From: Giardia intestinalis
Lineage: Eukaryota
Strand: one strand, 5' to 3'
Length of the DNA stretch: 64,000 nucleotides
Assembly (NCBI GenBank): GCA_000002435.2
Contig: CM018791.1
Part shown: positions 1-64,000 of the stretch, one piece after another
How positions within the stretch are numbered: position 1 is the first letter of the stretch
How the letters are laid out: each line of letters starts with the position of its first letter
Program-made: the position numbers and the translations under genes
The notes under the pieces: generated by a model
What the model was told of the DNA's origin: nothing
Databases searched by the model: none
The model's input: the letters and a program-made list of their open reading frames with translations, nothing else

Positions 1-290
1 AGGCTCTGTGATTTATAGTAAGGCATAACAGCAAAATAGCCAGCCCACTGCTTTTCGAAAAATGTATCCAAATAGGGCACGAGATACTTATTCCTGAGGC
101 TGCGGGCCATGAGAAGTTCCGCTTGAAAGGCTCGAGCCAACTCCTCTGTGGGTAAAGGAAGAACAAACTTCTTGACAACCACGGGCCCCGCTTCCTCCTG
201 CGTACTATCCACTGCAAGCATGATGACAGAACAGCGAGACCGCGCAATTTGCCCGAGAATCTCATAGCGATTGGAAAGGACGGGGTGCAT
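1..290 (-). CDS. Protein kinase (Nek-like), 5' part only. The ATG is at 290..288 and the gene runs off the window's left edge.
   Basis: Translating the minus strand by hand gives MHPVLSNRYEILGQIARSRCSVIMLAVDSTQEEAGPVVVKKF...ELLMARSLRNKYLVPYLDTF..., which matches kinase subdomains I-V (VAIK-like VVVKKF, C-helix E, HPN-like region). The upstream sequence is AT-rich (TTAAATTTTAAAAACAAATG). It was missing from the ORF track because it is truncated. Confidence 0.5.
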   Translation of the reverse strand, partial: MHPVLSNRYEILGQIARSRCSVIMLAVDSTQEEAGPVVVKKFVLPLPTEELARAFQAELLMARSLRNKYLVPYLDTFFEKQWAGYFAVMPYYKSQS

Positions 291-312
291 TTGTTTTTAA
301 AATTTAACAGTG

Positions 313-1782
313 CTATTTATCCAACCAACGTTTATAATGGCGTACCCCGTCGCACCCAACACGGTCCAGATACCACTCCCCACAAGAAAAATGCTCTCTA
401 TCACCCGTTATGTATTCATCCGTCTCTGGCTTTACCTGTTGGCGAAACCTGTCTTGAAGAAATTCTTGCACGAGCGGATCCTGGGATAGTCTGTGCATCA
501 GCAAGCGCTTGTTAGATTGTAACGACAGCCGAAGCATACCTTCTGATGGAGGGGCTGCAACGCGTTTGATTTTGAGGACACACGGCATCTGGTTGGGGTA
601 CACAGAGAACTTGAAAGCCAGAGATCCCATTCCTGATCCATATCCTGATGCATATATTAGATACTCGTCTTTGAGAGGCGTACGATAGTGTGTAGGGGAA
701 GCAGTTGCAACCTGACTGGCGGCAATGGCTTCTATGTGCTCCAGGATAGAGACGAGGGCCAAGAAAATGCTCCCCGTATATATGTTGCCTGTTTGACTCG
801 AAAGTTTGAGAGACGGCACACACCTCCGTTCACAGTCCTCTGATATAGAAGGATCGGCAAGACAGTTCTTACTGAGCACACTGAGCACGTTGCTATCTCT
901 TGATTGTATTGCTGCAAAGAGTTCATCTTCCTTATCAGACTCCAGATGCAGCGCGTGATAGAGCAGTGCGTGCATTTTCTTTGGAAGGGTGCAATATGGA
1001 GTATGAAAACATGCGAAGTCTGCGTCTAGAAAGAGTCTACGCTGCTGCTCATTACTCATTGCTGCTAGTAAATTGGCACGTAAGTAACACTCAATAGACG
1101 TTGCCCCGTGGACTACTGGAACTGGCGAGGCTATATGTGGCTTATAGAAGTCTGTGGTGTTTTCCCAATAACTATTGAATGATGCATCACACACTATACC
1201 ACTAGGATAATCCTTTACCAACAGCAGAGCGACAGCACCAGCCCCACCTGTAGGAATTGAAGCAATATCATTGTAAATTGAGATATCCGTTGTGACAACA
1301 ATTGCAGCCGGGTACTTGTTTGTTTCGTCGTCATACTTAGCTGCGGATAGCCATAAAGCAGCGTTTTCCAGAGCTAGGACACCGCCTAGACAAGCATTGA
1401 TTATATCGGCGCCTGTGGTTCTAACGGCACCCAGCATGTCCGCAAGGACCGACTTAATAGATTTAGCCTTGTCAACAGATGACTCGGTACCCACCTCAAG
1501 TCTACCTATAGTGACCTTTGAAAGAATATCTTGAGTAGCCTTATCATCAATCAAAAGTTGCAACGAATTCAGAGCTAAGGATACAGAGTCTTCGGAGTCG
1601 ACAGTAACTGCCATCTGATGCTGCCCAAGGCCTTTAGTTATCTTCTCTAAGGGAATCTTGCAAAGAGAAGAAACCTCCTCCTGAGACACTACTATTGGTG
1701 GGATGTACACGGCTATTGCAGCTATTCTTACTTCAGCCGGCGGTTGCAAAGGTGCATGTTCCACATGTGTATCCCTTGACAT
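313..1782 (-). CDS. Hydroxymethylglutaryl-CoA synthase (mevalonate pathway).
   Basis: Motifs IGRLEVGTESSVDKAKSIKS, NACLGGVLAL and GNIYTGSIFLAL match the HMG-CoA synthase catalytic-region signatures. The track ORF begins at a TTG (1824); the first ATG is at 1782 (MSRDTHVEH...). Confidence 0.8.
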   Translation of the reverse strand: MSRDTHVEHAPLQPPAEVRIAAIAVYIPPIVVSQEEVSSLCKIPLEKITKGLGQHQMAVTVDSEDSVSLALNSLQLLIDDKATQDILSKVTIGRLEVGTESSVDKAKSIKSVLADMLGAVRTTGADIINACLGGVLALENAALWLSAAKYDDETNKYPAAIVVTTDISIYNDIASIPTGGAGAVALLLVKDYPSGIVCDASFNSYWENTTDFYKPHIASPVPVVHGATSIECYLRANLLAAMSNEQQRRLFLDADFACFHTPYCTLPKKMHALLYHALHLESDKEDELFAAIQSRDSNVLSVLSKNCLADPSISEDCERRCVPSLKLSSQTGNIYTGSIFLALVSILEHIEAIAASQVATASPTHYRTPLKDEYLIYASGYGSGMGSLAFKFSVYPNQMPCVLKIKRVAAPPSEGMLRLSLQSNKRLLMHRLSQDPLVQEFLQDRFRQQVKPETDEYITGDREHFSCGEWYLDRVGCDGVRHYKRWLDK

Positions 1783-1870
1783 GACCTTGCTCCAAAAGCA
1801 ACAATTATTTACCCTACCGCGCAAACTTTAAGTGTGCGCACATTAATTGCTATTGCTCATCAGAGCTGTG

Positions 1871-4540
1871 CTACGAGACATCGCACAGACAGATGCTATT
1901 TTCCGCTATTGGCTCGGCGTATTCCATTACCTCAGACTCTATATATACCGCAAATGGTATTTTCAGGGAGCCTTCATCGATGGGTAAATCGTAGTCTGCG
2001 CCATTAGGTTCTACATCATAGCTTAAGTCCTTAATATAGTACGGAGGCATTGGTAGTGGTTGTTGACAAGTTGATGATAAGTTGTCCAGGGGAGCGGGGG
2101 CAGCAAGGGGCTCCTCCGCGCTCTCCTCGCACTCCGGGGTGGCGGCCCTCTGGTAGCTCTCGTCCTTCGCCGGGTCCAGGGGAGCGGGGGCAGCAAGGGG
2201 CTCCTCCGCGCTCTCCTCGCACTCCGGGGTGGCGGCCCTCTGGTAGCTCTCGTCCTTCGCCGGGTCCAGGGGAGCGGGGGCAGCAAGGGGCTCCTCCGCG
2301 CTCTCCTCGCACTCCGGGGTGGCGGCCCTCTGGTAGCTCTCGTCCTTCGCCGGGTCCAGGGGAGCGGGGGCAGCAAGGGGCTCCTCCGCGCTCTCCTCGC
2401 ACTCCGGGGTGGCGGCCCTCTGGTAGCTCTCGTCCTTCGCCGGGTCCAGGGGAGCGGGGGCAGCAAGGGGCTCCTCCGCGCTCTCCTCGCACTCCGGGGT
2501 GGCGGCCCTCTGGTAGCTATCTTCGCAGTATTTTGCAGCTAAGACAGAAGGCTCATCTCTGACCTGTTCAACTGTAGTAACAGTTTCTATAACCTCATAG
2601 CGGTTATAAATGTATTTATCATCAGTCTTTTCAGAAGGTGTTCCAGCCTGTCCTTCTGCTTCATACAAATCTCCCTCAGTAATAGGCGTTGGTTCCACCT
2701 TTGATGTAGCAGGCATGTGGTATGTGGTGTTTAATACTTGTCCATTCTCATCATAAATGGCTTTATCGCTAGCATTACTGTTCATCAATTCTGCTTCTTC
2801 TTCTCTTGAAATAATCTTTTTAAGAGGCATCGGCAAACTGCTTTCCCTGGTGGTCACTGGCTCTTCCTCACGCGCGAATAGAACAGGCTTTGTATTCGGT
2901 CGAGTATTAGTGGAATATCCAACTATACTCTTAGAAACATAGTTGGGTTCAATAATCGGATGTATGCTCTTGTCTGAATCTCCACAATAAAATTCTGGCA
3001 AGGGCTGGCAATAGGATTTGAAGCATGTCATAGAGCGTTTTTGGGTCATGCTGTCCCGATCATCTACCTGGTACGCTTCCCAGTCATCAGATGTAGGATA
3101 GACAGGCACTATCACCAAAGTTTTTCGTTGCTCGTTGACAAACTTTAAAATAGTGCCAAAGTCCAAAAGAGTGTCTTGCTCTGCTGTTATGGCATCCAAC
3201 AGCTGCTGAGGAGTCAGAAGAGGGACGGGAAGATCAGTAATATTAGTGTAACAGCCCTTTAGAGCATGAAGATGGGCATCCCAGCAGATTGGCAAATCAT
3301 CTCCAGCAAACACGGCATCAGCTTGTAACCCCAAAAGAAAGTAAAGGGATACGTCCTCATCGGACAAAGAGGACGTACGTGCTACACTGCTACATACCAG
3401 GTCACTGTCTAGAGGGCCTTGATCAACTCCATTCCGTGGGTGCTTCTGGTCGTACAGATCAAACAAGTCGCCAGTCTCATCACAGTTTATACATTGATCA
3501 TAGAAGATGTTAACAACTTCTTGTATCTCCGGAAGAGTCATCTCAGGCATAAACTTGAGAATCGCAAACACAAGTGCCGTTGTTTCCCGTGTATAGAAGC
3601 ACTCTTGTTTTAGATACATAAACCACGAATCCTCTGCCTTGTCTGATATTTTGATATTCGGGAGGCAGACAGGCTTGTCACAAAGAAACCTGCACGCGTT
3701 GGCAAGAGATGATAACTGAATGGTCAGCACTTTAAACTTAGTAAGAAGCTCAGTCAAGGCCTTTCTGCTGCCTTTCCCCGAACTCAGAAGAGCAGCCGTC
3801 TCATTCTTACAGATAATCCGCTCTTGAAGTAGCGTCCTAAAGAGTTTGCGGTATTCTAAAAGCGTATGCATCCTCTTTTGATACTCAACCGTGAGCGTAG
3901 AGCTTCTGTTGAGCTGAGAATACGCATAATCACGCTCTGAATAGGGGATTTCAAGAGCCTCCCACATACGAGTGAGTGATGCAACAGCATTGTGCGCCCT
4001 CAGAGCCATGGATGCCCCTTGGCCCGTCCTTGGCAAGAATTGGTTCCCACTTCGGGAGACAAGAGAGGTAGAGCCCCGATCCTTTGTCATGAACTTCTCT
4101 GACTTGTTGAGATTGTCTGTATCGTTATAGTATCGTGTCTGTGGGGAACAAATGCGTTCCAAATAAGGAGAATATTCCACCTGCTGCTCGGTAACAGACG
4201 CTTTTGGACTCCCGTGGCCATGCTTTGTAGATTTACGATAAGATTTGATGTCTGTATTTGGAGACTTTTGTAGTGGGCGGGTAATGGAGCGTGAGCGGAC
4301 ATTTGCCATGGTTGCCCCTTCTAGGTGCTTGCTCTGAATGCGGAGCATCTCTGCTTGCGACACACCTCGCTCCGTAGTCTTGGCCATCTCGACAATCCGG
4401 GCATTGTTCGGATTTGAAAAGAATGCCTTGAGGTGGGGGTCGCTTTCTGCATGGTATGACGGTGGTCTGTCACCAATTCTAGTGGTAAACTCTGGCTGCA
4501 ATCTTTCGCGTCGCGGTGCGCGGTGGTCAACAAAGCTCAT
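1871..4540 (-). CDS. Member A of a window-local paralogous family (uncharacterised conserved ~350-aa core), with five C-terminal 30-aa acidic/Pro-rich repeats.
   Basis: 889-aa ORF with a true ATG at 4540. Shared motifs with 26227-27714, 31739-34621 and 34606-36525: WEALEIPYSERDYAY, SSGKGSRKALTELLTKFKVLTIQLSSLANACRFLCDKPV, FLLGLQADAVFAGDDLPICWDAHLH, LPVPLLTPQQLLDAI, LVIVPVYP. Confidence 0.65.
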   Translation of the reverse strand: MSFVDHRAPRRERLQPEFTTRIGDRPPSYHAESDPHLKAFFSNPNNARIVEMAKTTERGVSQAEMLRIQSKHLEGATMANVRSRSITRPLQKSPNTDIKSYRKSTKHGHGSPKASVTEQQVEYSPYLERICSPQTRYYNDTDNLNKSEKFMTKDRGSTSLVSRSGNQFLPRTGQGASMALRAHNAVASLTRMWEALEIPYSERDYAYSQLNRSSTLTVEYQKRMHTLLEYRKLFRTLLQERIICKNETAALLSSGKGSRKALTELLTKFKVLTIQLSSLANACRFLCDKPVCLPNIKISDKAEDSWFMYLKQECFYTRETTALVFAILKFMPEMTLPEIQEVVNIFYDQCINCDETGDLFDLYDQKHPRNGVDQGPLDSDLVCSSVARTSSLSDEDVSLYFLLGLQADAVFAGDDLPICWDAHLHALKGCYTNITDLPVPLLTPQQLLDAITAEQDTLLDFGTILKFVNEQRKTLVIVPVYPTSDDWEAYQVDDRDSMTQKRSMTCFKSYCQPLPEFYCGDSDKSIHPIIEPNYVSKSIVGYSTNTRPNTKPVLFAREEEPVTTRESSLPMPLKKIISREEEAELMNSNASDKAIYDENGQVLNTTYHMPATSKVEPTPITEGDLYEAEGQAGTPSEKTDDKYIYNRYEVIETVTTVEQVRDEPSVLAAKYCEDSYQRAATPECEESAEEPLAAPAPLDPAKDESYQRAATPECEESAEEPLAAPAPLDPAKDESYQRAATPECEESAEEPLAAPAPLDPAKDESYQRAATPECEESAEEPLAAPAPLDPAKDESYQRAATPECEESAEEPLAAPAPLDNLSSTCQQPLPMPPYYIKDLSYDVEPNGADYDLPIDEGSLKIPFAVYIESEVMEYAEPIAENSICLCDVS
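2086..2517. repeat. Perfect tandem repeat, 90 bp x about 4.8 copies, in-frame inside CDS 1871..4540. It encodes ESYQRAATPECEESAEEPLAAPAPLDPAKD x5.
   Basis: CCAGG unit starts at 2086, 2176, 2266, 2356 and 2446. The copies are identical at the nucleotide level and diverge only at 2518. Confidence 0.95.
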
Positions 4541-4596
4541 GAATCTTAAAATCCTTATTGCAAAGCATTCTAAAAAGAATAATTATAGACAAATTA

Positions 4597-5235
4597 ATGG
4601 ATACTGCAAGAAAATTGCAAGAAAAGGTTGCTGAGCACGAACAAAAAGTCTTGATGATGAGTGGTTTCATGGGGTCTATTAATGCAGGCGATCTCTTCAC
4701 TAATGAGGAGATCGATACCATGGAGCCAAAGATGGCCCGACGCATTGTACGCCACATGTCTGCTTCTAATAAGACAGTCAGGCTTTGGTTCAAGCTGATT
4801 TTTACCGGACTGGAGCTCCTTCTCGCCTCTAATTATATTACTCTTTGCTCTTCTGCTCCAATATTTTCTAATCCCTCGCGCGTAACTCTTAAACTCTTTG
4901 GGGTTCACATACCTTCGTTTTTTATCTCAACAATCCCCTGGTTCACGCTTGCTGCTCAGCTGCTGGTTGCATTCTTTCTCATCTTTAACTCCCACAAACG
5001 CCAGCTGTTCTTCCTCCTCTATTTCACAACCGTCTTCTACGTATTGGCGGGTGTGCCTCTCCTCCTTCTTCATCTTCAAACTGATGAGCACGTCAGTCAA
5101 GTCTTCTTCTACGTCTGTGTCGCCGGGACTGTCATTAGCATACTCACTGAGAGGGCTTCATACAGAGCCGATCAGGGACTCTACGAACTTAAGCGAACAG
5201 TTATGGAAAGCAACAAGACGCGCTCTGAGAAGTGA
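4597..5235 (+). CDS. Hypothetical multi-pass membrane protein.
   Basis: ORF with hydrophobic helices (LWFKLIFTGLELLLAS, WFTLAAQLLVAFFLIF, FFLLYFTTVFYVLAGVPLLLL). The track start at 4558 is a TTG. The first ATG is at 4597 (AATTATAGACAAATTAATG, AT-rich). Confidence 0.4.
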   Translation: MDTARKLQEKVAEHEQKVLMMSGFMGSINAGDLFTNEEIDTMEPKMARRIVRHMSASNKTVRLWFKLIFTGLELLLASNYITLCSSAPIFSNPSRVTLKLFGVHIPSFFISTIPWFTLAAQLLVAFFLIFNSHKRQLFFLLYFTTVFYVLAGVPLLLLHLQTDEHVSQVFFYVCVAGTVISILTERASYRADQGLYELKRTVMESNKTRSEK

Positions 5236-5331
5236 TCTAATCCATATTCACTTCTATCTGTGTAAATGAGCTTTGCAACATGCACACTTTGATGCGACTT
5301 CGTGGCAACAGCAGAGGCGTGGCGCGTATCT

Positions 5332-6057
5332 TCAAGGATAGTCACCCGACTCGAGCGTGGTCACGCCTTCGTGAGCTATTTGTCGGGCACGGACCATGTC
5401 TACGCTCTCCGGCTGAGACGTCATGACAAGGAGCATGTCGGGATATTTGCGGACACAACTAAAGAGATCCTTGCAGGTATCTTCGTCCGCTATAACGGCG
5501 AAGTGAAGAGAGGTGTTTCCATTGATGCAGTAACGTGACAAATCTCTATGTAGATCGTCCAGGAGCTTATGCATACAGTACCCCAAATCAGTATACTTCC
5601 CTGATCGCTGGAGCCTAAGGTCCCGAGATGGTACCCAAACAGCGATGGCTAACTTCGCAGCGGATGGCTCTAGGCAACGGTAGAGATATGCGAGGACCAC
5701 TTCAAATGCTGTAGAGACCGTGGATAAAGCTCGCAGCGCCCTACAAAGCTCTGGTTTGTTCAATGCATGCTTGAAATCAGAAATCTTTCCTTCTTTTCCC
5801 TGGCAGCAATTGCAGCTTTTGTAAACGCCTATGGCATCATCAGTTATGCTTGCACTGTAGAAAACATCGCTCCGGCAGGAGATGCACTTAGCCAATTCAG
5901 GAACCATAGAAAGCATAAGCGGAGAGAAGGTGTACATAAGGTCGATGACGGTTTCTGCCTCTACAGTCTCTCCAACATAGACAGAGAGGTGCCAGGGCTC
6001 AGTGATCTTCCTGAGAAAAGCGTCGGAAGCCACCTCAGGTGCGTTGTCCCCCGACAT
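5332..6057 (-). CDS. Hypothetical Cys-containing protein (CISCRSD...KSCNCC), lying immediately downstream of the CenH3-like gene on the same strand.
   Basis: 241-aa ORF. The ATG is at 6057 (the track start 6060 is a TTG). No recognisable domain. Confidence 0.35.
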   Translation of the reverse strand: MSGDNAPEVASDAFLRKITEPWHLSVYVGETVEAETVIDLMYTFSPLMLSMVPELAKCISCRSDVFYSASITDDAIGVYKSCNCCQGKEGKISDFKHALNKPELCRALRALSTVSTAFEVVLAYLYRCLEPSAAKLAIAVWVPSRDLRLQRSGKYTDLGYCMHKLLDDLHRDLSRYCINGNTSLHFAVIADEDTCKDLFSCVRKYPDMLLVMTSQPESVDMVRARQIAHEGVTTLESGDYP

Positions 6058-6108
6058 CAATCGTTCAAATTTACAGGTCGAGTCAAAAGGTGGCAGAGGG
6101 GTGAGCAG

Positions 6109-6588
6109 CTACAGCATACTTCCATGAATGCCGTTCATCCATGGAGGACGCACTATTCTCATGTATATCTGTATATCTTTATCCATGATCGTGACGCGGT
6201 GGGCGTGGTTTGCCAGTATTTGGCAGTCTCCAAGCACCTGGGAAAGCATGGCTTCGGATGCTTCCTGCAATGCGCCGATTGCCTGGGCTTGGAAGCGAAT
6301 TTCGTTTCCTCCTGAGGGAAGTGAACACGTTATGTCACGTACAAGGCGTTGAAAGCAGGCGATGGGGATGACGCTAGTGACTCTGCGCTGCATGTTAGTG
6401 ATCTCTTTGCGAACCTGGGAGCCGGGTCGGGCACGTCTGGTGACGGCCTTTTCAGATTTCGATATAGCCTTGCGTGCGACGGTCTTCTTGGAAAGAATCG
6501 TCTTTCGAGGTGCATGTTGTCCTTTGCGTGCTGTATTGACGTGCACGCTCTTGCTGCGGTCCATAGCTGTGTTTTTGGTGCGAGCCAT
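6109..6588 (-). CDS. Divergent histone H3 variant, probably the centromeric histone CenH3.
   Basis: MARTK N-terminus. The histone fold [10 protein letters not shown]...[12 protein letters not shown]...[49 protein letters not shown] aligns with canonical H3 (RPGTVALREI...LPFQRLVREI...[49 protein letters not shown]). It has a longer, divergent N-tail and a 3-aa insertion in loop 1 ([12 protein letters not shown]), both CenH3 hallmarks. ATG at 6588. Confidence 0.7.
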   Translation of the reverse strand: [159 protein letters not shown]

Positions 6589-7078
6589 ATTTTTAAACCT
6601 TGATCATCCTAGGATGGTTAGTGTAACGTCTTGCTGATAGGGTATTCAGTGAAAATGGTGAAAGTAGATAGCAATCTTGCTTGTTCAGAGAAGATTGTGT
6701 TGAACTGTGGCCTAAGTAAGGGATGGACACGCCCTAGGAGGAAAAACAGCAGCTTTGGAAATTCTAAAATACCAAGGGAATCCTTTTCCATCGCAGGGCA
6801 GTAAGATTCTCTTCCTGTCGATCAGCAACGGATACACAAAGAGCGCAGAAGAATGGATTGATAGGAGTCGCCAGATTGTCTTAGCAAGCAGCTTTTGAGA
6901 AGCACTCAATGTAAATCATATGTTCAAAAAAGCAAATTAATTCCGCTTCTGATTTCATATAAATTTCAAGTCCACTGGCCTCTCCTGAGGCAGATGATGA
7001 CTTTGCGACGGGCGGACGGAGGGACGCGTGACGAAGTTTGTCGTATTCTGAATTCCTTCATTTAAAATTGGGCTTAAA

Positions 7079-7651
7079 ATGCATCATCTCCGCTTTTACC
7101 TGCCGCTCCAGCGTGTGGACGGCGGGTTCGCGTTCTTTGCTCCTGGCGGGGTCGGTCCAGTTCCTGCAGAGTTGCAGCATTACCCAACAGTCGTGGTATC
7201 AACGGATCCTTCAAATGAAAACCAACTGATACCCGTTGATAAAAAGGGCGTAAAGCTCACTTCTCAGGGCAAGAAGGAGACGGGCCGACGAAGGCGCTCA
7301 GGAAAGCCAGCTACAGATACCATCGAGCAACCTGTGCCAGCTACCGGCAACAGTGATGCGCACAGCACCATTGATGAATCCGAAGATGAAGTCTACATGG
7401 GAGACAACGCGAAAAGCAACAGAGCCCTTCTCGAAGCCCAGGCAGTCGCTCGTAGGCTGATAACGTTGACTAAAGAGATAGACGGCGGCCTTGTACAAGG
7501 AGAAGAGGCCACTGGACAGCGAAATGATCCAAAGGAGGGTCTTGTCATAACGGAGGCAGGGGCTGTCTATCTACCAAGTACTCAAGCATCGGCAGTAAGG
7601 GCTTGTACTCATACATACGGGCCCATGCTGTCTCGGGTCCTCATGTCTTAG
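7079..7651 (+). CDS. Hypothetical protein.
   Basis: 190-aa ORF with an ATG at 7079 after AT-rich TTAAAATG. No recognisable domain. Confidence 0.3.
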   Translation: MHHLRFYLPLQRVDGGFAFFAPGGVGPVPAELQHYPTVVVSTDPSNENQLIPVDKKGVKLTSQGKKETGRRRRSGKPATDTIEQPVPATGNSDAHSTIDESEDEVYMGDNAKSNRALLEAQAVARRLITLTKEIDGGLVQGEEATGQRNDPKEGLVITEAGAVYLPSTQASAVRACTHTYGPMLSRVLMS

Positions 7652-7679
7652 GCAGATCACAGTCTAACGAAGCATTGCC

Positions 7680-8996
7680 TTATGAATAGGAGCATGCAAG
7701 GCAAACGGTGTCATACCCTCCTCCCTTTAGGATTTTTGCACACCCACTACCAAACTGAGCTGCCTGTTTAGGTCGGGCGACCAACTCTGGTGGGACTCCC
7801 AATAGCCAGGCAGCATCCCTTAATATCTTTTTATTTCTGAGATACTCATATCTCTCTGACTCCATCAGATAGTTGAAGAAGGCAGCGACCATCGGCTCTA
7901 GGTACGGGTAAACTACTCGGGAGAATACCCCAGAATCCCTAGTGATATTCCTCTCAAATAGGTTTTGGCAGGCATGCTTGACTGAGAGTTTCCACGTGCA
8001 CGTGTCACCGTCCCGTAATGCTGCATACGCACCGCAATACTCGTCCGGGCCCAATCCGGACATGACAGGAACGTCGATCTCTGACCCATCGGCCCTCCTC
8101 GTCGAGTGAAATAGTATTGATCCTAAGTTTAGCATCATCACAGTTGGCGGGCAGGGGGCTATTAAGTCCCTTACTTGCTGTAGACTGCTTCTAAACTTTA
8201 CTTCAGGGATTGACATGCTCGTGATTTTTATGCGATCCGGACATGACTCGACAATCCTCTGTAGCCGCGGAGAGTCACATAGGGACCTAAATGCAACTGC
8301 ATCCTTAGCAAATTCAAAAAAGTTTATATTAAAAAGTTCTATTCTAGATTGACTTTTTTCTAAAATATGAGTTGCACAAATATATACTAGTAAGGTGGAG
8401 TCGATGCCGCCAGAAGCCAGTATACGGATCTCGGGATGTCTGCTCAGCTGATTAGATATGAGCTCCTTTAGAATTTCTAGGAACTTCATTACAAGGTTAT
8501 CACTGGGCTCAAAGTGCATCTCCATGGCTTGTGATAAGGACGGAACAACTTCAGTAAATGGTATGTACTTTTCTAGCGAAAGGTAGTGCTCAGTGCTCGT
8601 TAACACACTAAAGAATGTGTGCCCTGGAAGGATAAAAGCCAAATCCTTGAGCCCCACACATTTCTCTCGAAGATATATCCCAGATTTATTGTAACAGAGG
8701 ACTACTCTGGAATGATGGTCAGTCATAACTTCTATTCTTTGTTTCTCTCTGTCTAAAATGAGTATAAACATGGAAATACGTTCTACATTATATATAGGTT
8801 CATGACCAGGGCACAGTAGCATCTGCAGAGTCGGACTATCCGGTGCCTGTGCGAAAGTGGATATGCACTCACATCCAGCATAAGGCCCGACTGTAAGTGT
8901 ATGTGTGAATAATGTGAACGAGAGATTGTCAGCAATTTCAACAAGAAACTTTGGCTGAGCTTCCGGCGCGATTGGGGCCGCAAGGGTCACACTCAT
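7680..8996 (-). CDS. PP-loop ATP pyrophosphatase family protein (asparagine-synthase-like C-terminal domain). No glutamine amidotransferase domain is evident.
   Basis: The SGGxDS PP-loop motif is present (ILASGGIDSTLLVY) at about aa 190 of 438. ATG at 8996. Confidence 0.45.
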   Translation of the reverse strand: MSVTLAAPIAPEAQPKFLVEIADNLSFTLFTHTLTVGPYAGCECISTFAQAPDSPTLQMLLCPGHEPIYNVERISMFILILDREKQRIEVMTDHHSRVVLCYNKSGIYLREKCVGLKDLAFILPGHTFFSVLTSTEHYLSLEKYIPFTEVVPSLSQAMEMHFEPSDNLVMKFLEILKELISNQLSRHPEIRILASGGIDSTLLVYICATHILEKSQSRIELFNINFFEFAKDAVAFRSLCDSPRLQRIVESCPDRIKITSMSIPEVKFRSSLQQVRDLIAPCPPTVMMLNLGSILFHSTRRADGSEIDVPVMSGLGPDEYCGAYAALRDGDTCTWKLSVKHACQNLFERNITRDSGVFSRVVYPYLEPMVAAFFNYLMESERYEYLRNKKILRDAAWLLGVPPELVARPKQAAQFGSGCAKILKGGGYDTVCLACSYS

Positions 8997-9075
8997 TGGT
9001 CAGCACAATTTTAGCTTTAGTCCTTTCAGAGTTTTGGTTTTAAAGAAGCGTGCTTCGCTTGCTCTGATTTACTCA

Positions 9076-9954
9076 ATGGAGATCACAGTGTCCCCTGGAT
9101 GTGCATTTCCGGAGAAGACGCGGCTTGCTAGGGAAATGGATGCACGAAGAAGGTGGATGGAAGAGAGAGCCCTTGTCCAGTCTGGGGTCACCTCGGGGAA
9201 TCCTGAGTTAGCAGAGAGCATCATGGATATCCGAAACCTATCTGCTTCAACTAGTCTTTCGTCTTCTCTTGCTCTCAGCAAGCTTCACCAGTCTTCAATG
9301 TCCGCAAGCAACACTGCTTTGGAGGACCACCTCACCTGTGCTATCTGTTATGGACTCTTCAGCCATCCTGTTGTTCTTACATGTGGCCATGTTTTCTGCG
9401 AGGGCTGTGTTCAAGCAATCTATGAGGGACAGCCAGAAAAGTACAGACTACACTGTCCTCTGTGTCGAAAACGATGTGACAAGCTGAACAGAGTCTACGT
9501 TCTTGACTCTGTTACGGAGAGTGTACGGCTTGCTCGCTCAGGCCTTCGTGAACATGAGGGTACAATTAATCCGCACTCTGAAGAGGGCGTAGAGCTCCCC
9601 AAACAGCTTGAAGTTGATATCCTTTTAAAGCGTATCTCAATAGCCACAGACGCCATGGAAAAGTGCTCAAGGCAAGTTCATGGATTCAATAAGTTGACCC
9701 AAAGCTACTATTCGTCGATTCGGAAGATAGACGACAAAATCAGTCAGCTGAAAGAGCAAAAGGAGCTCATGACCGTGGAATACAAGAAGACTTCAGCGAA
9801 TCTGGAGCGCATCATTGAGAAGGAGAAAGTCTTGCGAGGATTGATCGAAAGCTTAGAGTCAGAGCTGCGTGTAAAACAAATTATGATCGCTAAGCTATCT
9901 CCGTCTAATGAGAATGAGCAGCAAGTGCTGCCAGAAGACAGATTAAAGATTTAG
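9076..9954 (+). CDS. RING-finger (C3HC4) protein with a C-terminal coiled coil; a putative E3 ubiquitin ligase.
   Basis: CAICYGLFSHPVVLTCGHVFCEGCVQ...HCPLCR RING signature, then a heptad-rich tail (KISQLKEQKELMTVEYKK...). The track start 9034 is a TTG; the first ATG is at 9076. Confidence 0.6.
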   Translation: MEITVSPGCAFPEKTRLAREMDARRRWMEERALVQSGVTSGNPELAESIMDIRNLSASTSLSSSLALSKLHQSSMSASNTALEDHLTCAICYGLFSHPVVLTCGHVFCEGCVQAIYEGQPEKYRLHCPLCRKRCDKLNRVYVLDSVTESVRLARSGLREHEGTINPHSEEGVELPKQLEVDILLKRISIATDAMEKCSRQVHGFNKLTQSYYSSIRKIDDKISQLKEQKELMTVEYKKTSANLERIIEKEKVLRGLIESLESELRVKQIMIAKLSPSNENEQQVLPEDRLKI

Positions 9955-9962
9955 GCCGCCAG

Positions 9963-9969
9963 AGTAAAC
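9963..9969 (+). promoter_or_regulatory. Polyadenylation signal AGTAAAC (Giardia consensus AGTRAAY) for the RING gene, 9 nt after its stop. It is the first of four 11-bp tandem copies (9962..10003).
   Basis: Read directly: TAG gccgccag AGTAAAC g. Confidence 0.6.
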
Positions 9970-10003
9970 GATGAGTGAACGGTGAGTAAACAGAGAGTAA
10001 ACG

Positions 10004-10903
10004 ATGAAAAATTCTCGAGAAGCTGTCTTCATGGAGGCAGAGCCGAACTTACAGCATCTGGTTCTGGAGTTGGTTGAACCGCACAGAGAGACAGAGCCGG
10101 TAGAAGTCTTAGTTACAAGTGTCGATTTGCGCCTCCTCGGTCCAATTATTTCTAGGCTCAAGACCTGCAGCATGTGTCAGCTCCCCTTCAGCTGCGGCAG
10201 AGTGTGTAAGAGGAGGTTGGCGCCAGGTGAGCAAGTGGCTGAGTTATGCATCTGTGCAGGCCAAGGGCTCGTAGATACGGTTCTAAAGGAAATGACGTCT
10301 GAAGCCAATTCAGTGGGATCTTCAAGAGTCACAGATGTCACGACGATCCTCCGTGAGGTACAGGCTGTGCATAGCATTCAGCTCTCATTGTTTAAGAGGA
10401 CGCTAGGGGATACGTGGCCCATAACGCGATACCCGAAGAGGACTACTATTGAGGACGTTGTTTCTTCAGGTGAGAAAGAGTATCTTGAGCGATGCATAGC
10501 CCTGTTGACCAGCCACTCGACTGTGGTTGTGGCCTCGCCCAGCACGTCTTTCATCGCAGTCATAAAAGGGGACACTCCAACAGAATGTGCTGAAAGTATC
10601 CAGCCCCAAGGAAAGATATCAGACATGCTCCGCCATCCCGTATATACTGCCATTGAACAGGCTATGAAGCAGGCGGCTGAGGACGATAAGGCATACTTGC
10701 TAACAGGTTACGATGTCTTTGCACTGGAGGAGCCGTGCATCTTTTGCAGCATGTGTCTTCTGCATGCCCGCGTCAAACGTGTCTTTTACTCTGCATTCAT
10801 GGGGCACAATGGTGGGCTAAATGAAAGCCTAATGGTTCCGTCTTTACCAGGAGTCAACCATAGATTTCCTGTCATTAAGTTCAGATGGTCTGAAGTCTGC
10901 TGA
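10004..10903 (+). CDS. Cytidine/adenosine-deaminase-fold protein, ADAT3/Tad3-like (tRNA A34 deaminase non-catalytic subunit?).
   Basis: C-terminal zinc-binding deaminase motifs HPVYTAIEQA ...(about 30 aa)... PCIFCSMCLLHARVKRVFYS (H..., PCxxC). The catalytic Glu of HAE is absent, as in Tad3. ATG at 10004. Confidence 0.5.
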   Translation: MKNSREAVFMEAEPNLQHLVLELVEPHRETEPVEVLVTSVDLRLLGPIISRLKTCSMCQLPFSCGRVCKRRLAPGEQVAELCICAGQGLVDTVLKEMTSEANSVGSSRVTDVTTILREVQAVHSIQLSLFKRTLGDTWPITRYPKRTTIEDVVSSGEKEYLERCIALLTSHSTVVVASPSTSFIAVIKGDTPTECAESIQPQGKISDMLRHPVYTAIEQAMKQAAEDDKAYLLTGYDVFALEEPCIFCSMCLLHARVKRVFYSAFMGHNGGLNESLMVPSLPGVNHRFPVIKFRWSEVC

Positions 10904-10972
10904 GCATCGACAAGTGCTGCTGAGCGCCTAGAGCTTAACACCTAAGAATAACTAAAGAATAACATTAATAAA

Positions 10973-11770
10973 ATGGGTGGACATGTAGTCGATGTTTATC
11001 GCTTTAACCTTTCGCAAGTATGTAGAGAGATCACTAGCCTAATTGGACGCTACCCGATCGTGGCCATTGACACCGAATTCCCGGGCTACTTCGAAGACCT
11101 CAATCAACTTGTTCAATTGAGTAATGCCTCTGTTTCGTCCGATATCCTTGCCTCTCCAACCAACTATCAGAAGCTCAAGATCAACGTAGACGCTCTCAAC
11201 CTAATACAACTCGGGATTTCTCTATCAGATTTCGAAGGAAATAGTCCATACCCCCACTCAACTTGGCAGTTTAACCTGGCCTTCGATGAAGCCACATCTA
11301 TAGTTAATAATGAGTCGCTAGAACTTCTACGTGGACAAGGAATTGATTTTTCCAAGCTTCGGCGAGACGGCATCCATCCATTAATGCTATCATATGAGCT
11401 CCAGGTAAGTGGCCTTCTTTACAATAGAAATTTGATTTATCTCTGCTTTCACGGCTTTTATGATTTCGGCTATTTAGTGAAGGCCGTCACAATGCACGAT
11501 CTTCCCGACTCTAACAGAGAATTCAACACCCTTCTCAAGGTCCTGTTTCCGGGGAGATTATATGATCTCAAGCAGTGTTGCTCGTGGATCGGTTCCTTGG
11601 AGAGCCTGGCCGACATGCAGGGTGTCCAGTACCTCGGTGTTCAGCACCAAGCAGGAAGCGACGCCTGGGTAACATCTTCGATCTTCCGGTCGATGATTCG
11701 CACCACTGGGCTTCCGCCGCATTGTATGAACAGATGCATTTATGGACTTACGCAGATTGATGAGGACTGA
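10973..11770 (+). CDS. CAF1: CAF1/POP2-family deadenylase (CCR4-NOT complex ribonuclease subunit).
   Basis: The N-terminus VYRFNLSQVCREITSLIGRYPIVAIDTEFPGY is the CAF1 DEDD motif I (DTEFPG). Full length is about 265 aa. ATG at 10973 after an AT-rich leader. Confidence 0.8.
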   Translation: MGGHVVDVYRFNLSQVCREITSLIGRYPIVAIDTEFPGYFEDLNQLVQLSNASVSSDILASPTNYQKLKINVDALNLIQLGISLSDFEGNSPYPHSTWQFNLAFDEATSIVNNESLELLRGQGIDFSKLRRDGIHPLMLSYELQVSGLLYNRNLIYLCFHGFYDFGYLVKAVTMHDLPDSNREFNTLLKVLFPGRLYDLKQCCSWIGSLESLADMQGVQYLGVQHQAGSDAWVTSSIFRSMIRTTGLPPHCMNRCIYGLTQIDED

Positions 11771-12103
11771 TTACCCGTGATTGATCACCCGGTGGATTGA
11801 GAGGCTCTGATGCTTATCACTTATCACTTATTACTTGCTTCTATAACCATATTCATGGGAAAAATATTGCACGGAGTAGCTAAGCAACGCGCCCTTGTTC
11901 TCAAAAGTCTATTAGCAACTAGAGTAGCGGATAGAAGATCGAGGCGTGACTGCTCTTCTCATCAGGAAGTATCTGTTTTACAATTGTAGATAGCTGTAGG
12001 CTGAGGCTTTAAGGAAATTGTTAGCAATCGCATTAAAGTAAATTATATTCTAAGATCTTAAAACTTAAGAGTCTCCATAGAGAGTTGACTTTCCGATCTA
12101 TCG

Positions 12104-14356
12104 ATGGTGCTTCTTGACGGGGAATTTATCGTCTTTCAACCGTTCTTAGCTGCTACATCCATACCATCTTACACAGAAGGAAATCTATGGCTTGATCCTT
12201 CCGAATACGCAACTGCCACAACCAACTTGCCTCCTTCAAACGGGCACCTTCTGGTTGCAGGACAGCTGTATCTGAATATTGTGCTGACGAACTACCGCAT
12301 GTTGCTCTTTAGAGCAATTAGTCCAACGGAATTTACTCCCTTTGCAAGTATACCCCATTTTATGGTCGTTTCTATTTCTAAGATTGGAGGAAAGAAGTCA
12401 CGCGACGCCTATGGTGTGCTAATTAGCCTCATTACACCTCTACAGTTTGCCGTCTTTTTGCCTCGACATAACAAACAGCGCACTATCTTTATCGGTACGC
12501 TACTAAAGTACGCATCACCCAGGCTCACTCTGACACACCTGTTTCCTTGCTTTTCTCTTTTCACGTCTCCTAAGGCAGAGAAAGGCTGGTTTATATACGA
12601 TCCATTTGCAGAGTACTGTAGGCAAGGCGTGGGGACGCCGCGTTTAGATCTAGAGAAATTCATGAAGCCCTTTGATCTATCGGTGGTCAAGCGGCCACTA
12701 GGGACGCTTGGAATCAAGGCCTCAGATGTCAAAGACGGCATGTACCGCATTGTGACCGGAAACCCAAAGCTCATGGTGTGTATTCACGAGTATGAAGAAA
12801 TGAGAAAGGAAAAGGAGCGGGCGCTCCCTTGTAATCCTGGACACGTTCCCTTTTGGTCGCTCACCGACGCAAACTTTGATTACTCAGTTTGTAACACTTA
12901 TCCTTTCTTACTAGCAGTTCCTAGTCGTTACTCAGGAGAGAACAATCTTGACGCACTTCAGCTCGTTGCTGGGAATCGTTCTCATAGGAGACTCCCAGTG
13001 TTGGCGTGGAAGGACAAGGATGACCGCTACGGGGTCATTCTGCGTTCCTCTCAACCCTATAACCCAACAAAGAAAAGCGATAGCAAATTTGTGGCTGATA
13101 GAGCATACCTGCAACACATATGGCAACACTACGGCGCCCTGCATAAGAAGGAGAAGCTCTTAGTGATTGATGCTCGGACAAGAGCTAACATGCAGATGAA
13201 CCAGTTTGTTGGTAGGGGAACGGAGGGGTATCCCTTTGTGCATGTGGAGTTTCTTGATATACCAGGATGTCAATACATTCAACAGAGGCATATTGCAGAC
13301 TGTGCATTGTTTGCCTCCACACAAGATAATTTTCAATATCATCGCTTGGGGCGCGTCGGTGGCATTACTGAGGTACTCGGAGTTGATCCGCGTAACTACA
13401 TATTGCAGGACACAGAGTGGATGAAGGTAGATGAAGTACAGACGACAAGGAGTCAGCAAGATTTCGTGGCAGATAATCAGCCACCTGCTGAACTTGTTAG
13501 TAGGGATAGAATCAGGGAGGATGGCGTTGATCATGAAAGCTCCGAATGTGATATCTCAGGGGTAGAGCAGCTATCTCCAAGTATAGACTTTAACACGATT
13601 GCAGTACCGCAATATGTCGGTAATGAAAATGTTGACCATAGCTGTCAGGCGGGCTCCTCCGTTGTTATGATTAGGACAAAATGGACTAGCACACGTCAGC
13701 TTGAAGAAGTACACAGACTTGTCATTGCAGGAGCCGTTTCTATATGCGAAAACATCATTCGAGGAACTGTGGTTCTTGTTCACTGTTCGGATGGCTGGGA
13801 CAGGACCGCCCAGTTAGTCGCTCTTGCGATGCTTATGCTTGACCCCTATTATCGATCTATGAATGGCTTCTTTGTCTTAATAGAAAAGGAGTGGTGCTCG
13901 TTTGGACACAGGTTTTCTTCACGGTGCGGAATTCTACAAGTTAGCAATCAGGACCAGGAATCTCTTGAAGACGCTGATAGAGGAGACCTCTCATCGAGTC
14001 TATGCAGCCCTGTCTTCCTCCAATTTCTGGAGCTCGTCTACTACCTTTTGAGCGCATATCCGTCAGAGTTTGAGTTCACCGAAGAGGTTCTCAAGTACCT
14101 TGCCTATCACACCTATAGTGCTCGATTTGGGACCTTTATCGGCGACTGTGAGCTAGATAGGCTCTTGTGCCAGCTTCCTATACGGACCGCCAGCATATGG
14201 GATCATCTGTTGGCATGTAAAGATCACTATACAAACAAAGGGTACTCGCCAGAGTCTATTCTGAAGAAAAATGGATGGGTGTATCTCAAGCTCAATTGCA
14301 ACAGACAGCTTCCTGCTTGGCCAGGCTATTGGGAGCAGCACATACCTAAGCCTTAA
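12104..14356 (+). CDS. Myotubularin-family phosphoinositide 3-phosphatase, predicted active.
   Basis: CX5R active site VHCSDGWDRTAQLVALAMLMLDPYYR with myotubularin-type flanks. The N-terminal region is GRAM/PH-like. 750 aa, ATG at 12104. Confidence 0.8.
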   Translation: MVLLDGEFIVFQPFLAATSIPSYTEGNLWLDPSEYATATTNLPPSNGHLLVAGQLYLNIVLTNYRMLLFRAISPTEFTPFASIPHFMVVSISKIGGKKSRDAYGVLISLITPLQFAVFLPRHNKQRTIFIGTLLKYASPRLTLTHLFPCFSLFTSPKAEKGWFIYDPFAEYCRQGVGTPRLDLEKFMKPFDLSVVKRPLGTLGIKASDVKDGMYRIVTGNPKLMVCIHEYEEMRKEKERALPCNPGHVPFWSLTDANFDYSVCNTYPFLLAVPSRYSGENNLDALQLVAGNRSHRRLPVLAWKDKDDRYGVILRSSQPYNPTKKSDSKFVADRAYLQHIWQHYGALHKKEKLLVIDARTRANMQMNQFVGRGTEGYPFVHVEFLDIPGCQYIQQRHIADCALFASTQDNFQYHRLGRVGGITEVLGVDPRNYILQDTEWMKVDEVQTTRSQQDFVADNQPPAELVSRDRIREDGVDHESSECDISGVEQLSPSIDFNTIAVPQYVGNENVDHSCQAGSSVVMIRTKWTSTRQLEEVHRLVIAGAVSICENIIRGTVVLVHCSDGWDRTAQLVALAMLMLDPYYRSMNGFFVLIEKEWCSFGHRFSSRCGILQVSNQDQESLEDADRGDLSSSLCSPVFLQFLELVYYLLSAYPSEFEFTEEVLKYLAYHTYSARFGTFIGDCELDRLLCQLPIRTASIWDHLLACKDHYTNKGYSPESILKKNGWVYLKLNCNRQLPAWPGYWEQHIPKP

Positions 14357-14569
14357 CTATTTGAAAACACAAGTATGACACTTCGCAAATATGAGCACAG
14401 CCCTTGTTTGATAGTTGAATGAAGGTCTTTATCTTTTGATTTTGTAGTTTTAGGACTTTAAGATTACAGCAAACGCTTCTACCACAGACGAAATGATAAA
14501 AGATAATTATAAGTCTAATATCTTAATGATTTTGTCAAGATTTAGGGATGTATCCCTGCCATTTCATCT

Positions 14570-15991
14570 ATGTCCAGTGCAGAGTTTAGTGTCACGAGTA
14601 CCACTTCAGGCAGCGCCTTTCAGTACTCGGCAGTCGTCCCTACCATCATTGTCTCTAGATTCGATTACAATAACTGCTGGGCCGAAATAGACATCCTGCA
14701 AAGCGTTTATGAAGATGATGGCGCCATGGACATTAATGTCAAGCCGCTGTATTGTGATATTCCAGCAGAAGCCAAGCTCTATGCCATTTTCCGTATCTCC
14801 GAAGTCGAAACAGCCACATTTCCATTGGAGCCTCAGAGCACGAGGGCAGGTGGATATGCTCCTCTAGCCTCAGAATACATACACACCAAGGCACAAACTT
14901 TTAAGATAAATTGCAGCACCATCTCTTCGTCCCCTGCGTCTAAGCAGAAAATGACAACTGCTGAATGCACTCGGATCTTCCGCACCTTTATTAGCTATCC
15001 CTATCACCTGGCACGCCTGGGCGCCTCCTTCAGCTTCACCAATTCAAGCTCCACGGGCGGTGTTGTGGTGATGCAACCCTCCACAAATCTGCGCGACAAC
15101 TCAACAGCTCTTTGTTTCAGCACCGCATCTGTGCGGCTTTACAGAGACAAGATCTGCATGGAACTTAGAGCGCCCACCGCGGAGTCCTCAGCGTGCACGT
15201 TGGCTGGAGACGTAAAAAGCACCTACTTTTACTTTAGCTTATCAAACAATGTTGATCCGTTCTACGCTAGCGTGAAGTGCTACTATACACGACTGGATCC
15301 TGATTTCACGTTTAACACATCCGTTAGGAGCCGGTACTGGTATACTTGTAAAGATAAGACGTGCAAGGATACGTTCGCGTCCATAATCGACCACCGCAAC
15401 ACCTCTGTCGCCAAGTACGGCGTCTACATGACAAACTTGGCTGGTCAGGAAGTGAAGCGCTTGCTCTTCACCGCTCATCCCCCCAATGTTACTTGCTTTG
15501 CCGACATGTATGCCGAGGTGATGGATGACACCCTCTGCATACATGCTACCTTGCCGCCGAACGAAGACTATTGCAATATCCTGGAACTCCCATCCACCAC
15601 AACGTTCAGAGTCAAGCTCTGGTACACTGCCGGTTCCGGAATAGAGTCTGCCAGTGTCAGTTTAGCCGGTGAATTCAAATATACCGGTGTCTTCGCAAAC
15701 TTACTATGCTTTACATGCTCCAACAATTGGGTTCCAAACGACAAGTATTTCAATGGCAAGTACTGCAGCTCGCAGCTCTCCTTTATCAAGTCACAATATA
15801 AGAAGCTGCACTCCTACATCACCGTCGAGATAGACGATATTGTAGAGGTCCCCGACAATGTCTATTTTCTTGATAACAGGGGCCTTCTCATAACTTCTTT
15901 GGTTTTGGCGTTGATTAGTGTAATTGTAACCGTAACAATTGTTACGTTGGAGTTCTTGCAGATTTGTAAAAAGAAGGGGCGCGGAAAATGA
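14570..15991 (+). CDS. Hypothetical single-pass membrane protein: a large ectodomain with about 18 Cys, a C-terminal TM helix and a short basic tail ...CKKKGRGK.
   Basis: ORF with an ATG at 14570. C-terminal LITSLVLALISVIVTVTIVTLEFLQICKKKGRGK*. It is not CXXC-rich, so not a VSP. It lies directly adjacent to the VSP gene. Confidence 0.5.
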   Translation: MSSAEFSVTSTTSGSAFQYSAVVPTIIVSRFDYNNCWAEIDILQSVYEDDGAMDINVKPLYCDIPAEAKLYAIFRISEVETATFPLEPQSTRAGGYAPLASEYIHTKAQTFKINCSTISSSPASKQKMTTAECTRIFRTFISYPYHLARLGASFSFTNSSSTGGVVVMQPSTNLRDNSTALCFSTASVRLYRDKICMELRAPTAESSACTLAGDVKSTYFYFSLSNNVDPFYASVKCYYTRLDPDFTFNTSVRSRYWYTCKDKTCKDTFASIIDHRNTSVAKYGVYMTNLAGQEVKRLLFTAHPPNVTCFADMYAEVMDDTLCIHATLPPNEDYCNILELPSTTTFRVKLWYTAGSGIESASVSLAGEFKYTGVFANLLCFTCSNNWVPNDKYFNGKYCSSQLSFIKSQYKKLHSYITVEIDDIVEVPDNVYFLDNRGLLITSLVLALISVIVTVTIVTLEFLQICKKKGRGK

Positions 15992-16565
15992 TCTCTGTCT
16001 TGTGAGTGGCAATTCCATTAAGAAAGCTTACCCTTTACTTGTGGTTGACCCCGGAAGCTCCGCGCTATCACAGTAGTGGTCAATATATAATTGTAGACAC
16101 TCACTGCTCCATGATGGAGAGCACTGTATCGGTAGGGTTGCCGGTTCTTGCACAATCGGCAACCACATCTTTGAGGCACCGATCCCAGCAGTCCATAACG
16201 ATGACGATGGAGTGGGCGTCTCTGAGCACCTGGTAGTGCCTAATGACGCCTGGGTGTGAGCGTCTGGAAATGGTGACCAGCGCGACCCAGTGGCCTCCGT
16301 GGGCTTCCCACTCTGAGCTTTGGATAGCTACCTATCACATGGACAGTACCAAAGCTGCCCACATCAAGCACCCCTCCTCGCATCGATGCAGCTCGTCGGC
16401 GGGCACAGGATATCGAGTGCACCGTCCCCGGCCATGACGGTATCAACGGCACTGTGCAGAGCACGCTCGGGGGCAGGGGAGCGGCCACCCCTGCTCCCGG
16501 TTGCAGGCTGGCTGGCGAAGTATACGAGGCGCACCCGCTTGTCGGCAGCTGCACCACTAGTGACG

Positions 16566-16581
16566 CGTTTACTACCTAAGT
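16566..16581 (-). promoter_or_regulatory. Conserved VSP 3' element GACTTAGGTAGTAAAC containing the polyadenylation signal AGTAAAC, immediately after the TAG stop.
   Basis: The minus strand reads TGCAGGGGCAAGGCGTAG ACTTAGGTAGTAAAC, that is CRGKA* followed by the extended polyadenylation signal reported for Giardia vsp genes. Confidence 0.85.
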
Positions 16582-18489
16582 CTACGCCTTGCCCCTGCAG
16601 ATGAACCACCAGCAGAGGAACCCTACAAGGCCAGCCACGACAACCACCACAGCAACGGAGATCCCCGCTATGGCGCCAGTGGAGAGGCCGCTCTTGTTCG
16701 TGCTTCCGCCATTGTTATCGTTATCGCCGTTGTTAGTGCCGTCTGTCTTAACATAGCAGGTAACAGGAGTCGGCGCATTAGGAGACGAAGGAGCTTTACA
16801 GCTCACGCAATTAGGTACGCCTTGGATGTTACCACTTGTTTCAGAACACTTTTTACACTCTTTTCCAGTGTCAAGATAGTATCCAGAATAGCACTCAGTA
16901 CACGTCTTCACACCGCTATCGCCGCTGCACTTTGAGCAGTTGGCTGGACACGGAGGACACGCGCCTGTTTGAGGATCTGCATTCTGTCCATTGGCGCAGT
17001 TTGCACACTTTCCATTGGCCCCTGCGGCTATGCACAAAGTGTTACCTGGGAATGCCCCGGTTTTATAGCATCCGCCAGATTCTAAGAAGTATGCGCCCGT
17101 GCAACTAGTGCAGACTCCTTCTCCGGCCACACACTCCGCGGCTGCGCGGGCTGTTGTAGAGACGCACATGTCGTTTATCGGAACGAACCCTGTCTTGCAC
17201 CTGCTGCAATACTTGGAGCCCCCAACGACGGCCGTGCACTGACCAGCTTCGCAGTTCTCTGCGTACCTTCCCGTGCACTCCTGGATGCATTTGCCAGTAG
17301 TCGGATCGCCATCATGCTCAAGTACAGACCCGGGGTAGCAGGCTGTACAGGAGGCTTCTGCGTTGTCACTACAGTTTGCACATGACTCGTGGCAGCGGGT
17401 GCACACCTTGCTATTGGCATATGTGCCAGCAGGACAATCGAGCATGCACTCGTCCTTCAGGGGGCTCAGATTATTATTAGTACACTCAGAGCACGTAACT
17501 ATTGGACCTGCTCTTGCAGATGTTGCTTTGAGGGAGCACTTCTTGCAGTTGGCTATGCCACCCTTATCGGCTTCACTACACAGAGCACATACCTTCCTGT
17601 TACTATTCTGTGCATCGGTCATGGGGAAGAATCCATCCTTACACTCCTCTGCACTGGCACAAGAGGCTGTCCCCGATTCTGTCTTCAGATACTTATCTGC
17701 CTGGCACTCAGTGCACGTTGCAGGGCCGGCACTCTGTGGCTTAGTGCACTTGGCACATCCAGCGACGCCCTTCCAAGCACCAGATCCCTGAGTAGCATCT
17801 CCGCACGATATGCAAGGGCCCTCGCTCCCCTCTGTTGCTAAGAAGTACGTCTCTGCCGTGCACGACTTGCACTTGCTGACTGTCCCGTCGGTGCAGGTCA
17901 GGCAGTTATCTGCACATGCTGTACATGTCTTTCCTTTACTATTATCTACAAAGTATCCGCTCTCGCATGCTGTGCACGTGGCAGCCTTGGGAGTAGTAGT
18001 ATCACTTGCTTCTGTGGGCTCCTCACACTGAGTGCAATGCAATACGCCCTTGTACTTTTTATCGTTCTTAACTGTTATTTCCTCTTCGTCTCCACATGGT
18101 ATGACCGACTGGTGAGAGGCGTCTGCGCCCGGCGGCACGAAGTACCCAGCCTTAGCCTGCGTGCACACTCCATCAGTTGCTGTTTCACACATCGTGTTGC
18201 CAGGTGCCTGGCTATCCTTGTAGCATCCGCCCTTGTACATGAAGGACTTATTAGCGCACTGTGTACATACTCCATCTTGTTTTTGGCTACATTCGTTGTT
18301 GTCTGCTGAGCACACTCCGTCCGTTGGGGCAGATTGAGACCCACCGCCGTTGCACTGGGAGCAGTACTTCTTGCCGTTGATGACGGCGCTACAGGCCTTG
18401 CAAGTGTCGGGCTGATCACCAGAGACGGTTGTGCACTCCTCTGTCGCCAGTTGGAGCGCAAGGCCGATCAGCAAAAACGCGTAGAACAT
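16582..18489 (-). CDS. vsp: Variant-specific surface protein (VSP).
   Basis: Signal peptide MFYAFLLIGLALQLATEEC. Dozens of CXXC motifs and two GGCY motifs. C-terminal TM helix plus the invariant ...FLCWWFICRGKA* tail. The true ATG is at 18489 (the track ORF extends to an upstream TTG at 18717). The stop is followed by the conserved VSP 3' motif. Confidence 0.9.
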   Translation of the reverse strand: MFYAFLLIGLALQLATEECTTVSGDQPDTCKACSAVINGKKYCSQCNGGGSQSAPTDGVCSADNNECSQKQDGVCTQCANKSFMYKGGCYKDSQAPGNTMCETATDGVCTQAKAGYFVPPGADASHQSVIPCGDEEEITVKNDKKYKGVLHCTQCEEPTEASDTTTPKAATCTACESGYFVDNSKGKTCTACADNCLTCTDGTVSKCKSCTAETYFLATEGSEGPCISCGDATQGSGAWKGVAGCAKCTKPQSAGPATCTECQADKYLKTESGTASCASAEECKDGFFPMTDAQNSNRKVCALCSEADKGGIANCKKCSLKATSARAGPIVTCSECTNNNLSPLKDECMLDCPAGTYANSKVCTRCHESCANCSDNAEASCTACYPGSVLEHDGDPTTGKCIQECTGRYAENCEAGQCTAVVGGSKYCSRCKTGFVPINDMCVSTTARAAAECVAGEGVCTSCTGAYFLESGGCYKTGAFPGNTLCIAAGANGKCANCANGQNADPQTGACPPCPANCSKCSGDSGVKTCTECYSGYYLDTGKECKKCSETSGNIQGVPNCVSCKAPSSPNAPTPVTCYVKTDGTNNGDNDNNGGSTNKSGLSTGAIAGISVAVVVVVAGLVGFLCWWFICRGKA

Positions 18490-19149
18490 TGTGGCTCGAC
18501 GCTCTGTCACACAGAGATATAGCAGCTCCGTTCGCCAGTCCACCCCTTCATGGCATCTGCCTGTGCTGCATGACGCACTGGCAGGGAAGGCCCTCCACAG
18601 GCCTGCGGAGAAGCGGAGTCGTATCGATTCCACTCTTATGACCTGCCGCTCCGAGCTTCTGTGACTGGCCGGCTGTGAGATGGATTGATCAGTATAGGTC
18701 TCCCCCTTATGCTGCAAGGCGTACCATAGTAGTGGCTACACGGCGGCCATGCTTCGCTCTTCGCTGTGATGTGAGGGCTTCCATTGGCGTCAGCGACAGG
18801 CGGAGCTGGCTCGTCCTATCCCAGTCCTGTAGTGTCACGTAATCCCTAATCCGTCGGAACTTTCGGCACCATACGGCATATGGCTGCCCAGCCACAGAAA
18901 GGGTCGTCTTAGCGGTAGGCCGTAGGTAGGATGCACAGGAGCAGGCCTACACTCGCCCCAGAATCTATGTGCTAGCTTCGGTGGCCTCGCACTCTGCACA
19001 CCAGGCCGCTCCCGTCTAAGCGCGGCCAAAGTGAAAGCTGGGTCGAGAGGGGTCTATTCGCTGACCGCTGGACCGCGCCATCCGGTGGGCCCAGTAGTAC
19101 AACACACCGTGACAAAGTGAATCCAGCCCACCGGACCATTTAAAAAACT

Positions 19150-20898
19150 ATGAGTGGTACATACAGCCTGGAGGATATGGCGGGGTACCATTCGATCTAT
19201 GATGATGTTACTCTCCCACCAATCACCCTCACATACTTGCCCACTGGTCAGCAAATCACAACTAAGTCTGAAATACCTGTGGGCCAGGCATTGAAGGTGT
19301 TTGATCCCGAAATCAACGCCATAGCCGCTCTCGTTAACAATGAGATCTTAAGCCTCAATGAAAAGTTGGACATAAGCAGCACAATAGAGCCTATATTCTT
19401 CAAAGGCGAGTATGCGCGCCAGATCTTTTGTGACTCTTTCACGGTGGCACTGCAGGCTGCTGCAACTAAGCTCTTTCGCGGGCAGGCTCTTGAATGTTGC
19501 TACATCATGCAGAATGCTAGGTTTTTCAAGTTCACCGACATGGCCCTTACTCGTGACGATCTAGACGCTCTAAAGGCTTTATTGATCGACATCTCAGACG
19601 CTGACCTCAAAATCTCGCGTACTACTGTTTCGTTTAACGACGCACTTCACTACCTAAAGGAAATTCATCATAAGGGCTCTTGTAACCTGCTTACGTCTAT
19701 CAACACGTCAAAGGTTTCTATGGCAAGAATATACTCCAAAGAGCTTAGTATTGATTTCAGAACCCTCTGGATTTCTACGCTCGCACCTTCTACCGGCGTC
19801 TTAGGAAAGAATCTATGGACGATGAAGCTTCACGATGCAGGGATACTTGTTCATCTCACCGATGACTTTGTCAATGTTAAGCCTCCCAATGCTAAGCTTG
19901 AGAGCCAACTTGCTCCAATCATGATGGCCTATAAAAACTGGTCATCTGTCCTTCGGGTGCCGAATGTAGCGGCTTTGAATGAACTAATTCCTAACAGGAC
20001 AAGAATTCGTGAGTTCATCAACACGTGCGAGTTCAGACACGAGAAGCACATTTCTGAAGTAGCTAAATCTATCCCAGATGATGTCCGCTGCATCTTTGTA
20101 GCTGGCCCCAGCTCGTCATCTAAAACCACGTTCAGCAACAGGCTCTCTGTGCATCTCCGTACTCGCAACTTCCAGCCCATCCGCGTCAGCCTAGATGACT
20201 ATTATATGAATCCGGATAATATCCCCCGTCTAGAGAACGACCCAACAAAGCCAGATTTTGAACATATAGAAGCGCTGGATCTTAAGAGGCTGAGCGAAAA
20301 CCTTCACGGATTACTTAATGGAGAAGAGGTGACCATGGCCCATTATGACTTCAGGACGAAGACTGCAGGAGACGGCAAGAAGCTGAAGCTTCCGTCGGGC
20401 GGGGTCCTCATAATTGAGGGCATCCACGCTCTGAATGACCGCATAACCTCTGCTGTTCCTGCTGATAAGAGGTGTAGAATCTTTATACAGCCAGTGGGAA
20501 ACTTGATCTGGGACGAGCTGCGTCTGTTTGAAAGCGTGGATACACGCCTACTTCGCAGAATGTGTCGTGACTTTGTTTTCAGGAACCGCAGCGCAGATGG
20601 CACATTGGACTTTTGGCCAAGCGTCAGAGCTGGCGAAGAACGCTGGATATTGTCGAACCAGAGTAAGTGTGAGATATACTTCAACTCTTCAGTGCTGTAC
20701 GAGCTCTTCACGCTCAAGGTCTTTGCAATTCCACTTCTCAAGTCAGTGCCACAATCTAGCCGCAACTTCCCATCGGCCCGTCGTCTCCTGCGCCTTCTGG
20801 AGCCATTTCTCCCCATACCCGTTGAGCTAACTCCAGAGATTTCCCTTAGTCGCGAGTTTCTTCCATCTGGAAGCATCTTCGAAGACTTCTTCTTCTAG
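19150..20898 (+). CDS. Uridine kinase/phosphoribulokinase-family P-loop kinase with a ~300-aa N-terminal extension (fused architecture).
   Basis: C-terminal half: Walker A IFVAGPSSSSKTTFSNRL, then VLIIEGIHAL and a PRK/UK-type fold. N-terminal domain unassigned. ATG at 19150 after CATTTAAAAAACTATG. Confidence 0.55.
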   Translation: MSGTYSLEDMAGYHSIYDDVTLPPITLTYLPTGQQITTKSEIPVGQALKVFDPEINAIAALVNNEILSLNEKLDISSTIEPIFFKGEYARQIFCDSFTVALQAAATKLFRGQALECCYIMQNARFFKFTDMALTRDDLDALKALLIDISDADLKISRTTVSFNDALHYLKEIHHKGSCNLLTSINTSKVSMARIYSKELSIDFRTLWISTLAPSTGVLGKNLWTMKLHDAGILVHLTDDFVNVKPPNAKLESQLAPIMMAYKNWSSVLRVPNVAALNELIPNRTRIREFINTCEFRHEKHISEVAKSIPDDVRCIFVAGPSSSSKTTFSNRLSVHLRTRNFQPIRVSLDDYYMNPDNIPRLENDPTKPDFEHIEALDLKRLSENLHGLLNGEEVTMAHYDFRTKTAGDGKKLKLPSGGVLIIEGIHALNDRITSAVPADKRCRIFIQPVGNLIWDELRLFESVDTRLLRRMCRDFVFRNRSADGTLDFWPSVRAGEERWILSNQSKCEIYFNSSVLYELFTLKVFAIPLLKSVPQSSRNFPSARRLLRLLEPFLPIPVELTPEISLSREFLPSGSIFEDFFF

Positions 20899-20979
20899 CC
20901 CCGCGTGTGGTGGTCTTACTTGTTTACATTCAATCCTTGAGTGAATTTGGGTGGTTGAGGTCTGATTAAAGATTCAAAA

Positions 20980-23898
20980 ATGACGCGGTTAGCGACTCTC
21001 ATGTCTCGGTATCAGCTTCTAAGCAAGCTGGGCAAAGGATCCAGGAGCACGATATACCTGGCTCAAGACAATGAAACAGGCAATTATTTGGCATGTAAAG
21101 AACTTTGTTATCGCGACTGGGATTCGTCGGAACTGAGCCTTCTAGAACATGAGATAATGGTAAATAGGGCGCTAGTTCATCCTAACATTATGCGGTATCA
21201 ATATATTCTTAACGATAAGGAGAACTGTCGCTATTACCTCTTGATGAGTTACTTTTCTAAATCAGATTTGGGGTACCAGCTCGTCAAGCGTAAGGAAACA
21301 CATGCACGATTCAAGGAGGCAACCATATGGACTCTCATGGCGCAGTTGTATGATGTGCTTCTTTATTTGCACTCTGTTGATAAGCGCCACAGTACTGATA
21401 TCTCCATTGCTCTATTAAGGGATTTCAGACCATCCAATTTCTTTCTGTCTAGTCGCGGTATTATTCAAATTAAATCTTTGCAGCACCTCAAGCTTCTCGA
21501 ATTTGGCTCTGTAGAGGCCGAGCCGTTTGCAAGCAAGCTTCCTCCACTGCTCGTACCATATTTGGCACCCGATGTTTTGCAAGGAAACTATTACAGCGCA
21601 TCATCTGATATCTGGTCTCTAGGATGCCTTCTCTATGAGTTGTGTACATTTCAGGCCTTTGTTACAGGGCGTACACCCAACGATGTCCTCCAGGCGCTAG
21701 CAGGCGCTAGACACCCCATTGTTTTGGACCATTATTCACAAAGCTTATCACACGTTCTCAGCCTTATGCTCCAGCCCAATTCCCGAGATCGCATTACCCT
21801 GAAGCAGTTGGGGTCGTTTCCACAGCTAAAGTCGGCCTGGGAGCAATATAAGGCATACATCACCCACACAAGGAAACCTGTGGGTGATCCTATACCCTTA
21901 CTGTTCCATTGCAAGTGCGGTGGGGATGGCCATAGTTGCTGCCTGGATGCTCGCCGCAAGAATGGCCTTCCAGATACATATATTTCGCGGAGAGACCTCC
22001 AGAGTGATGCAGTGACTCCGGCTAACCTCTGGCAACAAAGCACCTCTTCTCGCTTACTAGCTTCCAAGCGCCACAAGTCTAACGGCGAATTCGAGGTTGT
22101 CCACGTGAATCAGCGTGCAGAAGACGAGGATGGAATTAAATATGAACGCTTGGAATCAGATGCTCTTGCGCTGGAAGATAGATTGGGTTACACACCGAAT
22201 GCAACGGGTGTTGTATTTACACAACCGGCCATACAGGCAATCGATCTGAACAGTACACGCCAATCTCCATCGAATACCACCAAGGAGTCATACTTTGCAA
22301 CTCATGGGCGCTACCCCAAAGGGGTTGTGAACCGCCTAGTCTATAGCAATGAAAATAGCCGTATGGAGGGCGGCGGGGCGCTGCAAACTCAATTTGAATT
22401 GGTAGAAAAAGTCATTGAAGACTCTCCTTCTATTAGAAATCCGTCCAGCGCGAAATATATAGAATATGGCAATTTTGCAGGCCGCACTATGCTCAACACA
22501 ACCATCGGTGGTCAAGGAAACATGACAATGATGGGAGGAGTTCTTGGCCCTGTGAATGTAGATGAGATTTTCAAGGGCGAGGAGGTTGAGACACAGGATA
22601 GGGCATGCAGTCCGATTATCGTTAGTGTGCATTCTCCCAACTACACTAGAACAGAGCTTGACAGCCTGATGACAAACGATGGTGTCACACGCCATACTAG
22701 AAAGCATAGAAACGAGTTCGGTGATACAATCAGCACCTGCTGGCAGCCTTCTCTAAAGAGCAATATTTCTTCTGTAAGGACTCTTGACTTGGATGAAAAG
22801 GTTGCTTCAATTAACATGCCTTCGACACCAAATCACCGTCTAAGGGACAGTAGCTATGATATTTATCCCACATTAAATTCTAGCGGAGGTATGGCAGAAT
22901 CTCTATATGCCAATTCTCTTTCTCCGCCGAAGAAAAACAAAACCTCTATCAATGATAGCCATGACTCTAAGATCACTAGCCATATTTTCTCGCCGTCCTA
23001 CAAGGCATCCTTTTATGATCCAAAAATGCTATCCACACCGAAGGCTTTCGAGGCATTTAGCTCTGATGAAGAAGGACAGCATAGTGATGTGCCGCAAGAG
23101 GTAATTAACTACCGTCGAAGCCCCCCTGCATCCTTATATGAAGAGCCTTTACGCTTGGATTACCACAGGCACCCAGTACAGGTGCCTATTGTTTATACTA
23201 CTGATGATACGGTTTCATACATTGATATTCTTAAAAGCACACAATCCACAACCAGAGCAGTTGGTCCTAATAAACCGGAAAAGCTGAAGAAACAGAAGAA
23301 GTCCAAAGAACCTACCCAGCCCCCTGTAATATCATTTGAGGACGATTGCTCTGTTGGTAGACTACCTACGCCTGATAGGACAATGATAAAGGTAAGCCAC
23401 CGGGATTCTATCAGAGAGCCAGGAAACGATGATCATCTTATTTCTGCGTATTCTCGATGGTCGTCGCCTTCAATTACTCCACAACCTCCTGCAGCACCCT
23501 GCACATATGAACATTATCATGCATCGTATGTCCCACGTAATAAGCTAACGCCGCCGAAGACAATACAGGTTCCGCTCCCAGGCGACTACACTCACTATGC
23601 CTTTTCATCAAATAAGATTGAAAAATCATCAGCATTAGCCAAAGACATACATGGTGCGCATGAGCCTACGTCTACCAACAATCTAGCACTGTCCAGGAAC
23701 AGCATTGCACATGTTTATGAGACGCATTTTCTGCCCCATGAAAGGTATGTTTCTAAGCATGAGTTACAAAGAACACACCCTGTCACGTTTTCTATGTTAA
23801 ACACTACCACTAACGGGACAAGAAGCGGAGCAGAGGGGTTGAGAAATACGCTATCCACTGACAGAGGTGTTGGAAGCTCAAGTCAAGTCACTTTGTAA
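20980..23898 (+). CDS. Nek-like protein kinase-fold protein with degenerate catalytic motifs (pseudokinase) and a long low-complexity C-terminal region.
   Basis: Kinase-like N-terminus (YQLLSKLGKGSRSTIYLAQD, ACKELCY, HPNIMRY, IWSLGCLLYELC). HRD is replaced by HSVDKRH, DFG by EFG and APE by APD. A Cys motif HCKCGGDGHSCC follows the domain. ATG at 20980. Confidence 0.6.
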   Translation: MTRLATLMSRYQLLSKLGKGSRSTIYLAQDNETGNYLACKELCYRDWDSSELSLLEHEIMVNRALVHPNIMRYQYILNDKENCRYYLLMSYFSKSDLGYQLVKRKETHARFKEATIWTLMAQLYDVLLYLHSVDKRHSTDISIALLRDFRPSNFFLSSRGIIQIKSLQHLKLLEFGSVEAEPFASKLPPLLVPYLAPDVLQGNYYSASSDIWSLGCLLYELCTFQAFVTGRTPNDVLQALAGARHPIVLDHYSQSLSHVLSLMLQPNSRDRITLKQLGSFPQLKSAWEQYKAYITHTRKPVGDPIPLLFHCKCGGDGHSCCLDARRKNGLPDTYISRRDLQSDAVTPANLWQQSTSSRLLASKRHKSNGEFEVVHVNQRAEDEDGIKYERLESDALALEDRLGYTPNATGVVFTQPAIQAIDLNSTRQSPSNTTKESYFATHGRYPKGVVNRLVYSNENSRMEGGGALQTQFELVEKVIEDSPSIRNPSSAKYIEYGNFAGRTMLNTTIGGQGNMTMMGGVLGPVNVDEIFKGEEVETQDRACSPIIVSVHSPNYTRTELDSLMTNDGVTRHTRKHRNEFGDTISTCWQPSLKSNISSVRTLDLDEKVASINMPSTPNHRLRDSSYDIYPTLNSSGGMAESLYANSLSPPKKNKTSINDSHDSKITSHIFSPSYKASFYDPKMLSTPKAFEAFSSDEEGQHSDVPQEVINYRRSPPASLYEEPLRLDYHRHPVQVPIVYTTDDTVSYIDILKSTQSTTRAVGPNKPEKLKKQKKSKEPTQPPVISFEDDCSVGRLPTPDRTMIKVSHRDSIREPGNDDHLISAYSRWSSPSITPQPPAAPCTYEHYHASYVPRNKLTPPKTIQVPLPGDYTHYAFSSNKIEKSSALAKDIHGAHEPTSTNNLALSRNSIAHVYETHFLPHERYVSKHELQRTHPVTFSMLNTTTNGTRSGAEGLRNTLSTDRGVGSSSQVTL

Positions 23899-23954
23899 GC
23901 CACACCATATGTCAATAAGTGAATGGCTGCTTGGAAATCATTTCTGTTATAAAA

Positions 23955-26075
23955 ATGGCAAATCAGATTCTGGCCGGTGTCCTTCAATTAGAGCAGGTCC
24001 TGGCCACCGGAGAACACAGTGTCATATATCAGTGCGCTGACTTACGGACTGGGAGTACATACGCATGTAAGAAGATCTGTTATTCACGATTTGATCAGCT
24101 TAAAGAAGACGCTCTTAACCACGAACTTGCTGTCGTGCATAGAGCTAATCATGGAAATGTGGTTGCATACTTAGATGTTATACATGATAAACCATGCCAA
24201 ACATATTACATTATTATGCCTTTTTACAGATTTTACGATCTAGGAACGCAAATTTGTAAGAAAATTGAAGAGGGCGGTCGTTTTGAAGAGGCATGCGTTT
24301 GGCTAATATTAGTGCAGTGTCTTCTTGCTCTAGACTACCTTGACACGGAGCTCTCTGACGTCGACGCAGATGCACGTCCCACAAATAAGCTTGTCTTCGG
24401 AAACATTCGGCCCACCAGTATCTATGTTGATTTGCAAGGGAATACGTACATAAATACATTTAGATTGTCAAAGTATCCTTCGCTTTTGAATGGCACTGCA
24501 GCTCCCAAGTTAGCACCATACTGGGCTCCAGAGCAGCTCATGAACTATTCACATAGTAGTAAGATAGAGATTTGGTCGCTAGGTTGCATAGTTTACGAAA
24601 TGTGTCTCTTGCACAGTTTGTTCAGAGGCACATGCGAAGACGTATTAGAGCAAATACAGAAGCTAAGGCGACCTGTCAAGCTGCCTAATTACTCAGCACA
24701 GTTGGAGGAGGTAGTTAACAGCCTTCTAGAGCCGTCTCCAGACAAACGTCTCTCTGCAGCAGAGCTCCTCAAGCATCCGACAATCTTGGAGTACAAGCGC
24801 TTTTATGATGAGCAGATAGTTTCTAGGAAGCTTGCCTTAGGGCACCAGCTTCCACGGATGGGTCTTTGCAAAATCTGCGGCGGGAATGGATTAGATTGTT
24901 GCGAAATAGTTCGACTTGCAGTTGCCAACAGCAAAAGGCTATCTTATATAGATGAGCATGGGAATCTTGTTTACGTAGATACTCTTGCAGAGCAAAAGGC
25001 AGGGATCGCCCGTGTAGCCAATCAGCGAACTATGGACCGCATTTATTCTGTGATTAATCCAGATTCTCGGAAGGCAAATTACTTCAATATTCAGCCAGTG
25101 ACGAAGGATATGATTCGAGCTAAGCAACAAGCCAGCTATGCATGGAAATCTGCACAAGATGAAGGTAGAACTAAAGGTGAAAACGCCCACTCTATTGTAA
25201 TGAATTCAATAAAAGATGGATACAAGTACAACGAGCAGCGCAACTATTTCCCCAAAGAAAGATATCGAGACCCAAACACATATCCGCTTACTAATCTAGT
25301 TCCAGTAACGCTGATCCAATCTGCAGAGCATAAGCAAGGAACGAGATTGCAGTTAGCTTCTAGACAACGGAACGAGCTGGATCAATGGAGCTATGAGGGA
25401 CTAGACACAATAAACTTCAAGACGCAATACTCAGAGCAGCCGTCATGGGCATACTCCGGCAACACAGATATGAAGGATGTACCCAGTATCGTCTCTAATG
25501 CAGAGGAGCGAGCAGTTAGGCAAGATAATAATGATGCACCTTCTTATAAAGTAGGGCATAGTAGCGGCTTTTCCAGCACTATCGGCAATTCGTCTTTTAT
25601 CGACGAGCTTCTCTTCCAGGTAAGGTCCGTATCTCCACCTAAGCCGGTCTGTAAGGACTTCGTTCCGCTAGTGTATGCGAATTCTTCGACGCCTCCTCCC
25701 AGCTATCAGTCGATGAACAGTGTCCCAGTAACAAAGGTAACTACAGAGTACGAGCTCTTCCAACCGTCTATTCATACACTACTAAATCCGTCAGTGAACC
25801 ATGCCAGTCCAGCAGACACATCGGTACAGAGCGTAGCGCCTGTGAACATTTCGGGGCCCAGCGCCCACAGAGATGGGCCACAAGCGTTGCAGGCATCAGG
25901 ACTAGAGCCTAAGTCGTCTCTACTCGTGTCCAGCGCTGTACCATCTAAGGCATCCACAATCTACAAGAAGGAACCGCTCTCCACTTCAGTCACTTCAGTA
26001 TACAAAGACTCTGCGCTCTATGTCTCATCTGTTAACCCAGCTAGCGAGTATATGCCAGAACAAAAGCAAAAGTAG
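23955..26075 (+). CDS. Nek-like pseudokinase, tandem paralogue of 20980..23898.
   Basis: Same layout and shared motifs (ACKKICY, HGNVVAY, IWSLGCIVYEMC, CKICGGNGLDCC). HRD/DFG are lacking. The track start 23919 is a GTG; the first ATG is at 23955 (ATAAAAATG). Confidence 0.6.
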   Translation: MANQILAGVLQLEQVLATGEHSVIYQCADLRTGSTYACKKICYSRFDQLKEDALNHELAVVHRANHGNVVAYLDVIHDKPCQTYYIIMPFYRFYDLGTQICKKIEEGGRFEEACVWLILVQCLLALDYLDTELSDVDADARPTNKLVFGNIRPTSIYVDLQGNTYINTFRLSKYPSLLNGTAAPKLAPYWAPEQLMNYSHSSKIEIWSLGCIVYEMCLLHSLFRGTCEDVLEQIQKLRRPVKLPNYSAQLEEVVNSLLEPSPDKRLSAAELLKHPTILEYKRFYDEQIVSRKLALGHQLPRMGLCKICGGNGLDCCEIVRLAVANSKRLSYIDEHGNLVYVDTLAEQKAGIARVANQRTMDRIYSVINPDSRKANYFNIQPVTKDMIRAKQQASYAWKSAQDEGRTKGENAHSIVMNSIKDGYKYNEQRNYFPKERYRDPNTYPLTNLVPVTLIQSAEHKQGTRLQLASRQRNELDQWSYEGLDTINFKTQYSEQPSWAYSGNTDMKDVPSIVSNAEERAVRQDNNDAPSYKVGHSSGFSSTIGNSSFIDELLFQVRSVSPPKPVCKDFVPLVYANSSTPPPSYQSMNSVPVTKVTTEYELFQPSIHTLLNPSVNHASPADTSVQSVAPVNISGPSAHRDGPQALQASGLEPKSSLLVSSAVPSKASTIYKKEPLSTSVTSVYKDSALYVSSVNPASEYMPEQKQK

Positions 26076-26226
26076 CTGGCTCTGATGACCGGCCTTATAT
26101 TTTAAGTAAGTTCAGGACTTAAGATGTGTTAGTTCAAAAATAACAGACAAGTAATTCCACTAGTGTTTAAGTTGCATATCTTAATGTGTTATATGTGAGG
26201 GCTGGCCGACTGAAAGTATGCTTTGA

Positions 26227-27714
26227 TTAATTTGTGCTTGAGTCTAGGGTAAGAGTTGTTTCTCGCTCTGTCATTTCCAGAGCCGTTACTAGCGTTGTAA
26301 GGGTTGACTGATCAGCAAATGTTTGCCCCATATGGTCAGCTGCTTCATTTTCTTCTTTATCTTTATCCATACTTACATCTTTTGATTCTCTTATGGAGCA
26401 CGGGGGGACCGCAAGTCTTGCAGTCGGCTCTAGACCTGTTGCACTTAAGGAGATTATGCGTGGGGCACTCACTTTAGCCTGGCGTGCAGTAGCTTCAGCT
26501 AGCAGGATATTATCGTCTTCAATGTTAGTAGATTTATCGACATAAATCTCGATATTTGAGTCGTTAGGAATGACCGGAACAAGTACCACATTGCATCCTG
26601 AAAGCCGAATATCAGACAGAACGCTACTGAACTCTATGAGTGTCTGTTCTTCACTCTTTACGGCATCTAAGATCTGTTCTGGTGACAGCAGTGTATATGG
26701 TAAGGAGCGGTTTCCGTAGAACTCTCCTTGTTTTGTGTGCAAGAACATGTCCCAGTTGACTGCAAGACAGTCGTGCTCAAATAGTGTTTCGGCCTGTAGG
26801 CCTAAGAGGAAATTTAAAGCAGCCTCGCCGAATTCTTCGCTACTGTAGTTTGATAACTGGATGTTTTGGCTAACATCTTCAACGCTTTCAACAATCTGAT
26901 TGTCGTCTTTAATCACAAATTGGTCGTCAGAATCTTTGTGTATTGTTTCATGGAAGTACTCTTTAACCAACTGAATATGCTCCTTATATGTGTACCCGGG
27001 CTTAAAGCAAAAGATAGTGAACAAGAGTGCAGTGTTCTCGACACTGTAAAGTCCTTCTAGTCTAAGGTAAAGCAGCCAATTGTACTTAGGAGACCTAGAC
27101 GAAATTCCAAAGGGCTGCAGATTGACAGGCTTCTTGCAAATAAGTCTTGCTAAATTAACTAGAGTGCTGATGAAAATGGTAAGCCGTTTGAGCTTCGTCA
27201 GGGAGCATATGAGAACAGACTTGGATCCCTTACCAGCAGCCATTATCTGCCTGACTAATTGTACAGTCTTCTGTCTGTCTTGAGATAATTCAACATAGGC
27301 ACGCTGGAGCTCAACAAGAGTCTTTAGCTTCGCCGTGTACACTTCTAAATACTCCGAATGAGACGAAAGAATAATGCTTGCATAGTTTCGTTCCAGTGGC
27401 GGTATATCTAAGGCTTTCCAAAGAGGTATGAGCGACCCAAATGGCTTACGTAGCCAAGCTGAAGACTCGGATGGTGACTTCAGTGGGCGCCTTTCACGAT
27501 GAGCTAGGTTTATAGACGAGTATATCTGCCTGTCTACCAGTCTATTAGCTTTGAGGGAGCCTGTGTGTAGTGATACGTTATCGGGAGAAAGCAATCGCGT
27601 CTCTCTTCTACTTCTGCCTCTTCCAAGCACTCTTTCTAGACTGCTGTTTTTTCCTGGAGAGGAAGAAATCCGATATATGTCCTGGTACGAACACCCGGTG
27701 GTGTGGGAAGACAT
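26227..27714 (-). CDS. Member B of the paralogous family (core domain only, no repeats).
   Basis: Motifs WKALDIPPLERNYASIIL, AAGKGSKSVLICSLTKLKRLTIFISTLVNLARLICKKPV, FLLGLQAETLFEHDCLAVNWDMFLH, LPYTLLSPEQILDAV, VVLVPVIP. The track start 27783 is a TTG; the ATG is at 27714 after an AT-rich leader. Confidence 0.6.
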   Translation of the reverse strand: MSSHTTGCSYQDIYRISSSPGKNSSLERVLGRGRSRRETRLLSPDNVSLHTGSLKANRLVDRQIYSSINLAHRERRPLKSPSESSAWLRKPFGSLIPLWKALDIPPLERNYASIILSSHSEYLEVYTAKLKTLVELQRAYVELSQDRQKTVQLVRQIMAAGKGSKSVLICSLTKLKRLTIFISTLVNLARLICKKPVNLQPFGISSRSPKYNWLLYLRLEGLYSVENTALLFTIFCFKPGYTYKEHIQLVKEYFHETIHKDSDDQFVIKDDNQIVESVEDVSQNIQLSNYSSEEFGEAALNFLLGLQAETLFEHDCLAVNWDMFLHTKQGEFYGNRSLPYTLLSPEQILDAVKSEEQTLIEFSSVLSDIRLSGCNVVLVPVIPNDSNIEIYVDKSTNIEDDNILLAEATARQAKVSAPRIISLSATGLEPTARLAVPPCSIRESKDVSMDKDKEENEAADHMGQTFADQSTLTTLVTALEMTERETTLTLDSSTN

Positions 27715-27911
27715 TAAAAAGTTTTTGAGGACAGGTTTTAAAGGATAGTTTGGGCAGTTATAGCTGGAGCTGATGCGTGGCAACCTACCCTTGTCAACCC
27801 TTTCATTACTAAAATGTGTTTGCCATTCTCCATATTATCAATTTTAAAGTATTGATACAATGCGCAGATAAGACCCAAATTCACTTCTGAGTATAGAGGG
27901 GGGTTACGTTG

Positions 27912-30900
27912 TTATCTTCGCTGTTTTCTGCCAGTCACTGGGAGATCCGTTGCTTCGCTTTGCGGCTGCGGATTAGCTGCTTCAGCACACTCTATTTCAC
28001 CGTCCTCATTATAAAACGAGGTTTTCTTGGTATCGCTTTGATAGACACTCTGCTTCTTAACTTGGCGCGGTCCTGTTCTGCGTTGATTGATGGACACAGT
28101 TATAGTGTCGCTTTCAGAAGGAATACAAGCGATGTTTTGGAGCACAGACGATGCTATGCGATTTGTACCTGAATTACTGTTGTCCTTATGGGACGATTCT
28201 TTAGTTCCTACGTGAAGTACTTGTGGGTCATTGCTGCTATTGTAGTGGGGATCAAGTGAGATCTGCTTGTCCCTGCGGACTACTGAAGACGCCAACTGAT
28301 CATTCCATTGACGACTATTAGATCCAACGGATGCACTCCCAGCTGGTCGATCTTTGGAAACCGACGGCTCTTGCCTGGAAGCCACTTTGGCTGCAGAGGC
28401 ATGAATAGCCGACTGTTCACCAGATCGGGCGCTGAAAACATCATCAGGGGCTGTGTGAACACTAATCTGTTCTGGGTCGCGGAATCGCGAGGGGTGATCA
28501 CTTGTAGGTTGATGTGCTTCGCTGAACAATCCCATATCCAGTTTAGATTCGGCTTCCGTTGGAGCAGACGTCCTGTGAGTCGAATAATCTGTGTGATACG
28601 ACGATATTGGACCGATCGTAAGATCTTGTGGCAAAGGATCATTGAGGGCTATTCGATGATTAATTTGTGGAGCAATCGATTCATGTGTAGTCGATGATTC
28701 AATGGAGGGTGTTCTAATAGGTCTATAGGACGTTTCAGAGGCAGGTTCAGAGGATGGCTTCTCTCTTTCCAAGCTTTTGACGCGCGGAGGCAATCGGGCG
28801 TGCTGAACCTTAGCAGGGGAATGATGCTCCTGAGTAGCCACAGCAGTCTTATGCTGTTCAGAGTTTTTGGTCCATGACATGTTTAACTCCTGAACCTGTA
28901 CATCTATCTCTTCCAATTGTAGGCTTCGCTTAGACGAACTACTAGGCTCCTTAGAGAAGTGCTTAATAAGGGAAGCCGGCTCCATTGAGATTGATGGAGA
29001 CCTGGTTTGATGTTGCTGGCTTGGCAATACTGTTGATGAACTAGATAATGCCGTTGAATGTTCTGTCGCCTGTGTGGACGAGTTCAGCTCTACCACAGGG
29101 ATGGAACCTCGTGCAACTGTTGCACTTTGAACGGTAGTGGCAGTGCATGCAAAAAAGTCTTGAGCAACATAAGGGTCAGAGGGATCCATCTTAGATCCCT
29201 CAGTAGGCAGATAAGAACTTGTATCATGAGATACATCATCTGGAGCAGGAGTCTTCTCTAAAGATGCCGCAGGGTTTGCAATACGTTTGGGAGAACAGAG
29301 AGTTCGGGAAGGCATAGTCTCAACGGGTGGGAGGGTAGTTAGAGAAGAAAGAGCTGGCTCAGTGAAGGTAGGCAGGGGAAGCTCTATAGTTGATACAACA
29401 ACTGGGCTGTTAGGAATCAAAATTGTATCAATATTTGTGGTCGTTTCATATAATGCAGCCGAGAACGAATCCTGCCGCTCATGTTTAGAAACATCAATAC
29501 TTCCAGGAATTATTTGAACGATAGATTGCTCTGCAAGGAAGTTGGAAATAAGATCGTCCTTGTGTTGTGGCTGAATGTTAGCAGGAAGGCTGGCATGGTT
29601 TAGTATTAAAGCTGGCTGTTCAAGGCTTGTAGTTATTGATAGATTATTAGTGGAATAGAGCTCGTCGATAATGGATGTTTCCAGTGGCGCTGTAGCCATG
29701 GCCTGCGAGTCCTGATCAGCATACATCTCTTCGATGATAGACTTTGTCACAGATGCGGAACGCAATGGTAGTGTAGGTGCACTGCTATGCATTTGCTGCA
29801 CATAATTGGACAGGCGCGGCCCTTCGGTAAATTGTGCCGGTATTGGGGCTTCCAAGTCTTCTAGTTGCAGACGAGATTCTTCTGCAAGCAGAGAGGAGCG
29901 TTGTGTTGGAAGTGTAGAGGTTGCCACCTCAGCCGTAGCGTTAGGAATTTGCAATGAACTTGAAGCCTGCGAGGAGGCGTGAAATTCGGCGAGGGAACGC
30001 GGAAATCCTTCTAGTTCGCTAGATGCATCCCTTGCATGTGACACCCGCACAGAGGGCAGCGCTTTCACAATTGATTTTTCAAGGGTAGTCGGAATTGTGC
30101 TTATATGGTGGACAAGTCCAGTAACGTCTTCTCCGATGACATCTACGGGAGTGAAGGCACGAGACAAGAGATACTCATTACTGTGTTGCGGAATAGTTGA
30201 ATGAGATCTGGAGATAGAAACGGCCGGAAGGGCTTTAGAGCTAATGGGGCCATCAGCCATGCTCATCTCTTCCAAGATAGAAAGATTGTTTTCGCGTACC
30301 TGACTATAGTTTGAAAATTGAGGTGGCGGGAGGTCTGGGAATACCAAATTGGTGCTGGCACCTGGAACTGTTCCCAGAATAGACGCATTAGCAGCAAACG
30401 GAACTGTTTCAATAAATGTATGTGCTGCTGTACAGTCAGTCATTATGTAAGGAGTGGATGGAGCTGAGCGCCTAGAAATAGACGGCTCCTTGGACCACAC
30501 GGTGGGCTTTGGTTTGCGGATTACAGTTGCTCGATACTCCTTTGTGGGAGGAATCGAAGGACTGGTGACCTGCTTGACCTCATTTGTAACAGAAATAATC
30601 GGCGGTGTCTGTTTGATTAATTCGTTAGCAGAGGTAGACACATGTGGAGCAGGTTGGTGAGGAGCCAGTTCCTTGAGAGTCTGTTCTGGTCGAGGTTGTT
30701 CGCAAGAAGGAGTTCTAGACCTCTTAGAAGAGTGCATAACTAAAGAGTCCGATGGGCTATGGGTTTCCTCATAGGTCTCCTCCGGCTGCTCCGCCAGTAA
30801 GTCGCACGTTTCAAATTCGTCTAGCTGACCTTCGCAACCAGGCTCATCCGGAAAATCTAACGGTTTATGTGCCCGTTTAATCGTGGATCGCGACAGGGTA

Positions 30901-31493
30901 ATAACGTGAGCTGGACTGGCGGGCTGAGGACAGAAACCTTTCGAGGAATCGCTAGATAGTAAACCCGGCTCTCTGGCAGTAGCGAATGTCATAGTGACCT
31001 CTGGAACCATAGTGCTCTGAGCTGAATTTGGTCTGGAGAGCTGAGTAGTAGAAGATACTGCTGGTGTTTCAGAGATGTCCATCAAGCTGCTGAGTACTGT
31101 TGTATGGTCCTGGAGTGGTTTATCAAACGACTTGCTTTCTAAATTAATAGTATTAATAGTTGATGGGTCAGCAAGAAAGTTTCGATGATGTGGATTTTCA
31201 ACCACGTGAGAATCAGCTGCAAATGTCAAAATCATCTGAGTTACAGTTACATCTTCGTCTAGTGTACTTTCAGTAGAGCTTCTTGATTGGACAGAAGAGC
31301 TTTCCTTAGAACCTAAAGTAGTAGAGGATAGAACTTGAGGATGCTCACCAGCGTTTTCCTGGGCAATTGATGAATACTGATCTTGAGAATTTTGTTTAGG
31401 CACTTCATTGGAAGAATGCTTGATTAAAAATGAAGACTCGTGAGTTAAGGGCCTAGATAACGAATTTTCTTCTGCCTTATTTTGTGAATGCAT
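27912..31493 (-). CDS. Giant Ser/Thr/Pro-rich low-complexity ORF (1,224 aa in the track; about 1,193 aa from the first ATG at 31493). Possibly the frameshifted C-terminal continuation of gene 31739..34621 (see findings).
   Basis: Uninterrupted 3.6-kb ORF. The track start 31586 is a TTG. The same frame stays open with no start codon from the repeat array (about 31836) down to 31586. Confidence 0.5.
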   Translation of the reverse strand: MHSQNKAEENSLSRPLTHESSFLIKHSSNEVPKQNSQDQYSSIAQENAGEHPQVLSSTTLGSKESSSVQSRSSTESTLDEDVTVTQMILTFAADSHVVENPHHRNFLADPSTINTINLESKSFDKPLQDHTTVLSSLMDISETPAVSSTTQLSRPNSAQSTMVPEVTMTFATAREPGLLSSDSSKGFCPQPASPAHVITLSRSTIKRAHKPLDFPDEPGCEGQLDEFETCDLLAEQPEETYEETHSPSDSLVMHSSKRSRTPSCEQPRPEQTLKELAPHQPAPHVSTSANELIKQTPPIISVTNEVKQVTSPSIPPTKEYRATVIRKPKPTVWSKEPSISRRSAPSTPYIMTDCTAAHTFIETVPFAANASILGTVPGASTNLVFPDLPPPQFSNYSQVRENNLSILEEMSMADGPISSKALPAVSISRSHSTIPQHSNEYLLSRAFTPVDVIGEDVTGLVHHISTIPTTLEKSIVKALPSVRVSHARDASSELEGFPRSLAEFHASSQASSSLQIPNATAEVATSTLPTQRSSLLAEESRLQLEDLEAPIPAQFTEGPRLSNYVQQMHSSAPTLPLRSASVTKSIIEEMYADQDSQAMATAPLETSIIDELYSTNNLSITTSLEQPALILNHASLPANIQPQHKDDLISNFLAEQSIVQIIPGSIDVSKHERQDSFSAALYETTTNIDTILIPNSPVVVSTIELPLPTFTEPALSSLTTLPPVETMPSRTLCSPKRIANPAASLEKTPAPDDVSHDTSSYLPTEGSKMDPSDPYVAQDFFACTATTVQSATVARGSIPVVELNSSTQATEHSTALSSSSTVLPSQQHQTRSPSISMEPASLIKHFSKEPSSSSKRSLQLEEIDVQVQELNMSWTKNSEQHKTAVATQEHHSPAKVQHARLPPRVKSLEREKPSSEPASETSYRPIRTPSIESSTTHESIAPQINHRIALNDPLPQDLTIGPISSYHTDYSTHRTSAPTEAESKLDMGLFSEAHQPTSDHPSRFRDPEQISVHTAPDDVFSARSGEQSAIHASAAKVASRQEPSVSKDRPAGSASVGSNSRQWNDQLASSVVRRDKQISLDPHYNSSNDPQVLHVGTKESSHKDNSNSGTNRIASSVLQNIACIPSESDTITVSINQRRTGPRQVKKQSVYQSDTKKTSFYNEDGEIECAEAANPQPQSEATDLPVTGRKQRR

Positions 31494-31738
31494 AAAGTTC
31501 TCAATCAAAATATCGTAAGAAGTATCTCCATTACCATAAACATCTGTATTTAGCAAAGTATCCTCACACACCGTGTCTTCTGCCAAGGGCTTCTTTTGGT
31601 TTGTTCTCGATGCATCGGTAGGTTTTAATTTCCGTAAAGGTGGAAGGGATGATAAGGAATACGTTAGAACAAGCTCACTAACAGGTACATCTTCATTATC
31701 ACAAGCTGGAGTAAGTACTCCCTCATGTATATCGTTAA

Positions 31739-34621
31739 CTACAAGAAGGTCTTCGACGGGCTCCGCGGGCTCTGCAAGGCGTGCCTCCTCGGGCTCCTCA
31801 ACGGGCGCTTCAGGTTCTTCGACGGGCTCCGCGGGTCTGCAAGGCGTGCCTCCTCGGGCTCCTCAACGGGCGCTTCAGGTTCTTCGACGGGCTCCGCGGG
31901 GTCTGCAAGGCGTGCCTCCTCGGGCTCCTCAACGGGCGCTTCAGGTTCTTCGACGGGCTCCGCGGGCTCTGCAAGGCGTGCCTCCTCGGGCTCCTCAACG
32001 GGCGCTTCAGGTTCTTCGACGGGCTCCGCGGGGTCTGCAAGGCGTGCCTCCTCGGGCTCCTCAACGGGCGCTTCAGGTTCTTCGACGGGCGCCTCTTGCT
32101 GCTCGGGCTGTTTCTTTGCAGGAAGAGAAGAGTAACTCTTACTAGCAGTAAGCTGCTGTAAACCAACAGACTCAGGTTCCTTTCTACTTCGAGATTGTAA
32201 TAGCGGGGTCCCATCTGGTCGAGTAAAATCTGTTAGAGGAGTACTACATGGTTCGTCCAAGATGTCTTCGCGAATCCTAGATAAAAGGATGATATTATCA
32301 CAGACGTGCTCGTCGTCAACTTCATATACTTGAAAGTGTTTGGCTGTACTAGAATCCTCATAGTCTGTAGAGTCTAGACAGGCGTATCGCCCAGTACTAC
32401 TACTTCGTACTTGTGAAGTAGTGATCCTATCAAAATGACTAGAAGTGATCACCACACATGGAATGTATTCATCGTTGATATTAACTTGACTCTCAGGATG
32501 CTCGTTGTGTAGTAGATCAATTTCCCTTAGCAAGGATCCACCTGTCGAAAGAATATTTCTGGGTGAAGATATAGTTACAATAGTTGCGCTCATTACATCG
32601 TCTCGAGAGGCGATTTCCGTGGCAGTTGACGGCGGAAGCAACGTACACTCACTTATTTTGGGAATAAGGGCAGTAGCAGGAGAAATAATATTTAGATCTT
32701 TAGCATTGGTCGAGGAGCTTGGGGGCTGCGCAGTAAACTCAGCATATGGGTCCTCTGATGGTATGTCCAAACCTCCACTACTAGCTGCAAATGAAGGACC
32801 AACCACTTCTGGTTCAATAATATCTGGATCCTCATGATAACTTTGTTCATCATAGGTGCTTAAATTCTGAGTTGATGATATGGATGAGTGAGCTAGTGCT
32901 TGCATCTCTAGCGACTCCTCGTCCTTTGGAGGAGAAAGATTAACTATGGGAGCATCTTCGCGTAGATCATTGCCATCCATCTCAATAGTTGGTAGATCGG
33001 CTATCACTTCAGGTTGCGATGCAATCACAGCGGGAGATATTGACCCCGATGGCTCAAGCTGCACCTCGTGCTCATCAGGTTGTGGAAGTATAATATCCAG
33101 CGACGCCTTTAATGGTGGTAGAATAGTGGGCGCGCCTGATGAACCACTTAACGGTCTACTAGAGACATGAGTTGAAAGATGCTCATTAGATGCAAAATTC
33201 GCCTGTTCAGATTGACAAGCTTCGTTAGATACAGATGCATCTAAAGAAGAACGGTGGTCATCATCGGTAGAGCGTTCAATGTGAGCAATAGCAGAAGACT
33301 GTCTATGAGGAACAACACTTTCATCATCACCATCCGTTAGACGTCGTAGCAAGACTATTTTATTTGACCCTTCATCCTCCTGCGTAAAGATCCTGTCATA
33401 AACATCCAACGTATCCGAAGCTGAGAGCGGAGGAACAGCAACAATCCCACAATCACTTTTGTTTGCCTGCCTCATAAGATCGGTTAATTGGTTAATGGTT
33501 GTTCGCTCGACTGCAAATGCTGTGAACACTTCCTCTGGAGTCAGCTCCAGACAAGGAAGAGGAGCCTTGCCCATAGATGGCCCCCGCACCTGCTCTAAGT
33601 GTTCTACCCATCGCACCCCTAAATCATCTCCCTCAAAAGCAAACGTCATTGGAGGAGCAACCCCCAGTAGAAGAGCCAAGGATGCAAAATCATTGATAGG
33701 CGAGGCTGTGTCTACACCAGGGAGCATAACACATGCAGCTGGGGTATGAATGTTGTCATTTTGGTTTGAAAATTCTTCGTCTTTGACGCTATCCCACATA
33801 CCGTAGAAGGAAGATAACAGGGCTTTATGGTCAGATAAAGCTTGACTCTTGCTATACTTTAAAACAGTAAACATAACTGCAAAATCGACTTGATTGAAAC
33901 CTCTTTTCTTCATCCTCACGATGTAGTTTGGAGACTTCTGGGAAAATCCTGTTCTGAGAGGATTAAATGAAACTGGCTTTTCACAGATTACTCGTGATGC
34001 ATTGACGACAGAAACTATGGAAATTATAGATGACCGAAGAAGGAGGAGATCGTTTGCAAGGGACTTCCTGCTCCCCTTTCCTCCTTTCAAAGCGCTTTCA
34101 ATATTGCCAAAGGCGCTCTCATATTCCTGAATGCTTGTCAGGTATGCTTCTCTGAGATCTAAAAGAGCTTTTAACTTATTTATGTAGGTGGGGATCTCAG
34201 CCCTGTTTGCATCCAGTCGCTCATAAGCAAGATTGCGCTCTTCAATGCATACATCGAGGCTGTCCCACAGTGGTATAATATCTGTAAGAATATTCTTAGC
34301 CGTCTCAGTACGTCGCAACGGTGCTGGATTGTATGTGCGCGCAGTCTTGTAAGAAACGTCTTTTCTCGGCTTGTGCATTTGTTTTCTTGAGAGATCCGCG
34401 CTCATAAGCAAAGGATTTGCTTGCAAGTAGGGACTCTTGTAGGTGAACTTAGTGCCAGTCTGGGCAGACATGGCAGATGTATTAGTGACCAGACGCCCGC
34501 CAGAGGTAGGTCCACTATCACGACGAGACGTTCTCATTGCGTCAGTTTTTGGTGTGGATGATCGTAACACTGCCTGAGGTCTTGATCGGCCTCCAGTCCT
34601 CATAGATGAATCCGGAAACAT
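31739..34621 (-). CDS. Member C of the paralogous family, with C-terminal 22-aa acidic repeats (EPEAPVEEPEEARLADPAEPVE). The reading frame is disrupted inside the repeat array.
   Basis: Motifs WDSLDVCIEERNLAYERL, LKGGKGSRKSLANDLLLLRSSIISIVSVVNASRVICEKPV, LLLGVAPPMTFAFEGDDLGVRWVEHLE, VAVPPL. The track start 34702 is a GTG. Candidate ATGs are at 34621 and 34603. The tail ...ADPRSPSKNLKRPLRSPRRHALQSPRSPSKTFL* is the repeat read in the wrong frame after a 1-bp deletion. Confidence 0.6.
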   Translation of the reverse strand: MFPDSSMRTGGRSRPQAVLRSSTPKTDAMRTSRRDSGPTSGGRLVTNTSAMSAQTGTKFTYKSPYLQANPLLMSADLSRKQMHKPRKDVSYKTARTYNPAPLRRTETAKNILTDIIPLWDSLDVCIEERNLAYERLDANRAEIPTYINKLKALLDLREAYLTSIQEYESAFGNIESALKGGKGSRKSLANDLLLLRSSIISIVSVVNASRVICEKPVSFNPLRTGFSQKSPNYIVRMKKRGFNQVDFAVMFTVLKYSKSQALSDHKALLSSFYGMWDSVKDEEFSNQNDNIHTPAACVMLPGVDTASPINDFASLALLLGVAPPMTFAFEGDDLGVRWVEHLEQVRGPSMGKAPLPCLELTPEEVFTAFAVERTTINQLTDLMRQANKSDCGIVAVPPLSASDTLDVYDRIFTQEDEGSNKIVLLRRLTDGDDESVVPHRQSSAIAHIERSTDDDHRSSLDASVSNEACQSEQANFASNEHLSTHVSSRPLSGSSGAPTILPPLKASLDIILPQPDEHEVQLEPSGSISPAVIASQPEVIADLPTIEMDGNDLREDAPIVNLSPPKDEESLEMQALAHSSISSTQNLSTYDEQSYHEDPDIIEPEVVGPSFAASSGGLDIPSEDPYAEFTAQPPSSSTNAKDLNIISPATALIPKISECTLLPPSTATEIASRDDVMSATIVTISSPRNILSTGGSLLREIDLLHNEHPESQVNINDEYIPCVVITSSHFDRITTSQVRSSSTGRYACLDSTDYEDSSTAKHFQVYEVDDEHVCDNIILLSRIREDILDEPCSTPLTDFTRPDGTPLLQSRSRKEPESVGLQQLTASKSYSSLPAKKQPEQQEAPVEEPEAPVEEPEEARLADPAEPVEEPEAPVEEPEEARLAEPAEPVEEPEAPVEEPEEARLADPAEPVEEPEAPVEEPEEARLADPRSPSKNLKRPLRSPRRHALQSPRSPSKTFL
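31751..32079. repeat. Tandem repeat, 66 bp x 5 copies, inside CDS 31739..34621. Copy 2 (31817..31881) is 65 bp because it has GGGT instead of GGGGT/GGGCT.
   Basis: Unit CTTCGACGGGCTCCGCGGG[G/C]TCTGCAAGGCGTGCCTCCTCGGGCTCCTCAACGGGCGCTTCAGGTT. Copies at 31751, 31817, 31882, 31948 and 32014. Confidence 0.95.
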
Positions 34622-36525
34622 TTGGTCCGCGATTTTTAAAATCCGGTTATAAATACGCCGACTGTCTTGGGAGCTTAAAGGAGGTCCAAAGGCTGCGTTC
34701 ACTCACATCCGTCTCTCCTGCTTCAGGCTTGAGTTCACATTCTCTGCGACAAAACATGGCTACTCCTTCTCCTATTCGTAAGCATTCACAAAAGCAGGAA
34801 GAACGCCACGCCTTTTGGCGTTCACTTCTGCTAAAGTGTCCTGTGTTTGTTCCTGTTCAAGGGTCGACACACAAACTGCAAAAGATCACCGCTTACAGTA
34901 TCTCCAAGCATGTGAATCGTACACGAGCAAACAGTCAATTAAACCCAGTTAGAACCCCTCCCCTTTCCAGGTCATTAACCAAAGCTGTCCCTGGATCACT
35001 TCAAAATACCCGAACGCCGCGTGGCTCTGCTGTCAGCTCAACCATCCGGAACACACCTCCCATAAGAAAACCCGGCCTCACCACGTCTGTTCTTTCTAAT
35101 GACTCACTACTCTCACCATCCGGCACTACATCATTTGCAGTCTTCAAGCACCTCCCTAAGGGCTCTATAAATGGAAGTCTCTCTACGAGAAAGTCAACTG
35201 CAGAGCTGACTCTCTCAGAATGGACCCATCTCGAAGAAATGCAGACAGACTTAGGGCTTTGCGAGGCGGAAATTGCGTATTCAAAAGTTACGATCAAAAA
35301 CAACCCGGCATTGGGTAAAGCATACTTCCGTAGAACAAAAAACCTTACTGAGTACAATTCTGCGTATCGAATAGCATATAAGGAGCGTGCAATCGTCTTA
35401 GCTCGTGTCCAGAAAAATATAAAAGAGCTTCGTGGTTCACGCATCGCTCTGCTACGTTCTCTTGAGCGGCTTCGCGCTCTGACTATCTACATGTGCTCAT
35501 TGATTAATGCTGCTCGCTTGATCTGTGGGAAACCAGTAGTTCTGCCAGGGCTCAATTTATACAGTGAGCAAAACTGGCTCTATGACCTACGGCGTGAGCT
35601 CTTTATGAGCAGGAAAACCACCGCGATACTGCTTACGGTGTTCAAGCTCTTTGGTAGAAAAACATATGAGGATGTGCGCTCTGTTGTTGATGCGTATTTT
35701 ACATCGTGTATTACCGATTTTCCCCCTACTCTGTCACTGTCCGAGCAAGAGCTAAGCCGAACGCTTGGCATGCCACCTAATGAAGATGCTTCACTTAAGA
35801 GCACTATGTCAGCTTCTAGCGCCCCTGCGATCAACGGTAAGACAGCTAGTGATGATGGATCGTCGCAACCTACTCTTGAGGCAGCGTACATTCCCGACGA
35901 TAGCATGAATAACATGGGCTATTTCTCCAGAATGGACGGGCTATCTATGACCGATACCATCTATGATGAAGATGCAGATCTTGACAGAGTTACTGCGGGA
36001 GACGTGGCTCTCTACCTTTTGTTGGGTGTTAGCGCAGAAGAAATCTTCGACGGAGATGATTTGGCAGTGGCATGGAATACTCATATAGATAAAATCATAA
36101 ATACATATCAACGCCTATCAAATGTGGAATTAGAGGAGGTCCCGTCATTACAGGACCTGCCAATTGTAGACATTCCCTTGTTGACAGGGCTCCAAATTGT
36201 GGAGATGGCTCGAACAGAAACTTTTATTGTGTCTGATTACATAAACCTCCTCAAGGACTTCGATAACGTTGGCTTGGACGTTGTCAGAATACCAGTTGAT
36301 CCATCCGACCCCTTTGAGACGTATAGAGTTAACTTTGATCTATCTCTACTACGCGACAGTGCAGATCTAGCAGCATTTGAGTTAGATGGAAAATGTATTG
36401 GGTGCTCTTCTCTGTCCTCGAAAACTGCTCCTAGTTGCCCCGATGAAACAGCACATAGACCCAATAATTCTTCTCGCTCATCTGTATTTTCATTAACCAA
36501 GAGCATCTCAGTGGAGGAGAATTGA
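34606..36525 (+). CDS. Member D of the paralogous family. It is divergently oriented and its 5' end abuts or overlaps member C.
   Basis: Motifs KELRGSRIALLRSLERLRALTIYMCSLINAARLICGKPVVLPG, EQNWLYDLRRELFMSRKTTAILLTVFKLF, YLLLGVSAEEIFDGDDLAVAWNTHID, VVRIPVDP. ATG at 34606; an alternative ATG is at 34756 (MATPSPIRK). Confidence 0.6.
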   Translation: MNPETFGPRFLKSGYKYADCLGSLKEVQRLRSLTSVSPASGLSSHSLRQNMATPSPIRKHSQKQEERHAFWRSLLLKCPVFVPVQGSTHKLQKITAYSISKHVNRTRANSQLNPVRTPPLSRSLTKAVPGSLQNTRTPRGSAVSSTIRNTPPIRKPGLTTSVLSNDSLLSPSGTTSFAVFKHLPKGSINGSLSTRKSTAELTLSEWTHLEEMQTDLGLCEAEIAYSKVTIKNNPALGKAYFRRTKNLTEYNSAYRIAYKERAIVLARVQKNIKELRGSRIALLRSLERLRALTIYMCSLINAARLICGKPVVLPGLNLYSEQNWLYDLRRELFMSRKTTAILLTVFKLFGRKTYEDVRSVVDAYFTSCITDFPPTLSLSEQELSRTLGMPPNEDASLKSTMSASSAPAINGKTASDDGSSQPTLEAAYIPDDSMNNMGYFSRMDGLSMTDTIYDEDADLDRVTAGDVALYLLLGVSAEEIFDGDDLAVAWNTHIDKIINTYQRLSNVELEEVPSLQDLPIVDIPLLTGLQIVEMARTETFIVSDYINLLKDFDNVGLDVVRIPVDPSDPFETYRVNFDLSLLRDSADLAAFELDGKCIGCSSLSSKTAPSCPDETAHRPNNSSRSSVFSLTKSISVEEN

Positions 36526-36582
36526 CCCCTCTTTTCTGAGAGCCGCGGAAATTTAAAAAGCTTCGTCCTTTGCTTTTACCCC

Positions 36583-37104
36583 ATGTCGCTTTCGCCCATC
36601 AGCATGAAGACAAGCCATTGGCAATATAGGAGGCCCACAAAGCAGCACATGAGCTGGGACTACTTTGAGTTGCTGAATCTTTACCGCGCAATAACTTTCG
36701 CAGGACTGAGTTACCTCAGCGGTGACGGTTTGCCAGAGGATGACTTGGTGATTGAGCAGTTTTATACTCTGAAAAAGGACTATATAAAGAAGTTTGAGCC
36801 TCTGGCCGTTTATCAAATGTATAGGGCACAAGTTCAGCGTACTCTGTTGCTAGGGGTAAATCATGATTGGATGACCTCCTTGCTGAGCATAGTTTTCCGG
36901 CTGTTGCGCGCAGAGGCGTGTATTCCTCATGAGAAGATAATGGCAGTCATAAATAACTTAACAAACCACGTCCACGAATACATCAAGGAAAATGCAGAAC
37001 ACAGGATATCTGGCTTTCTTGAGCGGTGGTCCCTTTCTAATAATGTTTTGCCTTCTCGCTGTCCGTCGGCCCACTTCAAACGCACCACAAGGGAACGAAT
37101 TTAA
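36583..37104 (+). CDS. Hypothetical protein (173 aa).
   Basis: ORF with an ATG at 36583, 57 bp after the stop of member D. No recognisable domain. Confidence 0.4.
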   Translation: MSLSPISMKTSHWQYRRPTKQHMSWDYFELLNLYRAITFAGLSYLSGDGLPEDDLVIEQFYTLKKDYIKKFEPLAVYQMYRAQVQRTLLLGVNHDWMTSLLSIVFRLLRAEACIPHEKIMAVINNLTNHVHEYIKENAEHRISGFLERWSLSNNVLPSRCPSAHFKRTTRERI

Positions 37105-37109
37105 TAAAT

Positions 37110-38312
37110 ATGCCTTCTATTATTGACGCGAAGTCTTTTATAGAGGCACCCTCAAGGCATGGCCGTGCCTCTCCGCTCGATGCTGATCCTTGGGAAGATC
37201 TACCGACTATGAAGGTGGCCGTCGGAGCTGCACAACTGGTGTTACAAAAGTGCGGGGAGAGCAGTATGTTCTTGAACATGCACTACTCAACGAGCGTTAC
37301 TTCCCGCAAGATTGCAATCAGGACATCTCCCTTTTTAAACGAAAAGCGTGTCAGCCGAGGGGCTTTAGCTGGAGACCAAGGAATCCCTAGTCATGTCAAG
37401 CCCGCTGTTTCTGTTATATTACTTGTCTCTTCCGCGTGCGCTAAAGCAGCCTCAGAGATTAGGAAGCAGATTTATGAGAGGTTCTATTGTAAGGAGGCCC
37501 AGCATCCAATCACTGATCCCGGAGATGACTTCAATGTCGTCCTCATAATCACAAGAAAACATCTAGAAGCCATGTTTAACAAGCACACAGGCTCGTTTGT
37601 GCGCACGTACTATTACGATAAACTTACAGAACTGCGCCGTGGTACGCGGCTCATGTGCTTAATGGACATTAGATTGCAGAAAGACCCTGTTGAGGGTAAA
37701 GTAATGACAACGCTGATGCAAGCTTTCACTGCTCCGCCATATGTTTTGGACATTAACTGCAAGGATTTTACTTTTAAGGTCATCGCGGGCTGCTTGGGCC
37801 ATGATCTATGGCTCTACCCGTGGAGAGAGGCCTCTCTCAATTCTACCGAAATTTCCTTGATGAACTCCCATGCACGAACAGAGTACTTGCACATCCGTGA
37901 CTTCATCACAACCTATGACGCCCGAAAGGCACGGACAGCAGCTGTGGACTCAGATGGTAACTGCTATCTCTTAGAAAGTAGGAAAGTCCTTCCATCTGAG
38001 TTTTCCATAACCATGCTGCATTTGAGTGGCGGGAAAGTGGAGAATTGTTTCGTTGGATCCACAAAAGAGCCACCCGATATGATAGCAAAGCGCATTTTCC
38101 TAGTTGGGAAAGTCCTTAGACTGGCATGTCCTGATCTTACGGTCTCTGCTTTTACTGTAGGGGGGATTTCTGCTCCACAAGTGCCTCTCTCGCAAGAGGG
38201 GCTGGGGTCATTGAGAACCTCCACTTTAGAGCTACCTAAATTGGATGGGCGGACGCACCCTATGAGTTCTAGAGATACCAAGCACAACAAAAGAAGTAAA
38301 GTGAAACTTTGA
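37110..38312 (+). CDS. Hypothetical protein (400 aa).
   Basis: ATG at 37110, only 5 bp after the upstream TAA. The leader GAATTTAATAAATATG is AT-rich. No recognisable domain. Confidence 0.45.
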   Translation: MPSIIDAKSFIEAPSRHGRASPLDADPWEDLPTMKVAVGAAQLVLQKCGESSMFLNMHYSTSVTSRKIAIRTSPFLNEKRVSRGALAGDQGIPSHVKPAVSVILLVSSACAKAASEIRKQIYERFYCKEAQHPITDPGDDFNVVLIITRKHLEAMFNKHTGSFVRTYYYDKLTELRRGTRLMCLMDIRLQKDPVEGKVMTTLMQAFTAPPYVLDINCKDFTFKVIAGCLGHDLWLYPWREASLNSTEISLMNSHARTEYLHIRDFITTYDARKARTAAVDSDGNCYLLESRKVLPSEFSITMLHLSGGKVENCFVGSTKEPPDMIAKRIFLVGKVLRLACPDLTVSAFTVGGISAPQVPLSQEGLGSLRTSTLELPKLDGRTHPMSSRDTKHNKRSKVKL

Positions 38313-38477
38313 ATGTGTTTGTGCATTTTATGCGTAACGACTCGACCTGGTACTGAGGTGGAATACAGAGTCGAATTCTCGGATACACAACTTTGTTCTA
38401 GTTATGTTCTGGTTGCCTTGGTATCTCTACAGCTGGTAAGACACATACAGATTGATTTTAAAAAGTCCAAAATTCCG

Positions 38478-40907
38478 ATGGATCTTTCTGTTAAGCAACG
38501 CCTGAAGCTCTGCAAGGCAGAATTCGATGCTTGCTTTAGGCAGCTGCAATATGATAAGGCGTTACGCGCCATATGTCATGCAATAGAGATTACTCCAGAT
38601 GATGTAAGCTTATATCTTAATAGAGCACAGTGTTACACCCAAATGGGCTTAACCCAAAAGGCCACCGAAGATGCACTCTATGTAATTGCAGCAGAACCAA
38701 ACGATCACAGAGGATACCGCAGTAGAGCAGACGCACTCCTTTATCAGGGTGAATTTGAATTTTCACTCATTGACTATTATCATTGTATTGAAATGCGGCC
38801 TGATCTGGTAGACCACGAGACGGGCGTCAAGCGTTGCGAAGATGCAGTGAAAAAGGCAATTTTATATGATGACAAAGATATAGAACTCATTCTAGAACTG
38901 TTGGAGCTTGGGGTAATTGTTGAGGGCACCGTCTCTCATTCTTCGACTAAGGGGTTTTCCTTATGGACCCCGCCAGAACTTCCTGAAGAAGAGGATGTCG
39001 AGGGTTCACAATCTCTTGGCAATTTTCTGGCTCCATTAACCGACGAGAACCTTTCGAAAGATCTGCGGATACAGCAAAAACGCAAACCCGTAGACAACAT
39101 TATAGTGCAAAGGCCTAAAACAACTCGACCGAAGAGCAGCCGTCTGCCCTTCTTTGATTTAGGAGCAGATAAGGACTTTCTTCGCGAATTACAATCGTTT
39201 CCGTTAGTCAAGGATCTTGCCGCGATGGGTACTGAATACATTGACCAACGAGAGCAATACTGGGGTCAATTGGCCAAGAAGGGGTATAGCTCCGATCACA
39301 ACTCGCGCCGGCCTAACTCTGTCAAAGCACGGCCAAAGAAGGAATCAATTCCAACCTCATCTGAGCGCTCTCACTCAGCAAAAGTGCCTGATACACTTTC
39401 ATACAATCGGCGAAGACTCTTGGAAGCGACAAAGTCCGGATCTAACATCAAGAAATTAGTCCCCTACACCTCTAAAGCGGTCGAAATGGCGCATGGTTCC
39501 CCTGCTGCTTCTCCAAAGCGATCACGTAGTCCAGTGGCGAGTCAGGCACCTGAGTCATCATCAGGGGCGTCAGGATTACATTCACAGATTGCTGCAGCTG
39601 TTGCCATGAGTGCACGACTCCAAATGCTCCAGAATGCTCAGGGCCTTTCATTGGAAGAAGCGCCTCCCACAGATACCCGTGTCTCAGACTCTATTTCAAA
39701 CACAGATACCGATCAGTGTTTGTTTGACGAGCATATCGTACGAGCAGGAGCACACATTAAGCAGCGGAGTTCGTCTGAATCTACAAGGTCGACTTTAGAC
39801 ACAAAACCCCCCATCGATCCATATCTTCAGGTGACAAAGAAGGTTAACAAAAACACTCACCTCATGCATAATACGCCCAACCACAGACCTTCTACCTCTA
39901 AGGCCGCATCTGTAACGAAAAAGCCTTCGTCTGCATCGCGTCCACCCAAAACACGGAATAGAACAATAGAGCTGTCTGTTACCGACAAGCGTGATTACAT
40001 TGGAGGAGTCGCTGGATTGGCTGCAGAAACACGGTCTAGCAGCATCCGGTCCCAGGCCTTTTCAAGGTACATCCTCAACACCGTGACTGCCGAGGCCCTT
40101 GCCAGCAAGCGCTCAAAGGTCAACCCGGTGACCTTGGCCCAGGAGGCCCGTACCTTAGAGACTTGGATAGACGGAAAGCAGAGAGATGTCCTTGATGCGG
40201 TTCAAAACGGGCTTCTCTGCGACTCTATCAAGCTCTGTAAAGAGGTTTTGGAGCGTATATGCAAGGGAGACCGGGTGTCGAAGGCTCTTCAAGATCTTCC
40301 ACGTCGAAAAGCACAGTTTTACCTTTATATCGGGTGTACCTATTTTCTCTTAGACCAACGTCAGACTGACCACTCGCGGTCATGCCTTGCGAGTTTAAAG
40401 AACGCAGTCGACTATGCCAATCTGACGAAGGATTCGGTTCTGATACTGCAGTCTGTTCGTGAGCTTTCCAAGGCCATGCTTAATATGGGACAGGCCTTCA
40501 AGGCGATCGTGCCTCTTAAGAGCATTCTGCGACATTTTGAAGACATTCCACTGCTGGAGGCAGATACACTACTGTGCATTGGGAGGGCATACCATGACGG
40601 GGGTGACTATCTGAATGGGCTCACATACACCCACGAAGCTCTCGCTATCTATCAACGCCTCTACGTTAATGAAGACGAGCTCCCGATAGATTTTCCTGGC
40701 AAGCGGTGCAAGTATACTGTCTTCACAGAGCTGTCTCCGCGTCACAACTACTGCTTCTGCCTCTGTCTCATCGGCCGGTGCCACTTAGCCCAAAATGACA
40801 AAGCCCTAGCAAAGCAGTATCTTGAGCATTGCAAGAGCCTCGGAAAATTATGGAAAGACAGCACGGCATGGCACACGGCCACGGAGCTGCTCAGATTCAT
40901 TTATTAG
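38478..40907 (+). CDS. TPR-repeat protein.
   Basis: N-terminal TPR-like helices (AICHAIEITPDDVSLYLNRAQCYTQMGLTQKATEDALYVIAAEPNDHRGYRSRADALLYQGEFEFSLIDYYHCIEMRPD) and further TPR-like units at the C-terminus. The track start 38313 is an ATG directly after the upstream TGA. A strongly AT-rich initiator (GATTTTAAAAAGTCCAAAATTCCGATG) favours a start at 38478. Confidence 0.6.
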   Translation: MDLSVKQRLKLCKAEFDACFRQLQYDKALRAICHAIEITPDDVSLYLNRAQCYTQMGLTQKATEDALYVIAAEPNDHRGYRSRADALLYQGEFEFSLIDYYHCIEMRPDLVDHETGVKRCEDAVKKAILYDDKDIELILELLELGVIVEGTVSHSSTKGFSLWTPPELPEEEDVEGSQSLGNFLAPLTDENLSKDLRIQQKRKPVDNIIVQRPKTTRPKSSRLPFFDLGADKDFLRELQSFPLVKDLAAMGTEYIDQREQYWGQLAKKGYSSDHNSRRPNSVKARPKKESIPTSSERSHSAKVPDTLSYNRRRLLEATKSGSNIKKLVPYTSKAVEMAHGSPAASPKRSRSPVASQAPESSSGASGLHSQIAAAVAMSARLQMLQNAQGLSLEEAPPTDTRVSDSISNTDTDQCLFDEHIVRAGAHIKQRSSSESTRSTLDTKPPIDPYLQVTKKVNKNTHLMHNTPNHRPSTSKAASVTKKPSSASRPPKTRNRTIELSVTDKRDYIGGVAGLAAETRSSSIRSQAFSRYILNTVTAEALASKRSKVNPVTLAQEARTLETWIDGKQRDVLDAVQNGLLCDSIKLCKEVLERICKGDRVSKALQDLPRRKAQFYLYIGCTYFLLDQRQTDHSRSCLASLKNAVDYANLTKDSVLILQSVRELSKAMLNMGQAFKAIVPLKSILRHFEDIPLLEADTLLCIGRAYHDGGDYLNGLTYTHEALAIYQRLYVNEDELPIDFPGKRCKYTVFTELSPRHNYCFCLCLIGRCHLAQNDKALAKQYLEHCKSLGKLWKDSTAWHTATELLRFIY

Positions 40908-41045
40908 TTAAACTTCCTCTGCCTGTAAGATATACCAATTACCAAAGGCCACTTAAATTCCTATCTTAATATCTGTAGTTATAAAATTTTAACAGACTTC
41001 TGTAAGATTTAGCACGTTGCATGAACAGAAATCCCAAAAAAGTAA

Positions 41046-44000
41046 ATGAAGCGAGACAAGCTTCTTTTAAATGGCAAGTATAGCATCAATGTTAAAACTA
41101 ACGGGGAGCGGACGTACAAAGCGCTATGTAATATTGATGGCATAGTACCTGCAATAAAGATTTACCGGCTTTCGGACGTCTCGAAGAGCTCAGTCGACTT
41201 TGACCAAAAGGAGATAGACACTGCTGCACGGAGCCTCCTACAACCAAACTTAGTTAAATATATCGAAGCATTTGCGGACAAGGAGTATTTCTACGTTGTT
41301 ATGGAATTTGTGCCTAACAGCTTAGACCAGATTATTGCTCACCAGCGAAGTACAGAACATCTTGCTGCGCTCTATGTGACCCAGATTGTCAAGGGCTTAA
41401 TTTTCATTCACTATAACGGCTATACTCATAAGCGAATCACACCAGAACATATATTAATCACAAATGACGGATTTGTCAAAATTAGTGACTTTGTCCTCCA
41501 AAACGCATACTTTGCAGATGGTGACAAGGATGTTCGTGACATGGCACCAGAGGAAATACTGCTTCTAGGCAGGACAACGGCCGTTGACATCTGGAACCTT
41601 GGACTCCTCCTGTTCAACTGTCTAGCACGGGAACACTTTTTCAAGAATATGGCAGATCAAGAAATAATAAGATTGTTCCAGTCTACTAATGCACAGAACA
41701 CGATCAATGAGCTTGTCACTTTTCGCCTTGCCGAATGCAATTTAAACGTGTCCCAAGCGTGCAAAGAATTCATACTTGCTTGCTTATCCATAGATTACAC
41801 CTTCAGACCATCTGCACAGAGCCTTCTGCAGGCTTCATTCTTAAAGCAAACTAACACTGAGATTGTGTGTGGGAAAACAGGTGCGTCTACGTTGAATCAA
41901 AACCAAATAGATGAGATACAAGCTCTTAATGACGTGAGTGCAGGACTAACAACGTTGACAAGCCAGATTCCAGACAAAGGACACGCAGCCACTAACATCC
42001 AATCCACACTGAATCATGTAGTCACTAAATCAGCAAAGCAATTAACCACTATACCTCCCCCTACTCCTCCATATTCTAATTTTTCGCGGGCTCAAGAGAC
42101 TGAGGGGGACTCGAAGACGATTAGCAGTGGCTTTAATAAACAAGACCAAGAGATTCTTCGTCGTGCCATCCTAAATATCCCATCTGCTTCAGAAGAGTGT
42201 AGAAATTCCTATGCCATCTCTGCAGGAGACGCCGCCACACTTGCAGCTATGCGAAGTCCTGAAAAGGCCATCAATACGTTTACCTGCATTCCTGCAACTG
42301 CAAACTTCCCCATGCCTGATGATGCTCCGAATAATAAGCAAAAGTTAAGAGCAAAAAGCATCGAGGCAGGAGCTAAGCAAGGGAAGAAGCTGAAACACCG
42401 TGTGGAAAATAAGCTGGAGTGTGTAGACAATCAGCTGGACGATTCATCATTTGATCTTCAGGACGTGAAGATCATAGGAAAATTAGAAGTCAAAAGATAT
42501 GAGGACAGCACCACCGGCGACAACTTTAGTGACGTGATTGAAAATGATCCCGCTGTCGATAAAGGGCACCACCTGGGAGGTTCTGTTGCTGATCATATTC
42601 AGAGCAAACCCCGCCTCATTCAAACAAATTCAGCAGTATCTTCATCTAACTTAAACCCACAAAAGAAAAATCAGACAAAAACTCAACGAACAGCATCAAA
42701 GCCGGCAAGAAACCATGCGCTCAGTGCAGGGGATGACTTAATTTATGATGCAGCGGCAGCAGATAAGCATTCTGAGAAAATACATCCTAAAACTCGGAAG
42801 ACGCAGCGCGCCATGTCTACCGTAACAACTAGAGCAATAGCAAAGCAGCCGACATACCAGAATGCATATTCGCGAAATGCAGGAGCAGCCGCCGGTACTG
42901 CTCGACAAGATCCCTGTTACACCACCCTTGCCACTGGATGGGCAAAGAGAGAGATGAATACCAAATCCAAGAGGAACTTCCCTGAGCAGAGTTTGTTGAC
43001 CACTACAAAGGATCCCGTGTTCCCCATAGCTCAGACAGCTCTCAAAAGAACTACCTGTCCGCTATCACTAGATACACTAGACGATCACTGGAACTCTAAC
43101 TCCTATTCTTCCGACGACAACATTTTGAAAAATAGTTCGCTTAAGCACACAAATTGCCCCTATCGAGCTCCAGATGGGAACAACTCCTGTTCAGAAATAA
43201 GTTGTACCGACATGGTTAATCCTCTTTCTTCGAAGTCTCACCATAAGTCCATCTTTGGTGACGAACGTTCAAAGGATCATTCAGATAAGCTCATAGCTAG
43301 CTTAAGTATTGAGAATAATGCACAAGGACCTGAAAATCTGGATATGTTTGTAGATAAATCCCAGAAATCTGGCACTAAAAAGGTTTCACTAACTCGGTCG
43401 GATTTTCCTAAGGACTCTCTTCATACCGCACCTATTTCTCCAGAGTCCCCTCAAGAAATAAAGACCTATGTGGACAATGATATTAATGAAGCGTACACTT
43501 TCTCCACTGTGTCTGCAGAACCCGTCCAGCCATTTGTCTTGCACTTTGGAGGCTCTCCAGCTGCTACATCTAGATTATGTACTGTGACTAATCTCGACAA
43601 AAGGTCCTCGAGGCAGGAGAATTGCCAAAACGATGACCCTTCTATCAACCTTGATACCATTGCACTTCCACAGGATCAGGATATTATGTCATTGATGCAT
43701 AAGCGCCAGCTTATGTTGCAGCAGATGGATCCTCACATGGACGATACTAGCAGCGCATTTAGTAGTGGAACTAGCATGGCAAATTTAGAGAAGAAGGCTG
43801 CTGTCATAGAATCTGGCAAAGACACGCCTAAATCTGGTGCAGCATCGCCGTCCCGTCTAGTGTATCAGCAAAAGAATTCCTCAGCCGACAATATCGCCAA
43901 TAATCATCTCGGTTTGGCTAAGGATGTACTTGCAAATCAGCAGAAGCGTCAGTGCACGGACCCCTCCAGCCTATCTGCTAGCACTGATATGCTTACCCAG

Positions 44001-46172
44001 AAATCGCACAATGGCTTCTACGAAGAAAACTCTGCACTGAACAGGTTTGAAGAGAAGATGACGGACACCAGCTCCACATATGATGAGTACGACGACTATG
44101 AAGGGCTGGAAAACCATGAGGCCGCGCTCTTCATCATGACAACCGACAAGACAGATGTGGAAGAGCTACGTGAGATCCTGACAAACTACAAGATCAACAA
44201 TAAGATATCTGTCTCTTCAGTTGAACAGGTTAGAAAGTTGATTTGTTCTTCTAAGCGGTGCTTGGCGTACGTCAGGGACAACTTTTCCGTTAACTTTTGG
44301 TTTGTCAAGTTTAAGCAGTTAGTGGACACGGGAAAGGAGGAAGCCATTTTGGTCCTTATCCTCATCTCCACTATTGCCAGGCTTGACTTTCCATTCTGTA
44401 GAGATATCTTTTTGATGGGCCTCATTCCACTTGCTAATAGATTGTACAGTACGTATAGCACAATCAATGAGTTCCTAGATAGATGGATACTCCCGCTTTT
44501 AGTGAAGCTTATCTCAGAATATGAAGAGGACAGTGCTATTCTTCAACAGCGCGCTAATCACAAAACTGACATGCCAACTGACATGGCTCCTTTAACTGGC
44601 AAGCAGCAAACCTGTGGCTCACAGCCTTCTGAAGTAAAAAGTAAAGAAGCAGGGAGAAGGAGCACAACCACCAAAGGAAACAGCTATGCTGTGATGCGGA
44701 TTTTTGAATCCATGATCGTCACCCACACTATGTCGTTCATTTTACGATTTTTATTTTCTCCTATTCAGACTGGACACCAGAGCAAGAATTCTTTCATTCC
44801 TACTTCTACAGCATGTGACTCTCTCTCGCTAATAATGGGCAAAATATCTGACCCTTCACATAAGGCCATCGAGCCGCATGAGCTTGCATACAATATTCTT
44901 CTCATTCTGTTTCAGAGCAAAACCATTTTCAAGTCGGAAATCCTCTGTGAGATAACTAGTCCGGACTCTCCTTTATTACATACCTTGATGGAGCACGTTG
45001 ACAAGTCCATTGTGTATGTTTTTCTGCTACAAGACCTTCTATTCATAGAAGCAATGCGAGAGACCGTCTTAGCGCTTCTTCCGAGACTATTTAAGAAGCT
45101 CCAAAAGATGATGGATGCATATGAACTCATGTACACCGCCGCTTCACATGACGAGGATGACTACGATCTATCTGCATCCTTGCATATTGACTTCTCGACC
45201 TTTGCTGCTGGGATACGTACGCATAACACCAATGTTGCCAACATCATAGCTATCGGGTCTATCACAACATTAGAACCCGATAGCCTGCGCTACAATCTTA
45301 CCATTCTGTTGACCGCGATCACCAACTTGCTAATTAGTCTTAGCAAGCTTGTAGCCGAGCCCTACTTTTCAGAACCTTTTAAGGATCACATAGACGTATT
45401 TGTTCAGGTCCTTAGCAAGAGTTCAGACTATGGAAATGCTGTTCCTTATGCCCTTTCATCTTTGCACTCGCTTTTCCGGCTCAATCTGGACTATATCGTC
45501 AACTTTCCAAGAATAAAGCACATCATGACCAACATAGGAACAATCCTCAACTGTAAAGAAGCAGCAAATATATATTCACTTCAGTTTGCAATACCATTGG
45601 CATTAACAATCACTAGAACAATCAACCCAAATAAATTCGCAGACAAGGAAATTAAGCATGTTTTAATAAAGGAGATCAAGGAAAACTTCTTGCTAGCATT
45701 TCTAGACTTGATTGAGAATAGCTCCGTGTGGAGAAAGCAGTGCCTAGATGCCCTGGCCCACATTTTATCCTACACAAATGAACTAGAGTCCACAATATGC
45801 CGCGATTTCAGACTCTCGTTAAGCAGTTCTGATTATAAGGAGACCCTTCCTTCAATCCTGACCTCCCTTCTATCGCTAAGCGAGAATAGCTCCACGATTC
45901 GCTCTTACCTGGCTAATCATAAAGAACTCGCAGCAGGGGTCACCTATGTACTCAAGCATACTTCTAAGGATAACGTGAACTCCAAGGTTGTTGCACTCAA
46001 GCTCTGCCTAAAGTTCAGCTTAAATTGCAAGGAGTACTTCGTAAATACCTACAAGAGCGTTCTCTCCATGCTGCCACAGTTCTGCGACATGAACACAGAT
46101 CAGTTCGTTATCGGAGCCAGCATCAGTAAGCAGATTCTGGATGCTCTAAAGCTAAACAGCAGTAACAATTAG
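41046..46172 (+). CDS. Large kinase-fold protein (1,708 aa): an N-terminal degenerate Nek-like kinase domain plus a ~1,400-aa C-terminal region with helical-repeat (ARM/HEAT-like) character.
   Basis: Kinase subdomains are recognisable (PAIKIYRL, YVVMEFVPN, HKRITPEHILI, KISDFV, MAPEE, DIWNLGLLLFN). The catalytic HRD Asp is replaced (HKR) and DFG becomes DFV. ATG at 41046 after AAAAAAGTAAATG. Confidence 0.65.
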   Translation: MKRDKLLLNGKYSINVKTNGERTYKALCNIDGIVPAIKIYRLSDVSKSSVDFDQKEIDTAARSLLQPNLVKYIEAFADKEYFYVVMEFVPNSLDQIIAHQRSTEHLAALYVTQIVKGLIFIHYNGYTHKRITPEHILITNDGFVKISDFVLQNAYFADGDKDVRDMAPEEILLLGRTTAVDIWNLGLLLFNCLAREHFFKNMADQEIIRLFQSTNAQNTINELVTFRLAECNLNVSQACKEFILACLSIDYTFRPSAQSLLQASFLKQTNTEIVCGKTGASTLNQNQIDEIQALNDVSAGLTTLTSQIPDKGHAATNIQSTLNHVVTKSAKQLTTIPPPTPPYSNFSRAQETEGDSKTISSGFNKQDQEILRRAILNIPSASEECRNSYAISAGDAATLAAMRSPEKAINTFTCIPATANFPMPDDAPNNKQKLRAKSIEAGAKQGKKLKHRVENKLECVDNQLDDSSFDLQDVKIIGKLEVKRYEDSTTGDNFSDVIENDPAVDKGHHLGGSVADHIQSKPRLIQTNSAVSSSNLNPQKKNQTKTQRTASKPARNHALSAGDDLIYDAAAADKHSEKIHPKTRKTQRAMSTVTTRAIAKQPTYQNAYSRNAGAAAGTARQDPCYTTLATGWAKREMNTKSKRNFPEQSLLTTTKDPVFPIAQTALKRTTCPLSLDTLDDHWNSNSYSSDDNILKNSSLKHTNCPYRAPDGNNSCSEISCTDMVNPLSSKSHHKSIFGDERSKDHSDKLIASLSIENNAQGPENLDMFVDKSQKSGTKKVSLTRSDFPKDSLHTAPISPESPQEIKTYVDNDINEAYTFSTVSAEPVQPFVLHFGGSPAATSRLCTVTNLDKRSSRQENCQNDDPSINLDTIALPQDQDIMSLMHKRQLMLQQMDPHMDDTSSAFSSGTSMANLEKKAAVIESGKDTPKSGAASPSRLVYQQKNSSADNIANNHLGLAKDVLANQQKRQCTDPSSLSASTDMLTQKSHNGFYEENSALNRFEEKMTDTSSTYDEYDDYEGLENHEAALFIMTTDKTDVEELREILTNYKINNKISVSSVEQVRKLICSSKRCLAYVRDNFSVNFWFVKFKQLVDTGKEEAILVLILISTIARLDFPFCRDIFLMGLIPLANRLYSTYSTINEFLDRWILPLLVKLISEYEEDSAILQQRANHKTDMPTDMAPLTGKQQTCGSQPSEVKSKEAGRRSTTTKGNSYAVMRIFESMIVTHTMSFILRFLFSPIQTGHQSKNSFIPTSTACDSLSLIMGKISDPSHKAIEPHELAYNILLILFQSKTIFKSEILCEITSPDSPLLHTLMEHVDKSIVYVFLLQDLLFIEAMRETVLALLPRLFKKLQKMMDAYELMYTAASHDEDDYDLSASLHIDFSTFAAGIRTHNTNVANIIAIGSITTLEPDSLRYNLTILLTAITNLLISLSKLVAEPYFSEPFKDHIDVFVQVLSKSSDYGNAVPYALSSLHSLFRLNLDYIVNFPRIKHIMTNIGTILNCKEAANIYSLQFAIPLALTITRTINPNKFADKEIKHVLIKEIKENFLLAFLDLIENSSVWRKQCLDALAHILSYTNELESTICRDFRLSLSSSDYKETLPSILTSLLSLSENSSTIRSYLANHKELAAGVTYVLKHTSKDNVNSKVVALKLCLKFSLNCKEYFVNTYKSVLSMLPQFCDMNTDQFVIGASISKQILDALKLNSSNN

Positions 46173-46297
46173 TTTATTGTTCGCTCGGCATTGGAGTCTT
46201 GAAGGAATACGGGGCTTACCACCGAAAGCCGAGACTAGAGAGATTAAAATGTCCAGAGGGCTTTTAGGTGAGTAGCGTGATCATAGAGCGTAGACAC

Positions 46298-47461
46298 TTA
46301 TCTTTTCCCAGCTGAAGGCATAATCCTAAACCAGAAATCTGCATGGAGCTCTGCTTCCTCTGGCAGATCAGTAACAAAGACACAGTTATTGATAGCATCT
46401 GTACCATACACGGCACGAACGCTCTCTGGAGCAAGATATGTGGCAATCTTAGGTTCAAACGGTCCTGCAAACGCACGAAGCGTCTCCACCATGTTGACTT
46501 CTTCTGGGGGTCTATGGGTAGCTACCTCGAGCGCAATGCAGGGGCCTGTACTGAATACGTCTATGTACTCGCTCCATCGCGGTATAACCCCTTGGTATGC
46601 TGCCATCACCTCGGCAAGATCGTTTGCTGTAGGGATGCACGTGTTGATGCCGGTAATATAAATGTCCGGCGATATCTTGCTGATGTAATTAACCAAGCCA
46701 ACAAGGATATGACCAACATAGTCCTTGAACTTGGGTTGGATTAGCATGACCGAGTTATTTCTGCAGCCAATTGCGGCGACAGGACATAGCCTGAATACAA
46801 TGCCTAGCTCTCTGTCTGCGTCTCCCTTGCTTGCACTCCCGTGGAACGCGTTGCTGGTAACGTCAACACCATATTTTGCGCGCAAGTGCTTCGATGGATC
46901 GCACTTGGATGGATCCGTGGGCCCTATTATATCTCTCCAGGCCAATATAGCGTTTGGGCCTATCAGCTCAATCACACATGCAGGTCCCGCCATGACCATC
47001 GCAGCTAAGTTAGGGAAAAAGGCCTTTCCTATATGTTCTTCGTAAAACGCGTTCACATCGTTCTCCGAGAAGCGTACCATACGTATTCTGCTGATCCTGA
47101 GATTGCGTTGCATTGCTGAGATGATCGCGTCAGCAATAATGATCGGGCTCTCAGCCACCGCGTGAGGCTTCACGATCGCACACGTGGCTTCCTTTTCTGC
47201 GGAGAGGGCATTGCACGTAAAGTCATTTGCATAGCCCACAATCTTGAGCTGGCGTGAGTAGATGGTAACCGTACCACCTACGTGACAGTCTGCGAAGTTG
47301 AACTCCGGATACTGACATTTCTTAAGAAACACCCTCTTGGTAGCGACCTCGTACATGTCTATCTCCCTCGTGTCTGGGTAGTATGAGAGGATATAAGGCC
47401 TGTCTTGGTCAGCAATACGGTCGTACCATAGCACGTTGAAGCTGTAACGAGTGGTATCCAT
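46298..47461 (-). CDS. NME7-like nucleoside diphosphate kinase: DM10 domain plus two NDK domains (axoneme/basal-body type).
   Basis: DM10 region YSFNVLWYDRIADQDRPYILSYYPDTREIDMYEV...IYSRQLKIVGYANDFT. NDK-A has AIVKPHAV and NAFHGSAS (catalytic His). NDK-B has NCVFVTDLPEE, with Phe in place of the catalytic His. ATG at 47461 (the track 47464 is a TTG). Confidence 0.8.
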   Translation of the reverse strand: MDTTRYSFNVLWYDRIADQDRPYILSYYPDTREIDMYEVATKRVFLKKCQYPEFNFADCHVGGTVTIYSRQLKIVGYANDFTCNALSAEKEATCAIVKPHAVAESPIIIADAIISAMQRNLRISRIRMVRFSENDVNAFYEEHIGKAFFPNLAAMVMAGPACVIELIGPNAILAWRDIIGPTDPSKCDPSKHLRAKYGVDVTSNAFHGSASKGDADRELGIVFRLCPVAAIGCRNNSVMLIQPKFKDYVGHILVGLVNYISKISPDIYITGINTCIPTANDLAEVMAAYQGVIPRWSEYIDVFSTGPCIALEVATHRPPEEVNMVETLRAFAGPFEPKIATYLAPESVRAVYGTDAINNCVFVTDLPEEAELHADFWFRIMPSAGKR

Positions 47462-47570
47462 CAAATTTTAGGATAAATTTATTAACACAAAATGTCACCA
47501 TTACCTATGGCCTCCGCGATTGCCAGCCCGATAGACTGTTATATAAAACTGAGGTAGTACATCCTTGTGC

Positions 47571-47870
47571 TTATATTTTAAAAGGTGAGGAGGCCGTTGA
47601 TGCTGCAGCTGAGTGTTTAGATACCACTGAAGCGAAAACAGATCTATCACCTAGGGTCCACTGGCCCATGTGCACACTCCTTGGGCTGGGGACCCAAGGC
47701 TTTGTTGCTTGCTTTGCTCTGTGGGCATTTTTGAGTGCCTGGTTAACTTTATGGTACTCTGCGGAGGATCGCATTTCAGTTATCGTATCGAGATCTGAAA
47801 GGTGAAGAAGGTTTAATGGATAGGAGATGTTTGGCAGAGCCTTTTGACGAATGGTAGCAGAGGAATCCAT
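47571..47870 (-). CDS. Possible small protein (99 aa), unassigned.
   Basis: True ATG at 47870 with an AT-rich leader (CATAAAATTATCTCTG...). No similarity recognised. It sits inside an otherwise ORF-poor region. Confidence 0.2.
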   Translation of the reverse strand: MDSSATIRQKALPNISYPLNLLHLSDLDTITEMRSSAEYHKVNQALKNAHRAKQATKPWVPSPRSVHMGQWTLGDRSVFASVVSKHSAAASTASSPFKI

Positions 47871-49789
47871 TAGTGGTCCACAGAGATAATTTTATGCACG
47901 AATCTCGTCCTACCACCTTTATCTCCTTTCAATAATGTACTAATCGTGTCATTGTTTAGACGCTGCTAAGACGCTACACAGATAAATTCGGTAACGGAAT
48001 ATCTCCGTAAGGAAAGCGTGTAAGAGTGTGTTTAATTTAAAGCTGAATAGCAACGATTGCACTATGCCCATGTAGGTATTAAGAGGCTTATAATTACAAT
48101 TCGGTCTCTGTCTTTTGTGGTATACTTGTGATGGTCAAGGATTTAAATCCTTGGCTGTTAGCAAAGTAGACCAATGATAAAGTTGAGGATTGTCTGAGAG
48201 GAGGCAGTAAGTATGTATTTTGTGGAATAATCATAGCAACACTGCTCTTACGATAATCAGCTGGGGTATGCAAGATCCTGTAGAAGGGAATGTGAGGAAA
48301 ACTAAGAAATGGTACAATACTATGCTTAGCAAGACATTCTTTGGTTAATGAAAAAATATAGGTTGTTGATGGCCAATGCACCCTAGCAGTAGATTGCTAA
48401 GAAGCCTTGTGTATGATTAGGCACAAGGTATCCGTGTCTACGATTAGCTGCAGCATCCATGGTTGCATGCACCACAACGAGGTTGCTCCACCAAACCGAG
48501 TGCAAGACACCACCACACAGGCCGATCTGGTATAGACGATGCCATGCTACCGGGTGTGGAGCGGTACTTCCGAACAGTACGCGGTGTCTGTTGTGCATAT
48601 TTAGAGGACCTGGTTTGGTGTATATCGGTGACACACCACAGTTATGCTGAATAACGCCGAGATATCGATGAGTGGACGCACAAGTATTGAAGGCGATGAG
48701 CCACAGGGGCTTCTATGAACTGCTCACGGTGAGTGGAAGTACCGTAGATACCTTCACTACCAGGCACGCTTAACCCAATCTAGAATTAGTATAAAGCATA
48801 GAGTTGGACGGACCTAGACTGCGTCTAGTAAAGCGCAGGACACTTCTAAGAGCTCAACTTAAGGATGGCGAGGCGGCCCTGTAACCCTGCATAGCTGGCC
48901 TTGCATCCAATAAAGACTAGGGGCTGAGTGGCACATATGTTCGTCATCCAGGGTAGCAAATAGCCCGTGAAGCGGCAAGATTAATCTCTCCTGGACGAGC
49001 AACACGTAGTGAGTGTTCGACCAGTACCAATGGGCAAGAGTCAGTTCTCGCCATAACTGGCGCCCGGACGGCGGAAGCCAATAGGAAAGACAGCTCTTAC
49101 CGGAGCGGTACTGGGATGCTCTGCAAGTCAAAGCCAGAAGGGCCTGGTAGCCACACCGGTGTCTGCTGTCGTCAGGCAACCCTGTTAAAGAAGCAGCGGC
49201 TCCTCGAGCGGGGCAGCTTAGAGACCCACTACGTTCTCCTATTCTGCAGCGCATATTGTCTACTGGCAGGGAGCTGATGTCTTTCGTGGTTGCATGGTCC
49301 TGCTCACACCAGAGGCAGAGCCAGACGACGGAGAGTAGGAGACTGACTCCCAGCTGAGATCTGCTTATTCCAGGCCCAACCACACCGCAGTATGCATCCA
49401 CATCGATCTACGGTAGGTGGGCGGGCAGCTGGCTTGCGAGAGGGGAGCGGTGGCTGTGGCCAATCCACTACTAAACAGAATAAATTCATTAATAGAGCCC
49501 CCGAAAATCGCACAATGAAATCTTAGTAATATATAACAGAACGCTTAGCAGTGTTTACAGATGCACGACTACAAGAACTCACTCTTAGATATTCTCATGA
49601 AGATACGTCTTGTCTTGCCTAACAGAACCATTAGTACCCTATCATATTGCACTGCCGTTGCCCTTTCTTCTTCCACTTATGAATTGGATGCATCCATGAT
49701 GAACCATTTACACGTAGATTTACACGTAGAAAGAATCTAGGCAGTGTTTAAGTTTTCCTTAACAGTCATCAATACCCAAAGTCCTGAAA

Positions 49790-51856
49790 TTAGTCTAGCT
49801 TCCCGATGAAGTCCATTACATTGATGAAAATTCCCTCCACGCATATTAGACCGAATAAAGCTATAACGCTCCATGCGAGCATATGACGACGAGGAGTCAT
49901 TTTCGCACGCTCCAGGTCTGGATCAATGGTCCCGCAGATATTTCCTATTTCCATTATGCGTGTCATAGGAACTGCTGGAAGGACATTTGTAACGTCTTCT
50001 GTAATGCACGTTGTCTGCTCTGTAGATTCTGTAGAGTCTATCTTATTAGCCTCAGAGATTCGAATGCTGTTCTGGGTTAGACTGAGCGTTTCAGACTGCT
50101 GGTTGACGCCTTCTTTCTTTGAGAGTGCACGCGTCAGGGTGGGTCTGCTATTAAAAATGGATGTTGTGCGTGGCCGCGAATATTCCACATTAACTGTGAA
50201 TGGTGGTGGCTTGGATGCTTTAGAAATTGGCGACGCCGACGATGTTTGTGATGCAGAAAAGCTGGGGACTGCGGTAGAAAACGACCTTCCACGTATGACT
50301 CCAATAACGGACCGGATGCTCAGCACGGGGTCCTCCATGGATTTGCCGCGGACTTTAGCGGAAGTTACGTTGATAGGATCGGTGTTACTTAGTGCCCTGG
50401 CTCTAGAAAGAACCTCGTTAGCACTGCCGGGGAGCATTAGTGCCAGCACAGAGGTCCCAATAGCCTCTGTGCGTACAACTCCTAGATGATCTGCAGCCTC
50501 CTTGAATTCTTCATTGATGTCATGCGGATACTCGGCTCGGAGAAATGGTAGCTTATAGTGTACCCAAATTGGGACTCCAAAGTAGATCACCCCACCGCAC
50601 AGTGACCCCACAAGTCCAAAAATGGCAGCTATGTTTTCGTAGACAAGGGCTATACCTACACCAGGAATCAAAAACACAAAGCTAAACGCTACAAAGAGCC
50701 CGTACCACCGTCGTGGATTGTTCTCACAATCTACCTTTGTATACGCAATTAAGGAAAGCTTAAGCGGAAACAGAGCAATGGGATACGTAACACAAACAAC
50801 CAGGCCATACATTGCTTTTATCGATGTGATCCAGTAGTCCACACAGATATCGAACGACGATAATAGATTAGGAAGGATTGACTTGCCAAACAAGAGGGCG
50901 CCAAATATGCCTGTTAACACGTATAACATTGTGCAGAAAATGAACGCAATTGTAATTGATATCTTAAGAATACGCATTCGAAGATACATGGGACCACTGA
51001 TGAGTTCGAGCATCGCCGGGACGGCCAACTGAGAGGTATAGTTTCCTTGAAGCAAGGGTATGTAGCTGAAGAAGAACAGGAACCCCATGGGCAGGGACCC
51101 GAGCCCCAACCCCTTGCTCGGGGACGGCCACCAGGGGATCGCAGGGCGGAAGAAGCCCCCTGCCGTGCTGCCGTTGGTCGGCTTTGCTGAAGGAAAGCGA
51201 GGGCAGACCTGCCCGTTGCGTCCGAGGGAGATGAAGTAGTATACAGGGATGGTGACGGCCATGCCCATCGCAAAGAAGATGGAGACAGACGCTATGGCAG
51301 AAAGCACCTTCGTGGACTTGAGGAGAGAAAGAGGAAGGATGATGAGGAAGGAGACGCCGGCTTTTATCACGTATGGTATCCACTTGTGTGAGTCGAACGA
51401 AGGAAGGAATGACTGTAGAATCCCAATAACTGATTGGCTAGCAATGATGATGTAGCTCGTAAGAAAGCCAAAGTAGAGAACTATAAGCATTGCGTCCATG
51501 ACGTATGCAAACTTTGGCCCAATGACCTTTTGGGCTAATGCCCGATACGAGTAAGACCGCGTAAGGTAACAACCTTCAATAACGGGGAAAATAAGAACCA
51601 GCGCTATGGCGAAGGATAATGGTAAAACAAAGAACATTAAACCTAAGCCAACTCGTGAGAAAATGTATGCAATGGATAACAAAGCAGATCCCACGATTTG
51701 GGAAATAAGCATAAAGGAAGCAGAGACTGATGAGACATTCCCCCTAGGGAAGCCTTCGTTTTGTTTGTTATTGAGGTGCTTCTCGCCGAACAAACCGTCC
51801 TTTCCACTCATTTGAATTTTAGTGTTACAGGTGCTTGCTTTCACGTCTATCAACAT
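49790..51856 (-). CDS. Amino acid transporter (Aa_trans/AAAP-type, about 11 TM helices) with a long hydrophilic C-terminal tail.
   Basis: Many hydrophobic helices. The N-terminal transporter signature is SASFMLISQIVGSALLSIAYIFSRVGLGLMFF. The track start 51970 is a TTG. Candidate ATGs are at 51856 and 51811. Confidence 0.7.
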   Translation of the reverse strand: MLIDVKASTCNTKIQMSGKDGLFGEKHLNNKQNEGFPRGNVSSVSASFMLISQIVGSALLSIAYIFSRVGLGLMFFVLPLSFAIALVLIFPVIEGCYLTRSYSYRALAQKVIGPKFAYVMDAMLIVLYFGFLTSYIIIASQSVIGILQSFLPSFDSHKWIPYVIKAGVSFLIILPLSLLKSTKVLSAIASVSIFFAMGMAVTIPVYYFISLGRNGQVCPRFPSAKPTNGSTAGGFFRPAIPWWPSPSKGLGLGSLPMGFLFFFSYIPLLQGNYTSQLAVPAMLELISGPMYLRMRILKISITIAFIFCTMLYVLTGIFGALLFGKSILPNLLSSFDICVDYWITSIKAMYGLVVCVTYPIALFPLKLSLIAYTKVDCENNPRRWYGLFVAFSFVFLIPGVGIALVYENIAAIFGLVGSLCGGVIYFGVPIWVHYKLPFLRAEYPHDINEEFKEAADHLGVVRTEAIGTSVLALMLPGSANEVLSRARALSNTDPINVTSAKVRGKSMEDPVLSIRSVIGVIRGRSFSTAVPSFSASQTSSASPISKASKPPPFTVNVEYSRPRTTSIFNSRPTLTRALSKKEGVNQQSETLSLTQNSIRISEANKIDSTESTEQTTCITEDVTNVLPAVPMTRIMEIGNICGTIDPDLERAKMTPRRHMLAWSVIALFGLICVEGIFINVMDFIGKLD

Positions 51857-52067
51857 GTATTTATGAAGATAATCGCATGCTTCTTTGGTGTTACATATGT
51901 CACTTAAACTAGCATTTTGCTTTTCTTTTGTTGTTTTTAAGCCCGCAACATAATGCTTAAAACACGACAAGAATCATATCTTTGTTGAGTAGTACATCTT
52001 TCTAGTCTTAAGTAAAGGGAGGCAAAGGTAGAATCCACTGGGAAATGCATCCAAATAAAAAGCCATT

Positions 52068-52859
52068 ATGACCCGAGACGAGGAGATGATGTTTACGCTT
52101 CGCACCGGGGCAATTCCCCAGCTTCCCAGTCCAGAAGTTGTTCCATCCACCACTGGGGCCGAGGAGTTACATCAGATGATCATCCTGAAGGAGTGGAAGC
52201 GGGTCTGGTATCTTGGCGGTCATGGGGGCGTGCTCATTGAGATAGCTACACCATACGACGACGTTCGCAGAGGTAAGATGAACTGTCTACACTATGCGGC
52301 TCTAACGGGATCTACTGAGGCTGTGCGCTTACTCATGCAATCTGCGGGTAGGAAGGCGGCAAAGATCTTTATTATCAATGGCCCCAAGTACCATAATCCA
52401 TCTGCCTTGATGTTGGCTGCAGCTGGGGGACACACAGAGGTTGTGCAGCTCCTTATGAACGCGGAAGCACGCATGACAGAGGATTGGGGTGGCAAGACTG
52501 CGCTCATGATTGCCGCTTGGAATGGACATTGCGATGCTGTGCTCCTTTTGGCCGATGCTGAAGCCCGAATGCAGGATAACGCTGGGATGACTGCTCTGAT
52601 GCTTTCGGTGTGGACGGAGATGCCGGGGTGCACCTCTGTCCTGGCTCCTCTAGAGGCCGGTCTGATGGATGCATCTGGTCATACTGCGCTGTGCCACGCG
52701 TGCATGCACGGCTCGGTTGACTGTGCTAGACTTCTTGCTCCTCACGAAGCGGGTCTCCGCCTTCCCAGTGGGCAAACAGTTGCAGAGGCTGCCCTCTCCA
52801 AGACTCCTAGCCAGTACAAAGATGCTGTTGCTAACGTTCTAGCATCGTTCTTGCAGTAG
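52068..52859 (+). CDS. Ankyrin-repeat protein (Giardia 'protein 21.1' type).
   Basis: Repeated G.TALM.AA..GH...V.LL...EARM.D units, for example GKTALMIAAWNGHCDAVLLLADAEARMQDNAGMTALMLSVW. ATG at 52068. Confidence 0.75.
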   Translation: MTRDEEMMFTLRTGAIPQLPSPEVVPSTTGAEELHQMIILKEWKRVWYLGGHGGVLIEIATPYDDVRRGKMNCLHYAALTGSTEAVRLLMQSAGRKAAKIFIINGPKYHNPSALMLAAAGGHTEVVQLLMNAEARMTEDWGGKTALMIAAWNGHCDAVLLLADAEARMQDNAGMTALMLSVWTEMPGCTSVLAPLEAGLMDASGHTALCHACMHGSVDCARLLAPHEAGLRLPSGQTVAEAALSKTPSQYKDAVANVLASFLQ

Positions 52860-52912
52860 AGAACAATTGTTCCCTTCGTAGTGTGAATGCTTGCGCGCAA
52901 GCGCAGTAGATT

Positions 52913-53554
52913 ATGATTAATACTTTAGACATATTCCGCGGAAGTCAGTTTTCAAAAATAATGAGAGTCATTTGCATCGACGGGTGTCACGGCGTTGGCA
53001 AGACGGCTATCATTTCAGACATTGCGAAGCGAGGGTACCATGTGCTTGATGAGCTCTTCTTCGAGATGCCGAAGTTTCTAGTCCCTTCCCAGTCTCTCAC
53101 TGTAGAGTTTATTTGGATCTCAAACTGGTTCAAGCGCATTCTCGACATGCAGAAGTCCGGCATGGCGGATGACGCGGTCGTCTTTGCCGATAGATCACCC
53201 TTCTCTGCCGTTTTCTACTCGCGGGCATCTCCCGAGGACCGGCTGGCTCTAGAGCAGGTTATCCGCGGCATGATTGCAGAACTCTCCAAATACAACATTA
53301 CCATCCACACCGTAGGGCTGTTGGTCGAGCGCGAGGAGCTATGGAAGCGTGTCCAGCGGCGACTGGAGGCTGAGCCCTTCAGGCGGGAGTTCAACGAGGA
53401 TAAGCGCTGGTGGCTTGACCAAACTGCAGACTGGTACGAGAGTTTTAGATGGGATACTGTGATAGACAACAGCTCCCAGCGATCGTCCGTGACTGGCCTC
53501 TCGGCGTTGATCAGCCCGTTCATACGAGACGTATGCGGCATCAACTGGGACTAG
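52913..53554 (+). CDS. Deoxynucleoside kinase (dNK/dCK/dGK family P-loop kinase).
   Basis: P-loop ICIDGCHGVGKTAIISDIAK at the N-terminus. About 213 aa with a dNK-like layout (ERS.FSA motif: FADRSPFSAVFY; LID region RRLEAEPFRREF). ATG at 52913. Confidence 0.7.
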   Translation: MINTLDIFRGSQFSKIMRVICIDGCHGVGKTAIISDIAKRGYHVLDELFFEMPKFLVPSQSLTVEFIWISNWFKRILDMQKSGMADDAVVFADRSPFSAVFYSRASPEDRLALEQVIRGMIAELSKYNITIHTVGLLVEREELWKRVQRRLEAEPFRREFNEDKRWWLDQTADWYESFRWDTVIDNSSQRSSVTGLSALISPFIRDVCGINWD

Positions 53555-53595
53555 TTCCCCCAAGTGAATCCAGATCTCTGCCTTGTTGCTGGAGT

Positions 53596-54663
53596 TTACA
53601 CGTCAATGTAGTGGTTCCAGTTGAATCTGTCTGGGATCACCCCGTACTGTATGCCCTGGACAGTTTCATATAGTAGCTTGGTAACTTCGCCAACCTGATC
53701 GTCAGATTGCAGGAAGTCGATAACAGTGGAACCGCGGGTGATGGAAGCAATGGGCGTCACAACGACGGCCGTGCCTGTGGCTCCGCATTCTTGGAATGTC
53801 TTAACCTCTGTGAACGGGACCTCGCGCACATCAACCTTCCAGCCGAAGTACTGGGAAATAAGCTCGCGGAGAGTCTTGTTCGTGATCGAGGGCAAAATAG
53901 AAGGAGACTTAGGAGTAACGTAAGTGCACGAAACGATCTTGCCCGCCCCATCTCTCTGGATGTCCTTAATCCCAAAGAAGTTGCTGGTGGAGAACTCCTC
54001 AACAAACGTGTGCGTAGCAGCGTCGAGGTACAGCTGAATGGGGAAGCTCTTTTTCAGAGCAACGCTCTGGGCCTTAAGAGATGCGGCGTAGTTTCCGGCA
54101 CACTTCTTGCTGCCGACGCCATAGGGTGCTGCCCTGTCGAATTCGTCCATAACGATTGCGTTCACGCTCTTGAGGCCTCCCCGGTAATAAGGACCAACAG
54201 GCGCGACCATCATGAGGAACATGTATTCGGACGACGGTGCAACTCCAAGCTGGGCTCCGGTACCGATAACCAGGGGACGGACATAGAGGGAGCCCCCTGT
54301 ACCATATGGCGGGATATAGTCAACGTTATCCCTGACAACCATCGCAAGAGCATTGAGGAAGAGCTGCTCTGACGGGGACTCCATGCAGAGACCGTCGCAC
54401 GAGCTGATGAGCCTGCGGGCATTCTCAACTGGTCTGAAGGCAGCGACTCTGCCGTCAACAGTGCGGAAGACCTTGAGACCCTCGAAGACTGCCTGGCCGT
54501 AGTGAAGCGCAGAGGCCGCAATCGAAATATTGAATGTCGGCTCGTTTACCAGCTCAAGAGGGCTCCACTCGCCGTTTCTCCAGACACTGCGAACGTGGGA
54601 GCGCGTTTGCAGCCACGAAAACTTCAGCGCAGACCAGTCTATCGTGGAGGGATCGACAGCCAT
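53596..54663 (-). CDS. Branched-chain amino acid aminotransferase (PLP fold type IV).
   Basis: YGQAVFEGLKVFRTVDGRVAAFRPVENARRL, GTGGSLYVRPLVIGTG and C-terminal TGTAVVVTPI are typical BCAT motifs. 355 aa, ATG at 54663. Confidence 0.85.
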   Translation of the reverse strand: MAVDPSTIDWSALKFSWLQTRSHVRSVWRNGEWSPLELVNEPTFNISIAASALHYGQAVFEGLKVFRTVDGRVAAFRPVENARRLISSCDGLCMESPSEQLFLNALAMVVRDNVDYIPPYGTGGSLYVRPLVIGTGAQLGVAPSSEYMFLMMVAPVGPYYRGGLKSVNAIVMDEFDRAAPYGVGSKKCAGNYAASLKAQSVALKKSFPIQLYLDAATHTFVEEFSTSNFFGIKDIQRDGAGKIVSCTYVTPKSPSILPSITNKTLRELISQYFGWKVDVREVPFTEVKTFQECGATGTAVVVTPIASITRGSTVIDFLQSDDQVGEVTKLLYETVQGIQYGVIPDRFNWNHYIDV

Positions 54664-54970
54664 TTTTCATTCTCCTTTGCTTAAGAAAAATGCTGACCAT
54701 TTTAACGGACGGCCCCCAAGATTGCTACGTTAAAAGAATGGAGCCCCGGGCGTAGCCACAAAACTCATAGAATTTACAAAGCTGTAGGCCAAAAGAAGCT
54801 TGAAACCAAGTAACAAATGTAATTATTACCTACTAAAAGCAAGTTGCCACACATACTGTTATGTGCGCACCTATAGTCGCGAAACCTGCACCGCATTTTC
54901 GTGCCTCTGTGTCCTGAAACGTACGTAGCTCATAGCTCACGATAACTTTTAAATCCATAAGCTGCAAAAT

Positions 54971-57900
54971 ATGACAGTGCTACTGCCTCCGATCATCCTC
55001 ATTCCTGGGGTTGGTGGATCAAAATTGGACGCAGTAAATAAGAAGAATGACAAAGTAGAGCGGGTCTGGATCTCGAAAGATGTCCTGCCTGTGCCTCAGC
55101 TGGGGAAAAAATTTGTGCATTATCTGTGGGGCCGGCCGGATCCCGAGACGCAACTATACACCAGTTATACTGAAGAGTATGCCGAAACGCGAATAGTTGA
55201 TGGCCTAGAGGGATGCTGGAGGCTTCTCGACCATTGGGTTATAAACACAGTCGAGCAACTTTTTAAGAACACAACTCTTGGGAAGTACTTCGTCACAATT
55301 ATTGGACGACTTATGCAGGACTATGGGTACCAACCGAACAAGAATCTTTTCGGCTTTTCCTACGACTGGCGCCAGCCTTTGTATGCGGAGTGTATCAAAG
55401 GAGAGCTGCACAAACTGATTATTCGTGTACGTGAGCTTAACAATGGCATGCCTGTTAACATCATTGCCCATTCCCTTGGAGGACTGGTCGGCCGAACTTA
55501 CTGCCAACTAACGCCGGATTGGATGACACACATCAGGCGCTTTATTACCATCGCGACCCCTTTTGATGGCAGTAGTAGCATGACGCTGAACAGCTTCATC
55601 AATGGGTATGCGCTCGACGTCCCAGGCATGAAGCTTGTGGCAGCTAGAGGAATTCAGGCATCCTCTTCCGTGACCATTTACCTATCGAACTTGCCCCCTC
55701 AGTATGAAGGAAATGATGTATCTCATAATAGGCGTAAACCTTTGGCCTACCTTTCCAATGGCTTGCCATACTGTACTTATTACTACAACAGCTGCATATA
55801 TCTCAAGAAAGTACACAAAGGCCTTAAACGGGCTAAACCCACCCACTACCGCCAAAGAACCTATCTTGAGAAACCGCCGGGATACCCTATTGACGGCCAC
55901 GAGCCCCTACACTCGCTCCTCTTTAACCCCCTACCGGCTTCCCTTAATGAGGAAGGGCAGTACAAGTCGTCTCAGTTTGATACGGATACCTTAGTTCACG
56001 ACGCAGAGAAAGACTCCAGACTACCCTGTAGTCTCAGGTCGCATTCTACTTCTCCGATCTCGACTAAGAGAAGCTCTAAGGTACTCAGCTCGTATCGCCC
56101 CTCGTCCTCCGTAACCAAAGCAGGAATCCAGCACAGGCGAATGCACTCTGACACCGTAGAGAAGCTCAAGATCACCCACCAAGAATTGACGCCCAAGCGC
56201 TACTCTGAGATCGTGCAATCAGGATTCGATGACACTGAGGATAAATCCTATCAAGCCAAGCTCTCTATAGGGCGAGCAATCCACTCTCGGAATGGATCTT
56301 TTATCACGCTAAAACAAAACCTTGATGTTCCAGAGCAGACCCCGAGCCACAGAAGGTCAGGCTCTTCAGCGTCGTCCGTTAGCCCAGGACCTAGTCACAT
56401 TGTGAATTATCACGAGCACAGCCATCGAGCAGTATCGCAAAGACAGTCGCGGATGCTTAATTTATCAAATATCTATATCACATTGGACTTTTCCAGATAT
56501 GGAAACAACGTCCCTGATATAGGTGCCATTCTATTGGGTCGATTCTTGAGCGACCCTACTCTTATTGCCAACGATAAGAAAAAGGAAGTGTATCAGCTCC
56601 TTATGAAGAACATAGAACGCAAGGTAATTGTCAAGACAGTAGGCATTAAGAAGCCGCGTGCAAGTGGGAAGAGTCTAGACACCCTGCTTGTACCGAACTA
56701 TAAGAGCAAGAAGTCGATGGCCGCTATTGAGGAGATTGTGAACACGAAGGGTACATGGAGATGGGAAGCCTACTCAATGTGGCCGCACCTAGGACGGACA
56801 AATGCGACGAGCATGGCCGCACATCCTTATTTTACGTTTAACAGCGTTGGATTCCCAGTGTTGAGGGAGGATTGCCCCTACCGCAATGAAGTCATCTCTG
56901 GAGTCATGCCCCACGGAAGCTCTTTCTCGCAGAACAGGGACCTGTATCTGATCGCGTCTGCCCAGGCCATATACATATCCACGAGGCACCTGACCGAGCC
57001 TCTGTACAGGATGGTCCTCGTTGGAGACGAGGAAAAGATGGTTAAAGGAAAGCAGTTAAACCTAGAATATGTCCCTCCGGACGATCTACATCTAATCACT
57101 GACACGACCATCTACAAGGCAGATGCCAGCGGTGTGTATAGCGCGCAAAACAAGGTCGCCGACAAGACAGACTCAAGTAACCGCGAAAAGACTTTGAAGA
57201 AAGGCATCAAGAAGCACTCCCATGGCAAGAAGATGCGCACTGTTGTGTGCCAAACCCCTGCTCCGTGGGTTTTTCTGCTGGACATTCTTGAGCAACCCTT
57301 GTACAATTTGCTGCGGCAGGTAACCAAGGTGGGAACCCTAGAGGCATATCTCTTTCAGCCATTCAAAGAATACTGGAAGTCAGTTGCTCGGGCCAGAGTG
57401 AAGGCGCTTGAGTACAATCTCCAAGAAGACATCGGATCATCTCAGATAATGACCAGGAGCGAGTCCGTCTTTCCTATGTTCACCAGTGTCTCCCTCCAGG
57501 ACCATAGTGCTCTCGAGCGATCACTGACAGCCAGCATACCCAGCAATGCCCTCACGGGGGATGCAGCCTATAAGTTGGACCTTGTACCAGAGGCGCCAAA
57601 CGGGGGCCTCACCAATGCACCAAGTCCCGAATCAACCACTCTGAGTATTCCTAGAAGGCCTAAGCAAGCTTCTCCAGTTCGGCCAGAAAAGTATCTCCGG
57701 AAAAGAAACGGCGACCCTCGGTGCATCCCCAAGGAGCTCATCGCCCAGTACCCCATCCTGTCCTCGATGAAGCCATGCACAACGGACGACTTTAGATTTA
57801 TCAGCATAAATGGGGGAAATGTGCCTACACCCATACACACGATCTATCCCAAGCCGATAAGCACATACGACGAGCTCCAGAGCCAGCTTCCTGTCTTCAT

Positions 57901-58147
57901 AATGGGCAGAGGAGACGGGACGGTCCTTCTCTCGGGAGCGCTGAGCGACAACTTTGACGACGCGCTCGTCCACGACAGAGTGGTGATCCCGGATGCCACG
58001 CACGGCGGGCTGCTCCACGACGAGGCCGTCTTCTACCTGATCTACATGGGGCTCGGGCTCCCCCTGCAGCTCCCGCACACCCACGGCGAGCCGGAGCCGG
58101 AAGAGCGGGGCGCCGGGCCGGCGAACGGCCGAGCAGAGGTTGAGTGA
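54971..58147 (+). CDS. LCAT/PDAT-family phospholipase/acyltransferase domain protein with a ~600-aa C-terminal extension.
   Basis: N-terminal PILIPGVGGSKLDAV, lipase nucleophile motif IIAHSLGGLVGRTY, FITIATPFDGS. ATG at 54971. Confidence 0.75.
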   Translation: MTVLLPPIILIPGVGGSKLDAVNKKNDKVERVWISKDVLPVPQLGKKFVHYLWGRPDPETQLYTSYTEEYAETRIVDGLEGCWRLLDHWVINTVEQLFKNTTLGKYFVTIIGRLMQDYGYQPNKNLFGFSYDWRQPLYAECIKGELHKLIIRVRELNNGMPVNIIAHSLGGLVGRTYCQLTPDWMTHIRRFITIATPFDGSSSMTLNSFINGYALDVPGMKLVAARGIQASSSVTIYLSNLPPQYEGNDVSHNRRKPLAYLSNGLPYCTYYYNSCIYLKKVHKGLKRAKPTHYRQRTYLEKPPGYPIDGHEPLHSLLFNPLPASLNEEGQYKSSQFDTDTLVHDAEKDSRLPCSLRSHSTSPISTKRSSKVLSSYRPSSSVTKAGIQHRRMHSDTVEKLKITHQELTPKRYSEIVQSGFDDTEDKSYQAKLSIGRAIHSRNGSFITLKQNLDVPEQTPSHRRSGSSASSVSPGPSHIVNYHEHSHRAVSQRQSRMLNLSNIYITLDFSRYGNNVPDIGAILLGRFLSDPTLIANDKKKEVYQLLMKNIERKVIVKTVGIKKPRASGKSLDTLLVPNYKSKKSMAAIEEIVNTKGTWRWEAYSMWPHLGRTNATSMAAHPYFTFNSVGFPVLREDCPYRNEVISGVMPHGSSFSQNRDLYLIASAQAIYISTRHLTEPLYRMVLVGDEEKMVKGKQLNLEYVPPDDLHLITDTTIYKADASGVYSAQNKVADKTDSSNREKTLKKGIKKHSHGKKMRTVVCQTPAPWVFLLDILEQPLYNLLRQVTKVGTLEAYLFQPFKEYWKSVARARVKALEYNLQEDIGSSQIMTRSESVFPMFTSVSLQDHSALERSLTASIPSNALTGDAAYKLDLVPEAPNGGLTNAPSPESTTLSIPRRPKQASPVRPEKYLRKRNGDPRCIPKELIAQYPILSSMKPCTTDDFRFISINGGNVPTPIHTIYPKPISTYDELQSQLPVFIMGRGDGTVLLSGALSDNFDDALVHDRVVIPDATHGGLLHDEAVFYLIYMGLGLPLQLPHTHGEPEPEERGAGPANGRAEVE

Positions 58148-58291
58148 AGGGATCCTACGTGATGGCTTCGTCGTCATGACCGCCTCCGCCAGGACAGCTA
58201 TTCGTCATCGGGTTGGGGTTCTTTTTCTCGGGGGATCAAAATTCAAATTAAAATACATTTAATGTGATTTATTCTGGATGCTAAGAAGAGA

Positions 58292-59854
58292 CTAAGAAGA
58301 AGAGGTGCTGGATATATCGATCGCGTCCTCGCCAAGGTCCTCCTCAAAGTCGACCTCGTTCATGTTCACTGAGTGAAAGCTATAGTCATTTGGTGTGGAA
58401 GACGCCCGCGTAACTATCAGAGCTTCTAATTGTGCGGCCCAGTCCTGGGCTGCGGTGTCACTCTTGGCATCGTACCACTCCTTACACTTTTCTCTAGTGT
58501 GCATTGAAGTAAAGTCGACCTCGACAAGAAAGCTGAGGATGCTCCCGCTGTGGTTGCGGAGGAGGTAGAAGTAAGCCAGTTCGAAGGATGATCTAATGTA
58601 CTTGTATCTAGTCACCCCGCCCGCGCAGTCGCTGGTTGGATCATGAGAGTTCAATATGCTTAGAAAGGGGGCGGACCCCCCTTTAATGCTCTGGTGATAG
58701 TAGCCGGACGTCCTCCGAGATGAAACAAAGGACTCGTTCCCCCGAGGATTGGTGTATATGGTCAAGTCTTCTGCGTTGTAAATAGTCCCAAACAGCTCGA
58801 AAAACTCTATGAGAGACGCGGCGTGGAACCTATTGGTCAGAAGTTCGAACTCCATGGATGTCTGGCCTTGATCCTTCTTCCTTACATGCGTCCGCTTCTC
58901 TCTAATTAGCAAGTTTGAGTTGGATTCGTCCATGCTACTTATGGCGGGCTGATCGGGGTCTACTTCACCTGACTCCAGTAGAGCGAGGTTTTCGCCGGTT
59001 ATGGAATATGGGAACACGTTGTGTCTCTCTGAGATATACACGACTATAAGCTGCAAGAGAATATAGGAGCTCATTCCACCAGTATAGGGTTGATTTAAGC
59101 CTCGCTTCTTAAGGAATGACTTGACCACCATGATAAGGATGCGCGCCAAGGGGTGCTTTTCTATATATCCTAGTATAGTTTCCCTATGGGCCGCGCCATG
59201 AGGGGAGTTAAACGATATGTCATACTCCAAAGACAGCTCACTGTGGACACCCTTAATTATAGGCACCCGTGCATGACTTCTCACATCAACATAGTTGGTT
59301 GAGATGGAGCGCCGCAAGAGAGTTGCGATGTCATGCATATGGCACTGCATCATAGCAGCACTATTCACAGGCACGTTAACACAGATGTCCAAGTCGGAAG
59401 AATAGCTGGACATACCCGTCGAGTAACTTCCGAACACATCGACGGTGGCATCTGGAAGTACAAGCTGAATTATATCTCTCAGCTGGCCAAGGACATACTC
59501 CCTTGCAGCCTTTTCTGCCTCTGTCAGTGTGCAGTATGCAACGTACTGGAGAATCTCCAGGTTGAGCCTGGTCAAGTAGGGAAGATTGGCCAGCTTCAGC
59601 AACTGCTCTTGAGGAAGCCATGGAACATCAACCCCATCAACCCCGTCCTTGAGCTTAGCGACAGACGGGGCGGTCTTCTTTTGCCCCCGTGGGAGGGACC
59701 GCAAGTTTATCTGTTGTATGTGCTGTTTCTTAAGCCCTGGCTCTGCATGCTCTGAAGCCTCGAATATGATATCCTCAAACTCTATGTTTGCCGCGGCACG
59801 CTCTTCCGGGGCCTTTCCGCGGGCTTCACTGATGACTTTAAGCAGATCATTCAT
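58292..59854 (-). CDS. Non-canonical poly(A) polymerase / terminal nucleotidyltransferase (Cid1/Trf4/GLD2 family).
   Basis: Pol-beta NTase signature VFGSYSTGMSSYSSDLDICV. PAP-associated domain LGYIEKHPLARILIMVVKSFLKKRGLNQPYTGGMSSYILLQLIVVYI. ATG at 59854. Confidence 0.7.
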   Translation of the reverse strand: MNDLLKVISEARGKAPEERAAANIEFEDIIFEASEHAEPGLKKQHIQQINLRSLPRGQKKTAPSVAKLKDGVDGVDVPWLPQEQLLKLANLPYLTRLNLEILQYVAYCTLTEAEKAAREYVLGQLRDIIQLVLPDATVDVFGSYSTGMSSYSSDLDICVNVPVNSAAMMQCHMHDIATLLRRSISTNYVDVRSHARVPIIKGVHSELSLEYDISFNSPHGAAHRETILGYIEKHPLARILIMVVKSFLKKRGLNQPYTGGMSSYILLQLIVVYISERHNVFPYSITGENLALLESGEVDPDQPAISSMDESNSNLLIREKRTHVRKKDQGQTSMEFELLTNRFHAASLIEFFELFGTIYNAEDLTIYTNPRGNESFVSSRRTSGYYHQSIKGGSAPFLSILNSHDPTSDCAGGVTRYKYIRSSFELAYFYLLRNHSGSILSFLVEVDFTSMHTREKCKEWYDAKSDTAAQDWAAQLEALIVTRASSTPNDYSFHSVNMNEVDFEEDLGEDAIDISSTSSS

Positions 59855-59974
59855 CCGGGATTTCGCCTTGCCAGACGTGCAAATAAATCACTTGGAATTT
59901 AATATATTTTGTCCATTTTGCAGTTACCTATACGCAAAATAGTACACTAAACGCTTTTAAAAGGCTGTAGGCGC

Positions 59975-61927
59975 ATGGGCGGAGAAACCTTCGAAGATCA
60001 GTTTGAACCCATAGAGTTATTGGGCAGTGGTTCTTTTGGGAAGGTGCACAAGGTCCGCTCGCGCAAGGATGGACGTATCTACGCCTGCAAGGAGATAGAG
60101 TACACCAAGATGAGCTCCAAGGAGGTATCCCTTCTCCAGTCCGAGGTTATTAATCTTCGACGCATGAGCCACCCACACATTATCGCCTATTACTCCACGA
60201 TTCACGATCAGGATGCGTCCGTGGTCTTCATCATCAATGAGTACTGTGGGAAAGGCGATCTGACAAAATACATTCGGACTTATCGCCAGAAGAAGGAGAA
60301 CATTCCTGAGGCCACTATATGGAGTATGTTCCATCAGATGGCCCTTGCCTTGGAGTATTGCCACTCTCCGAACAAACCTGGTTTCAAGCCAGGGGAGATT
60401 GTCATTCACAGGGACATCAAGCCTGCAAACGTCCTCATCACAGATGACGACCAGCTGAAGCTGGCAGACTTTGGTTTTTGCCGCACGATTGGGCTTGACA
60501 CCATGGCACAGACCAAGGCAGGTTCTCCTGTTTACTGTGCGCCGGAGGTACTGCGCGAGGAGGACTACAACGAGAAGGCAGACATATGGTCTCTCGGCTG
60601 TGTCATCTATGAGCTCTGCTGCGTCGAATACGCGTACAGCAGCATCAATGAGAAGTTTCTATTGATATCTATGATGCAGCAGAAGCGAAAACCCATTCCT
60701 TCTTGCTACAGCCGTGACTTGGCGGAGGTGATTGAGCGGATGCTGCAGGTTGATTTCAAGAAGCGTCCGAGTGCCACAGAGCTCCTAGCCCATCCCAAAT
60801 TCAAAGAGTATAACCTTACCCGAGCCAGTAACAAGAGTCCTGCCCTTGCTGCTGCTCGCATCTCTGGGCCTTCTAGCAAGCCCCCGGCCTCTGGCAACAC
60901 TCCTTCCCAGACACCTCAACCGGGTACTGCTGCTGCCAAGAATGCTGCGTCCCTCGGTCGTGTTTCTGGCTCACCGGAGCGGGCACTCCCAGCGTCAACA
61001 GGACAGTATGGCTCCAATCTAGTTGCACCGCCCTCGCGCGGAGCTATCGCTACCACACCTACCGTTCCTACCAATGCCAGCAAGGGCGCCCCTAAGGATT
61101 CTGGACAGCTTCATGACGTGATTGTGAGACAGAAGAAGGAGATTGATGAGCTAAAAGCGAGAGTGTCGTCAGGGTCGACGTCCCATGGTATTTCCGAGAA
61201 CGCCAGGAACACAATAGTCAAGGCAAGTGATGAGATTAAGAAGAAGGACGACGAGATTATTCGCTTGTCCGACACTGTCTTTAATAAGGAGGAGGAGAAT
61301 GCCGCTCTGCGCCGCGAAATAGCTGCCTACGAGAAGTTCACAACTACCGTTCTGATGCCCAGACCGGGCGAGAACCCACTCGCCGATGGTGTGACAAGGC
61401 TTATGCTTGCTGCGCAGAAGGGCCTTACTGCGGTTGTACAGCACCTTCTTTCTCAGGAAATTGGGCTTCGAAGTGCCTCTGGGAAGACTGCCCTCATGTA
61501 TGCTGCTGAGAATGGACAGAACGCGTGTGTCCGTCTGCTAATGGACAAAGAAGGAGGGATGCAAGACAACAAGGGGACCACTGCCCTTATGCGTGCAAGC
61601 ATTGGCGGACGCTTTGAGACGTGCAAGATTCTCTTCGCTAGGGAGTCCGGCATGCAGTCTCAGGAAGGCGATACGGCGCTGACCTACGCCACGATACGTG
61701 GGAACACAGAGATTATACGACTGCTTGCTCCGCGCGAGGCAGGCCTCCAGTTGAAGGACGGAAAGACAGCCCTTATGAGTGCAGCGTCTCGTGGCTTCCT
61801 GGAGGCGGTCAAGATACTCTACGATCGGGAAGGGAAACTCGTTGATAAGAATGGGCGCGACGCTCTCTACTACGCCCAGCAGAAAAATCTAGGAGATATA
61901 ATCGCCTTCTTGCAGTCTAAGAGGTAG
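59975..61927 (+). CDS. Active Nek-family Ser/Thr kinase with C-terminal ankyrin repeats.
   Basis: GSGSFGKVHKV, YACKEI, HRDIKPANVLI, LADFGFCR and GSPVYCAPEV are all intact. The C-terminus has four or more ankyrin units (TALMYAAENGQNACVRLLMDKEGGMQDNKGTTALM...). ATG at 59975. Confidence 0.8.
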   Translation: MGGETFEDQFEPIELLGSGSFGKVHKVRSRKDGRIYACKEIEYTKMSSKEVSLLQSEVINLRRMSHPHIIAYYSTIHDQDASVVFIINEYCGKGDLTKYIRTYRQKKENIPEATIWSMFHQMALALEYCHSPNKPGFKPGEIVIHRDIKPANVLITDDDQLKLADFGFCRTIGLDTMAQTKAGSPVYCAPEVLREEDYNEKADIWSLGCVIYELCCVEYAYSSINEKFLLISMMQQKRKPIPSCYSRDLAEVIERMLQVDFKKRPSATELLAHPKFKEYNLTRASNKSPALAAARISGPSSKPPASGNTPSQTPQPGTAAAKNAASLGRVSGSPERALPASTGQYGSNLVAPPSRGAIATTPTVPTNASKGAPKDSGQLHDVIVRQKKEIDELKARVSSGSTSHGISENARNTIVKASDEIKKKDDEIIRLSDTVFNKEEENAALRREIAAYEKFTTTVLMPRPGENPLADGVTRLMLAAQKGLTAVVQHLLSQEIGLRSASGKTALMYAAENGQNACVRLLMDKEGGMQDNKGTTALMRASIGGRFETCKILFARESGMQSQEGDTALTYATIRGNTEIIRLLAPREAGLQLKDGKTALMSAASRGFLEAVKILYDREGKLVDKNGRDALYYAQQKNLGDIIAFLQSKR

Positions 61928-62147
61928 CTGGAGAGATGGTCTGAGTAAATACTTGACTTCATTTGGGGTCTTTGCGTATAGTTTGGACTCGATTTTAGCC
62001 GGTCTTAGACATAGAGTTTGTCCAGACTCACGGGGCATCATTTCCGGTGTCCCAATGAGCAAAATGGGTCCATTAGAGGACCGTCTGTTACACGCCGTTG
62101 AAACCGAAATTCTCTCGGCTTTCAAAAAATTATAGACTAAAGGTAAC

Positions 62148-62648
62148 ATGAGTCTAATAGAGGTTATGCGAAAGAAGCGGATGTCAGAAGCAGTGGCCAA
62201 GTACTTGACCACACTTGTTAAGGATAAGAGGATTCAAGACAAACTCGCGAAGTTTTTTGTCGTCATCTTTAGACGTCTCAAGGTTGATCCGCACGTCGTA
62301 GCCTATGCTCTGTGCCTCCTGGCACGAATACAATACAACAAGACCAATTCCCTCTCGTCACAGAATGTAAAGCGGTACTTTTTCACCGCAATGCTTCTCG
62401 CTTATAATATGCTAACAGATACTCCATATGACCTCCCGTCGTGGAGCATAATCGTCGAGGAATCGTATTCTGTAGATGAAATACAGCTTATGGAGACAAC
62501 CTATCTGGACATAATACAATGGAATACGCACGTTTACAATGTCGATGTTTCGAGAATGCTTTACACGTTGATTGGCCTCTACAATCAAGACATACAATTG
62601 GGTGATCAGGTTCCCGTTCCAGCTGAGGTCACGCAGGCTTTGCAATAG
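62148..62648 (+). CDS. Small cyclin-fold protein, PHO80-like (PCL) type.
   Basis: VAYALCLLARIQ...RYFFTAMLLAYNMLTDTPYDLPSWSII...SVDEIQLMETTYLDIIQWNTHV matches the PHO80-like cyclin box pattern (LASKF.DD.Y.N..W..V.G.S..EL..LE..FL..L.W.L.V). ATG at 62148. Confidence 0.55.
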   Translation: MSLIEVMRKKRMSEAVAKYLTTLVKDKRIQDKLAKFFVVIFRRLKVDPHVVAYALCLLARIQYNKTNSLSSQNVKRYFFTAMLLAYNMLTDTPYDLPSWSIIVEESYSVDEIQLMETTYLDIIQWNTHVYNVDVSRMLYTLIGLYNQDIQLGDQVPVPAEVTQALQ

Positions 62649-62843
62649 TACAGGACACACCAGCGAAGGATGCTTAGCCTAGAACTGAAGAGTTACATAG
62701 CTTACCGGATGATCACGTGAACGTCCTCTGGAGCATGCGTCTCCACAAGGAGTGAGAAGAGTAAACATCTCTGCTGAGTGCCACTGGCCGGCCTCGAGGG
62801 TGCTATGGCATGGAGTGGGGGATAGGCAAGAAAGACAGACCCC

Positions 62844-64000
62844 TCATGTGTACAGGTCTCCAACCTCCTGGATCTTCTTGTACAGAACTTTATCGCGGGC
62901 CTTTCTGAAGTCACTCATGCACACGCGGATGCGTCGGTCTCGAAGTGCAAGAAGTCCTGCTTCCAAAGTGATAGCCTTGATGTCTGCACCAGAAAGGTCG
63001 TCTTTACAATTAAGGATCTCATCTTCAACGATGTCCTTATCCAGCATCATCCTGCGTGTGTGTATTTTAAAGATCTGCCTGCGTGCAGTGAGGTCTGGGA
63101 GCCCGACATAAATCTTACGATCGATACGGCCCGCGCGTATAAGCGCCGAGTCCAGGCTCTCAATAAGATTGGTGGCCATGATGACCTTGACACCTTCCGT
63201 TCTGTCAAACCCATCGAGCTGATTCAAAAGCTCAAGCATTGTACGCTGTATCTCTCTAGCACCTCCTGAATCTGCATCATACCTCTTTCTTCCTACGGCA
63301 TCAACCTCGTCGATGAAGATGATGGTCGGTTGGTTGGCCTTTGCAGCCTTGAAAAGTTCTCGTACAAGGCGGGGGCCTTCTCCAGAGTACTTTTGGATAA
63401 GCTCTGACCCAGCCATTTTCATGTAGCACGCGCTCGTCTCATTAGCGCATGCCCGGGCAAGGAGAGACTTGCCCGTTCCGGACGGGCCGTGGAGAATGCA
63501 GCTGCGTGGGGGCTCAATCCCCAGGTCCACAAAATACTCAGGGTTCGTTAGGGGCAGCTGTATCGTCTCCTGTAGCTCCTTGATGGCCTCGTCCTGGCCT
63601 CCAATATCCGCGTAGGTGTCTTTCGGCCTTTCAATCACTTTCATCATCGTCACGTTAGGGTCTTCGTCGTGAGAAAGAACGCCAACTACAATATCTCTGT
63701 GTGCATCTTCCATTAAATGCACGAGGGCGTTAGGCTGCAAAAGCTCTCGGTCGACAAAAGAAAGTGCCTTTGTATAAATGCTCGAATATTCTGTCTTCTT
63801 TACAACCAGAAACTCTTCGTCAATGATTTCCTGAACAACAGCTATCGTTTGTGTCGTCCCCCGAAGCTTCGCTATTGTCTGCTCCTGCTCCTTGTTGACT
63901 TGCTTGTAAAAGGTCGACTGAGAAAAATTGGAAATGAAGTCGTTTTCAACGGCCAAGAGGGCATTGATACGCTGTTGCTTCAAGAGCTTAAGGTAGCATG
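62844..64000 (-). CDS. 26S proteasome regulatory AAA-ATPase subunit (Rpt family). The 5' end lies beyond the window.
   Basis: Walker A GPSGTGKSLLARACA, Walker B IIFIDEVDAVG, second region of homology, N-terminal coiled coil and OB region. The track start at 63983 is a TTG and the frame stays open to the window edge, so the N-terminus is truncated. Confidence 0.85.
   Translation of the reverse strand, partial: CYLKLLKQQRINALLAVENDFISNFSQSTFYKQVNKEQEQTIAKLRGTTQTIAVVQEIIDEEFLVVKKTEYSSIYTKALSFVDRELLQPNALVHLMEDAHRDIVVGVLSHDEDPNVTMMKVIERPKDTYADIGGQDEAIKELQETIQLPLTNPEYFVDLGIEPPRSCILHGPSGTGKSLLARACANETSACYMKMAGSELIQKYSGEGPRLVRELFKAAKANQPTIIFIDEVDAVGRKRYDADSGGAREIQRTMLELLNQLDGFDRTEGVKVIMATNLIESLDSALIRAGRIDRKIYVGLPDLTARRQIFKIHTRRMMLDKDIVEDEILNCKDDLSGADIKAITLEAGLLALRDRRIRVCMSDFRKARDKVLYKKIQEVGDLYT

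Follow-up and report, generated by a model that had tools for sequence, protein, structure and literature searches.

Four ancient Giardia intestinalis paralogs belong to an undescribed diplomonad protein family with a confidently predicted core fold

A 64,000-nucleotide stretch of contig CM018791.1 from Giardia intestinalis (G. duodenalis) WB, the window, carries four genes, here named A to D, whose products share a core of about 300 amino acids. Their proximity raises the questions of what this core is, when the copies arose and what the proteins may do. A preliminary description, made from the letters alone, had listed four ORFs with an ordered series of conserved blocks. All four are present (Table 1), and no fifth copy was found in the window by tblastn and HMM searches in six frames.

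Table 1. Coordinates of paralogs, cores, repeats and associated features in the window
Feature	Position	Strand	Details
Paralog A, GL50803_0016230	1871..4540	-	889 aa; ORF and translation; exact match to KAE8302706/XP_001704165
Family core of A, aa 186-492	3065..3985	-	HMM envelope and alignment
90-bp (30-aa acidic Pro/Glu-rich) repeat, C-terminal tail of A	2084..2518	-	4.8 copies, 100% identical; TRF
Paralog B, GL50803_0061043	26227..27714	-	495 aa
Family core of B, aa 92-394	26533..27441	-	AF2-modelled sequence; HMM envelope
Stop-free segment from inside the C array	27912..31862	-	listed as 1224-aa ORF 27912-31586
Paralog C ORF	31739..34621	-	960 aa from ATG 34621; alternative ATG 34603
66-bp (22-aa, EEPE/AEPV acidic) repeat of C	31750..32090	-	5.2 copies, 98%; TRF
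Run of 3 C (GGG on + strand)	31833..31835	-	other GAC-type junctions have 4
Family core of C, aa 112-410	33392..34288	-	alignment and HMM
Divergent C/D intergenic region	34622..34755	.	AT-rich stretch GATTTTTAAAATC at 34631-34643
Paralog D, GL50803_0016289	34606..36525	+	639-aa ORF; WB annotation 589 aa, start 34756 (M51)
Family core of D, aa 204-576	35215..36333	+	~70-aa insertion in variable loop

Pairwise BLASTP among the four proteins gave colinear alignments spanning about 300-416 aa, with core identities of 24-34%, and together with the multiple alignment it bears out their proposed paralogy. A and B share 34% identity (E 4e-49 to 7e-41), A and D 25-27% (E ~1e-29), A and C 25% (E ~1e-22), B and C 28% (E 1e-30 to 3e-26), and B and D 32% (E 2e-18 to 8e-14, with an additional segment at ~6e-09). 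The weakest pair is C and D, with 24-25% identity (E 9e-5 to 4e-6; additional segment ~4e-4). Against the family HMMs all four score E 1e-86 to 1e-120, and the sub-modules each match on their own.

Order and spacing of the conserved blocks are constant across the multiple alignment, which holds 32 invariant columns in the core. Among these are the E of the ER block, the GS of GKGS, N..R..C.KPV, LLG, F..D.L...W, LP and V..P. The blocks are conserved at consensus level: in D, block 1 is without its W and ER and GKGSR is replaced by RGSR, and C departs from the consensus in the NWL, LTI and LLTPEQ blocks. Termini are disorder-like in composition and unalignable across paralogs, in agreement with the divergent, disordered N-termini described before.

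The presence of four copies within 35 kb, with C and D head-to-head, had been taken as a sign of local duplication and of an inverted C/D pair. Read as a recent burst, this is refuted by comparison with Giardia muris. Every one of A-D pairs with an ortholog of its own in that species (37-44% identity, NJ bootstrap 97-100), and these orthologs lie on one chromosome in the arrangement of the window, with D and C head-to-head and B one ORF beyond. Because every paralog has a 1:1 syntenic ortholog, the duplications are ancient and not recent. The low protein identities argue in the same direction, as does the lack of any nucleotide similarity detected between the A-D genes, inverted repeats included. 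C and D are not sisters in the tree and are the most divergent of all pairs, so that their inverted duplication is not supported; a recent origin of the cluster is practically untenable.

C resembles its G. muris ortholog from residue 2 onward, and the listed ORFs of C and D share 16 nt at their 5' ends. Since Giardia initiators are generally short and AT-rich, the AT-rich stretch in the divergent C/D intergenic region may mark a putative shared initiator region.

Sizing of the family by BLAST and profile searches, envisaged in the preliminary description, extended it beyond Giardia. A profile search of 1.84 billion (1.84e9) representative proteins yielded 31 relatives; about half of them come from read-archive or metagenome assemblies, so this breadth is a lower bound. 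The relatives were obtained by the exhaustive search of representatives, and a word-index search with the four-core profile recovered a fragment of C alone. All named relatives are diplomonad, from Giardia (including G. muris), Spironucleus and Hexamita, and carry the annotation hypothetical. The family exceeds the four genes of the window also within Giardia, where at least four further, divergent members per genome accompany A-D. No definition of such a family was met in the literature searched, and it is nearly certain that A-D are ancient paralogs of an undescribed family found, among named matches, only in diplomonads.

The impression that the core is not a named domain was borne out at three levels. 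No Pfam match to the core was detected by hmmscan of the four proteins and 25 family members, nor did the members scanned contain a kinesin or any other Pfam domain. Full-core profile searches gave no PDB sequence match, and a fold search of the AF2 model against the PDB gave no match to the whole core. The model, computed for the core of B with 25 aligned members, reached pLDDT 89.7 and pTM 0.86 (88.1-89.7 across five models); an earlier run with a 9-sequence alignment (pLDDT 50) was left out of fold searches. PDB fold matches of the model cover 80-126 of 307 residues at 4-17% identity, and none spans the whole core. We thus consider with high confidence that the core has a well-predicted fold which, as modelled, is unlike any solved structure in the PDB.

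In the model, the core begins with an N-module of ~105 aa. It is predicted to consist of a short helix ending in LW..L, an IP turn and a 13-residue helix starting with ER.YA, followed by two antiparallel helices of ~30-40 residues joined by the GKGS[RK] loop. The second part of the core is predicted to lead from a beta-hairpin (KPV.LP) through three short helices and a disordered, variable loop to an alpha/beta C-module with the motifs LLGL...F..DDL..W, LLTPEQ, V.VPV and E.Y. The N-module behaves as a modular unit: Hexamita proteins carry two copies, and several relatives match the N-module only.

The conserved Gly-rich GKGS[RK] loop between the two long helices could suggest a phosphate-binding loop, and hence that the core is an enzyme or a nucleotide-binding domain. 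Its sequence departs from Walker A (G-x4-G-K-[ST]), by which P-loop identity is ruled out, and D and many relatives carry the loop in degenerate form. Residues conserved family-wide (E, Y, R, R, P, L, G, E, P) form no catalytic constellation, the invariants being E, Y and P only, with no grouping of His, Asp, Cys or Ser; no enzyme fold was matched in the PDB. An enzymatic core is thus extremely improbable. Partial fold matches include generic three-helix bundles, such as spectrin repeats, the Habc domains of syntaxin and Vti1, and de novo designed proteins, at scores typical of any long helical hairpin. These would allow the N-module to be an Habc-like bundle, as in syntaxin/Vti1 N-domains and tethering factors, and the proteins to be regulators of membrane traffic. 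Dozens of unrelated or designed bundles score equally, and a SNARE motif, a TM anchor and sequence support are all missing, which makes this assignment highly unlikely. Transmembrane or secreted proteins were also considered and rejected, as the maximum KD(19) is 1.69, in a window within a core helix, and no signal-like N-terminus is present.

Resemblance to known proteins is confined to the first ~50 core residues, with the motif LW..L.IP..ER.YA, and the match is weak. The N-module HMM matches residues 241-272 of human PRC1 (IRELWDRLQIPEEEREAV) with 16.6 bits, and the hhalign comparison has P 7.5e-5 and a probability of 62%, with a second, weaker PRC1 match at residues 18-43. Among 177,635 PDB sequences searched with the N-module profile, PRC1 takes rank 5 (E 0.048), beside alpha-spectrin repeats. 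With PRC1/Ase1/MAP65 proteins (PF03999) the family shares the [LI]W..L.IP..ER helix-turn-helix, followed by helices of 13 and ~40 residues equal in length to those of PRC1 ~241-300 (PRC1 sequence, AF2), an all-helical bundle, and a charged disordered arm likely regulated by phosphorylation.

These features, and the rank of PRC1 in the PDB-wide search, could be explained if A-D were true, extremely divergent MAP65/Ase1/PRC1 crosslinkers of antiparallel microtubules. However, hmmscan of the four proteins and 25 members gave no PF03999 match at E<=1 to 10, and no PRC1 chain was among the PDB matches of full-core profiles at E<=10. The similarity covers ~32 residues, with one motif copy per Giardia protein, and the diplomonad family adds the beta-hairpin and the alpha/beta C-module. 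The basic arm is C-terminal in PRC1, whereas here it is N-terminal and combined with an acidic tail. Genuine membership in the MAP65 group is therefore very unlikely.

A similar likeness was found to the C-terminal domain of NACK kinesins (PF11995, DUF3490; plant KIN-7/NACK), in the form of W..[LC].[IV][PS]..[EH]R.Y[AF] and a Y..RL..L..L helix, with identical spacing from W to R and from W to the Leu heptad. The best match, residues 12-82 of G. muris GMRT_12301 to profile positions 9-79 of 161, has E 0.089; the best score is 13 bits against a Pfam cut-off of 25, and 2 of 25 members match. With hhalign, the whole core gives 48.5% (P 1.8e-4) and the 37-sequence N-module alignment 68% (P 4.7e-5), aligning only 49 of ~160 columns, and these P-values are not independent, because PF11995 was chosen after a library-wide scan. 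The score of 38.0 compares with at most 19.8 for column shuffles, 22.9 for the reversed alignment and at most 18.7 for the remaining 21 long reading-frame segments without stops in the window. The diplomonad family has no kinesin motor, and the remainder of DUF3490 is unalignable; functional information on this domain was not found in the literature searched. A weak PDB match to a coiled-coil fragment of KIF20A (E 0.04-0.08) was put down to coiled-coil composition.

All four paralogs combine a basic Ser/Thr/Pro-rich N arm (pI 10-11.5, net charge +10 to +23) with an acidic core and an acidic C-terminal tail, which is fast-evolving and repeat-carrying and reaches net charges of -53 in A and -67 in C. 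Since the conserved residues form no catalytic constellation and an acidic core is flanked by basic and acidic arms, a non-enzymatic scaffold or adaptor role is inferred as putative, its microtubule part being a hypothesis. A cytoskeletal role, already suggested in the preliminary description, is plausible, and we tentatively favour A-D as an ancient diplomonad family of putative non-enzymatic, microtubule-associated scaffolds or adaptors. In such proteins, the PRC1-like helical N-module might, together with the basic arm, dock onto an acidic polymer surface, most likely microtubules of the elaborate diplomonad cytoskeleton, and the C-module might recruit partners. The acidic tails could act as spacers or regulate the basic arm within the same molecule, and individual paralogs could act at different structures or cell-cycle stages.

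The pattern of basic arm and acidic tail is equally suited to nuclear or nucleolar proteins. If A-D were nuclear, nucleolar or chromatin proteins, the basic N arm would be an NLS or bind nucleic acids, and the acidic tails would be chaperone tracts for histones or other basic proteins. The charge layout suits this, membrane features are absent and no domain contradicts it. On the other hand, no nucleic-acid-binding or chaperone domain is recognisable, PRC1, spectrin and a kinesin tail account for all detectable similarities, and restriction to diplomonads would be more in keeping with a lineage-specific cytoskeleton than with nuclear core functions. We regard a nuclear role as unlikely.

A more far-reaching form of the microtubule-scaffold proposal, rather unlikely at present, would have the family as an invention of diplomonads or as a PRC1/MAP65 offshoot diverged beyond recognition, in which a new two-lobed fold binds and organises lineage-specific microtubule arrays and the paralogs are specialised by array. 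Candidate arrays are the ventral disc, median body, cytoplasmic axonemes and spindle.

Literature searches with the GL50803 gene IDs of A, B and D gave no true matches, only false ones in reference lists, and a search for Giardia and MAP65 gave nothing relevant. The proteins 16230, 61043 and 16289 are absent from the 608 tagged proteins of the 2026 Giardia localisation atlas (PMC13322205). They fall into the same category as its diplomonad-conserved hypothetical proteins, being lineage-restricted and unannotated; the same source puts the unannotated share of the Giardia proteome at ~40%. Four hypothetical proteins and their relatives now form one defined family, with a domain model, a predicted fold absent from the PDB and ortholog assignments. 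Attachment and division of Giardia rely on unusual microtubule organelles. If cytoskeletal, the family would be a lineage-specific addition to the classes of microtubule-associated scaffold; if it binds particular arrays, its members would make up a new type of microtubule-associated protein and a target specific to the parasite. If none of this holds, it is another orphan family in an orphan-rich genome.

Tandem arrays had been reported at the ends of A and C. Both are real, with the 90-bp and 66-bp units described, but A continues beyond its array with 71 aa of non-repeat tail. Copy number of the A repeat differs among assemblies, with 5 in WB, 2 in DHA2 and 1 in short-read assemblies. The G. 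muris ortholog of C, in the region of about 1.999-2.009 Mb on CM016925.1, carries a strongly expanded acidic array of this type.

That C ends in its array is probably an artefact, caused by a one-base frameshift at a repeat junction. C shifts into a basic tail and stops at 31739 because one junction is one base short. The stop-free segment that starts inside the array is Ser/Thr/Pro-rich, has no Pfam match and is probably the continuation of C. C was not found as an exact protein on record with any of three possible starts, and no similarity was found between the post-array tails of C in G. duodenalis and G. muris. Short-read and 454 assemblies of other isolates all break at both edges of the C array. 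When one base in the array is restored, C and the downstream ORF read through as one protein of 2236 aa, with the predicted array-to-tail junction peptide DLLVVNDIHEGVLTPACDNEDVPVSELVLTYSLSSLPPLR. The separation of C from its 1,300-aa tail would thus be a probable gene-model error in two reference genomes.

The window is Giardia duodenalis WB DNA, and its four genes A, B, C and D encode proteins that share a core of about 300 residues. Pairwise BLASTP alignments are colinear over ~300-416 residues, the closest pair being A-B (34% identity, E ~1e-49) and the weakest C-D (24-25%, E ~1e-5). Their multiple alignment contains 32 invariant core columns, and the conserved blocks named in the preliminary description follow one another in the same order and spacing in all four proteins. 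The blocks hold at the consensus level: in D the first block has neither W nor ER, and three blocks deviate in C. Six-frame tblastn and HMM scans of the 64 kb disclosed four family copies and no more. The feature is genuine rather than random. A, B and D are located on one 1,973,847-bp chromosome record. A literature search by gene ID gave no match, and the three IDs checked in the 608-protein localisation atlas (PMC13322205), those of A, B and D but not of C, are absent from it.

Searches for known domains gave no Pfam match for the four proteins (E<=1), nothing meaningful for 25 family members (E<=10), and no relative among PDB sequences searched with core profiles, where the top match was a KIF20A coiled-coil fragment (E ~0.05); the core remains unrecognised, as first described. 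HMMER, run exhaustively over 1.84 billion representative proteins, retrieved only 31 matches at E<=1e-3, and all named ones are diplomonad proteins labelled hypothetical. Family members are present in G. muris (GMRT_11566, 10388, 14149, 10298 and 12301), G. duodenalis assemblage B (GL50581_2242 and 2243), Spironucleus salmonicida (SS50377_18423 and 22391) and, as many proteins, in Hexamita inflata. A-D form part of a protein family that seems to be undescribed; hypothetical families restricted to one lineage are frequent in Giardia.

Coordinates of genes, repeats and predicted core elements (window nucleotides unless locus or residues are indicated)
Feature	Position	Strand	Particulars
A, GL50803_0016230	1871-4540	-	translation exact or near-exact match; annotated hypothetical
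A tandem repeat, 30-aa unit	2084-2518		90-bp x 4.8, 100% identity
VSP gene	16582-18717	-	Pfam VSP E 9e-85
B, GL50803_0061043	26227-27714	-	translation exact or near-exact match; annotated hypothetical
ORF next to C	27912-31586	-	1224 aa
C	31739-34621	-	
D, GL50803_0016289	34606-36525	+	translation exact or near-exact match; annotated hypothetical
AT-rich stretch GATTTTTAAAATC	34631-34643		
G. muris ortholog of A, P0031			44% identity
G. muris ortholog of B, GMRT_10388			37% identity
G. muris ortholog of C, ORF	L001 754-6402		43-44% over ~440 aa
G. muris ortholog of D, GMRT_11566			42% identity
B core model, helices	residues 5-13, 18-30, 32-72, 77-105		AlphaFold2
B core model, beta-hairpin	residues 109-116		AlphaFold2
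B core model, helices	residues 125-131, 137-146, 155-170		AlphaFold2
B core model, disordered variable loop	residues ~172-200		AlphaFold2
B core model, helices	residues 204-216, 229-237, 257-283		AlphaFold2
B core model, strands	residues 286-288, 302-304		AlphaFold2

Each of the four genes has its own G. muris ortholog, every pair being joined with NJ bootstrap of 97-100. The G. muris orthologs of D and C are positioned head-to-head with that of B one ORF beyond, in an arrangement identical to the window, and the A ortholog lies ~40 kb off on the same chromosome, with the asparagine-synthase, myotubularin and PRK genes known from the window and a gene for a protein kinase as its neighbours. 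This conservation indicates that the cluster is older than the split between G. duodenalis and G. muris. The local duplication proposed earlier is accordingly supported as an ancient event; a recent one is contradicted by the 1:1 orthologs and by the search for DNA-level similarity among A-D, in which none was left. The tree also speaks against an inverted duplication as the origin of C and D, as it does not place them as sisters. A-D fall within a subfamily (bootstrap 100) together with Spironucleus sequences and sequences of unnamed origin, and other Giardia members are more distant. Among the very divergent members are P0051 and P0058, which are GL50581_2243 and GL50581_2242 of assemblage B; their consecutive locus tags and accessions suggest that another pair of neighbours lies at a different place in the Giardia genome. 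The window also carries a variant-specific surface protein (VSP) gene, located within a locally GC-rich stretch (53% vs ~46%) amid housekeeping genes; the gene has no counterpart in the syntenic region of G. muris, in which the myotubularin gene directly neighbours the PRK gene.

AlphaFold2 reached a pLDDT of only 50 on a 9-sequence alignment. An alignment of 25 diverse members of the family gave a prediction of the B core with pLDDT 89.7 and pTM 0.86 (range of pLDDT in five models 88.1-89.7). An insert of ~70 aa in D falls in the variable loop of this model. E20, Y38 and P108 are invariant family-wide and R59, R102, L216, G217, E267 and P292 nearly so; these residues represent no catalytic signature. 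The first ~105 core residues, the N-module, are found twice in each of the Hexamita inflata proteins P0046, P0050, P0054 and P0055, and some relatives match this module alone. The N-module thus behaves as an evolutionary unit of its own, able to duplicate independently.

The opening motif of the core, LW..L.IP..ER, resembles the microtubule crosslinkers PRC1/MAP65. Independently of this resemblance, two family members weakly matched PF11995, the C-terminal domain of NACK-type plant kinesins, in the Pfam scan (top match GMRT_12301 residues 12-82 vs profile positions 9-79, E 0.089). PF11995 was picked following a library-wide scan, and genuine PF11995 sequences were gathered and aligned for comparison. 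In hhalign, the whole core matched this alignment over 49 columns (probability 48.5%, P 1.8e-4) with a score of 38.0, vs a mean of 13.5 and maximum of 19.8 in column shuffles and 22.9 in a reversed-alignment control. For a 37-sequence N-module alignment, probability rose up to 68% (P 4.7e-5). Residues 241-272 (TQIRELWDRLQIPEEEREAV...) of human PRC1, its sequence checked against PDB entry 4L3I, were matched by the N-module HMM with 16.6 bits (hhalign P 7.5e-5, probability 62%). In an unbiased PDB-wide N-module search PRC1 ranked 5th (E 0.048), close to designed bundles and to alpha-spectrin repeats (E 0.016). Scored with the same profile, the window's 21 remaining long segments free of stops stayed at or below 18.7. 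Direct comparison of PF11995 with PRC1 gave no significant match. Both similarities are confined to 32-49 residues and lie under curated thresholds, and they are no evidence of membership in either family. As a lead from sequence comparison, the N-module may be a PRC1-rod-like or spectrin-like helical unit.

A common charge layout characterizes A-D: a Ser/Thr/Pro-rich N arm that is basic (net +10 to +23, pI 10.1-11.5) precedes an acidic core (pI 4.7-5.4), and the tail is acidic as well (net charge -53 for A, -67 for C). Scans of the four proteins detected neither a TM segment nor a signal peptide. The otherwise unalignable N arms contain an SPYL(Q/E) island (C residues ~60-80, A residues ~122-133), which the C ortholog of G. 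muris retains as SPYLQRNPMLMS; this island may be a linear motif. We tentatively propose, at somewhat below even likelihood, that A-D are non-enzymatic scaffolds whose basic arm and helical N-module would dock onto an acidic polymer, with microtubules as the most plausible one. The alpha/beta C-terminal part of the core would bind partners, and the acidic tails, prone to repeats, would serve as spacers or intramolecular regulators. On this reading, these proteins may make up a new class of microtubule-associated protein.

Tandem repeats with 90-bp units in A and 66-bp units in C were both found as described. The A repeat has 5 copies in WB against 2 in DHA2, whose copies include T-to-D and K-to-R variants; short-read assemblies show 1, but repeats may be collapsed there. 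The repeats change readily in evolution, whereas the acidic array of C has kept its EEPE-type character in G. muris and extends there over several kb.

In C, the 66-bp unit is repeated 5.2 times with 98% identity, and the junction CTTGCAGA[C/G]CCCGCGG recurs every 66 nt. The fourth junction copy is one C short (CCC vs CCCC; GGG on the + strand at 31833-31835), probably because an indel was left uncorrected or because the gene is truly truncated. Beyond it, translation in the C frame gives a basic sequence (RSPSKNLKRPLRSPRR...) up to the stop at 31739. The next ORF on this strand is stop-free back to 31862, inside the array, so that the two ORFs overlap there one frame apart; one inserted base produces a single ORF from 34621 to 27912 (2236 aa). 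All short-read and 454 assemblies examined break at the array edges. The pattern recurs in G. muris: the core-plus-array ORF has alternative-frame stretches and overlaps segment 6225-9992 of locus L001, which goes from the array, in acidic frame, into a gene recorded as 894 aa. Frame breaks of this kind occur inside the arrays of both reference sequences. We infer an uncorrected homopolymer indel as the preferred reading, and C and the downstream ORF, annotated as two genes, may be one. If the homopolymer indel is right, the array is internal; the array noted at the end of C is present, and its terminal position would be an artefact.

The locus of the G. muris C ortholog spans L001 754-9995 (CM016925.1, about 1.997-2.008 Mb), and its ORF of at least 1883 aa is missing from the called-gene list. 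Its multi-kb array is of EEPEE/AEPAAEP type, with parts read in another frame. A stretch of ~65 aa (SLHRVTDPSEPLSVLGSPEAPAQ...) flanks the array on either side, pointing to a mis-assembly or a repeat of higher order.

At their 5' ends, the C and D ORFs as initially delimited overlap by 16 nt. The WB annotation starts D at M51 (34756). Similarity of C to its G. muris ortholog begins at residue 2, thus favouring a C start at ATG 34621 or 34603. The AT-rich stretch lies upstream of both the C ATG and the WB-annotated D start, and may be a shared bidirectional initiator.

What the first reader, a model, noticed from the sequence alone, without database searches (positions are those of the whole stretch)
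2086..2517. Five nucleotide-identical 90-bp repeats lie inside a coding region.
The copies are 100% identical at the DNA level, synonymous sites included. That implies very recent expansion or ongoing homogenisation by unequal crossover or slippage. Repeat number is likely to be strain-variable and could collapse in assembly.

The unit (ESYQRAATPECEESAEEPLAAPAPLDPAKD) is acidic and Pro-rich, a disordered-spacer type. It sits near the C-terminus, as in paralogue C.
Basis: seen in the sequence. Interest (0 to 1): 0.5.

Follow-up and report, generated by a model that had tools for sequence, protein, structure and literature searches.

The report
Homogenised coding minisatellite in Giardia gene
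A perfect 90-base repeat (four full copies plus a partial fifth) lies in frame inside an uncharacterised Giardia intestinalis gene; it is a real but ordinary coding minisatellite kept uniform within each strain by recombination or slippage, and it encodes an acidic, probably floppy spacer.

Summary
Window 2084-2518 holds 4.8 head-to-tail copies of a 90-bp unit at 100% identity. The array is in frame in the minus-strand gene 1871-4540, which is Giardia intestinalis WB GL50803_16230, an 889-aa hypothetical protein.

Orthologues show concerted evolution:
- Copies are 96-100% identical within a genome.
- Units differ between lineages by fixed changes. WB and DHA2 units are 95.6% identical, against 99.3-99.5% for the flanks.
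- Unit length varies: 90 bp in assemblage A, 93 bp in B and 87 bp in G. muris.
- G. muris has its own perfect 4.8-copy array at the equivalent place.

Recorded copy numbers run from 0.8 to 4.8, but the lowest values are short-read collapses. Strain variability is therefore likely but only partly shown. Third-codon GC is 0.72-0.90 in the array against 0.37-0.45 in the rest of the gene, which fits biased gene conversion.

The peptide is 26% Asp+Glu and 40% Pro+Ala, with net charge -29, so it looks like a disordered spacer.

The host protein belongs to a diplomonad-only family whose roughly 330-residue all-alpha domain has no Pfam or PDB match. Four paralogues lie in this window, and several family members carry similar downstream acidic arrays.

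This is an ordinary kind of feature and a new, modestly interesting example.

The parts
2084..2518 (-). Coding tandem array: 4 x 90 bp plus a 75-bp partial copy, 100% identical. Encodes residues 675-819, (SYQRAATPECEESAEEPLAAPAPLDPAKDE)x4 plus 25 aa. GC 74.5%, GC3 0.90.
1871..4540 (-). Host gene GL50803_16230 (XP_001704165.1 / KAE8302706.1), hypothetical protein of 889 aa, stop codon included. No Pfam hit. No transmembrane segment (maximum KD19 1.16).
3041..4048 (-). Conserved all-alpha domain of a diplomonad-specific family (residues ~165-500). AF2 pLDDT 85, pTM 0.80. No PDB or Pfam relative.
1874..2083 (-). Unique C-terminal tail (residues 820-889) conserved among G. intestinalis assemblages, including a PPYY motif. 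Not conserved in G. muris.
31750..32090 (-). Second GC-rich coding array: 66 bp x 5.2, 98% identity, in paralogue C (ORF 31739-34702). Unit APVEEPEEARLADPAEPVEEPE. GC3 0.65 against 0.37 for the rest of the gene. The 4th copy has lost one C of a C4 run, which shifts the frame.
26227..27783 (-). Paralogue with the same family domain (34% identity over 307 aa to GL50803_16230). No array.
31739..34702 (-). Paralogue C, with the family domain at residues ~135-435.
34606..36525 (+). Paralogue GL50803_16289, annotated as 589 aa from an internal ATG. Carries the family domain.

Best explanation
The feature is a genuine in-frame coding minisatellite in the Giardia intestinalis WB gene GL50803_16230.

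The copies are kept identical within a genome by repeated unequal exchange, gene conversion or replication slippage between misaligned units, that is, by concerted evolution. These processes change copy number and spread or erase new variants across the array faster than point mutations accumulate. Each lineage therefore carries its own uniform unit.

The array encodes a strongly acidic, Pro/Ala-rich segment with few hydrophobic residues. It most likely acts as a flexible, length-tunable spacer between the conserved N-terminal alpha-helical domain and the short conserved C-terminal tail.

**Shown:** the array, its reading frame, the identity within genomes, the divergence between genomes, the collapse in short-read assemblies, and the excess of GC at third codon positions.

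**Inferred:** the molecular mechanism (exchange versus slippage), biased gene conversion as the cause of the GC excess, and the spacer role.
For: 1. **Perfect array.** 4.8 x 90 bp at 100% identity, in frame in an ORF that exists as a recorded protein.
2. **The same site carries an array in every Giardia orthologue examined.**
   - DHA2 (A2): 1.8 x 90 bp, 100%.
   - GS-B (B): 2.9 x 93 bp, 97%.
   - Other assemblage B samples: 1.9 and 3.9 copies.
   - P15 (E): 1.3 copies with an in-frame deletion.
   - G. muris: 4.8 x 87 bp, 100%, in the gene next to the histone H3 gene as in WB.
3. **Units cluster by genome, not by position.**
   - WB and DHA2 units differ at 4 of 90 sites, and each difference falling inside the partial copy recurs there. 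The flanks are 99.3-99.5% identical. A Poisson tail at the flank rate gives 0.003.
   - WB-P15 units are 82% identical and WB-GS units 71%.
4. **Assemblage B arrays show mosaic variants** shuffled among copies and isolates, and the edge copy of GS-B is the divergent one. This is what unequal exchange predicts.
5. **GC3 is raised in three arrays.** Array against rest of gene: 0.72-0.90 against 0.37-0.45 in four assemblages, 0.76 against 0.57 in G. muris, and 0.65 against 0.37 in paralogue C.
6. **Composition of residues 675-819.** 26% D+E, 17% P, 23% A, 10% hydrophobic, net charge -29. AF2 predicts no secondary structure there.
7. **Precedent in the same organism.** 30 WB vsp genes carry tandem repeats, with allelic copy-number variation and acknowledged assembly condensation (PMC2996952).
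Against: - No reads were available, so neither the copy number among the four WB genome copies nor that among isolates could be measured. The low copy numbers in other assemblies may all be collapses.
- The identical 889-aa protein sits under two separate WB accessions. From my own knowledge these come from the 2007 Sanger and 2019 PacBio assemblies; the tool output does not say so. This argues against rapid instability in culture.
- Homogenisation and very recent independent expansion predict nearly the same picture and are not cleanly separated here.
- The WB-DHA2 excess divergence weakens once relaxed constraint is allowed for. By my rough hand count, synonymous and non-synonymous excesses each have P of about 0.03-0.05.
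- The disorder call rests on composition plus a full-length AF2 model that was poor everywhere (mean pLDDT 35).
- No expression, localisation or functional data were found for this gene.
Confidence: 0.8

Rival explanations
1. The arrays are young. Each lineage independently and recently amplified a single ancestral segment, and the copies are identical simply because too little time has passed. No ongoing homogenisation is involved.
For: - Unit length and register differ between lineages: 90, 93 and 87 bp.
- The G. muris unit covers sequence that is single-copy upstream sequence in WB and shares only the RAATPE core.
- P15 has barely more than one copy.
Against: - At least 1.3 copies are present in all four G. 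intestinalis assemblages, with the same unit boundaries in A1, A2, E and B. The array therefore predates their split (flanks 73-87% identical), yet copies within a genome remain 96-100% identical.
- Mosaic variants in assemblage B indicate exchange between copies.
Confidence: 0.15
2. This is an assembly or polishing artefact. The number of copies, or their perfect identity, was created by consensus building in the WB reference.
For: - Repeats are demonstrably mishandled by other assemblies of this locus.
- The WB PacBio assembly needed Illumina correction of indels (PMC7000408).
- The neighbouring paralogue C array contains a suspicious one-base loss in a homopolymer.
Against: - The identical 889-aa product is recorded under both XP_001704165.1 and KAE8302706.1.
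- The 435-bp array is shorter than single Sanger or PacBio reads, so it is spanned directly.
- Independent genomes (DHA2, GS-B, an ENA assemblage B sample, G. muris) all show arrays at this site.
Confidence: 0.03
3. The copies are kept identical by selection on the product, for example as a multivalent binding motif or a repeated immunodominant epitope, rather than by DNA-level homogenisation.
For: - Arrays of about 4.8 copies occur in both long-read Giardia genomes.
- Acidic arrays recur downstream of the domain in several family members.
- The RAATPE core is conserved between species (21 of 20,000 shuffles match it).
Against: - Selection on the protein cannot keep synonymous sites identical, and all third positions are identical in WB, DHA2 and G. 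muris.
- Unit sequence outside RAATPE is not conserved between species.
- The protein has no hydrophobic leader or membrane segment that would expose it to the host.
Confidence: 0.02

Closest known systems
Tandem-repeat-containing vsp genes of Giardia lamblia (vspA6/CRP170, vspC5; 30 genes in WB; PMC2996952)
   Same: - Same organism.
- In-frame arrays of about 100-500-bp units with near-identical copies.
- Allelic variation in copy number.
- Acknowledged condensation by genome assembly.
   Different: - GL50803_16230 is not a VSP. It is not cysteine-rich, has a single CXXC, lacks the conserved VSP C-terminus, and has no hydrophobic leader or membrane anchor.
- Its array lies in the C-terminal part of a probably intracellular protein.
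- It is conserved as an array across Giardia species.
Coding minisatellites under concerted evolution, such as yeast FLO/cell-wall gene repeats and parasite tandem-repeat antigens (from general knowledge, not tested here)
   Same: - Unit length is a multiple of three.
- Copies are more alike within a genome than between genomes.
- Copy number changes by whole units.
- Edge copies are more divergent.
   Different: - There is no evidence that this protein is surface-exposed or antigenic.
- Copy-number polymorphism within a population has not been measured directly.
Acidic Pro/Glu-rich disordered spacers, such as PEVK-like segments (from general knowledge)
   Same: The composition is dominated by E, P, A and D, with few hydrophobic residues, high net negative charge and no predicted secondary structure.
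   Different: There is no sequence relationship, and elasticity or a spacer function is untested.

Membership tests
Coding minisatellite homogenised by concerted evolution | Head-to-tail copies of a 10-100+ bp unit, clearly above chance | tested here: met
   TRF finds 90 bp x 4.8 at 100% identity, score 870. The repeat finder gives spacings of 90/90/90/90.
Coding minisatellite homogenised by concerted evolution | Unit length a multiple of 3 and array in frame within a real ORF | tested here: met
   90 nt = 30 codons. The 889-aa ORF reads through the array, and the exact protein is on record.
Coding minisatellite homogenised by concerted evolution | Copies more alike within a genome than orthologous units are between genomes | tested here: met
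   Within genomes 96-100%. Between genomes 95.6% (A1-A2), 82% (A-E) and 70-71% (A-B), with the differences present in every copy that covers them.
Coding minisatellite homogenised by concerted evolution | Copy number varies among individuals or strains by whole units | tested here: inconclusive
   Protein lengths step by 30 or 31 aa: 769/799/889 and 773/804/835/866. The low values come from short-read or 454 assemblies that collapse perfect repeats. Only the 3.9-copy assemblage B array is resolved by internal variants.
Giardia variant-specific surface protein (VSP) with tandem repeats | Cysteine-rich with many CXXC motifs, a signal peptide, and a conserved C-terminal membrane anchor and tail | tested here: not met
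   The sequence has one CXXC (CINC) and ends ...ICLCDVS. The N-terminus is charged, and no window of 19 residues exceeds KD 1.16.
Diplomonad-specific alpha-helical domain family (unnamed; GL50803_16230/16289/16504 and relatives) | A roughly 330-aa domain with the conserved motifs LW..L.IP..ER.YAY, GKGSR, NAAR..C.KPV.LP and LYFLLG | tested here: met
   - Pairwise BLASTP among the four window paralogues gives E-values from 1e-11 to 1e-48.
- A profile search finds 28 proteins. All named ones come from G. intestinalis, G. muris or Spironucleus salmonicida.
- The motifs appear in the consensus of alignments A3 and A5.
Intrinsically disordered acidic spacer | Low hydrophobicity, high net charge, high proline content and no stable predicted structure | tested here: met
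   10% hydrophobic residues, 26% D+E, 17% P and net charge -29 over 145 aa. AF2 gives no secondary structure and pLDDT 27-33 across 675-819, but the whole full-length model was poor. Actual disorder cannot be tested with these tools.

The most novel reading that the evidence does not exclude
The array may be a long-lived, actively maintained feature of this gene rather than transient junk. Two distant Giardia species each keep about 4.8 perfect copies of a roughly 29-30-residue acidic unit built around the same RAATPE core, but in different registers. Other family members carry analogous acidic arrays.

This would imply selection for spacer length together with continual turnover of the units. 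The GC3 excess confined to the arrays would then be a local footprint of frequent GC-biased gene conversion. If so, these arrays could serve as a built-in reporter of recombination between genome copies in a tetraploid organism whose sexual or parasexual exchange is still debated.
Probability: 0.15. Interest if true: 0.55.

Novelty: new member of a known kind. Interest (0 to 1): 0.3.

Why it matters
**Practical value**
- The locus is a ready-made length marker for typing Giardia assemblage A and B isolates.
- It warns that gene models in this family are truncated, collapsed or split in short-read assemblies. At this locus, 769-aa and 889-aa proteins come from the same underlying sequence.

**Biological value**
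- The locus gives a clean, small example of concerted evolution in a tetraploid parasite with almost no allelic heterozygosity.
- Three arrays show a local GC3 excess that could be used to ask whether biased gene conversion operates in Giardia.
- It draws attention to an uncharacterised diplomonad-only protein family with a confidently predicted all-alpha domain that has no known structural relative.

None of this changes current understanding of how such repeats behave.

Tried and rejected
- **Pfam.** No hit for the host protein, its paralogues, the G. muris orthologue or the ORF downstream of paralogue C. The hits on the Spironucleus homologue are spurious and inflated by its repeats.
- **Literature.** Searches for GL50803_16230 and paralogue identifiers found nothing. 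'16230' matched only DOI fragments.
- **PDB sequence search.** A profile search against PDB sequences found nothing better than E = 0.03.
- **Full-length AF2 model.** With 8 sequences the model was poor (pLDDT 35). I used it only as weak support for disorder.
- **Hairpin-driven slippage.** Single-strand DNA folds of the WB and G. muris units are no more stable than shuffles (z from -0.2 to +1.2), so I rejected this.
- **G-quadruplex idea.** The + strand of the WB unit has four G4-5 runs but the G. muris unit has none, so I did not pursue it as a general mechanism.
- **Paralogue C frameshift in other isolates.** The word-indexed profile search returned only 2 proteins. The last homologue search, on the sequence just past the frameshift, returned nothing. 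Contigs from DHA2 and Logan end at that array. The look-up of GL50803_16289 returned only a short Logan contig.
- **Extra ORFs in the repeat.** The ORFs listed in other frames across it (2023-2466, 2031-2492, 2050-2562) are by-products of GC-rich sequence without stop codons.
Full report
**Where the window comes from.** Exact look-ups of four window proteins place the window in Giardia intestinalis WB clone C6, on a 1,973,847-nt chromosome record. The neighbouring genes fit this: HMG-CoA synthase, a histone H3, an asparagine-synthase-like gene, a RING protein and CAF1. The ORF that holds the finding, 1871-4540 on the minus strand, is GL50803_16230 (XP_001704165.1 / KAE8302706.1), a 'hypothetical protein' of 889 aa.

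**The observation.**
- Tandem Repeats Finder reports 2084-2518, period 90, 4.8 copies, 100% matches, no indels, score 870. The repeat finder gives the same register.
- Printing the units shows four identical 90-nt copies and a fifth that matches for 75 nt.
- In the gene's frame this is (SYQRAATPECEESAEEPLAAPAPLDPAKDE)x4 plus SYQRAATPECEESAEEPLAAPAPLD, residues 675-819 of 889.
- The array is 74.5% GC against 45.5% for the rest of the gene.
- The other ORFs listed across it in other frames exist only because this GC-rich sequence lacks stop codons.

**Is it real in WB?** The identical 889-aa protein is on record under two separate accessions for WB. From my own knowledge these are the 2007 Sanger assembly and the PacBio re-assembly described in PMC7000408. 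The array (435 bp) is shorter than single reads of either technology. I regard an assembly artefact as very unlikely.

**Orthologues.** A homologue search found three clusters. Cluster look-ups added length variants.

| Genome or sample | Array | Protein length |
|---|---|---|
| WB (A1) | 4.8 x 90 bp, 100% | 889 aa |
| DHA2 (A2) | 1.8 x 90 bp, 100% | 799 aa |
| GS-B (B) | 2.9 x 93 bp, 97% | 835 aa |
| BAH15c1 (B) | 1.9 copies | 804 aa |
| ENA metagenome sample (B) | 3.9 copies, each distinguishable by 1-4 variants | 866 aa |
| P15 (E) | 1.3 copies; an in-frame deletion has removed the start of the first unit | 728 aa |

Logan and MEGAHIT short-read contigs whose flanks are identical to WB or DHA2 carry 0.8 copy, giving 769 aa. 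That is the shortest path through the cycle a perfect repeat makes in a de Bruijn graph, so I read these as collapses and not as alleles.

**G. muris.** A profile search with the conserved domain found a 953-aa protein, which I traced to the G. muris chromosome assembly GCA_006247105.1. The gene lies next to a histone H3 gene, as in WB.
- It aligns with GL50803_16230 at 44% identity over the first about 490 residues.
- It has its own 87-bp x 4.8 array at 100% identity, at residues 703-841.
- The two units share only the hexapeptide RAATPE. Only 21 of 20,000 composition-preserving shuffles give a shared run that long.
- The G. muris unit (VEVRTVEEVREVREENLSRAATPEEIPSP) extends N-terminally into what is single-copy sequence in WB (...VTTVEQVRDEP...YQRAATPE).
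- The arrays therefore seem to descend from the same segment but are now in different registers.

**Signature of concerted evolution.**
- WB and DHA2 flanks are 99.3% (5') and 99.5% (3') identical, but their units differ at 4 of 90 sites. Each of those differences that falls within the partial copy recurs there.
- At the flank rate, four or more differences in 90 nt has a Poisson probability of 0.003.
- Allowing for relaxed constraint weakens this. From I count about 8 synonymous and 6 non-synonymous flank differences. Against these, the 2 + 2 differences in the unit are each only about P = 0.03-0.05. This is my rough estimate.
- Unit identity falls to 82% between WB and P15 and to 71% between WB and GS. 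This tracks or slightly exceeds flank divergence (87/85% and 77/73%), while copies within a genome stay 96-100% identical.
- In assemblage B, variants (CCT/CCC, AGT/AGC, GAT/GAC and two amino-acid changes) are distributed as a mosaic among copies and isolates. In GS-B the terminal partial copy is the divergent one. Both patterns are expected from unequal exchange or conversion.
- Because the same unit boundaries occur in A1, A2, E and B, the array predates their divergence. Mere youth of the copies is then a poor explanation for their identity, although I cannot exclude repeated contraction to one copy followed by re-expansion.

**GC at third codon positions (array against rest of gene).**

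| Gene | Array GC3 | Rest of gene GC3 |
|---|---|---|
| WB GL50803_16230 | 0.90 | 0.45 |
| DHA2 orthologue | 0.82 | 0.45 |
| P15 orthologue | 0.87 | 0.37 |
| GS orthologue | 0.72 | 0.39 |
| G. muris orthologue | 0.76 | 0.57 |
| Paralogue C | 0.65 | 0.37 |

Amino-acid composition cannot explain a third-position effect. A local excess of GC-biased gene conversion that accompanies the homogenising exchanges is a reasonable inference, but it is untested. Only 7 of 592 thirty-codon blocks in the window's large ORFs reach GC3 >= 0.85, and four of those are this array.

**Mechanistic alternatives examined.** Single-stranded DNA folds of the WB and G. muris units are no more stable than shuffled sequence (z from -0.2 to +1.2). 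Hairpin-promoted slippage therefore has no support. The WB unit has four G4-5 runs on the + strand but the G. muris unit has none, so G-quadruplexes are not a general explanation.

**The product.**
- Residues 675-819 are 26% Asp+Glu, 17% Pro, 23% Ala and 10% hydrophobic, with net charge -29.
- AF2 assigns no secondary structure there, but that full-length model was poor throughout (mean pLDDT 35).
- The protein has no hydrophobic N-terminal leader or membrane-spanning stretch (maximum KD19 1.16). It is not cysteine-rich, so it is not a VSP.
- I infer a flexible acidic spacer between the N-terminal domain and the 70-residue C-terminal tail. That tail is conserved among assemblages but not in G. 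muris.

**The host family.**
- All-against-all BLASTP shows four paralogues in this window that share a roughly 300-residue region: 1871-4540, 26227-27783, 31739-34702 and 34606-36525.
- A profile of that region finds 28 representatives among 1.84 billion proteins. Every named one is a 'hypothetical protein' of G. intestinalis, G. muris or Spironucleus salmonicida.
- There is no Pfam match and no PDB sequence match.
- Near-perfect arrays downstream of the domain, all rich in Asp+Glu, recur in several lineages:
  - the 16230 orthologues;
  - paralogue C (22 aa x about 5);
  - a Spironucleus homologue (113 aa x 4.4 in the 954-aa record, against 604 aa in the other record);
  - three unnamed relatives (19 aa x 5.1, 35 aa x 6.9 and 35 aa x 7.2).
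- Both long tandem arrays in this 64-kb window lie in members of this one family.

**Comparison with what is known.** In-frame tandem repeats with near-identical copies, allelic copy-number differences and assembly condensation are documented in Giardia for 30 vsp genes (PMC2996952). The present array behaves in the same way but sits in a non-VSP, apparently intracellular protein. It is a new member of a well-known kind of feature.

**Verdict.** Strain variability is likely but shown only in part. The feature is ordinary in kind. The cross-species persistence of a perfect array of about 4.8 copies, the array-specific GC3 excess and the uncharacterised host family give it modest interest (0.3).

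Noticed in passing
window 31750-32090 (array), 31739-34702 (-) and 27912-31586 (-): In paralogue C's 66-bp array, the 4th copy reads GCAGACCCGCGG where the other copies read GCAGACCCCGCGG, so one C of a C4 run is missing. This shifts the frame and produces the odd tail RSPSKNLKRPLRSPRR..., ending the ORF at 31739.

The unshifted frame stays open and runs straight into the 1224-aa ORF 27912-31586. The two ORFs may therefore be one gene of about 2,200 aa, split either by a real frameshift or by a residual PacBio homopolymer error. The WB paper (PMC7000408) says frameshifts were corrected with mapped Illumina reads, which may fail inside a repeat.
   Followed up: partly
L008-L011 (DHA2 and Logan contigs around the orthologues of window 34606-36525): All of these contigs stop about 2.5-2.8 kb upstream of the gene. 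In window coordinates that falls at paralogue C's 66-bp array, so this repeat breaks the non-long-read assemblies I fetched.
   Followed up: yes
[not shown]
   Followed up: partly
P0051 / P0081 (Spironucleus salmonicida) and P0070 / P0073 (GL50803_16504): The Spironucleus family member is 604 aa in one record and 954 aa in the other, differing by copies of a perfect 113-aa acidic repeat. A fifth G. intestinalis paralogue elsewhere in the genome, GL50803_16504, occurs as 886-aa and 864-aa forms.
   Followed up: no
window 49790-51970 (-), about 810 nt into the ORF; window 54971-58147 (+), about 2970-3150 nt into the ORF: These are the only other 30-codon blocks in the window's large ORFs with GC3 >= 0.9. 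No tandem repeat was reported there, and the cause was not examined.
   Followed up: no
window 20980-23898 (+), 23919-26075 (+), 41046-46172 (+), 52068-52859 (+), 59975-61927 (+): A second paralogous set shares an N-terminal region of about 300 aa at 28-30% identity (about 20% for 41046-46172). The orthologue of 41046-46172 has protein-kinase Pfam hits, so these are probably NEK-type kinases. ORF 52068-52859 matches the C-terminal part of 59975-61927 at 46% identity.
   Followed up: no
window 6109-6588 (-): This histone-fold protein of 159 aa has a long, divergent N-terminal tail and is annotated simply as histone H3. A histone-fold gene also lies just upstream of the 16230 orthologue in G. 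muris, so this local gene order is conserved. I did not check whether it is a variant or centromeric H3.
   Followed up: no
L003 1501-3687 (P15 orthologue): Relative to WB, P15 lacks the segment SVLAAKYCEDSYQRAATPECEESAE. Its sequence joins ...GDEP directly to PAVRAPLD of a unit. I read this as an in-frame deletion between the short similar stretches around GAGCC, which suggests the array contracts by microhomology-mediated deletion.
   Followed up: partly

Follow-up and report, generated by a model that had tools for sequence, protein, structure and literature searches.

The open reading frame (ORF) at 6109-6588 on the minus strand of the window, the whole 64-kb stretch of Giardia intestinalis DNA that was analysed, is the Giardia histone H3B gene, GL50803_3367. 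In fuller terms, it is very probably the WB (assemblage A) H3B gene, encoding a lineage-specific, non-centromeric replacement H3 that is expressed apart from the core histones. H3B is an already known gene, annotated and named since 2007, and the two Giardia H3 variants, H3B and cenH3, were reportedly described in that year by Dawson, Sagolla and Cande. Giardia has two copies of canonical H3 and, in addition, H3B and cenH3 as variants (PMC8421212, PMC11738946, PMC8011197), which bears out the statement of an earlier note on this DNA that the organism encodes H3, H3B and CenH3. The gene and the published primer sites that identify it are the following:

6109..6588, minus strand: complete intronless coding sequence of histone H3B (GL50803_3367; XP_001704171.1), from the ORF list, Pfam, protein match, primers and dN/dS.
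6811..6834, minus strand: site of primer Giardia.HistoneH3B-F, which clones GL50803_3367 with its own promoter; exact match (PMC6429047 Table S1).
6112..6135, plus strand: site of primer Giardia.HistoneH3B-R, corresponding to the last 8 codons; exact match (PMC6429047 Table S1).

The ORF reads from an ATG at 6588-6586 to a TAG at 6111-6109 and encodes 159 amino acids (477 coding nucleotides, 480 with the stop codon). Its product is identical to XP_001704171.1 / KAE8302709.1 / UniProt A8BYH2 of G. intestinalis ATCC 50803 WB clone C6, which is annotated as 'histone H3'; the window is the reference WB sequence, and its ORF is the same gene as Giardia H3B (GL50803_3367, XP_001704171.1), with no difference between them.

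The assignment to H3B follows from the match of the H3B primers and the absence of the cenH3 primers, together with the length of 159 codons, the neighbouring gene GL50803_003370, and the ORF being the sole H3-like gene in the window. The H3B cloning primers given in PMC6429047 Table S1 have a single exact match each in the window, that of the gene-specific part of Giardia.HistoneH3B-F lying 223 bp upstream of the H3B ATG. Regarding length, the gene list of the same publication gives 470 bp for cenH3 (GL50803_20037), 440 bp for H3 (GL50803_135231) and 479 bp for H3B (GL50803_3367). Since the 440 bp entered for canonical H3 exceed its 146 codons by 2 bp, 479 bp corresponds to 159 codons and 470 bp to 156; set against the gene lengths in PMC6429047 and PMC8011197, the window ORF therefore fits H3B and not cenH3. 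Furthermore, the adjacent upstream gene, GL50803_003370, bears an ORF number neighbouring that of GL50803_3367, and no second H3-like gene was found in the 64-kb window by tblastn with Giardia H3, human H3.3 and CENP-A.

The headline of the earlier note was that this ORF is a CenH3 candidate, i.e., a histone that replaces H3 in centromeric nucleosomes and recruits the kinetochore, a reading it was prepared to drop upon a best match to H3B. With an exact match of the published H3B primers, no site for the cenH3 primers in the window and a length that fits H3B, the headline was wrong and a centromeric identity of this ORF is very improbable; the note's broader claim, that the gene represents either H3B or CenH3, was correct, the primers and the length pointing to H3B. 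The centromeric histone of Giardia is a different gene, placed elsewhere in the genome. For that gene, the title of the 2007 report by Dawson is said to announce a centromere-type localisation. A localisation atlas from 2026 (PMC13322205) identifies cenH3 as GL50803_0020037, with a punctate nuclear signal, and two other publications (PMC6429047, PMC8011197) independently assign cenH3 to GL50803_20037, with 470 and 471 bp, respectively, and with termini other than those of the window ORF. The 471-bp glcenh3 fragment described for GL50803_20037 in PMC8011197 was obtained with a forward primer that encodes MSGGSR..., and the reverse primers in PMC8011197 and PMC6429047 read through one cenH3 C-terminus, ...QRNLNSLR.

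Allowing 2-3 mismatches, neither the cenH3 primers of PMC6429047 nor the cenH3 forward primer of PMC8011197 matched the 64-kb window. When the metagenome collection was scanned for exact matches to the reverse-primer sequence, no cenH3 protein emerged, and cenH3 was absent from the 120 best word-indexed matches and from the 150 best representatives of an exhaustive HMMER search. Compared by length and primer-encoded termini only, cenH3 differs from H3B in locus, in size (156 vs 159 aa) and in its ends (MSGGSR...QRNLNSLR vs MARTKN...IHGSML). The two are alike as divergent H3-family variants of one organism and as nuclear proteins when tagged, PMC8011197, which cites Dawson 2007, describing GFP-tagged H3, H3B and cenH3 as all nuclear; pairwise identity among the three Giardia H3 proteins is 33-46% (PMC8011197).

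The features of the protein that had suggested a centromeric histone lie in the fold, in loop 1 and in the N-terminal tail. The first two map as follows:

6151..6363, minus strand: histone fold, residues 76-146 (alpha1 76-89, loop 1, alpha2 101-128, loop 2, alpha3 136-146), from AlphaFold2 and Foldseek.
6298..6327, minus strand: loop 1 region, residues 88-97, from HMMER and a MAFFT alignment; +3 vs human H3 and +1 vs canonical Giardia H3.

Pfam, AlphaFold2 and Foldseek place H3B in the H3 family, with an alphaN helix followed by alpha1-L1-alpha2-L2-alpha3. The Pfam Histone domain (PF00125) was matched at E=8.8e-35 over residues 18-145, and the best 60 solved-structure sequence matches obtained with HMMER were all H3 chains (E ~1e-19 to 1e-20). 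The AlphaFold2 model, built with an alignment of 22 relatives, predicts alphaN at residues 57-68 ahead of the three helices listed above, with pLDDT of 88-96 in the core (alpha2/alpha3), and its top 50 PDB matches in Foldseek were all nucleosomal H3 chains. Identity amounts to 47% with human H3.3 and 41.5% with canonical Giardia H3, in agreement with the previous description of an H3 fold with many substitutions, and the residues equivalent to His113, Asp123 and Ile130 (H3-H3' interface and fold) are kept. Weak Pfam matches to CENP-T_C and CENP-S might be counted, like the divergence of the fold, in favour of CenH3; we rejected them as centromere evidence, as they are generic histone-fold cross-matches and one of them lies below the gathering threshold.

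The 3-residue insertion in loop 1 reported by the earlier note is real, HMMER and MAFFT agreeing on it against DF---KTDLRF of human H3. Relative to human H3, loop 1 is longer by three residues in H3B, by two in canonical Giardia H3, by two in CENP-A and by one in the G. muris orthologue of H3B, whose loop is thus shorter than that of canonical Giardia H3. The resemblance to CENP-A speaks for a centromeric histone; against it stand the insertion in canonical Giardia H3 and the single extra residue in the G. muris orthologue. Canonical Giardia H3 has been described as carrying a Giardia-specific two-residue insertion (PMC8421212), which in our own alignment, with the sequence confirmed as PDB 7D69 chain A, falls in loop 1. 

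The earlier note had also proposed scoring the CATD region. Over this equivalent segment (loop 1 + alpha2), H3B shows 47% identity to H3.3 and 40% to human CENP-A, which represents the CenH3 side here and whose sequence was checked against PDB, so that H3B is nearer to H3.3 than to human CENP-A; the values are 37.5% for canonical Giardia H3, 59% for the H3B-type protein of G. muris and 56% for that of a Spironucleus-like organism.

Substitutions at H3 positions Q68, F84 and T107 often serve to identify CenH3 proteins (Malik & Henikoff-type analyses). H3B retains Q68 and F84, and only T107 is altered, to C. Its CENP-A-like positions comprise this T107-to-C change and C110-to-L, both of which favour the centromeric reading, along with the lengthened loop 1 and the QAQA that opens alpha2. 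Human CENP-A and H3B therefore have in common the histone fold, a loop 1 longer than that of H3, a small residue in place of T107 and Leu in place of C110, whereas their overall identity is 34% and CENP-A has W at F84 and S at Q68, where H3B has F and Q. Because the Q68 position is occupied by Ser even in canonical Giardia H3, the Q68/F84/T107 criterion is unreliable in the Giardia lineage.

The N-terminal tail is longer than that of H3, and here the evidence again divides:

6421..6588, minus strand: N-terminal tail, residues 1-56, with the H3-like motifs MARTK, TARK, APRK and ARKA, from HMMER, tblastn and alignment.
6535..6567, minus strand: tail insertion, approximately residues 8-18, between the K4-type and K9-type motifs, to which most of the additional length of the tail is due, from alignment.

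Taking the Gly of the RPG motif as a reference point (residue 56 of H3B, corresponding to residue 45 of human H3 and to residue 46 of canonical Giardia H3), the tail of H3B is longer by ~11 residues than that of human H3 and by 10 than that of canonical Giardia H3. The longer tail claimed before, a point in favour of CenH3, is consequently confirmed, but as an insertion inside an otherwise H3-like tail. The G. muris orthologue also carries the insertion (AIDRMKSGTPP), which is shorter or absent in other H3B-like sequences. HMMER and tblastn reveal an H3-type tail with MARTKNTA, TARKG, APRKT and ARKA, alignable with H3.3 from residue 1, which argues against a centromeric histone: in tblastn, human H3.3 matches the ORF translation along residues 1-131 (E=6.8e-23), whereas the match to CENP-A, which has a tail unrelated to that of H3, is limited to the fold (residues 49-132, E=7.9e-14). 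A tail unrelated to H3, as would be taken to indicate CenH3, is not what H3B has, and the H3-like tail is listed among its contrasts with cenH3. The tail retains K4-, K9-, K18-, K23- and K27-type contexts; the K36 and K79 equivalents are missing, and the K14 equivalent is also lost in G. intestinalis.

The supposition that a long tail with a loop-1 insertion marks a CenH3 accordingly fails in Giardia, in which canonical H3 has the +2 loop 1, the tail of H3B can be aligned to that of H3 from its first residue onwards, and H3B (159 aa) is longer than cenH3 (156 aa). Textbook CenH3 cues (long tail, longer loop 1, Q68/T107) lead to false positives in diplomonads.

At the opposite end of the protein, the fold is followed by a further divergent segment:

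6112..6150, minus strand: C-terminal extension, residues 147-159, in place of the RGERA end of typical H3 and containing RPxW, from alignment and motif scan.

AlphaFold2 predicts, with low confidence, a short extra helix at residues 151-157 of this extension. The RPxW motif is common to other H3B-like proteins, and canonical Giardia H3 (EPEY) and Dysnectes (RPSW) likewise have a post-alpha3 (R/E)-P-x-(W/Y) extension, which therefore seems to be characteristic of fornicate H3 and not to have arisen with H3B. Canonical Giardia H3 (GL50803_135231, GL50803_14212; PDB 7D69 chain A) and H3B are alike in this post-alpha3 extension, in the fold, in the lengthened loop 1 (+2 / +3) and in being intronless, with canonical H3 being the closer of the two to human H3.3 (63% vs 47%).

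The identity of only 41.5% between H3B and canonical Giardia H3, and the loss of the K14, K36 and K79 equivalents in G. intestinalis, could alternatively reflect drift in a pseudogene-like copy of canonical H3 that is decaying or has no function. This explanation is scarcely credible in view of the conservation of the gene, whose reading frame is intact, with 159 aa, in assemblages A, B and E and in a fourth Giardia lineage (P0007), with dN/dS of 0.03-0.09 at dS of 0.4-1.4 among them, and whose fold-critical residues are conserved. As judged from these ratios, H3B is under strong purifying selection and is a tightly constrained histone. CenH3 tails and loop 1 usually evolve rapidly; the low dN/dS of H3B, and a loop 1 that is invariant across assemblages A, B and E, are unlike such evolution and weigh against the centromeric reading as well.

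In both G. intestinalis and G. muris, the Myotubularin-related, CAF1 and Asn-synthase-like genes precede H3B in this order, and owing to this matching order the G. muris gene is regarded as the positional orthologue. Database searches retrieved relatives of 132-161 aa in which alpha2 ends in the pattern (L/M)xDxQxLAxHA, loop 2 contains DKD/EKD and RPxW follows alpha3, among them the 'histone H3' of G. muris, A0A4Z1SY43 (P0008; 54% identity to H3B), and A7Y0D9 of Spironucleus vortens (P0057; 45%), and further H3B-type proteins came from metagenome and SRA assemblies (P0026, P0027, P0056, P0069, P0134, P0135, P0137). Both the syntenic orthologue and these proteins of other diplomonad-like organisms count against a decaying duplicate. 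The S. salmonicida 'H3B' is SS50377_17654 in PMC6429047, with a primer-encoded end AWALSMK. P0056 agrees with it in length (146 aa) and in its C-terminal WALSMK; the identity of the two was nonetheless rejected, since the contig DNA of P0056 mismatches the primer even with 3 mismatches allowed, and P0056 is taken as a close relative, not as the S. salmonicida H3B gene. Overall, the diplomonad H3B-type proteins (A0A4Z1SY43, SS50377_17654, A7Y0D9 and the metagenome proteins) share with H3B the RPxW, the DKD/EKD, the alpha2 end and an ARTK-type tail, with 44-54% identity, and differ from it in having a loop 1 of +0 to +1 in most cases and a tail insertion that is shorter or absent outside Giardia.

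In a neighbour-joining tree (Kimura distances, 500 bootstraps), the H3B-type proteins were separated from canonical Giardia H3, Dysnectes, Carpediemonas, human H3.3 and CENP-A with 85% bootstrap. H3B might then be a member of an old H3 paralogue lineage (RPxW, DKD, no K36/K79 equivalents) that predates the split between Giardia and Spironucleus-like organisms and marks specific chromatin, e.g., silent vsp or repeat chromatin or the regions flanking cenH3, through a deposition pathway of its own. We regard this combined proposal as unlikely; if true, it would mean a third functionally distinct H3 class in diplomonads.

The flanks of the gene contain elements of its own:

6589..6599, minus strand: AT-rich initiator-like element GGTTTAAAAAT, which abuts the ATG, from sequence and flank conservation.
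6618..6626, minus strand: TTACACTAA, candidate promoter element at -38 to -30, distinct from him; unchanged between assemblages A, B, E and the P0007 lineage although dS is ~1.
6069..6075, minus strand: poly(A)-signal-like heptamer TGTAAAT, 33 nt after the stop codon, within the conserved block CTGTAAATTTGAA, from a pattern scan and four lineages.

A 15-bp motif termed him, G[G/A]GCGCATGATTTNGG, lies within ~50 bp upstream of the ATG in every core histone gene of Giardia, the canonical H3 genes included, and is essential for the H4 promoter (PMC1872034). By contrast, no match to him within 3 mismatches was found near H3B, and the few matches in the rest of the window are no more than expected by chance. 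A weak him-like ATGAT..GG at -25 to -10 was considered and discarded, having 7/16 mismatches and lacking conservation in assemblage B. The TTTAAAAAT part of the initiator-like element is identical in four Giardia lineages, and TCAYCATTT at -73 to -65 is likewise conserved in four. In Giardia histone genes, transcription begins at AAA triplets located 1-27 nt ahead of the ATG, and the signals of two Giardia H2a genes are TGTAAAC and TGTGAAC (PMC1872034, the latter in its Table 1). With conserved elements of its own and no him motif, H3B appears to be a separately regulated, polyadenylated and intronless gene; the conservation of its promoter and poly(A) elements is also at odds with a functionless duplicate.

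Transcripts of GL50803_3367 occur in both trophozoites and cysts, at a level of the same order as canonical H3 (microarray, PMC3096902). That the gene is transcribed in both stages argues against a decaying duplicate, and an mRNA level comparable to that of canonical H3 argues against CenH3. Purifying selection, synteny with G. muris, the H3B-type relatives and the lack of him together support H3B being a real, independently regulated variant.

As to its role, H3B would be a replacement variant peculiar to its lineage and not centromeric, with an expression independent of that of the core histones; we infer its non-centromeric nature from its name, from secondary citations that go no further than a 'nuclear' localisation and from what the abstract of Dawson et al. 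2007 reportedly states. It would pair with H4 and replace canonical H3 in a subset of nucleosomes throughout both nuclei. Its tail might bear a partly different set of modifications, with K4-, K9- and K27-type marks possible and the K36/K79 equivalents missing, and the altered alphaN, loop 1 and C-terminal extension may change contacts with DNA ends, within the tetramer or with chaperones.

Instead of serving as a general replacement histone, H3B could be a variant of heterochromatin or the pericentromere lying beside cenH3 chromatin. Dawson et al. 2007 reportedly proposed that H3B marks non-centromeric heterochromatin, divergent lineage-specific H3 variants such as trypanosome H3V are said to mark special chromatin, and H3B keeps the K9- and K27-type motifs while having lost the K36/K79 equivalents. 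A transcript level close to that of canonical H3, however, suggests wide rather than focal use, and no sequence feature points to a particular chromatin type; a confinement to heterochromatin is thus possible but doubtful. H3V has roles at telomeres and transcription termination regions, which are not transferable to H3B. Trypanosome H3V and H3B are conceptual analogues, as divergent non-centromeric H3 paralogues of parasitic protists compared by analogy and not by shown orthology, and PMC3380720 treats them as naming analogues with an informal letter suffix.

Finally, the earlier note had placed a small ORF downstream of this gene on the same strand, which we could confirm: it begins with an ATG at 6057, 51 bp after the H3B stop codon. 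No Pfam family was found in its product, GL50803_0013330, which is a Giardia-only hypothetical protein of 241 aa.

Upstream of the histone variant gene H3B (GL50803_3367), two short elements were located on the same strand as the gene:

6618-6626, minus strand, TTACACTAA, at -38 to -30 relative to the H3B ATG
6653-6661, minus strand, TCAYCATTT, at -73 to -65 relative to the H3B ATG

Both elements were found to be kept in 4 Giardia lineages in a comparison where synonymous sites are nearly saturated. Judged by sequence, TTACACTAA and TCAYCATTT are candidate H3B-specific promoter elements, differing from him, the 15-bp promoter motif that Giardia's core histone genes carry.

The genes adjoining H3B are the following:

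7680-8996, minus strand, 438 aa, annotated as putative asparagine synthase
5332-6057, minus strand, 241 aa, GL50803_0013330, 51 bp downstream of H3B

The first of these is the upstream neighbour of H3B in both G. intestinalis and G. muris, and its match to the Pfam Asn_synthase family is weak and partial (E=1.2e-07, residues 173-335). GL50803_0013330, in which no family was recognised by Pfam, was found in assemblages A, B and E, and in the loci compared it does not occupy the corresponding place after H3B in G. muris, where H3B is followed by an oppositely oriented RRM gene. In this species, the block comprising the Asn-synthase-like gene, the H3B orthologue and the gene for the RRM protein is present in two copies on one chromosome:

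CM016925.1, 2,040,252-2,052,737, first G. muris locus (L001)
CM016925.1, 2,134,658-2,147,143, second G. muris locus (L002)

Since these blocks lie ~94 kb apart and their outer flanks are not alike, the arrangement suggests that the H3B locus underwent a segmental duplication in G. muris.

At the protein level, the MAFFT alignment of H3B with its H3-family relatives, in which canonical Giardia H3 (PDB 7D69), the Dysnectes H3 sequence P0083 and H3B-type proteins were compared, revealed a post-alpha3 extension, (R/E)-P-x-(W/Y), common to fornicate H3 proteins and replacing the usual ...RGERA end; it reads EPEY in canonical Giardia H3 and RPPW in H3B.

Elsewhere in the window, two coding-type tandem repeats were identified:

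2084-2518, 90-bp unit, 4.8 copies, 100% matches, inside the ORF at 1871-4540 (minus strand)
31750-32095, 66-bp unit, 5.2 copies, 98% matches

The 90-bp unit encodes a 30-aa repeat (…DESYQRAATPECEESAEEPLAAPAPLDPAK…) in the hypothetical protein GL50803_0016230, which has 889 aa in WB but, across other isolates and assemblies, a length of 799 or 769 aa, and therefore repeat copy number probably differs among them.

Finally, a cluster of four poly(A)-signal-like heptamers was observed:

9963-10002, plus strand, AGTAAAC, AGTGAAC, AGTAAAC and AGTAAAC

These are evenly spaced at 11 bp, and are directly followed by ATGAAAAATT at ~10005.

Follow-up and report, generated by a model that had tools for sequence, protein, structure and literature searches.

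Do two neighboring Nek-like genes of Giardia intestinalis, whose kinase folds appear to have lost catalytic integrity, retain a common cysteine module behind their kinase domains, and if so, what might that module do? The stretch of DNA analyzed here (64 kb, hereafter the window) comes from G. intestinalis WB, and both genes have exact database matches. Gene A (GL50803_8218; XP_001704182, A8BYJ3) occupies positions 20980..23898 on the plus strand and encodes a Nek pseudokinase of 972 aa, whereas gene B (GL50803_16251; XP_001704183, A8BYJ7; 23955..26075, plus strand) encodes one of 706 aa, counted from the ATG at 23955 within an ORF that is open from 23919. A 56-bp spacer (23899..23954) runs from the end of A to the ATG of B, which agrees with the initial annotation of two adjacent genes on the same strand. 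The uridine kinase gene upstream of A (19150..20898, plus strand; ORF and database match) was used as a synteny anchor, and the uridine kinase-Nek gene order is the same in GS, P15, and G. muris. The two genes correspond to GK203 (A) and GK198 (B) of the published Nek family, each with 1:1:1 orthologues in WB, GS, and P15 (Manning et al., 2011, Genome Biol 12:R66).

Both proteins match the Pfam Pkinase family (112 bits for A and 95 bits for B, with a cut-off of 31.7). Their kinase domains (A, aa 11-277, 21010..21810; B, aa 12-276, 23988..24782; both on the plus strand) were delimited by Pfam, by alignment to Nek1/Nek2 and 67 kinases, and by AlphaFold2 (AF2) models, which covered A aa 1-357 and B aa 1-420 and reach pLDDT above 90 in the kinase domains. 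The best PDB sequence matches of A, the one protein queried, are NEK1 (4.8e-27) and NEK2, and the Foldseek matches of its AF2 model include Nek2. A second element of the A model is a post-kinase helix (aa 281-296, 21820..21867, plus strand), in a block where pLDDT falls from 97 to 75. A retains K40, E58, the catalytic Asp (L-R-D148), N153, and a near-normal Gly loop; SLQ 166-168 (21475-21483) stands at the DFG position, and APE is replaced by APD, the assemblage B orthologue having APE. B retains K39 and an intact APE, with FGN150 instead of HRD (D to N; the assemblage B orthologue keeps FGD), S155 instead of the catalytic-loop Asn, and TFR 168-170 at the DFG position. The initial annotation had all three of HRD, DFG, and APE impaired in both proteins; DFG is indeed lost in both, but the HRD Asp persists in A and APE in B. 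After realignment, the triad of beta-3 Lys, HRD Asp, and DFG Asp is still incomplete in A as well as in B, and the catalogue lists them as "Dead Nek - missing D184" and "Dead Nek - missing D166, D184", respectively (Manning et al., 2011). Pfam, the best PDB relatives, and these labels concur, and the prediction that A and B are Nek-family pseudokinases of Giardia is thus supported.

The two proteins are 31% identical over 317 aa (BLASTP, E = 1e-46) and share the blocks ACK[EK][IL]CY, H.N[IV][MV].Y, and IWSLGC..YE[LM]C, each of which was found in both. The alignment stops exactly at the Cys motif (HCK-CGGDGHSCC in A, LCKICGGNGLDCC in B), which directly follows the kinase-like domain in both genes, as first described: CKCGGDGHSCC at aa 311-321 of A (21910..21942, plus strand) and CKICGGNGLDCC at aa 305-316 of B (24867..24902, plus strand). 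In its strict form the motif has exactly these two occurrences in the six frames of the window, and its generalized form is C-x(1,2)-C-x6-C-x(0,2)-C. The motif Cys are invariant in assemblages A, B, and E for both genes, and the B motif is 100% identical across these assemblages and one further lineage. Synonymous sites are saturated between WB and GS (pS ~0.7), yet the motif Cys are invariant. In an unguided MAFFT alignment of 11 sequences with ~25-30% identity, the four Cys constitute 4 of the 16 invariant columns, and the spacing between the second and third Cys is always 6 residues. When each protein was shuffled 200,000 times, the generic four-Cys pattern appeared anywhere in at most 6e-4 of the shuffles, and within 60 aa after the kinase domain in at most 7e-5 of those of A or B. 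The kinase-plus-Cys models, confident in the kinase domains, give pLDDT ~55 at the motif in both proteins and no confident fold or packing there; a helix begins at the CC pair in both. A Pfam scan at E up to 10 identified no zinc-finger or other domain in the tails or any motif carrier.

The motif is also found elsewhere in the family. At least six WB genes carry it, namely GL50803_8218 and 16251 (A and B), 5553, 5554, 13963, and 12148, so that the Cys cluster, proposed as a retained feature of two genes, recurs in four further WB Neks. P0124/5553, P0152/5554, and P0140/13963 have it in the equivalent place; it is invariant in five orthologues of 5554, and it follows the kinase domain by 15-45 residues across the carriers. 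In 12148 (P0073) the motif position is taken by a double CxxCxGxG, which aligns with the motif column by column, likewise in P0074, a homologue with 51% identity. The GC content is 51% for P0074 and 38% for contig L003. The six WB carriers are laid out as two tandem arrays, ~20 kb apart, plus one dispersed member. The second array, whose structure was read from contig L003, holds three motif-carrier genes just beyond the left end of the window; its first gene, GL50803_5553, runs off that end, with its first 96 codons at 3..290 on the minus strand (WB orthologue of P0124; tblastn, 71% identity).

On kinase domains alone the carriers are reciprocal best matches and form a 16-leaf clade in a neighbor-joining tree (Poisson-corrected distances), with a moderate bootstrap of 61%. 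The carriers thus combine a motif ~15-45 aa after the kinase domain with kinase domains that group together. The same clade includes three lineages that lack the motif (GL50803_13964, P0077, and the single syntenic Nek of G. muris), and the motif is therefore dispensable in some lineages. Absence from orthologues, named in the initial annotation as a sign of chance similarity, is accordingly seen in G. muris, but assemblages A, B, and E keep the motif. GL50803_5554 keeps the K-D-D triad, which means that the motif is not restricted to dead kinases. A possible seventh carrier, P0198 (CSCVGDCC), was rejected: this dragonfly Nek is active, falls into another group, and has a different spacing. 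Homologue searches with A aa 1-344 or with the P0073/P0074 alignment returned generic kinases only, the queries' own clusters being absent as well, and the search with the subfamily alignment recovered only the 5554 lineage.

A, B, and the four other carriers belong to none of the named Giardia Nek subfamilies (GL1-GL4 and Nek1) and are listed as "Nek-Unclassified" (Manning et al., 2011). In that catalogue, A and B have no close paralogues, and the neighbors 5553, 5554, 13963, and 13964 are described as "not specifically related in sequence"; neither the post-kinase Cys motif nor the subfamily link is mentioned in its text and the stored supplements searched. Ankyrin repeats, present behind the kinase domain in 67% of Giardia Neks (Manning et al., 2011), are lacking in A and B. 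The motif-bearing Neks are best read, from these sequence comparisons, as a previously unrecognized small subfamily that appears to be restricted to Giardia and mostly catalytically dead.

Behind the motif the two proteins diverge. The tail of A (aa 322-972, 21943..23895, plus strand) contains no Pfam family and evolves under purifying selection; WB and GS agree at 89% of its residues 322-340 (LDARRKNGLPDTYISR..). The WB-GS comparison divides the tail of B into a conserved post-motif segment (aa 317-400, 24903..25154, plus strand), with 88% identity vs. 76% for the B kinase domain, and an S/P-rich distal part (aa 401-706, 25155..26072, plus strand) with dN/dS of ~0.12. For aa 317-400, AF2 predicts, with low confidence, a helix, a beta-hairpin, and a helix, and residues 305-400 are the best-conserved part of the protein. 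The motif and the segment following it are thus conserved to a degree equal to or above that of the kinase domain. With dN/dS of at most 0.12, indicating strong purifying selection, the tails of A and B are evidently not throw-away sequence. Of their earlier description as long, unrelated, and S/T-rich, the lack of relationship was borne out by the absence of significant similarity between them (best E = 0.38), but the S+T content of ~19-20%, vs. 10-14% in the kinase domains, is only moderately high.

Among the known modules close to the motif are those of the DnaJ and Anti-TRAP type (PF00684, PF15777), in which two CxxCxGxG motifs bind one zinc ion via four Cys. The first eight residues of the B motif, CKICGGNG, are an exact CxxCxGxG, and the x-G-x-G turn after the second Cys is also present in A, 5553, and both halves of 12148. 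Anti-TRAP could be aligned to the 12148-type motif as CPxCNGxG...CxxCxGxG(V/I). In the PDB, the 12148-type motif gave weak sequence matches only (phmmer, E = 0.18-6.5), four of the seven being DnaJ-like zinc fingers (EMB2737, Anti-TRAP, DnaJ, and DNAJA3), and the B motif gave no PDB sequence match. Neither A nor B has a Pfam match to the DnaJ-type zinc finger or Anti-TRAP, and P0073 matches Anti-TRAP at E = 8.9. There are also differences: of the second CxxCxGxG, A and B have only a CC left, the first pair of A is CxC, the spacer is 6 residues instead of 10 or more, and DnaJ has two sites, whereas the Giardia motif is a single one following a kinase domain. The fold groups attributed to Krishna, Majumdar and Grishin in 2003 reportedly include Gag-knuckles and short zinc-binding loops. 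The canonical Gag-knuckle pattern is C-x2-C-x4-H-x4-C; the likeness lies in a very short segment with a Cys-x2-Cys turn and a further ligand pair where a short helix starts, and the difference in the all-Cys ligands and other spacing of the Giardia motif. The CxxCxGxG signature and the double-CxxC paralogue together suggest metal binding, and the motif is probably a small zinc-binding knuckle.

How such a knuckle could serve a dead kinase can be sketched as follows. The subfamily would have inherited a four-Cys knuckle behind a helix that packs on the kinase domain. Its four thiolates would bind one Zn(II) ion in a structural role, with a DnaJ-type CxxC-x-G-x-G turn containing the first Cys pair and the N-terminus of the following helix the second. 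The knuckle may then hold the beginning of the tail as a small, rigid unit, and the dead kinase would act as a scaffold, with the knuckle and the conserved tail segment binding a partner or a cellular structure. That the motif is a structural Zn(Cys)4 knuckle starting a conserved partner-binding tail in this Nek subfamily has, in our judgment, an even chance of being correct. Rather doubtful is the broader proposal that the Cys4 knuckle is the signature of a previously unrecognized module of the G. intestinalis lineage, one that turns locally amplified dead Neks into scaffolds which depend on metal or acylation and serve one particular structure of the cytoskeleton or a membrane; in a sharper version of this proposal, members encoded in tandem, such as A and B, would pair via the motif. 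A literature search by gene identifier returned no experimental data on these genes; the sole remark retrieved describes 12148 as an inactive Nek with an Ala gatekeeper.

Adjacent Cys-Cys and Cys-x-Cys pairs seldom serve as ligands of one tetrahedral zinc site, and CC and CxC are typical acylation sites. The main rival to the zinc knuckle is a multi-site S-palmitoylation signal tethering the dead kinases to a membrane (plasma, flagellar, or that of peripheral vacuoles). It would account for four Cys within 11-12 residues of a linker that is unstructured in the AF2 models, and for the basic residues after CC (LDARRK in A, GYRRYLKK in 5554, EIVR..NSKR in B, and TLNR in 13963). The SNAP-25 linker, a known Cys-cluster palmitoylation site, is comparable: it is flexible, has basic residues nearby, and carries four internal Cys grouped within ~12 residues. 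However, acylation clusters allow variable spacing, whereas the Giardia motif strictly retains its GG.G turn and a spacing of 6 residues at 25-30% identity, and 12148 and P0074 hold the classical double CxxCxGxG metal-site signature at the homologous position. We regard palmitoylation as unlikely.

The same CxC and CC pairs are commoner in metal-thiolate clusters and in redox or copper sites of the Hsp33 or Cox17 kind than in single zinc knuckles, and Giardia is a microaerophile. The motif might then form an intermolecular metal site, with a Zn, Cu(I), or Fe-S center shared by two chains such as those of an A-B heterodimer, or an oxygen-stress redox switch operated by reversible disulfides. 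Tandem encoding of the carriers would be in line with this, as would the common SAGE class of 8218 and 13963 ("Trophozoites & Encyzoites"), but the two ordinary CxxC pairs of the 12148 paralogue suggest a self-contained Cys4 site, and an intermolecular or redox role seems highly unlikely.

Another alternative concerns catalysis: A would be atypically active, with the downstream [DE]FG serving as a register-shifted DFG and the Cys module regulating the enzyme. The retained K40, E58, D148, N153, and Gly loop would permit this, and the P15 orthologue reads KLLDFGS, with D174. The A sequence has EFG here (E174, 21499-21501), 8 aa after SLQ. Yet the [DE]FG lies 21 residues after N153 instead of the canonical 13, and both the multiple alignment and the AF2 model, with strands at 162-164 and 171-173, place SLQ at the DFG position and E174 beyond strand beta-9. 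Residue 174 is Glu, not Asp, in both WB and GS, and D184 is absent from A according to Manning et al. (2011). The EFG of A was therefore rejected as a true DFG on spacing, alignment, and predicted strands, and judged from sequence and models, activity of A would be quite improbable. Finally, a chance or compositional similarity without function, to which the absence of the motif from the syntenic G. muris gene and two other clade members and the CSCVGDCC after the kinase domain of the unrelated dragonfly Nek might point, is effectively refuted by the conservation of the Cys among assemblages despite saturated synonymous sites, by the alignment, in which six gene lineages share the motif position, and by the shuffles.

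The general view of Giardia kinases is unchanged by these results, as the genes and their dead status were known before, and the Cys motif and the subfamily link represent a modest new detail in a catalogued family. That family is large, its 198 Neks constituting ~3.7% of the Giardia proteome. Pseudokinases make up ~70% of them, and for the 147 "unclassified" members neither an accessory domain nor a function is known. Six of the "unclassified" genes are joined into one subfamily by a conserved motif that can be checked with a regular expression, and this link corrects the published note that calls the chromosomal neighbors unrelated. The motif is a concrete experimental handle on these Neks and, if the scaffold reading is true, would give the large "Nek-Unclassified" group without ankyrin repeats its first functional handle.

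Gene A (GL50803_8218; 20980-23898, 972 aa) and gene B (GL50803_16251; from the ATG at 23955 to 26075, 706 aa) of Giardia intestinalis WB lie on the plus strand, separated by a 56-bp spacer, downstream of a gene recognized by database match as uridine kinase. Their products match exactly the database proteins XP_001704182/A8BYJ3 and XP_001704183/A8BYJ7, respectively, each named "Kinase, NEK", and both contain a Pkinase domain, the nearest solved relatives of A by sequence being human NEK1 and NEK2. The two proteins share 31% identity over 317 residues (BLASTP, E = 1e-46), and this alignment ends exactly at the Cys motif, a four-cysteine cluster just after the kinase domain (HCK-CGGDGHSCC in A, LCKICGGNGLDCC in B), beyond which no relatedness between the tails was detectable by BLASTP. 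The close tandem arrangement and the unrelated tails described in the initial annotation are thus confirmed by the gene coordinates and the alignment, and every shared sequence block quoted there was found in A and B.

The motif recurs in other Giardia Nek family members, namely GL50803_5553, 5554, 13963, and 12148. Among 1.84 billion cluster representatives queried with an A+B profile, the best 150 matches were scanned for the motif, yielding CSCGGDGNKCC in a relative of 5553 (P0124), CACGGNMDDCC in the G. lamblia P15 relative of 5554 (P0152, EFO64382), and CVCGKPVGNCC in a relative of 13963 (P0140). At the equivalent position, a relative of 12148 (P0073) carries CPACNGTGSDCQQCGGTG, a pair of CxxC knuckles that both fit the DnaJ signature CxxCxGxG. 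Another such pair (CQRCSGISPHCDVCNGRG) is found in P0074, whose kinase domain is 51% identical to that of P0073, which shows that the double-CxxC form persists at ~50% kinase identity. The table of Manning et al. (2011) gives CSCGGNGKVCC for GL50803_5553 and CPACNGTGCDCQQCGGTG for GL50803_12148. Every variant is covered by C-x(1,2)-C-x6-C-x(0,2)-C, with a constant six-residue spacer; the four cysteines were aligned by MAFFT unaided, and in this alignment of 11 sequences, whose identity is otherwise 24-32%, they make up 4 of just 16 invariant columns. No further kinase has CGG[DNT] within the searched part of the table, and the six carrier genes represent a lower bound, since the table sequences reach only ~400 aa and the profile scan covered the best 150 matches. 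The cluster CSCVGDCC, ~35 residues past the kinase domain of an active dragonfly Nek (P0198; Ladona fulva, KAG8224235), was rejected as coincidental because of its different spacing and its position elsewhere in the tree.

Syntenic loci of GS (assemblage B) and P15 (assemblage E) were fetched using the uridine kinase gene as an anchor. The four cysteines and GGDG of A, as well as the entire 12-residue motif of B, are invariant over the three assemblages. Between WB and GS, synonymous sites are saturated (pS ~0.7), and dN/dS is at most 0.12 in all regions of A and B, tails included. WB-GS identity reaches ~90% in B residues 305-400 (the motif and the next 84 residues) versus 76% in the kinase domain, and 87% in A residues 311-340 versus 83%.

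In AlphaFold2 models of A 1-357 (67-sequence MSA) and B 1-420 (56 sequences), confidence is high for the kinase domains and for a post-kinase helix (A 281-296, B 275-294). The Cys motif has a pLDDT of only ~55 in both models; a predicted helix starts at the CC pair in each protein, followed in B by a low-confidence hairpin and helix. Foldseek matched the A model to ordinary kinases, Nek2 among them, and the Pfam scan assigned no domain to the motif or tails. Compared with PDB by phmmer, the B segment had zero matches and the 12148-type segment only weak ones (E 0.18-6.5), four of these seven being DnaJ-like CxxCxGxG zinc modules (EMB2737, Anti-TRAP, DnaJ, and DNAJA3; the weak Anti-TRAP alignment reads CPxCNGxG...CxxCxGxG). 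Given such weak or absent matches, membership in the DnaJ/Anti-TRAP family is not established, and the turn signature alone is common to these modules and the Giardia motif.

There is about an even chance that the cluster forms a structural Zn(Cys)4 knuckle, which would rigidify the link from the pseudokinase domain to the conserved tail segment and, together with that segment, make up a docking module for a scaffold protein. This reading is favored by the strict spacing, the x-G-x-G turn past the second cysteine, a position homologous to the canonical double CxxC site, and highly conserved adjoining residues, whereas the atypical CxC/CC ligand pairs, the low AlphaFold2 confidence, and the fact that some relatives have lost the motif count against it. 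The main rival, multi-site palmitoylation of the cluster, is rather unlikely: it agrees with the CC/CxC chemistry and with the basic residues following the motif, but not with the rigid spacing. Intermolecular metal bridging or redox switching by the same cysteines seems improbable.

Alignments to 65 further kinases and, by HMMER, to Nek1/Nek2 agree with the AlphaFold2 models on the catalytic residues. A retains the beta-3 Lys K40, the alpha-C Glu E58, the catalytic Asp (LRD148), and N153; its DFG position is S166-L167-Q168 and its APE position APD (APE in assemblage B). We doubt that A is an active kinase with a shifted DFG: its DFG-like LLEFG (LLDFG in P15) lies 8 residues beyond the DFG position, past predicted strand beta-9. 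At codon 174 (21499-21501), this triplet is DFG in P15, as opposed to EFG in both WB and GS. The HRD position of B is FGN150, the catalytic-loop Asn is replaced by S155, and the DFG position is TFR; the HRD-position residue varies between assemblages (N in WB and P15, D in GS, FGD). Of the reported loss of HRD, DFG, and APE, the DFG part stands for both proteins, but A keeps the catalytic Asp and B an intact APE. In Additional file 1 of Manning et al. (2011), GL50803_8218 (GK203) is a "Dead Nek - missing D184" and GL50803_16251 (GK198) a "Dead Nek - missing D166, D184", both "Nek-Unclassified" with 1:1:1 orthology; the pseudokinase claim therefore holds in essence, although some of its details are inaccurate, and had been published before. 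The same source scores 5553, 13963, and 12148 as dead and 5554 as "Active (K,D,D present)".

Similarity by chance can be dismissed as highly improbable, and the motif is more than chance: translating the 64-kb window in six frames gives just two instances of the strict pattern (21910-21942 and 24867-24902), and the generic pattern is seen in at most 6e-4 of shuffles (200,000 per protein, A and B). The sole other generic four-cysteine match in the window, CCCHEVASKCACC at 5275-5313 on the minus strand, falls outside ORFs of at least 250 aa, in what is probably a non-coding frame.

When only kinase domains are compared, leaving out the motif, the carriers are mutual best BLAST hits, and a neighbor-joining tree of 152 domains places them within one 16-leaf clade (61% bootstrap in an 86-taxon re-analysis). 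We have moderate confidence that the carriers group as a clade, long-branch attraction among degenerate kinases being possible. Three motif-less lineages also belong to it: 13964/P0107, P0077, and P0084 of G. muris (TNJ30362, 489 aa). The last of these, at 10001-11470 of the G. muris locus (L007, CM016925.1), is the sole Nek right after the uridine kinase, at the position of the A-B pair; the Cys motif was not found in it, and its tail is Q-rich. Retention in orthologues thus extends over assemblages A, B, and E but not to the syntenic G. muris Nek, and the motif was either lost in G. muris or gained within the G. intestinalis lineage. Another G. muris protein (P0072, TNJ28592.1, 2411 aa, 'Kinase, NEK') has 7 distinct regions that match the A/B profile, apparently a chain of about seven kinase-like domains within a single polypeptide.

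On a Logan contig (L003, SRR17450160), HMG-CoA synthase is followed by a head-to-tail series of P0124, a 5554 orthologue, P0140, and a fourth Nek that lacks the motif. Both HMG-CoA synthase (313-1824) and the initial 96 codons of the 5553 orthologue (290-3, 71% identity) lie on the minus strand of the window, which places the start of a second Nek array just beyond the left edge, ~20 kb from A and B. This array comprises GL50803_5553, 5554, 13963, and 13964, three of which carry the motif, 13964 being the neighbor without it. In assemblage B, the contig with a 5554 orthologue and the one with the uridine kinase both measure 81,236 bp and are probably one and the same. Both L003 (GC 38%) and a second Logan contig (L006, SRR30592944; GC 51%) contain clear Giardia Nek orthologues; they depart markedly from WB (48%) in base composition and probably represent further Giardia lineages. 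A variant-specific surface protein (VSP) gene (PF03302, 285 bits; 16582-18717, minus strand) is located between the two arrays, 430 bp upstream of the uridine kinase, and P15 has a VSP-family ORF on the corresponding side (5313-6176 of its locus, L002). Expanded families have three more plus-strand members in the window, none with the Cys motif: a Nek that has ankyrin repeats and appears intact (59975-61927; Pkinase, 221 bits), a protein of 1708 aa whose N-terminal kinase domain (110 bits) precedes a long tail without any known domain (41046-46172), and a 263-aa ankyrin-only, Protein 21.1-like protein (52068-52859).

A and B were already known as genes, as Neks, and as dead kinases, and Manning et al. 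(2011) noted the second-array neighbors but described them as "not specifically related in sequence". Neither the Cys4 motif common to the carriers nor the subfamily that follows from it was encountered in the literature searched. This putative subfamily would consist of the two tandem arrays and 12148, and is of relevance mainly for specialists in the Giardia kinome.
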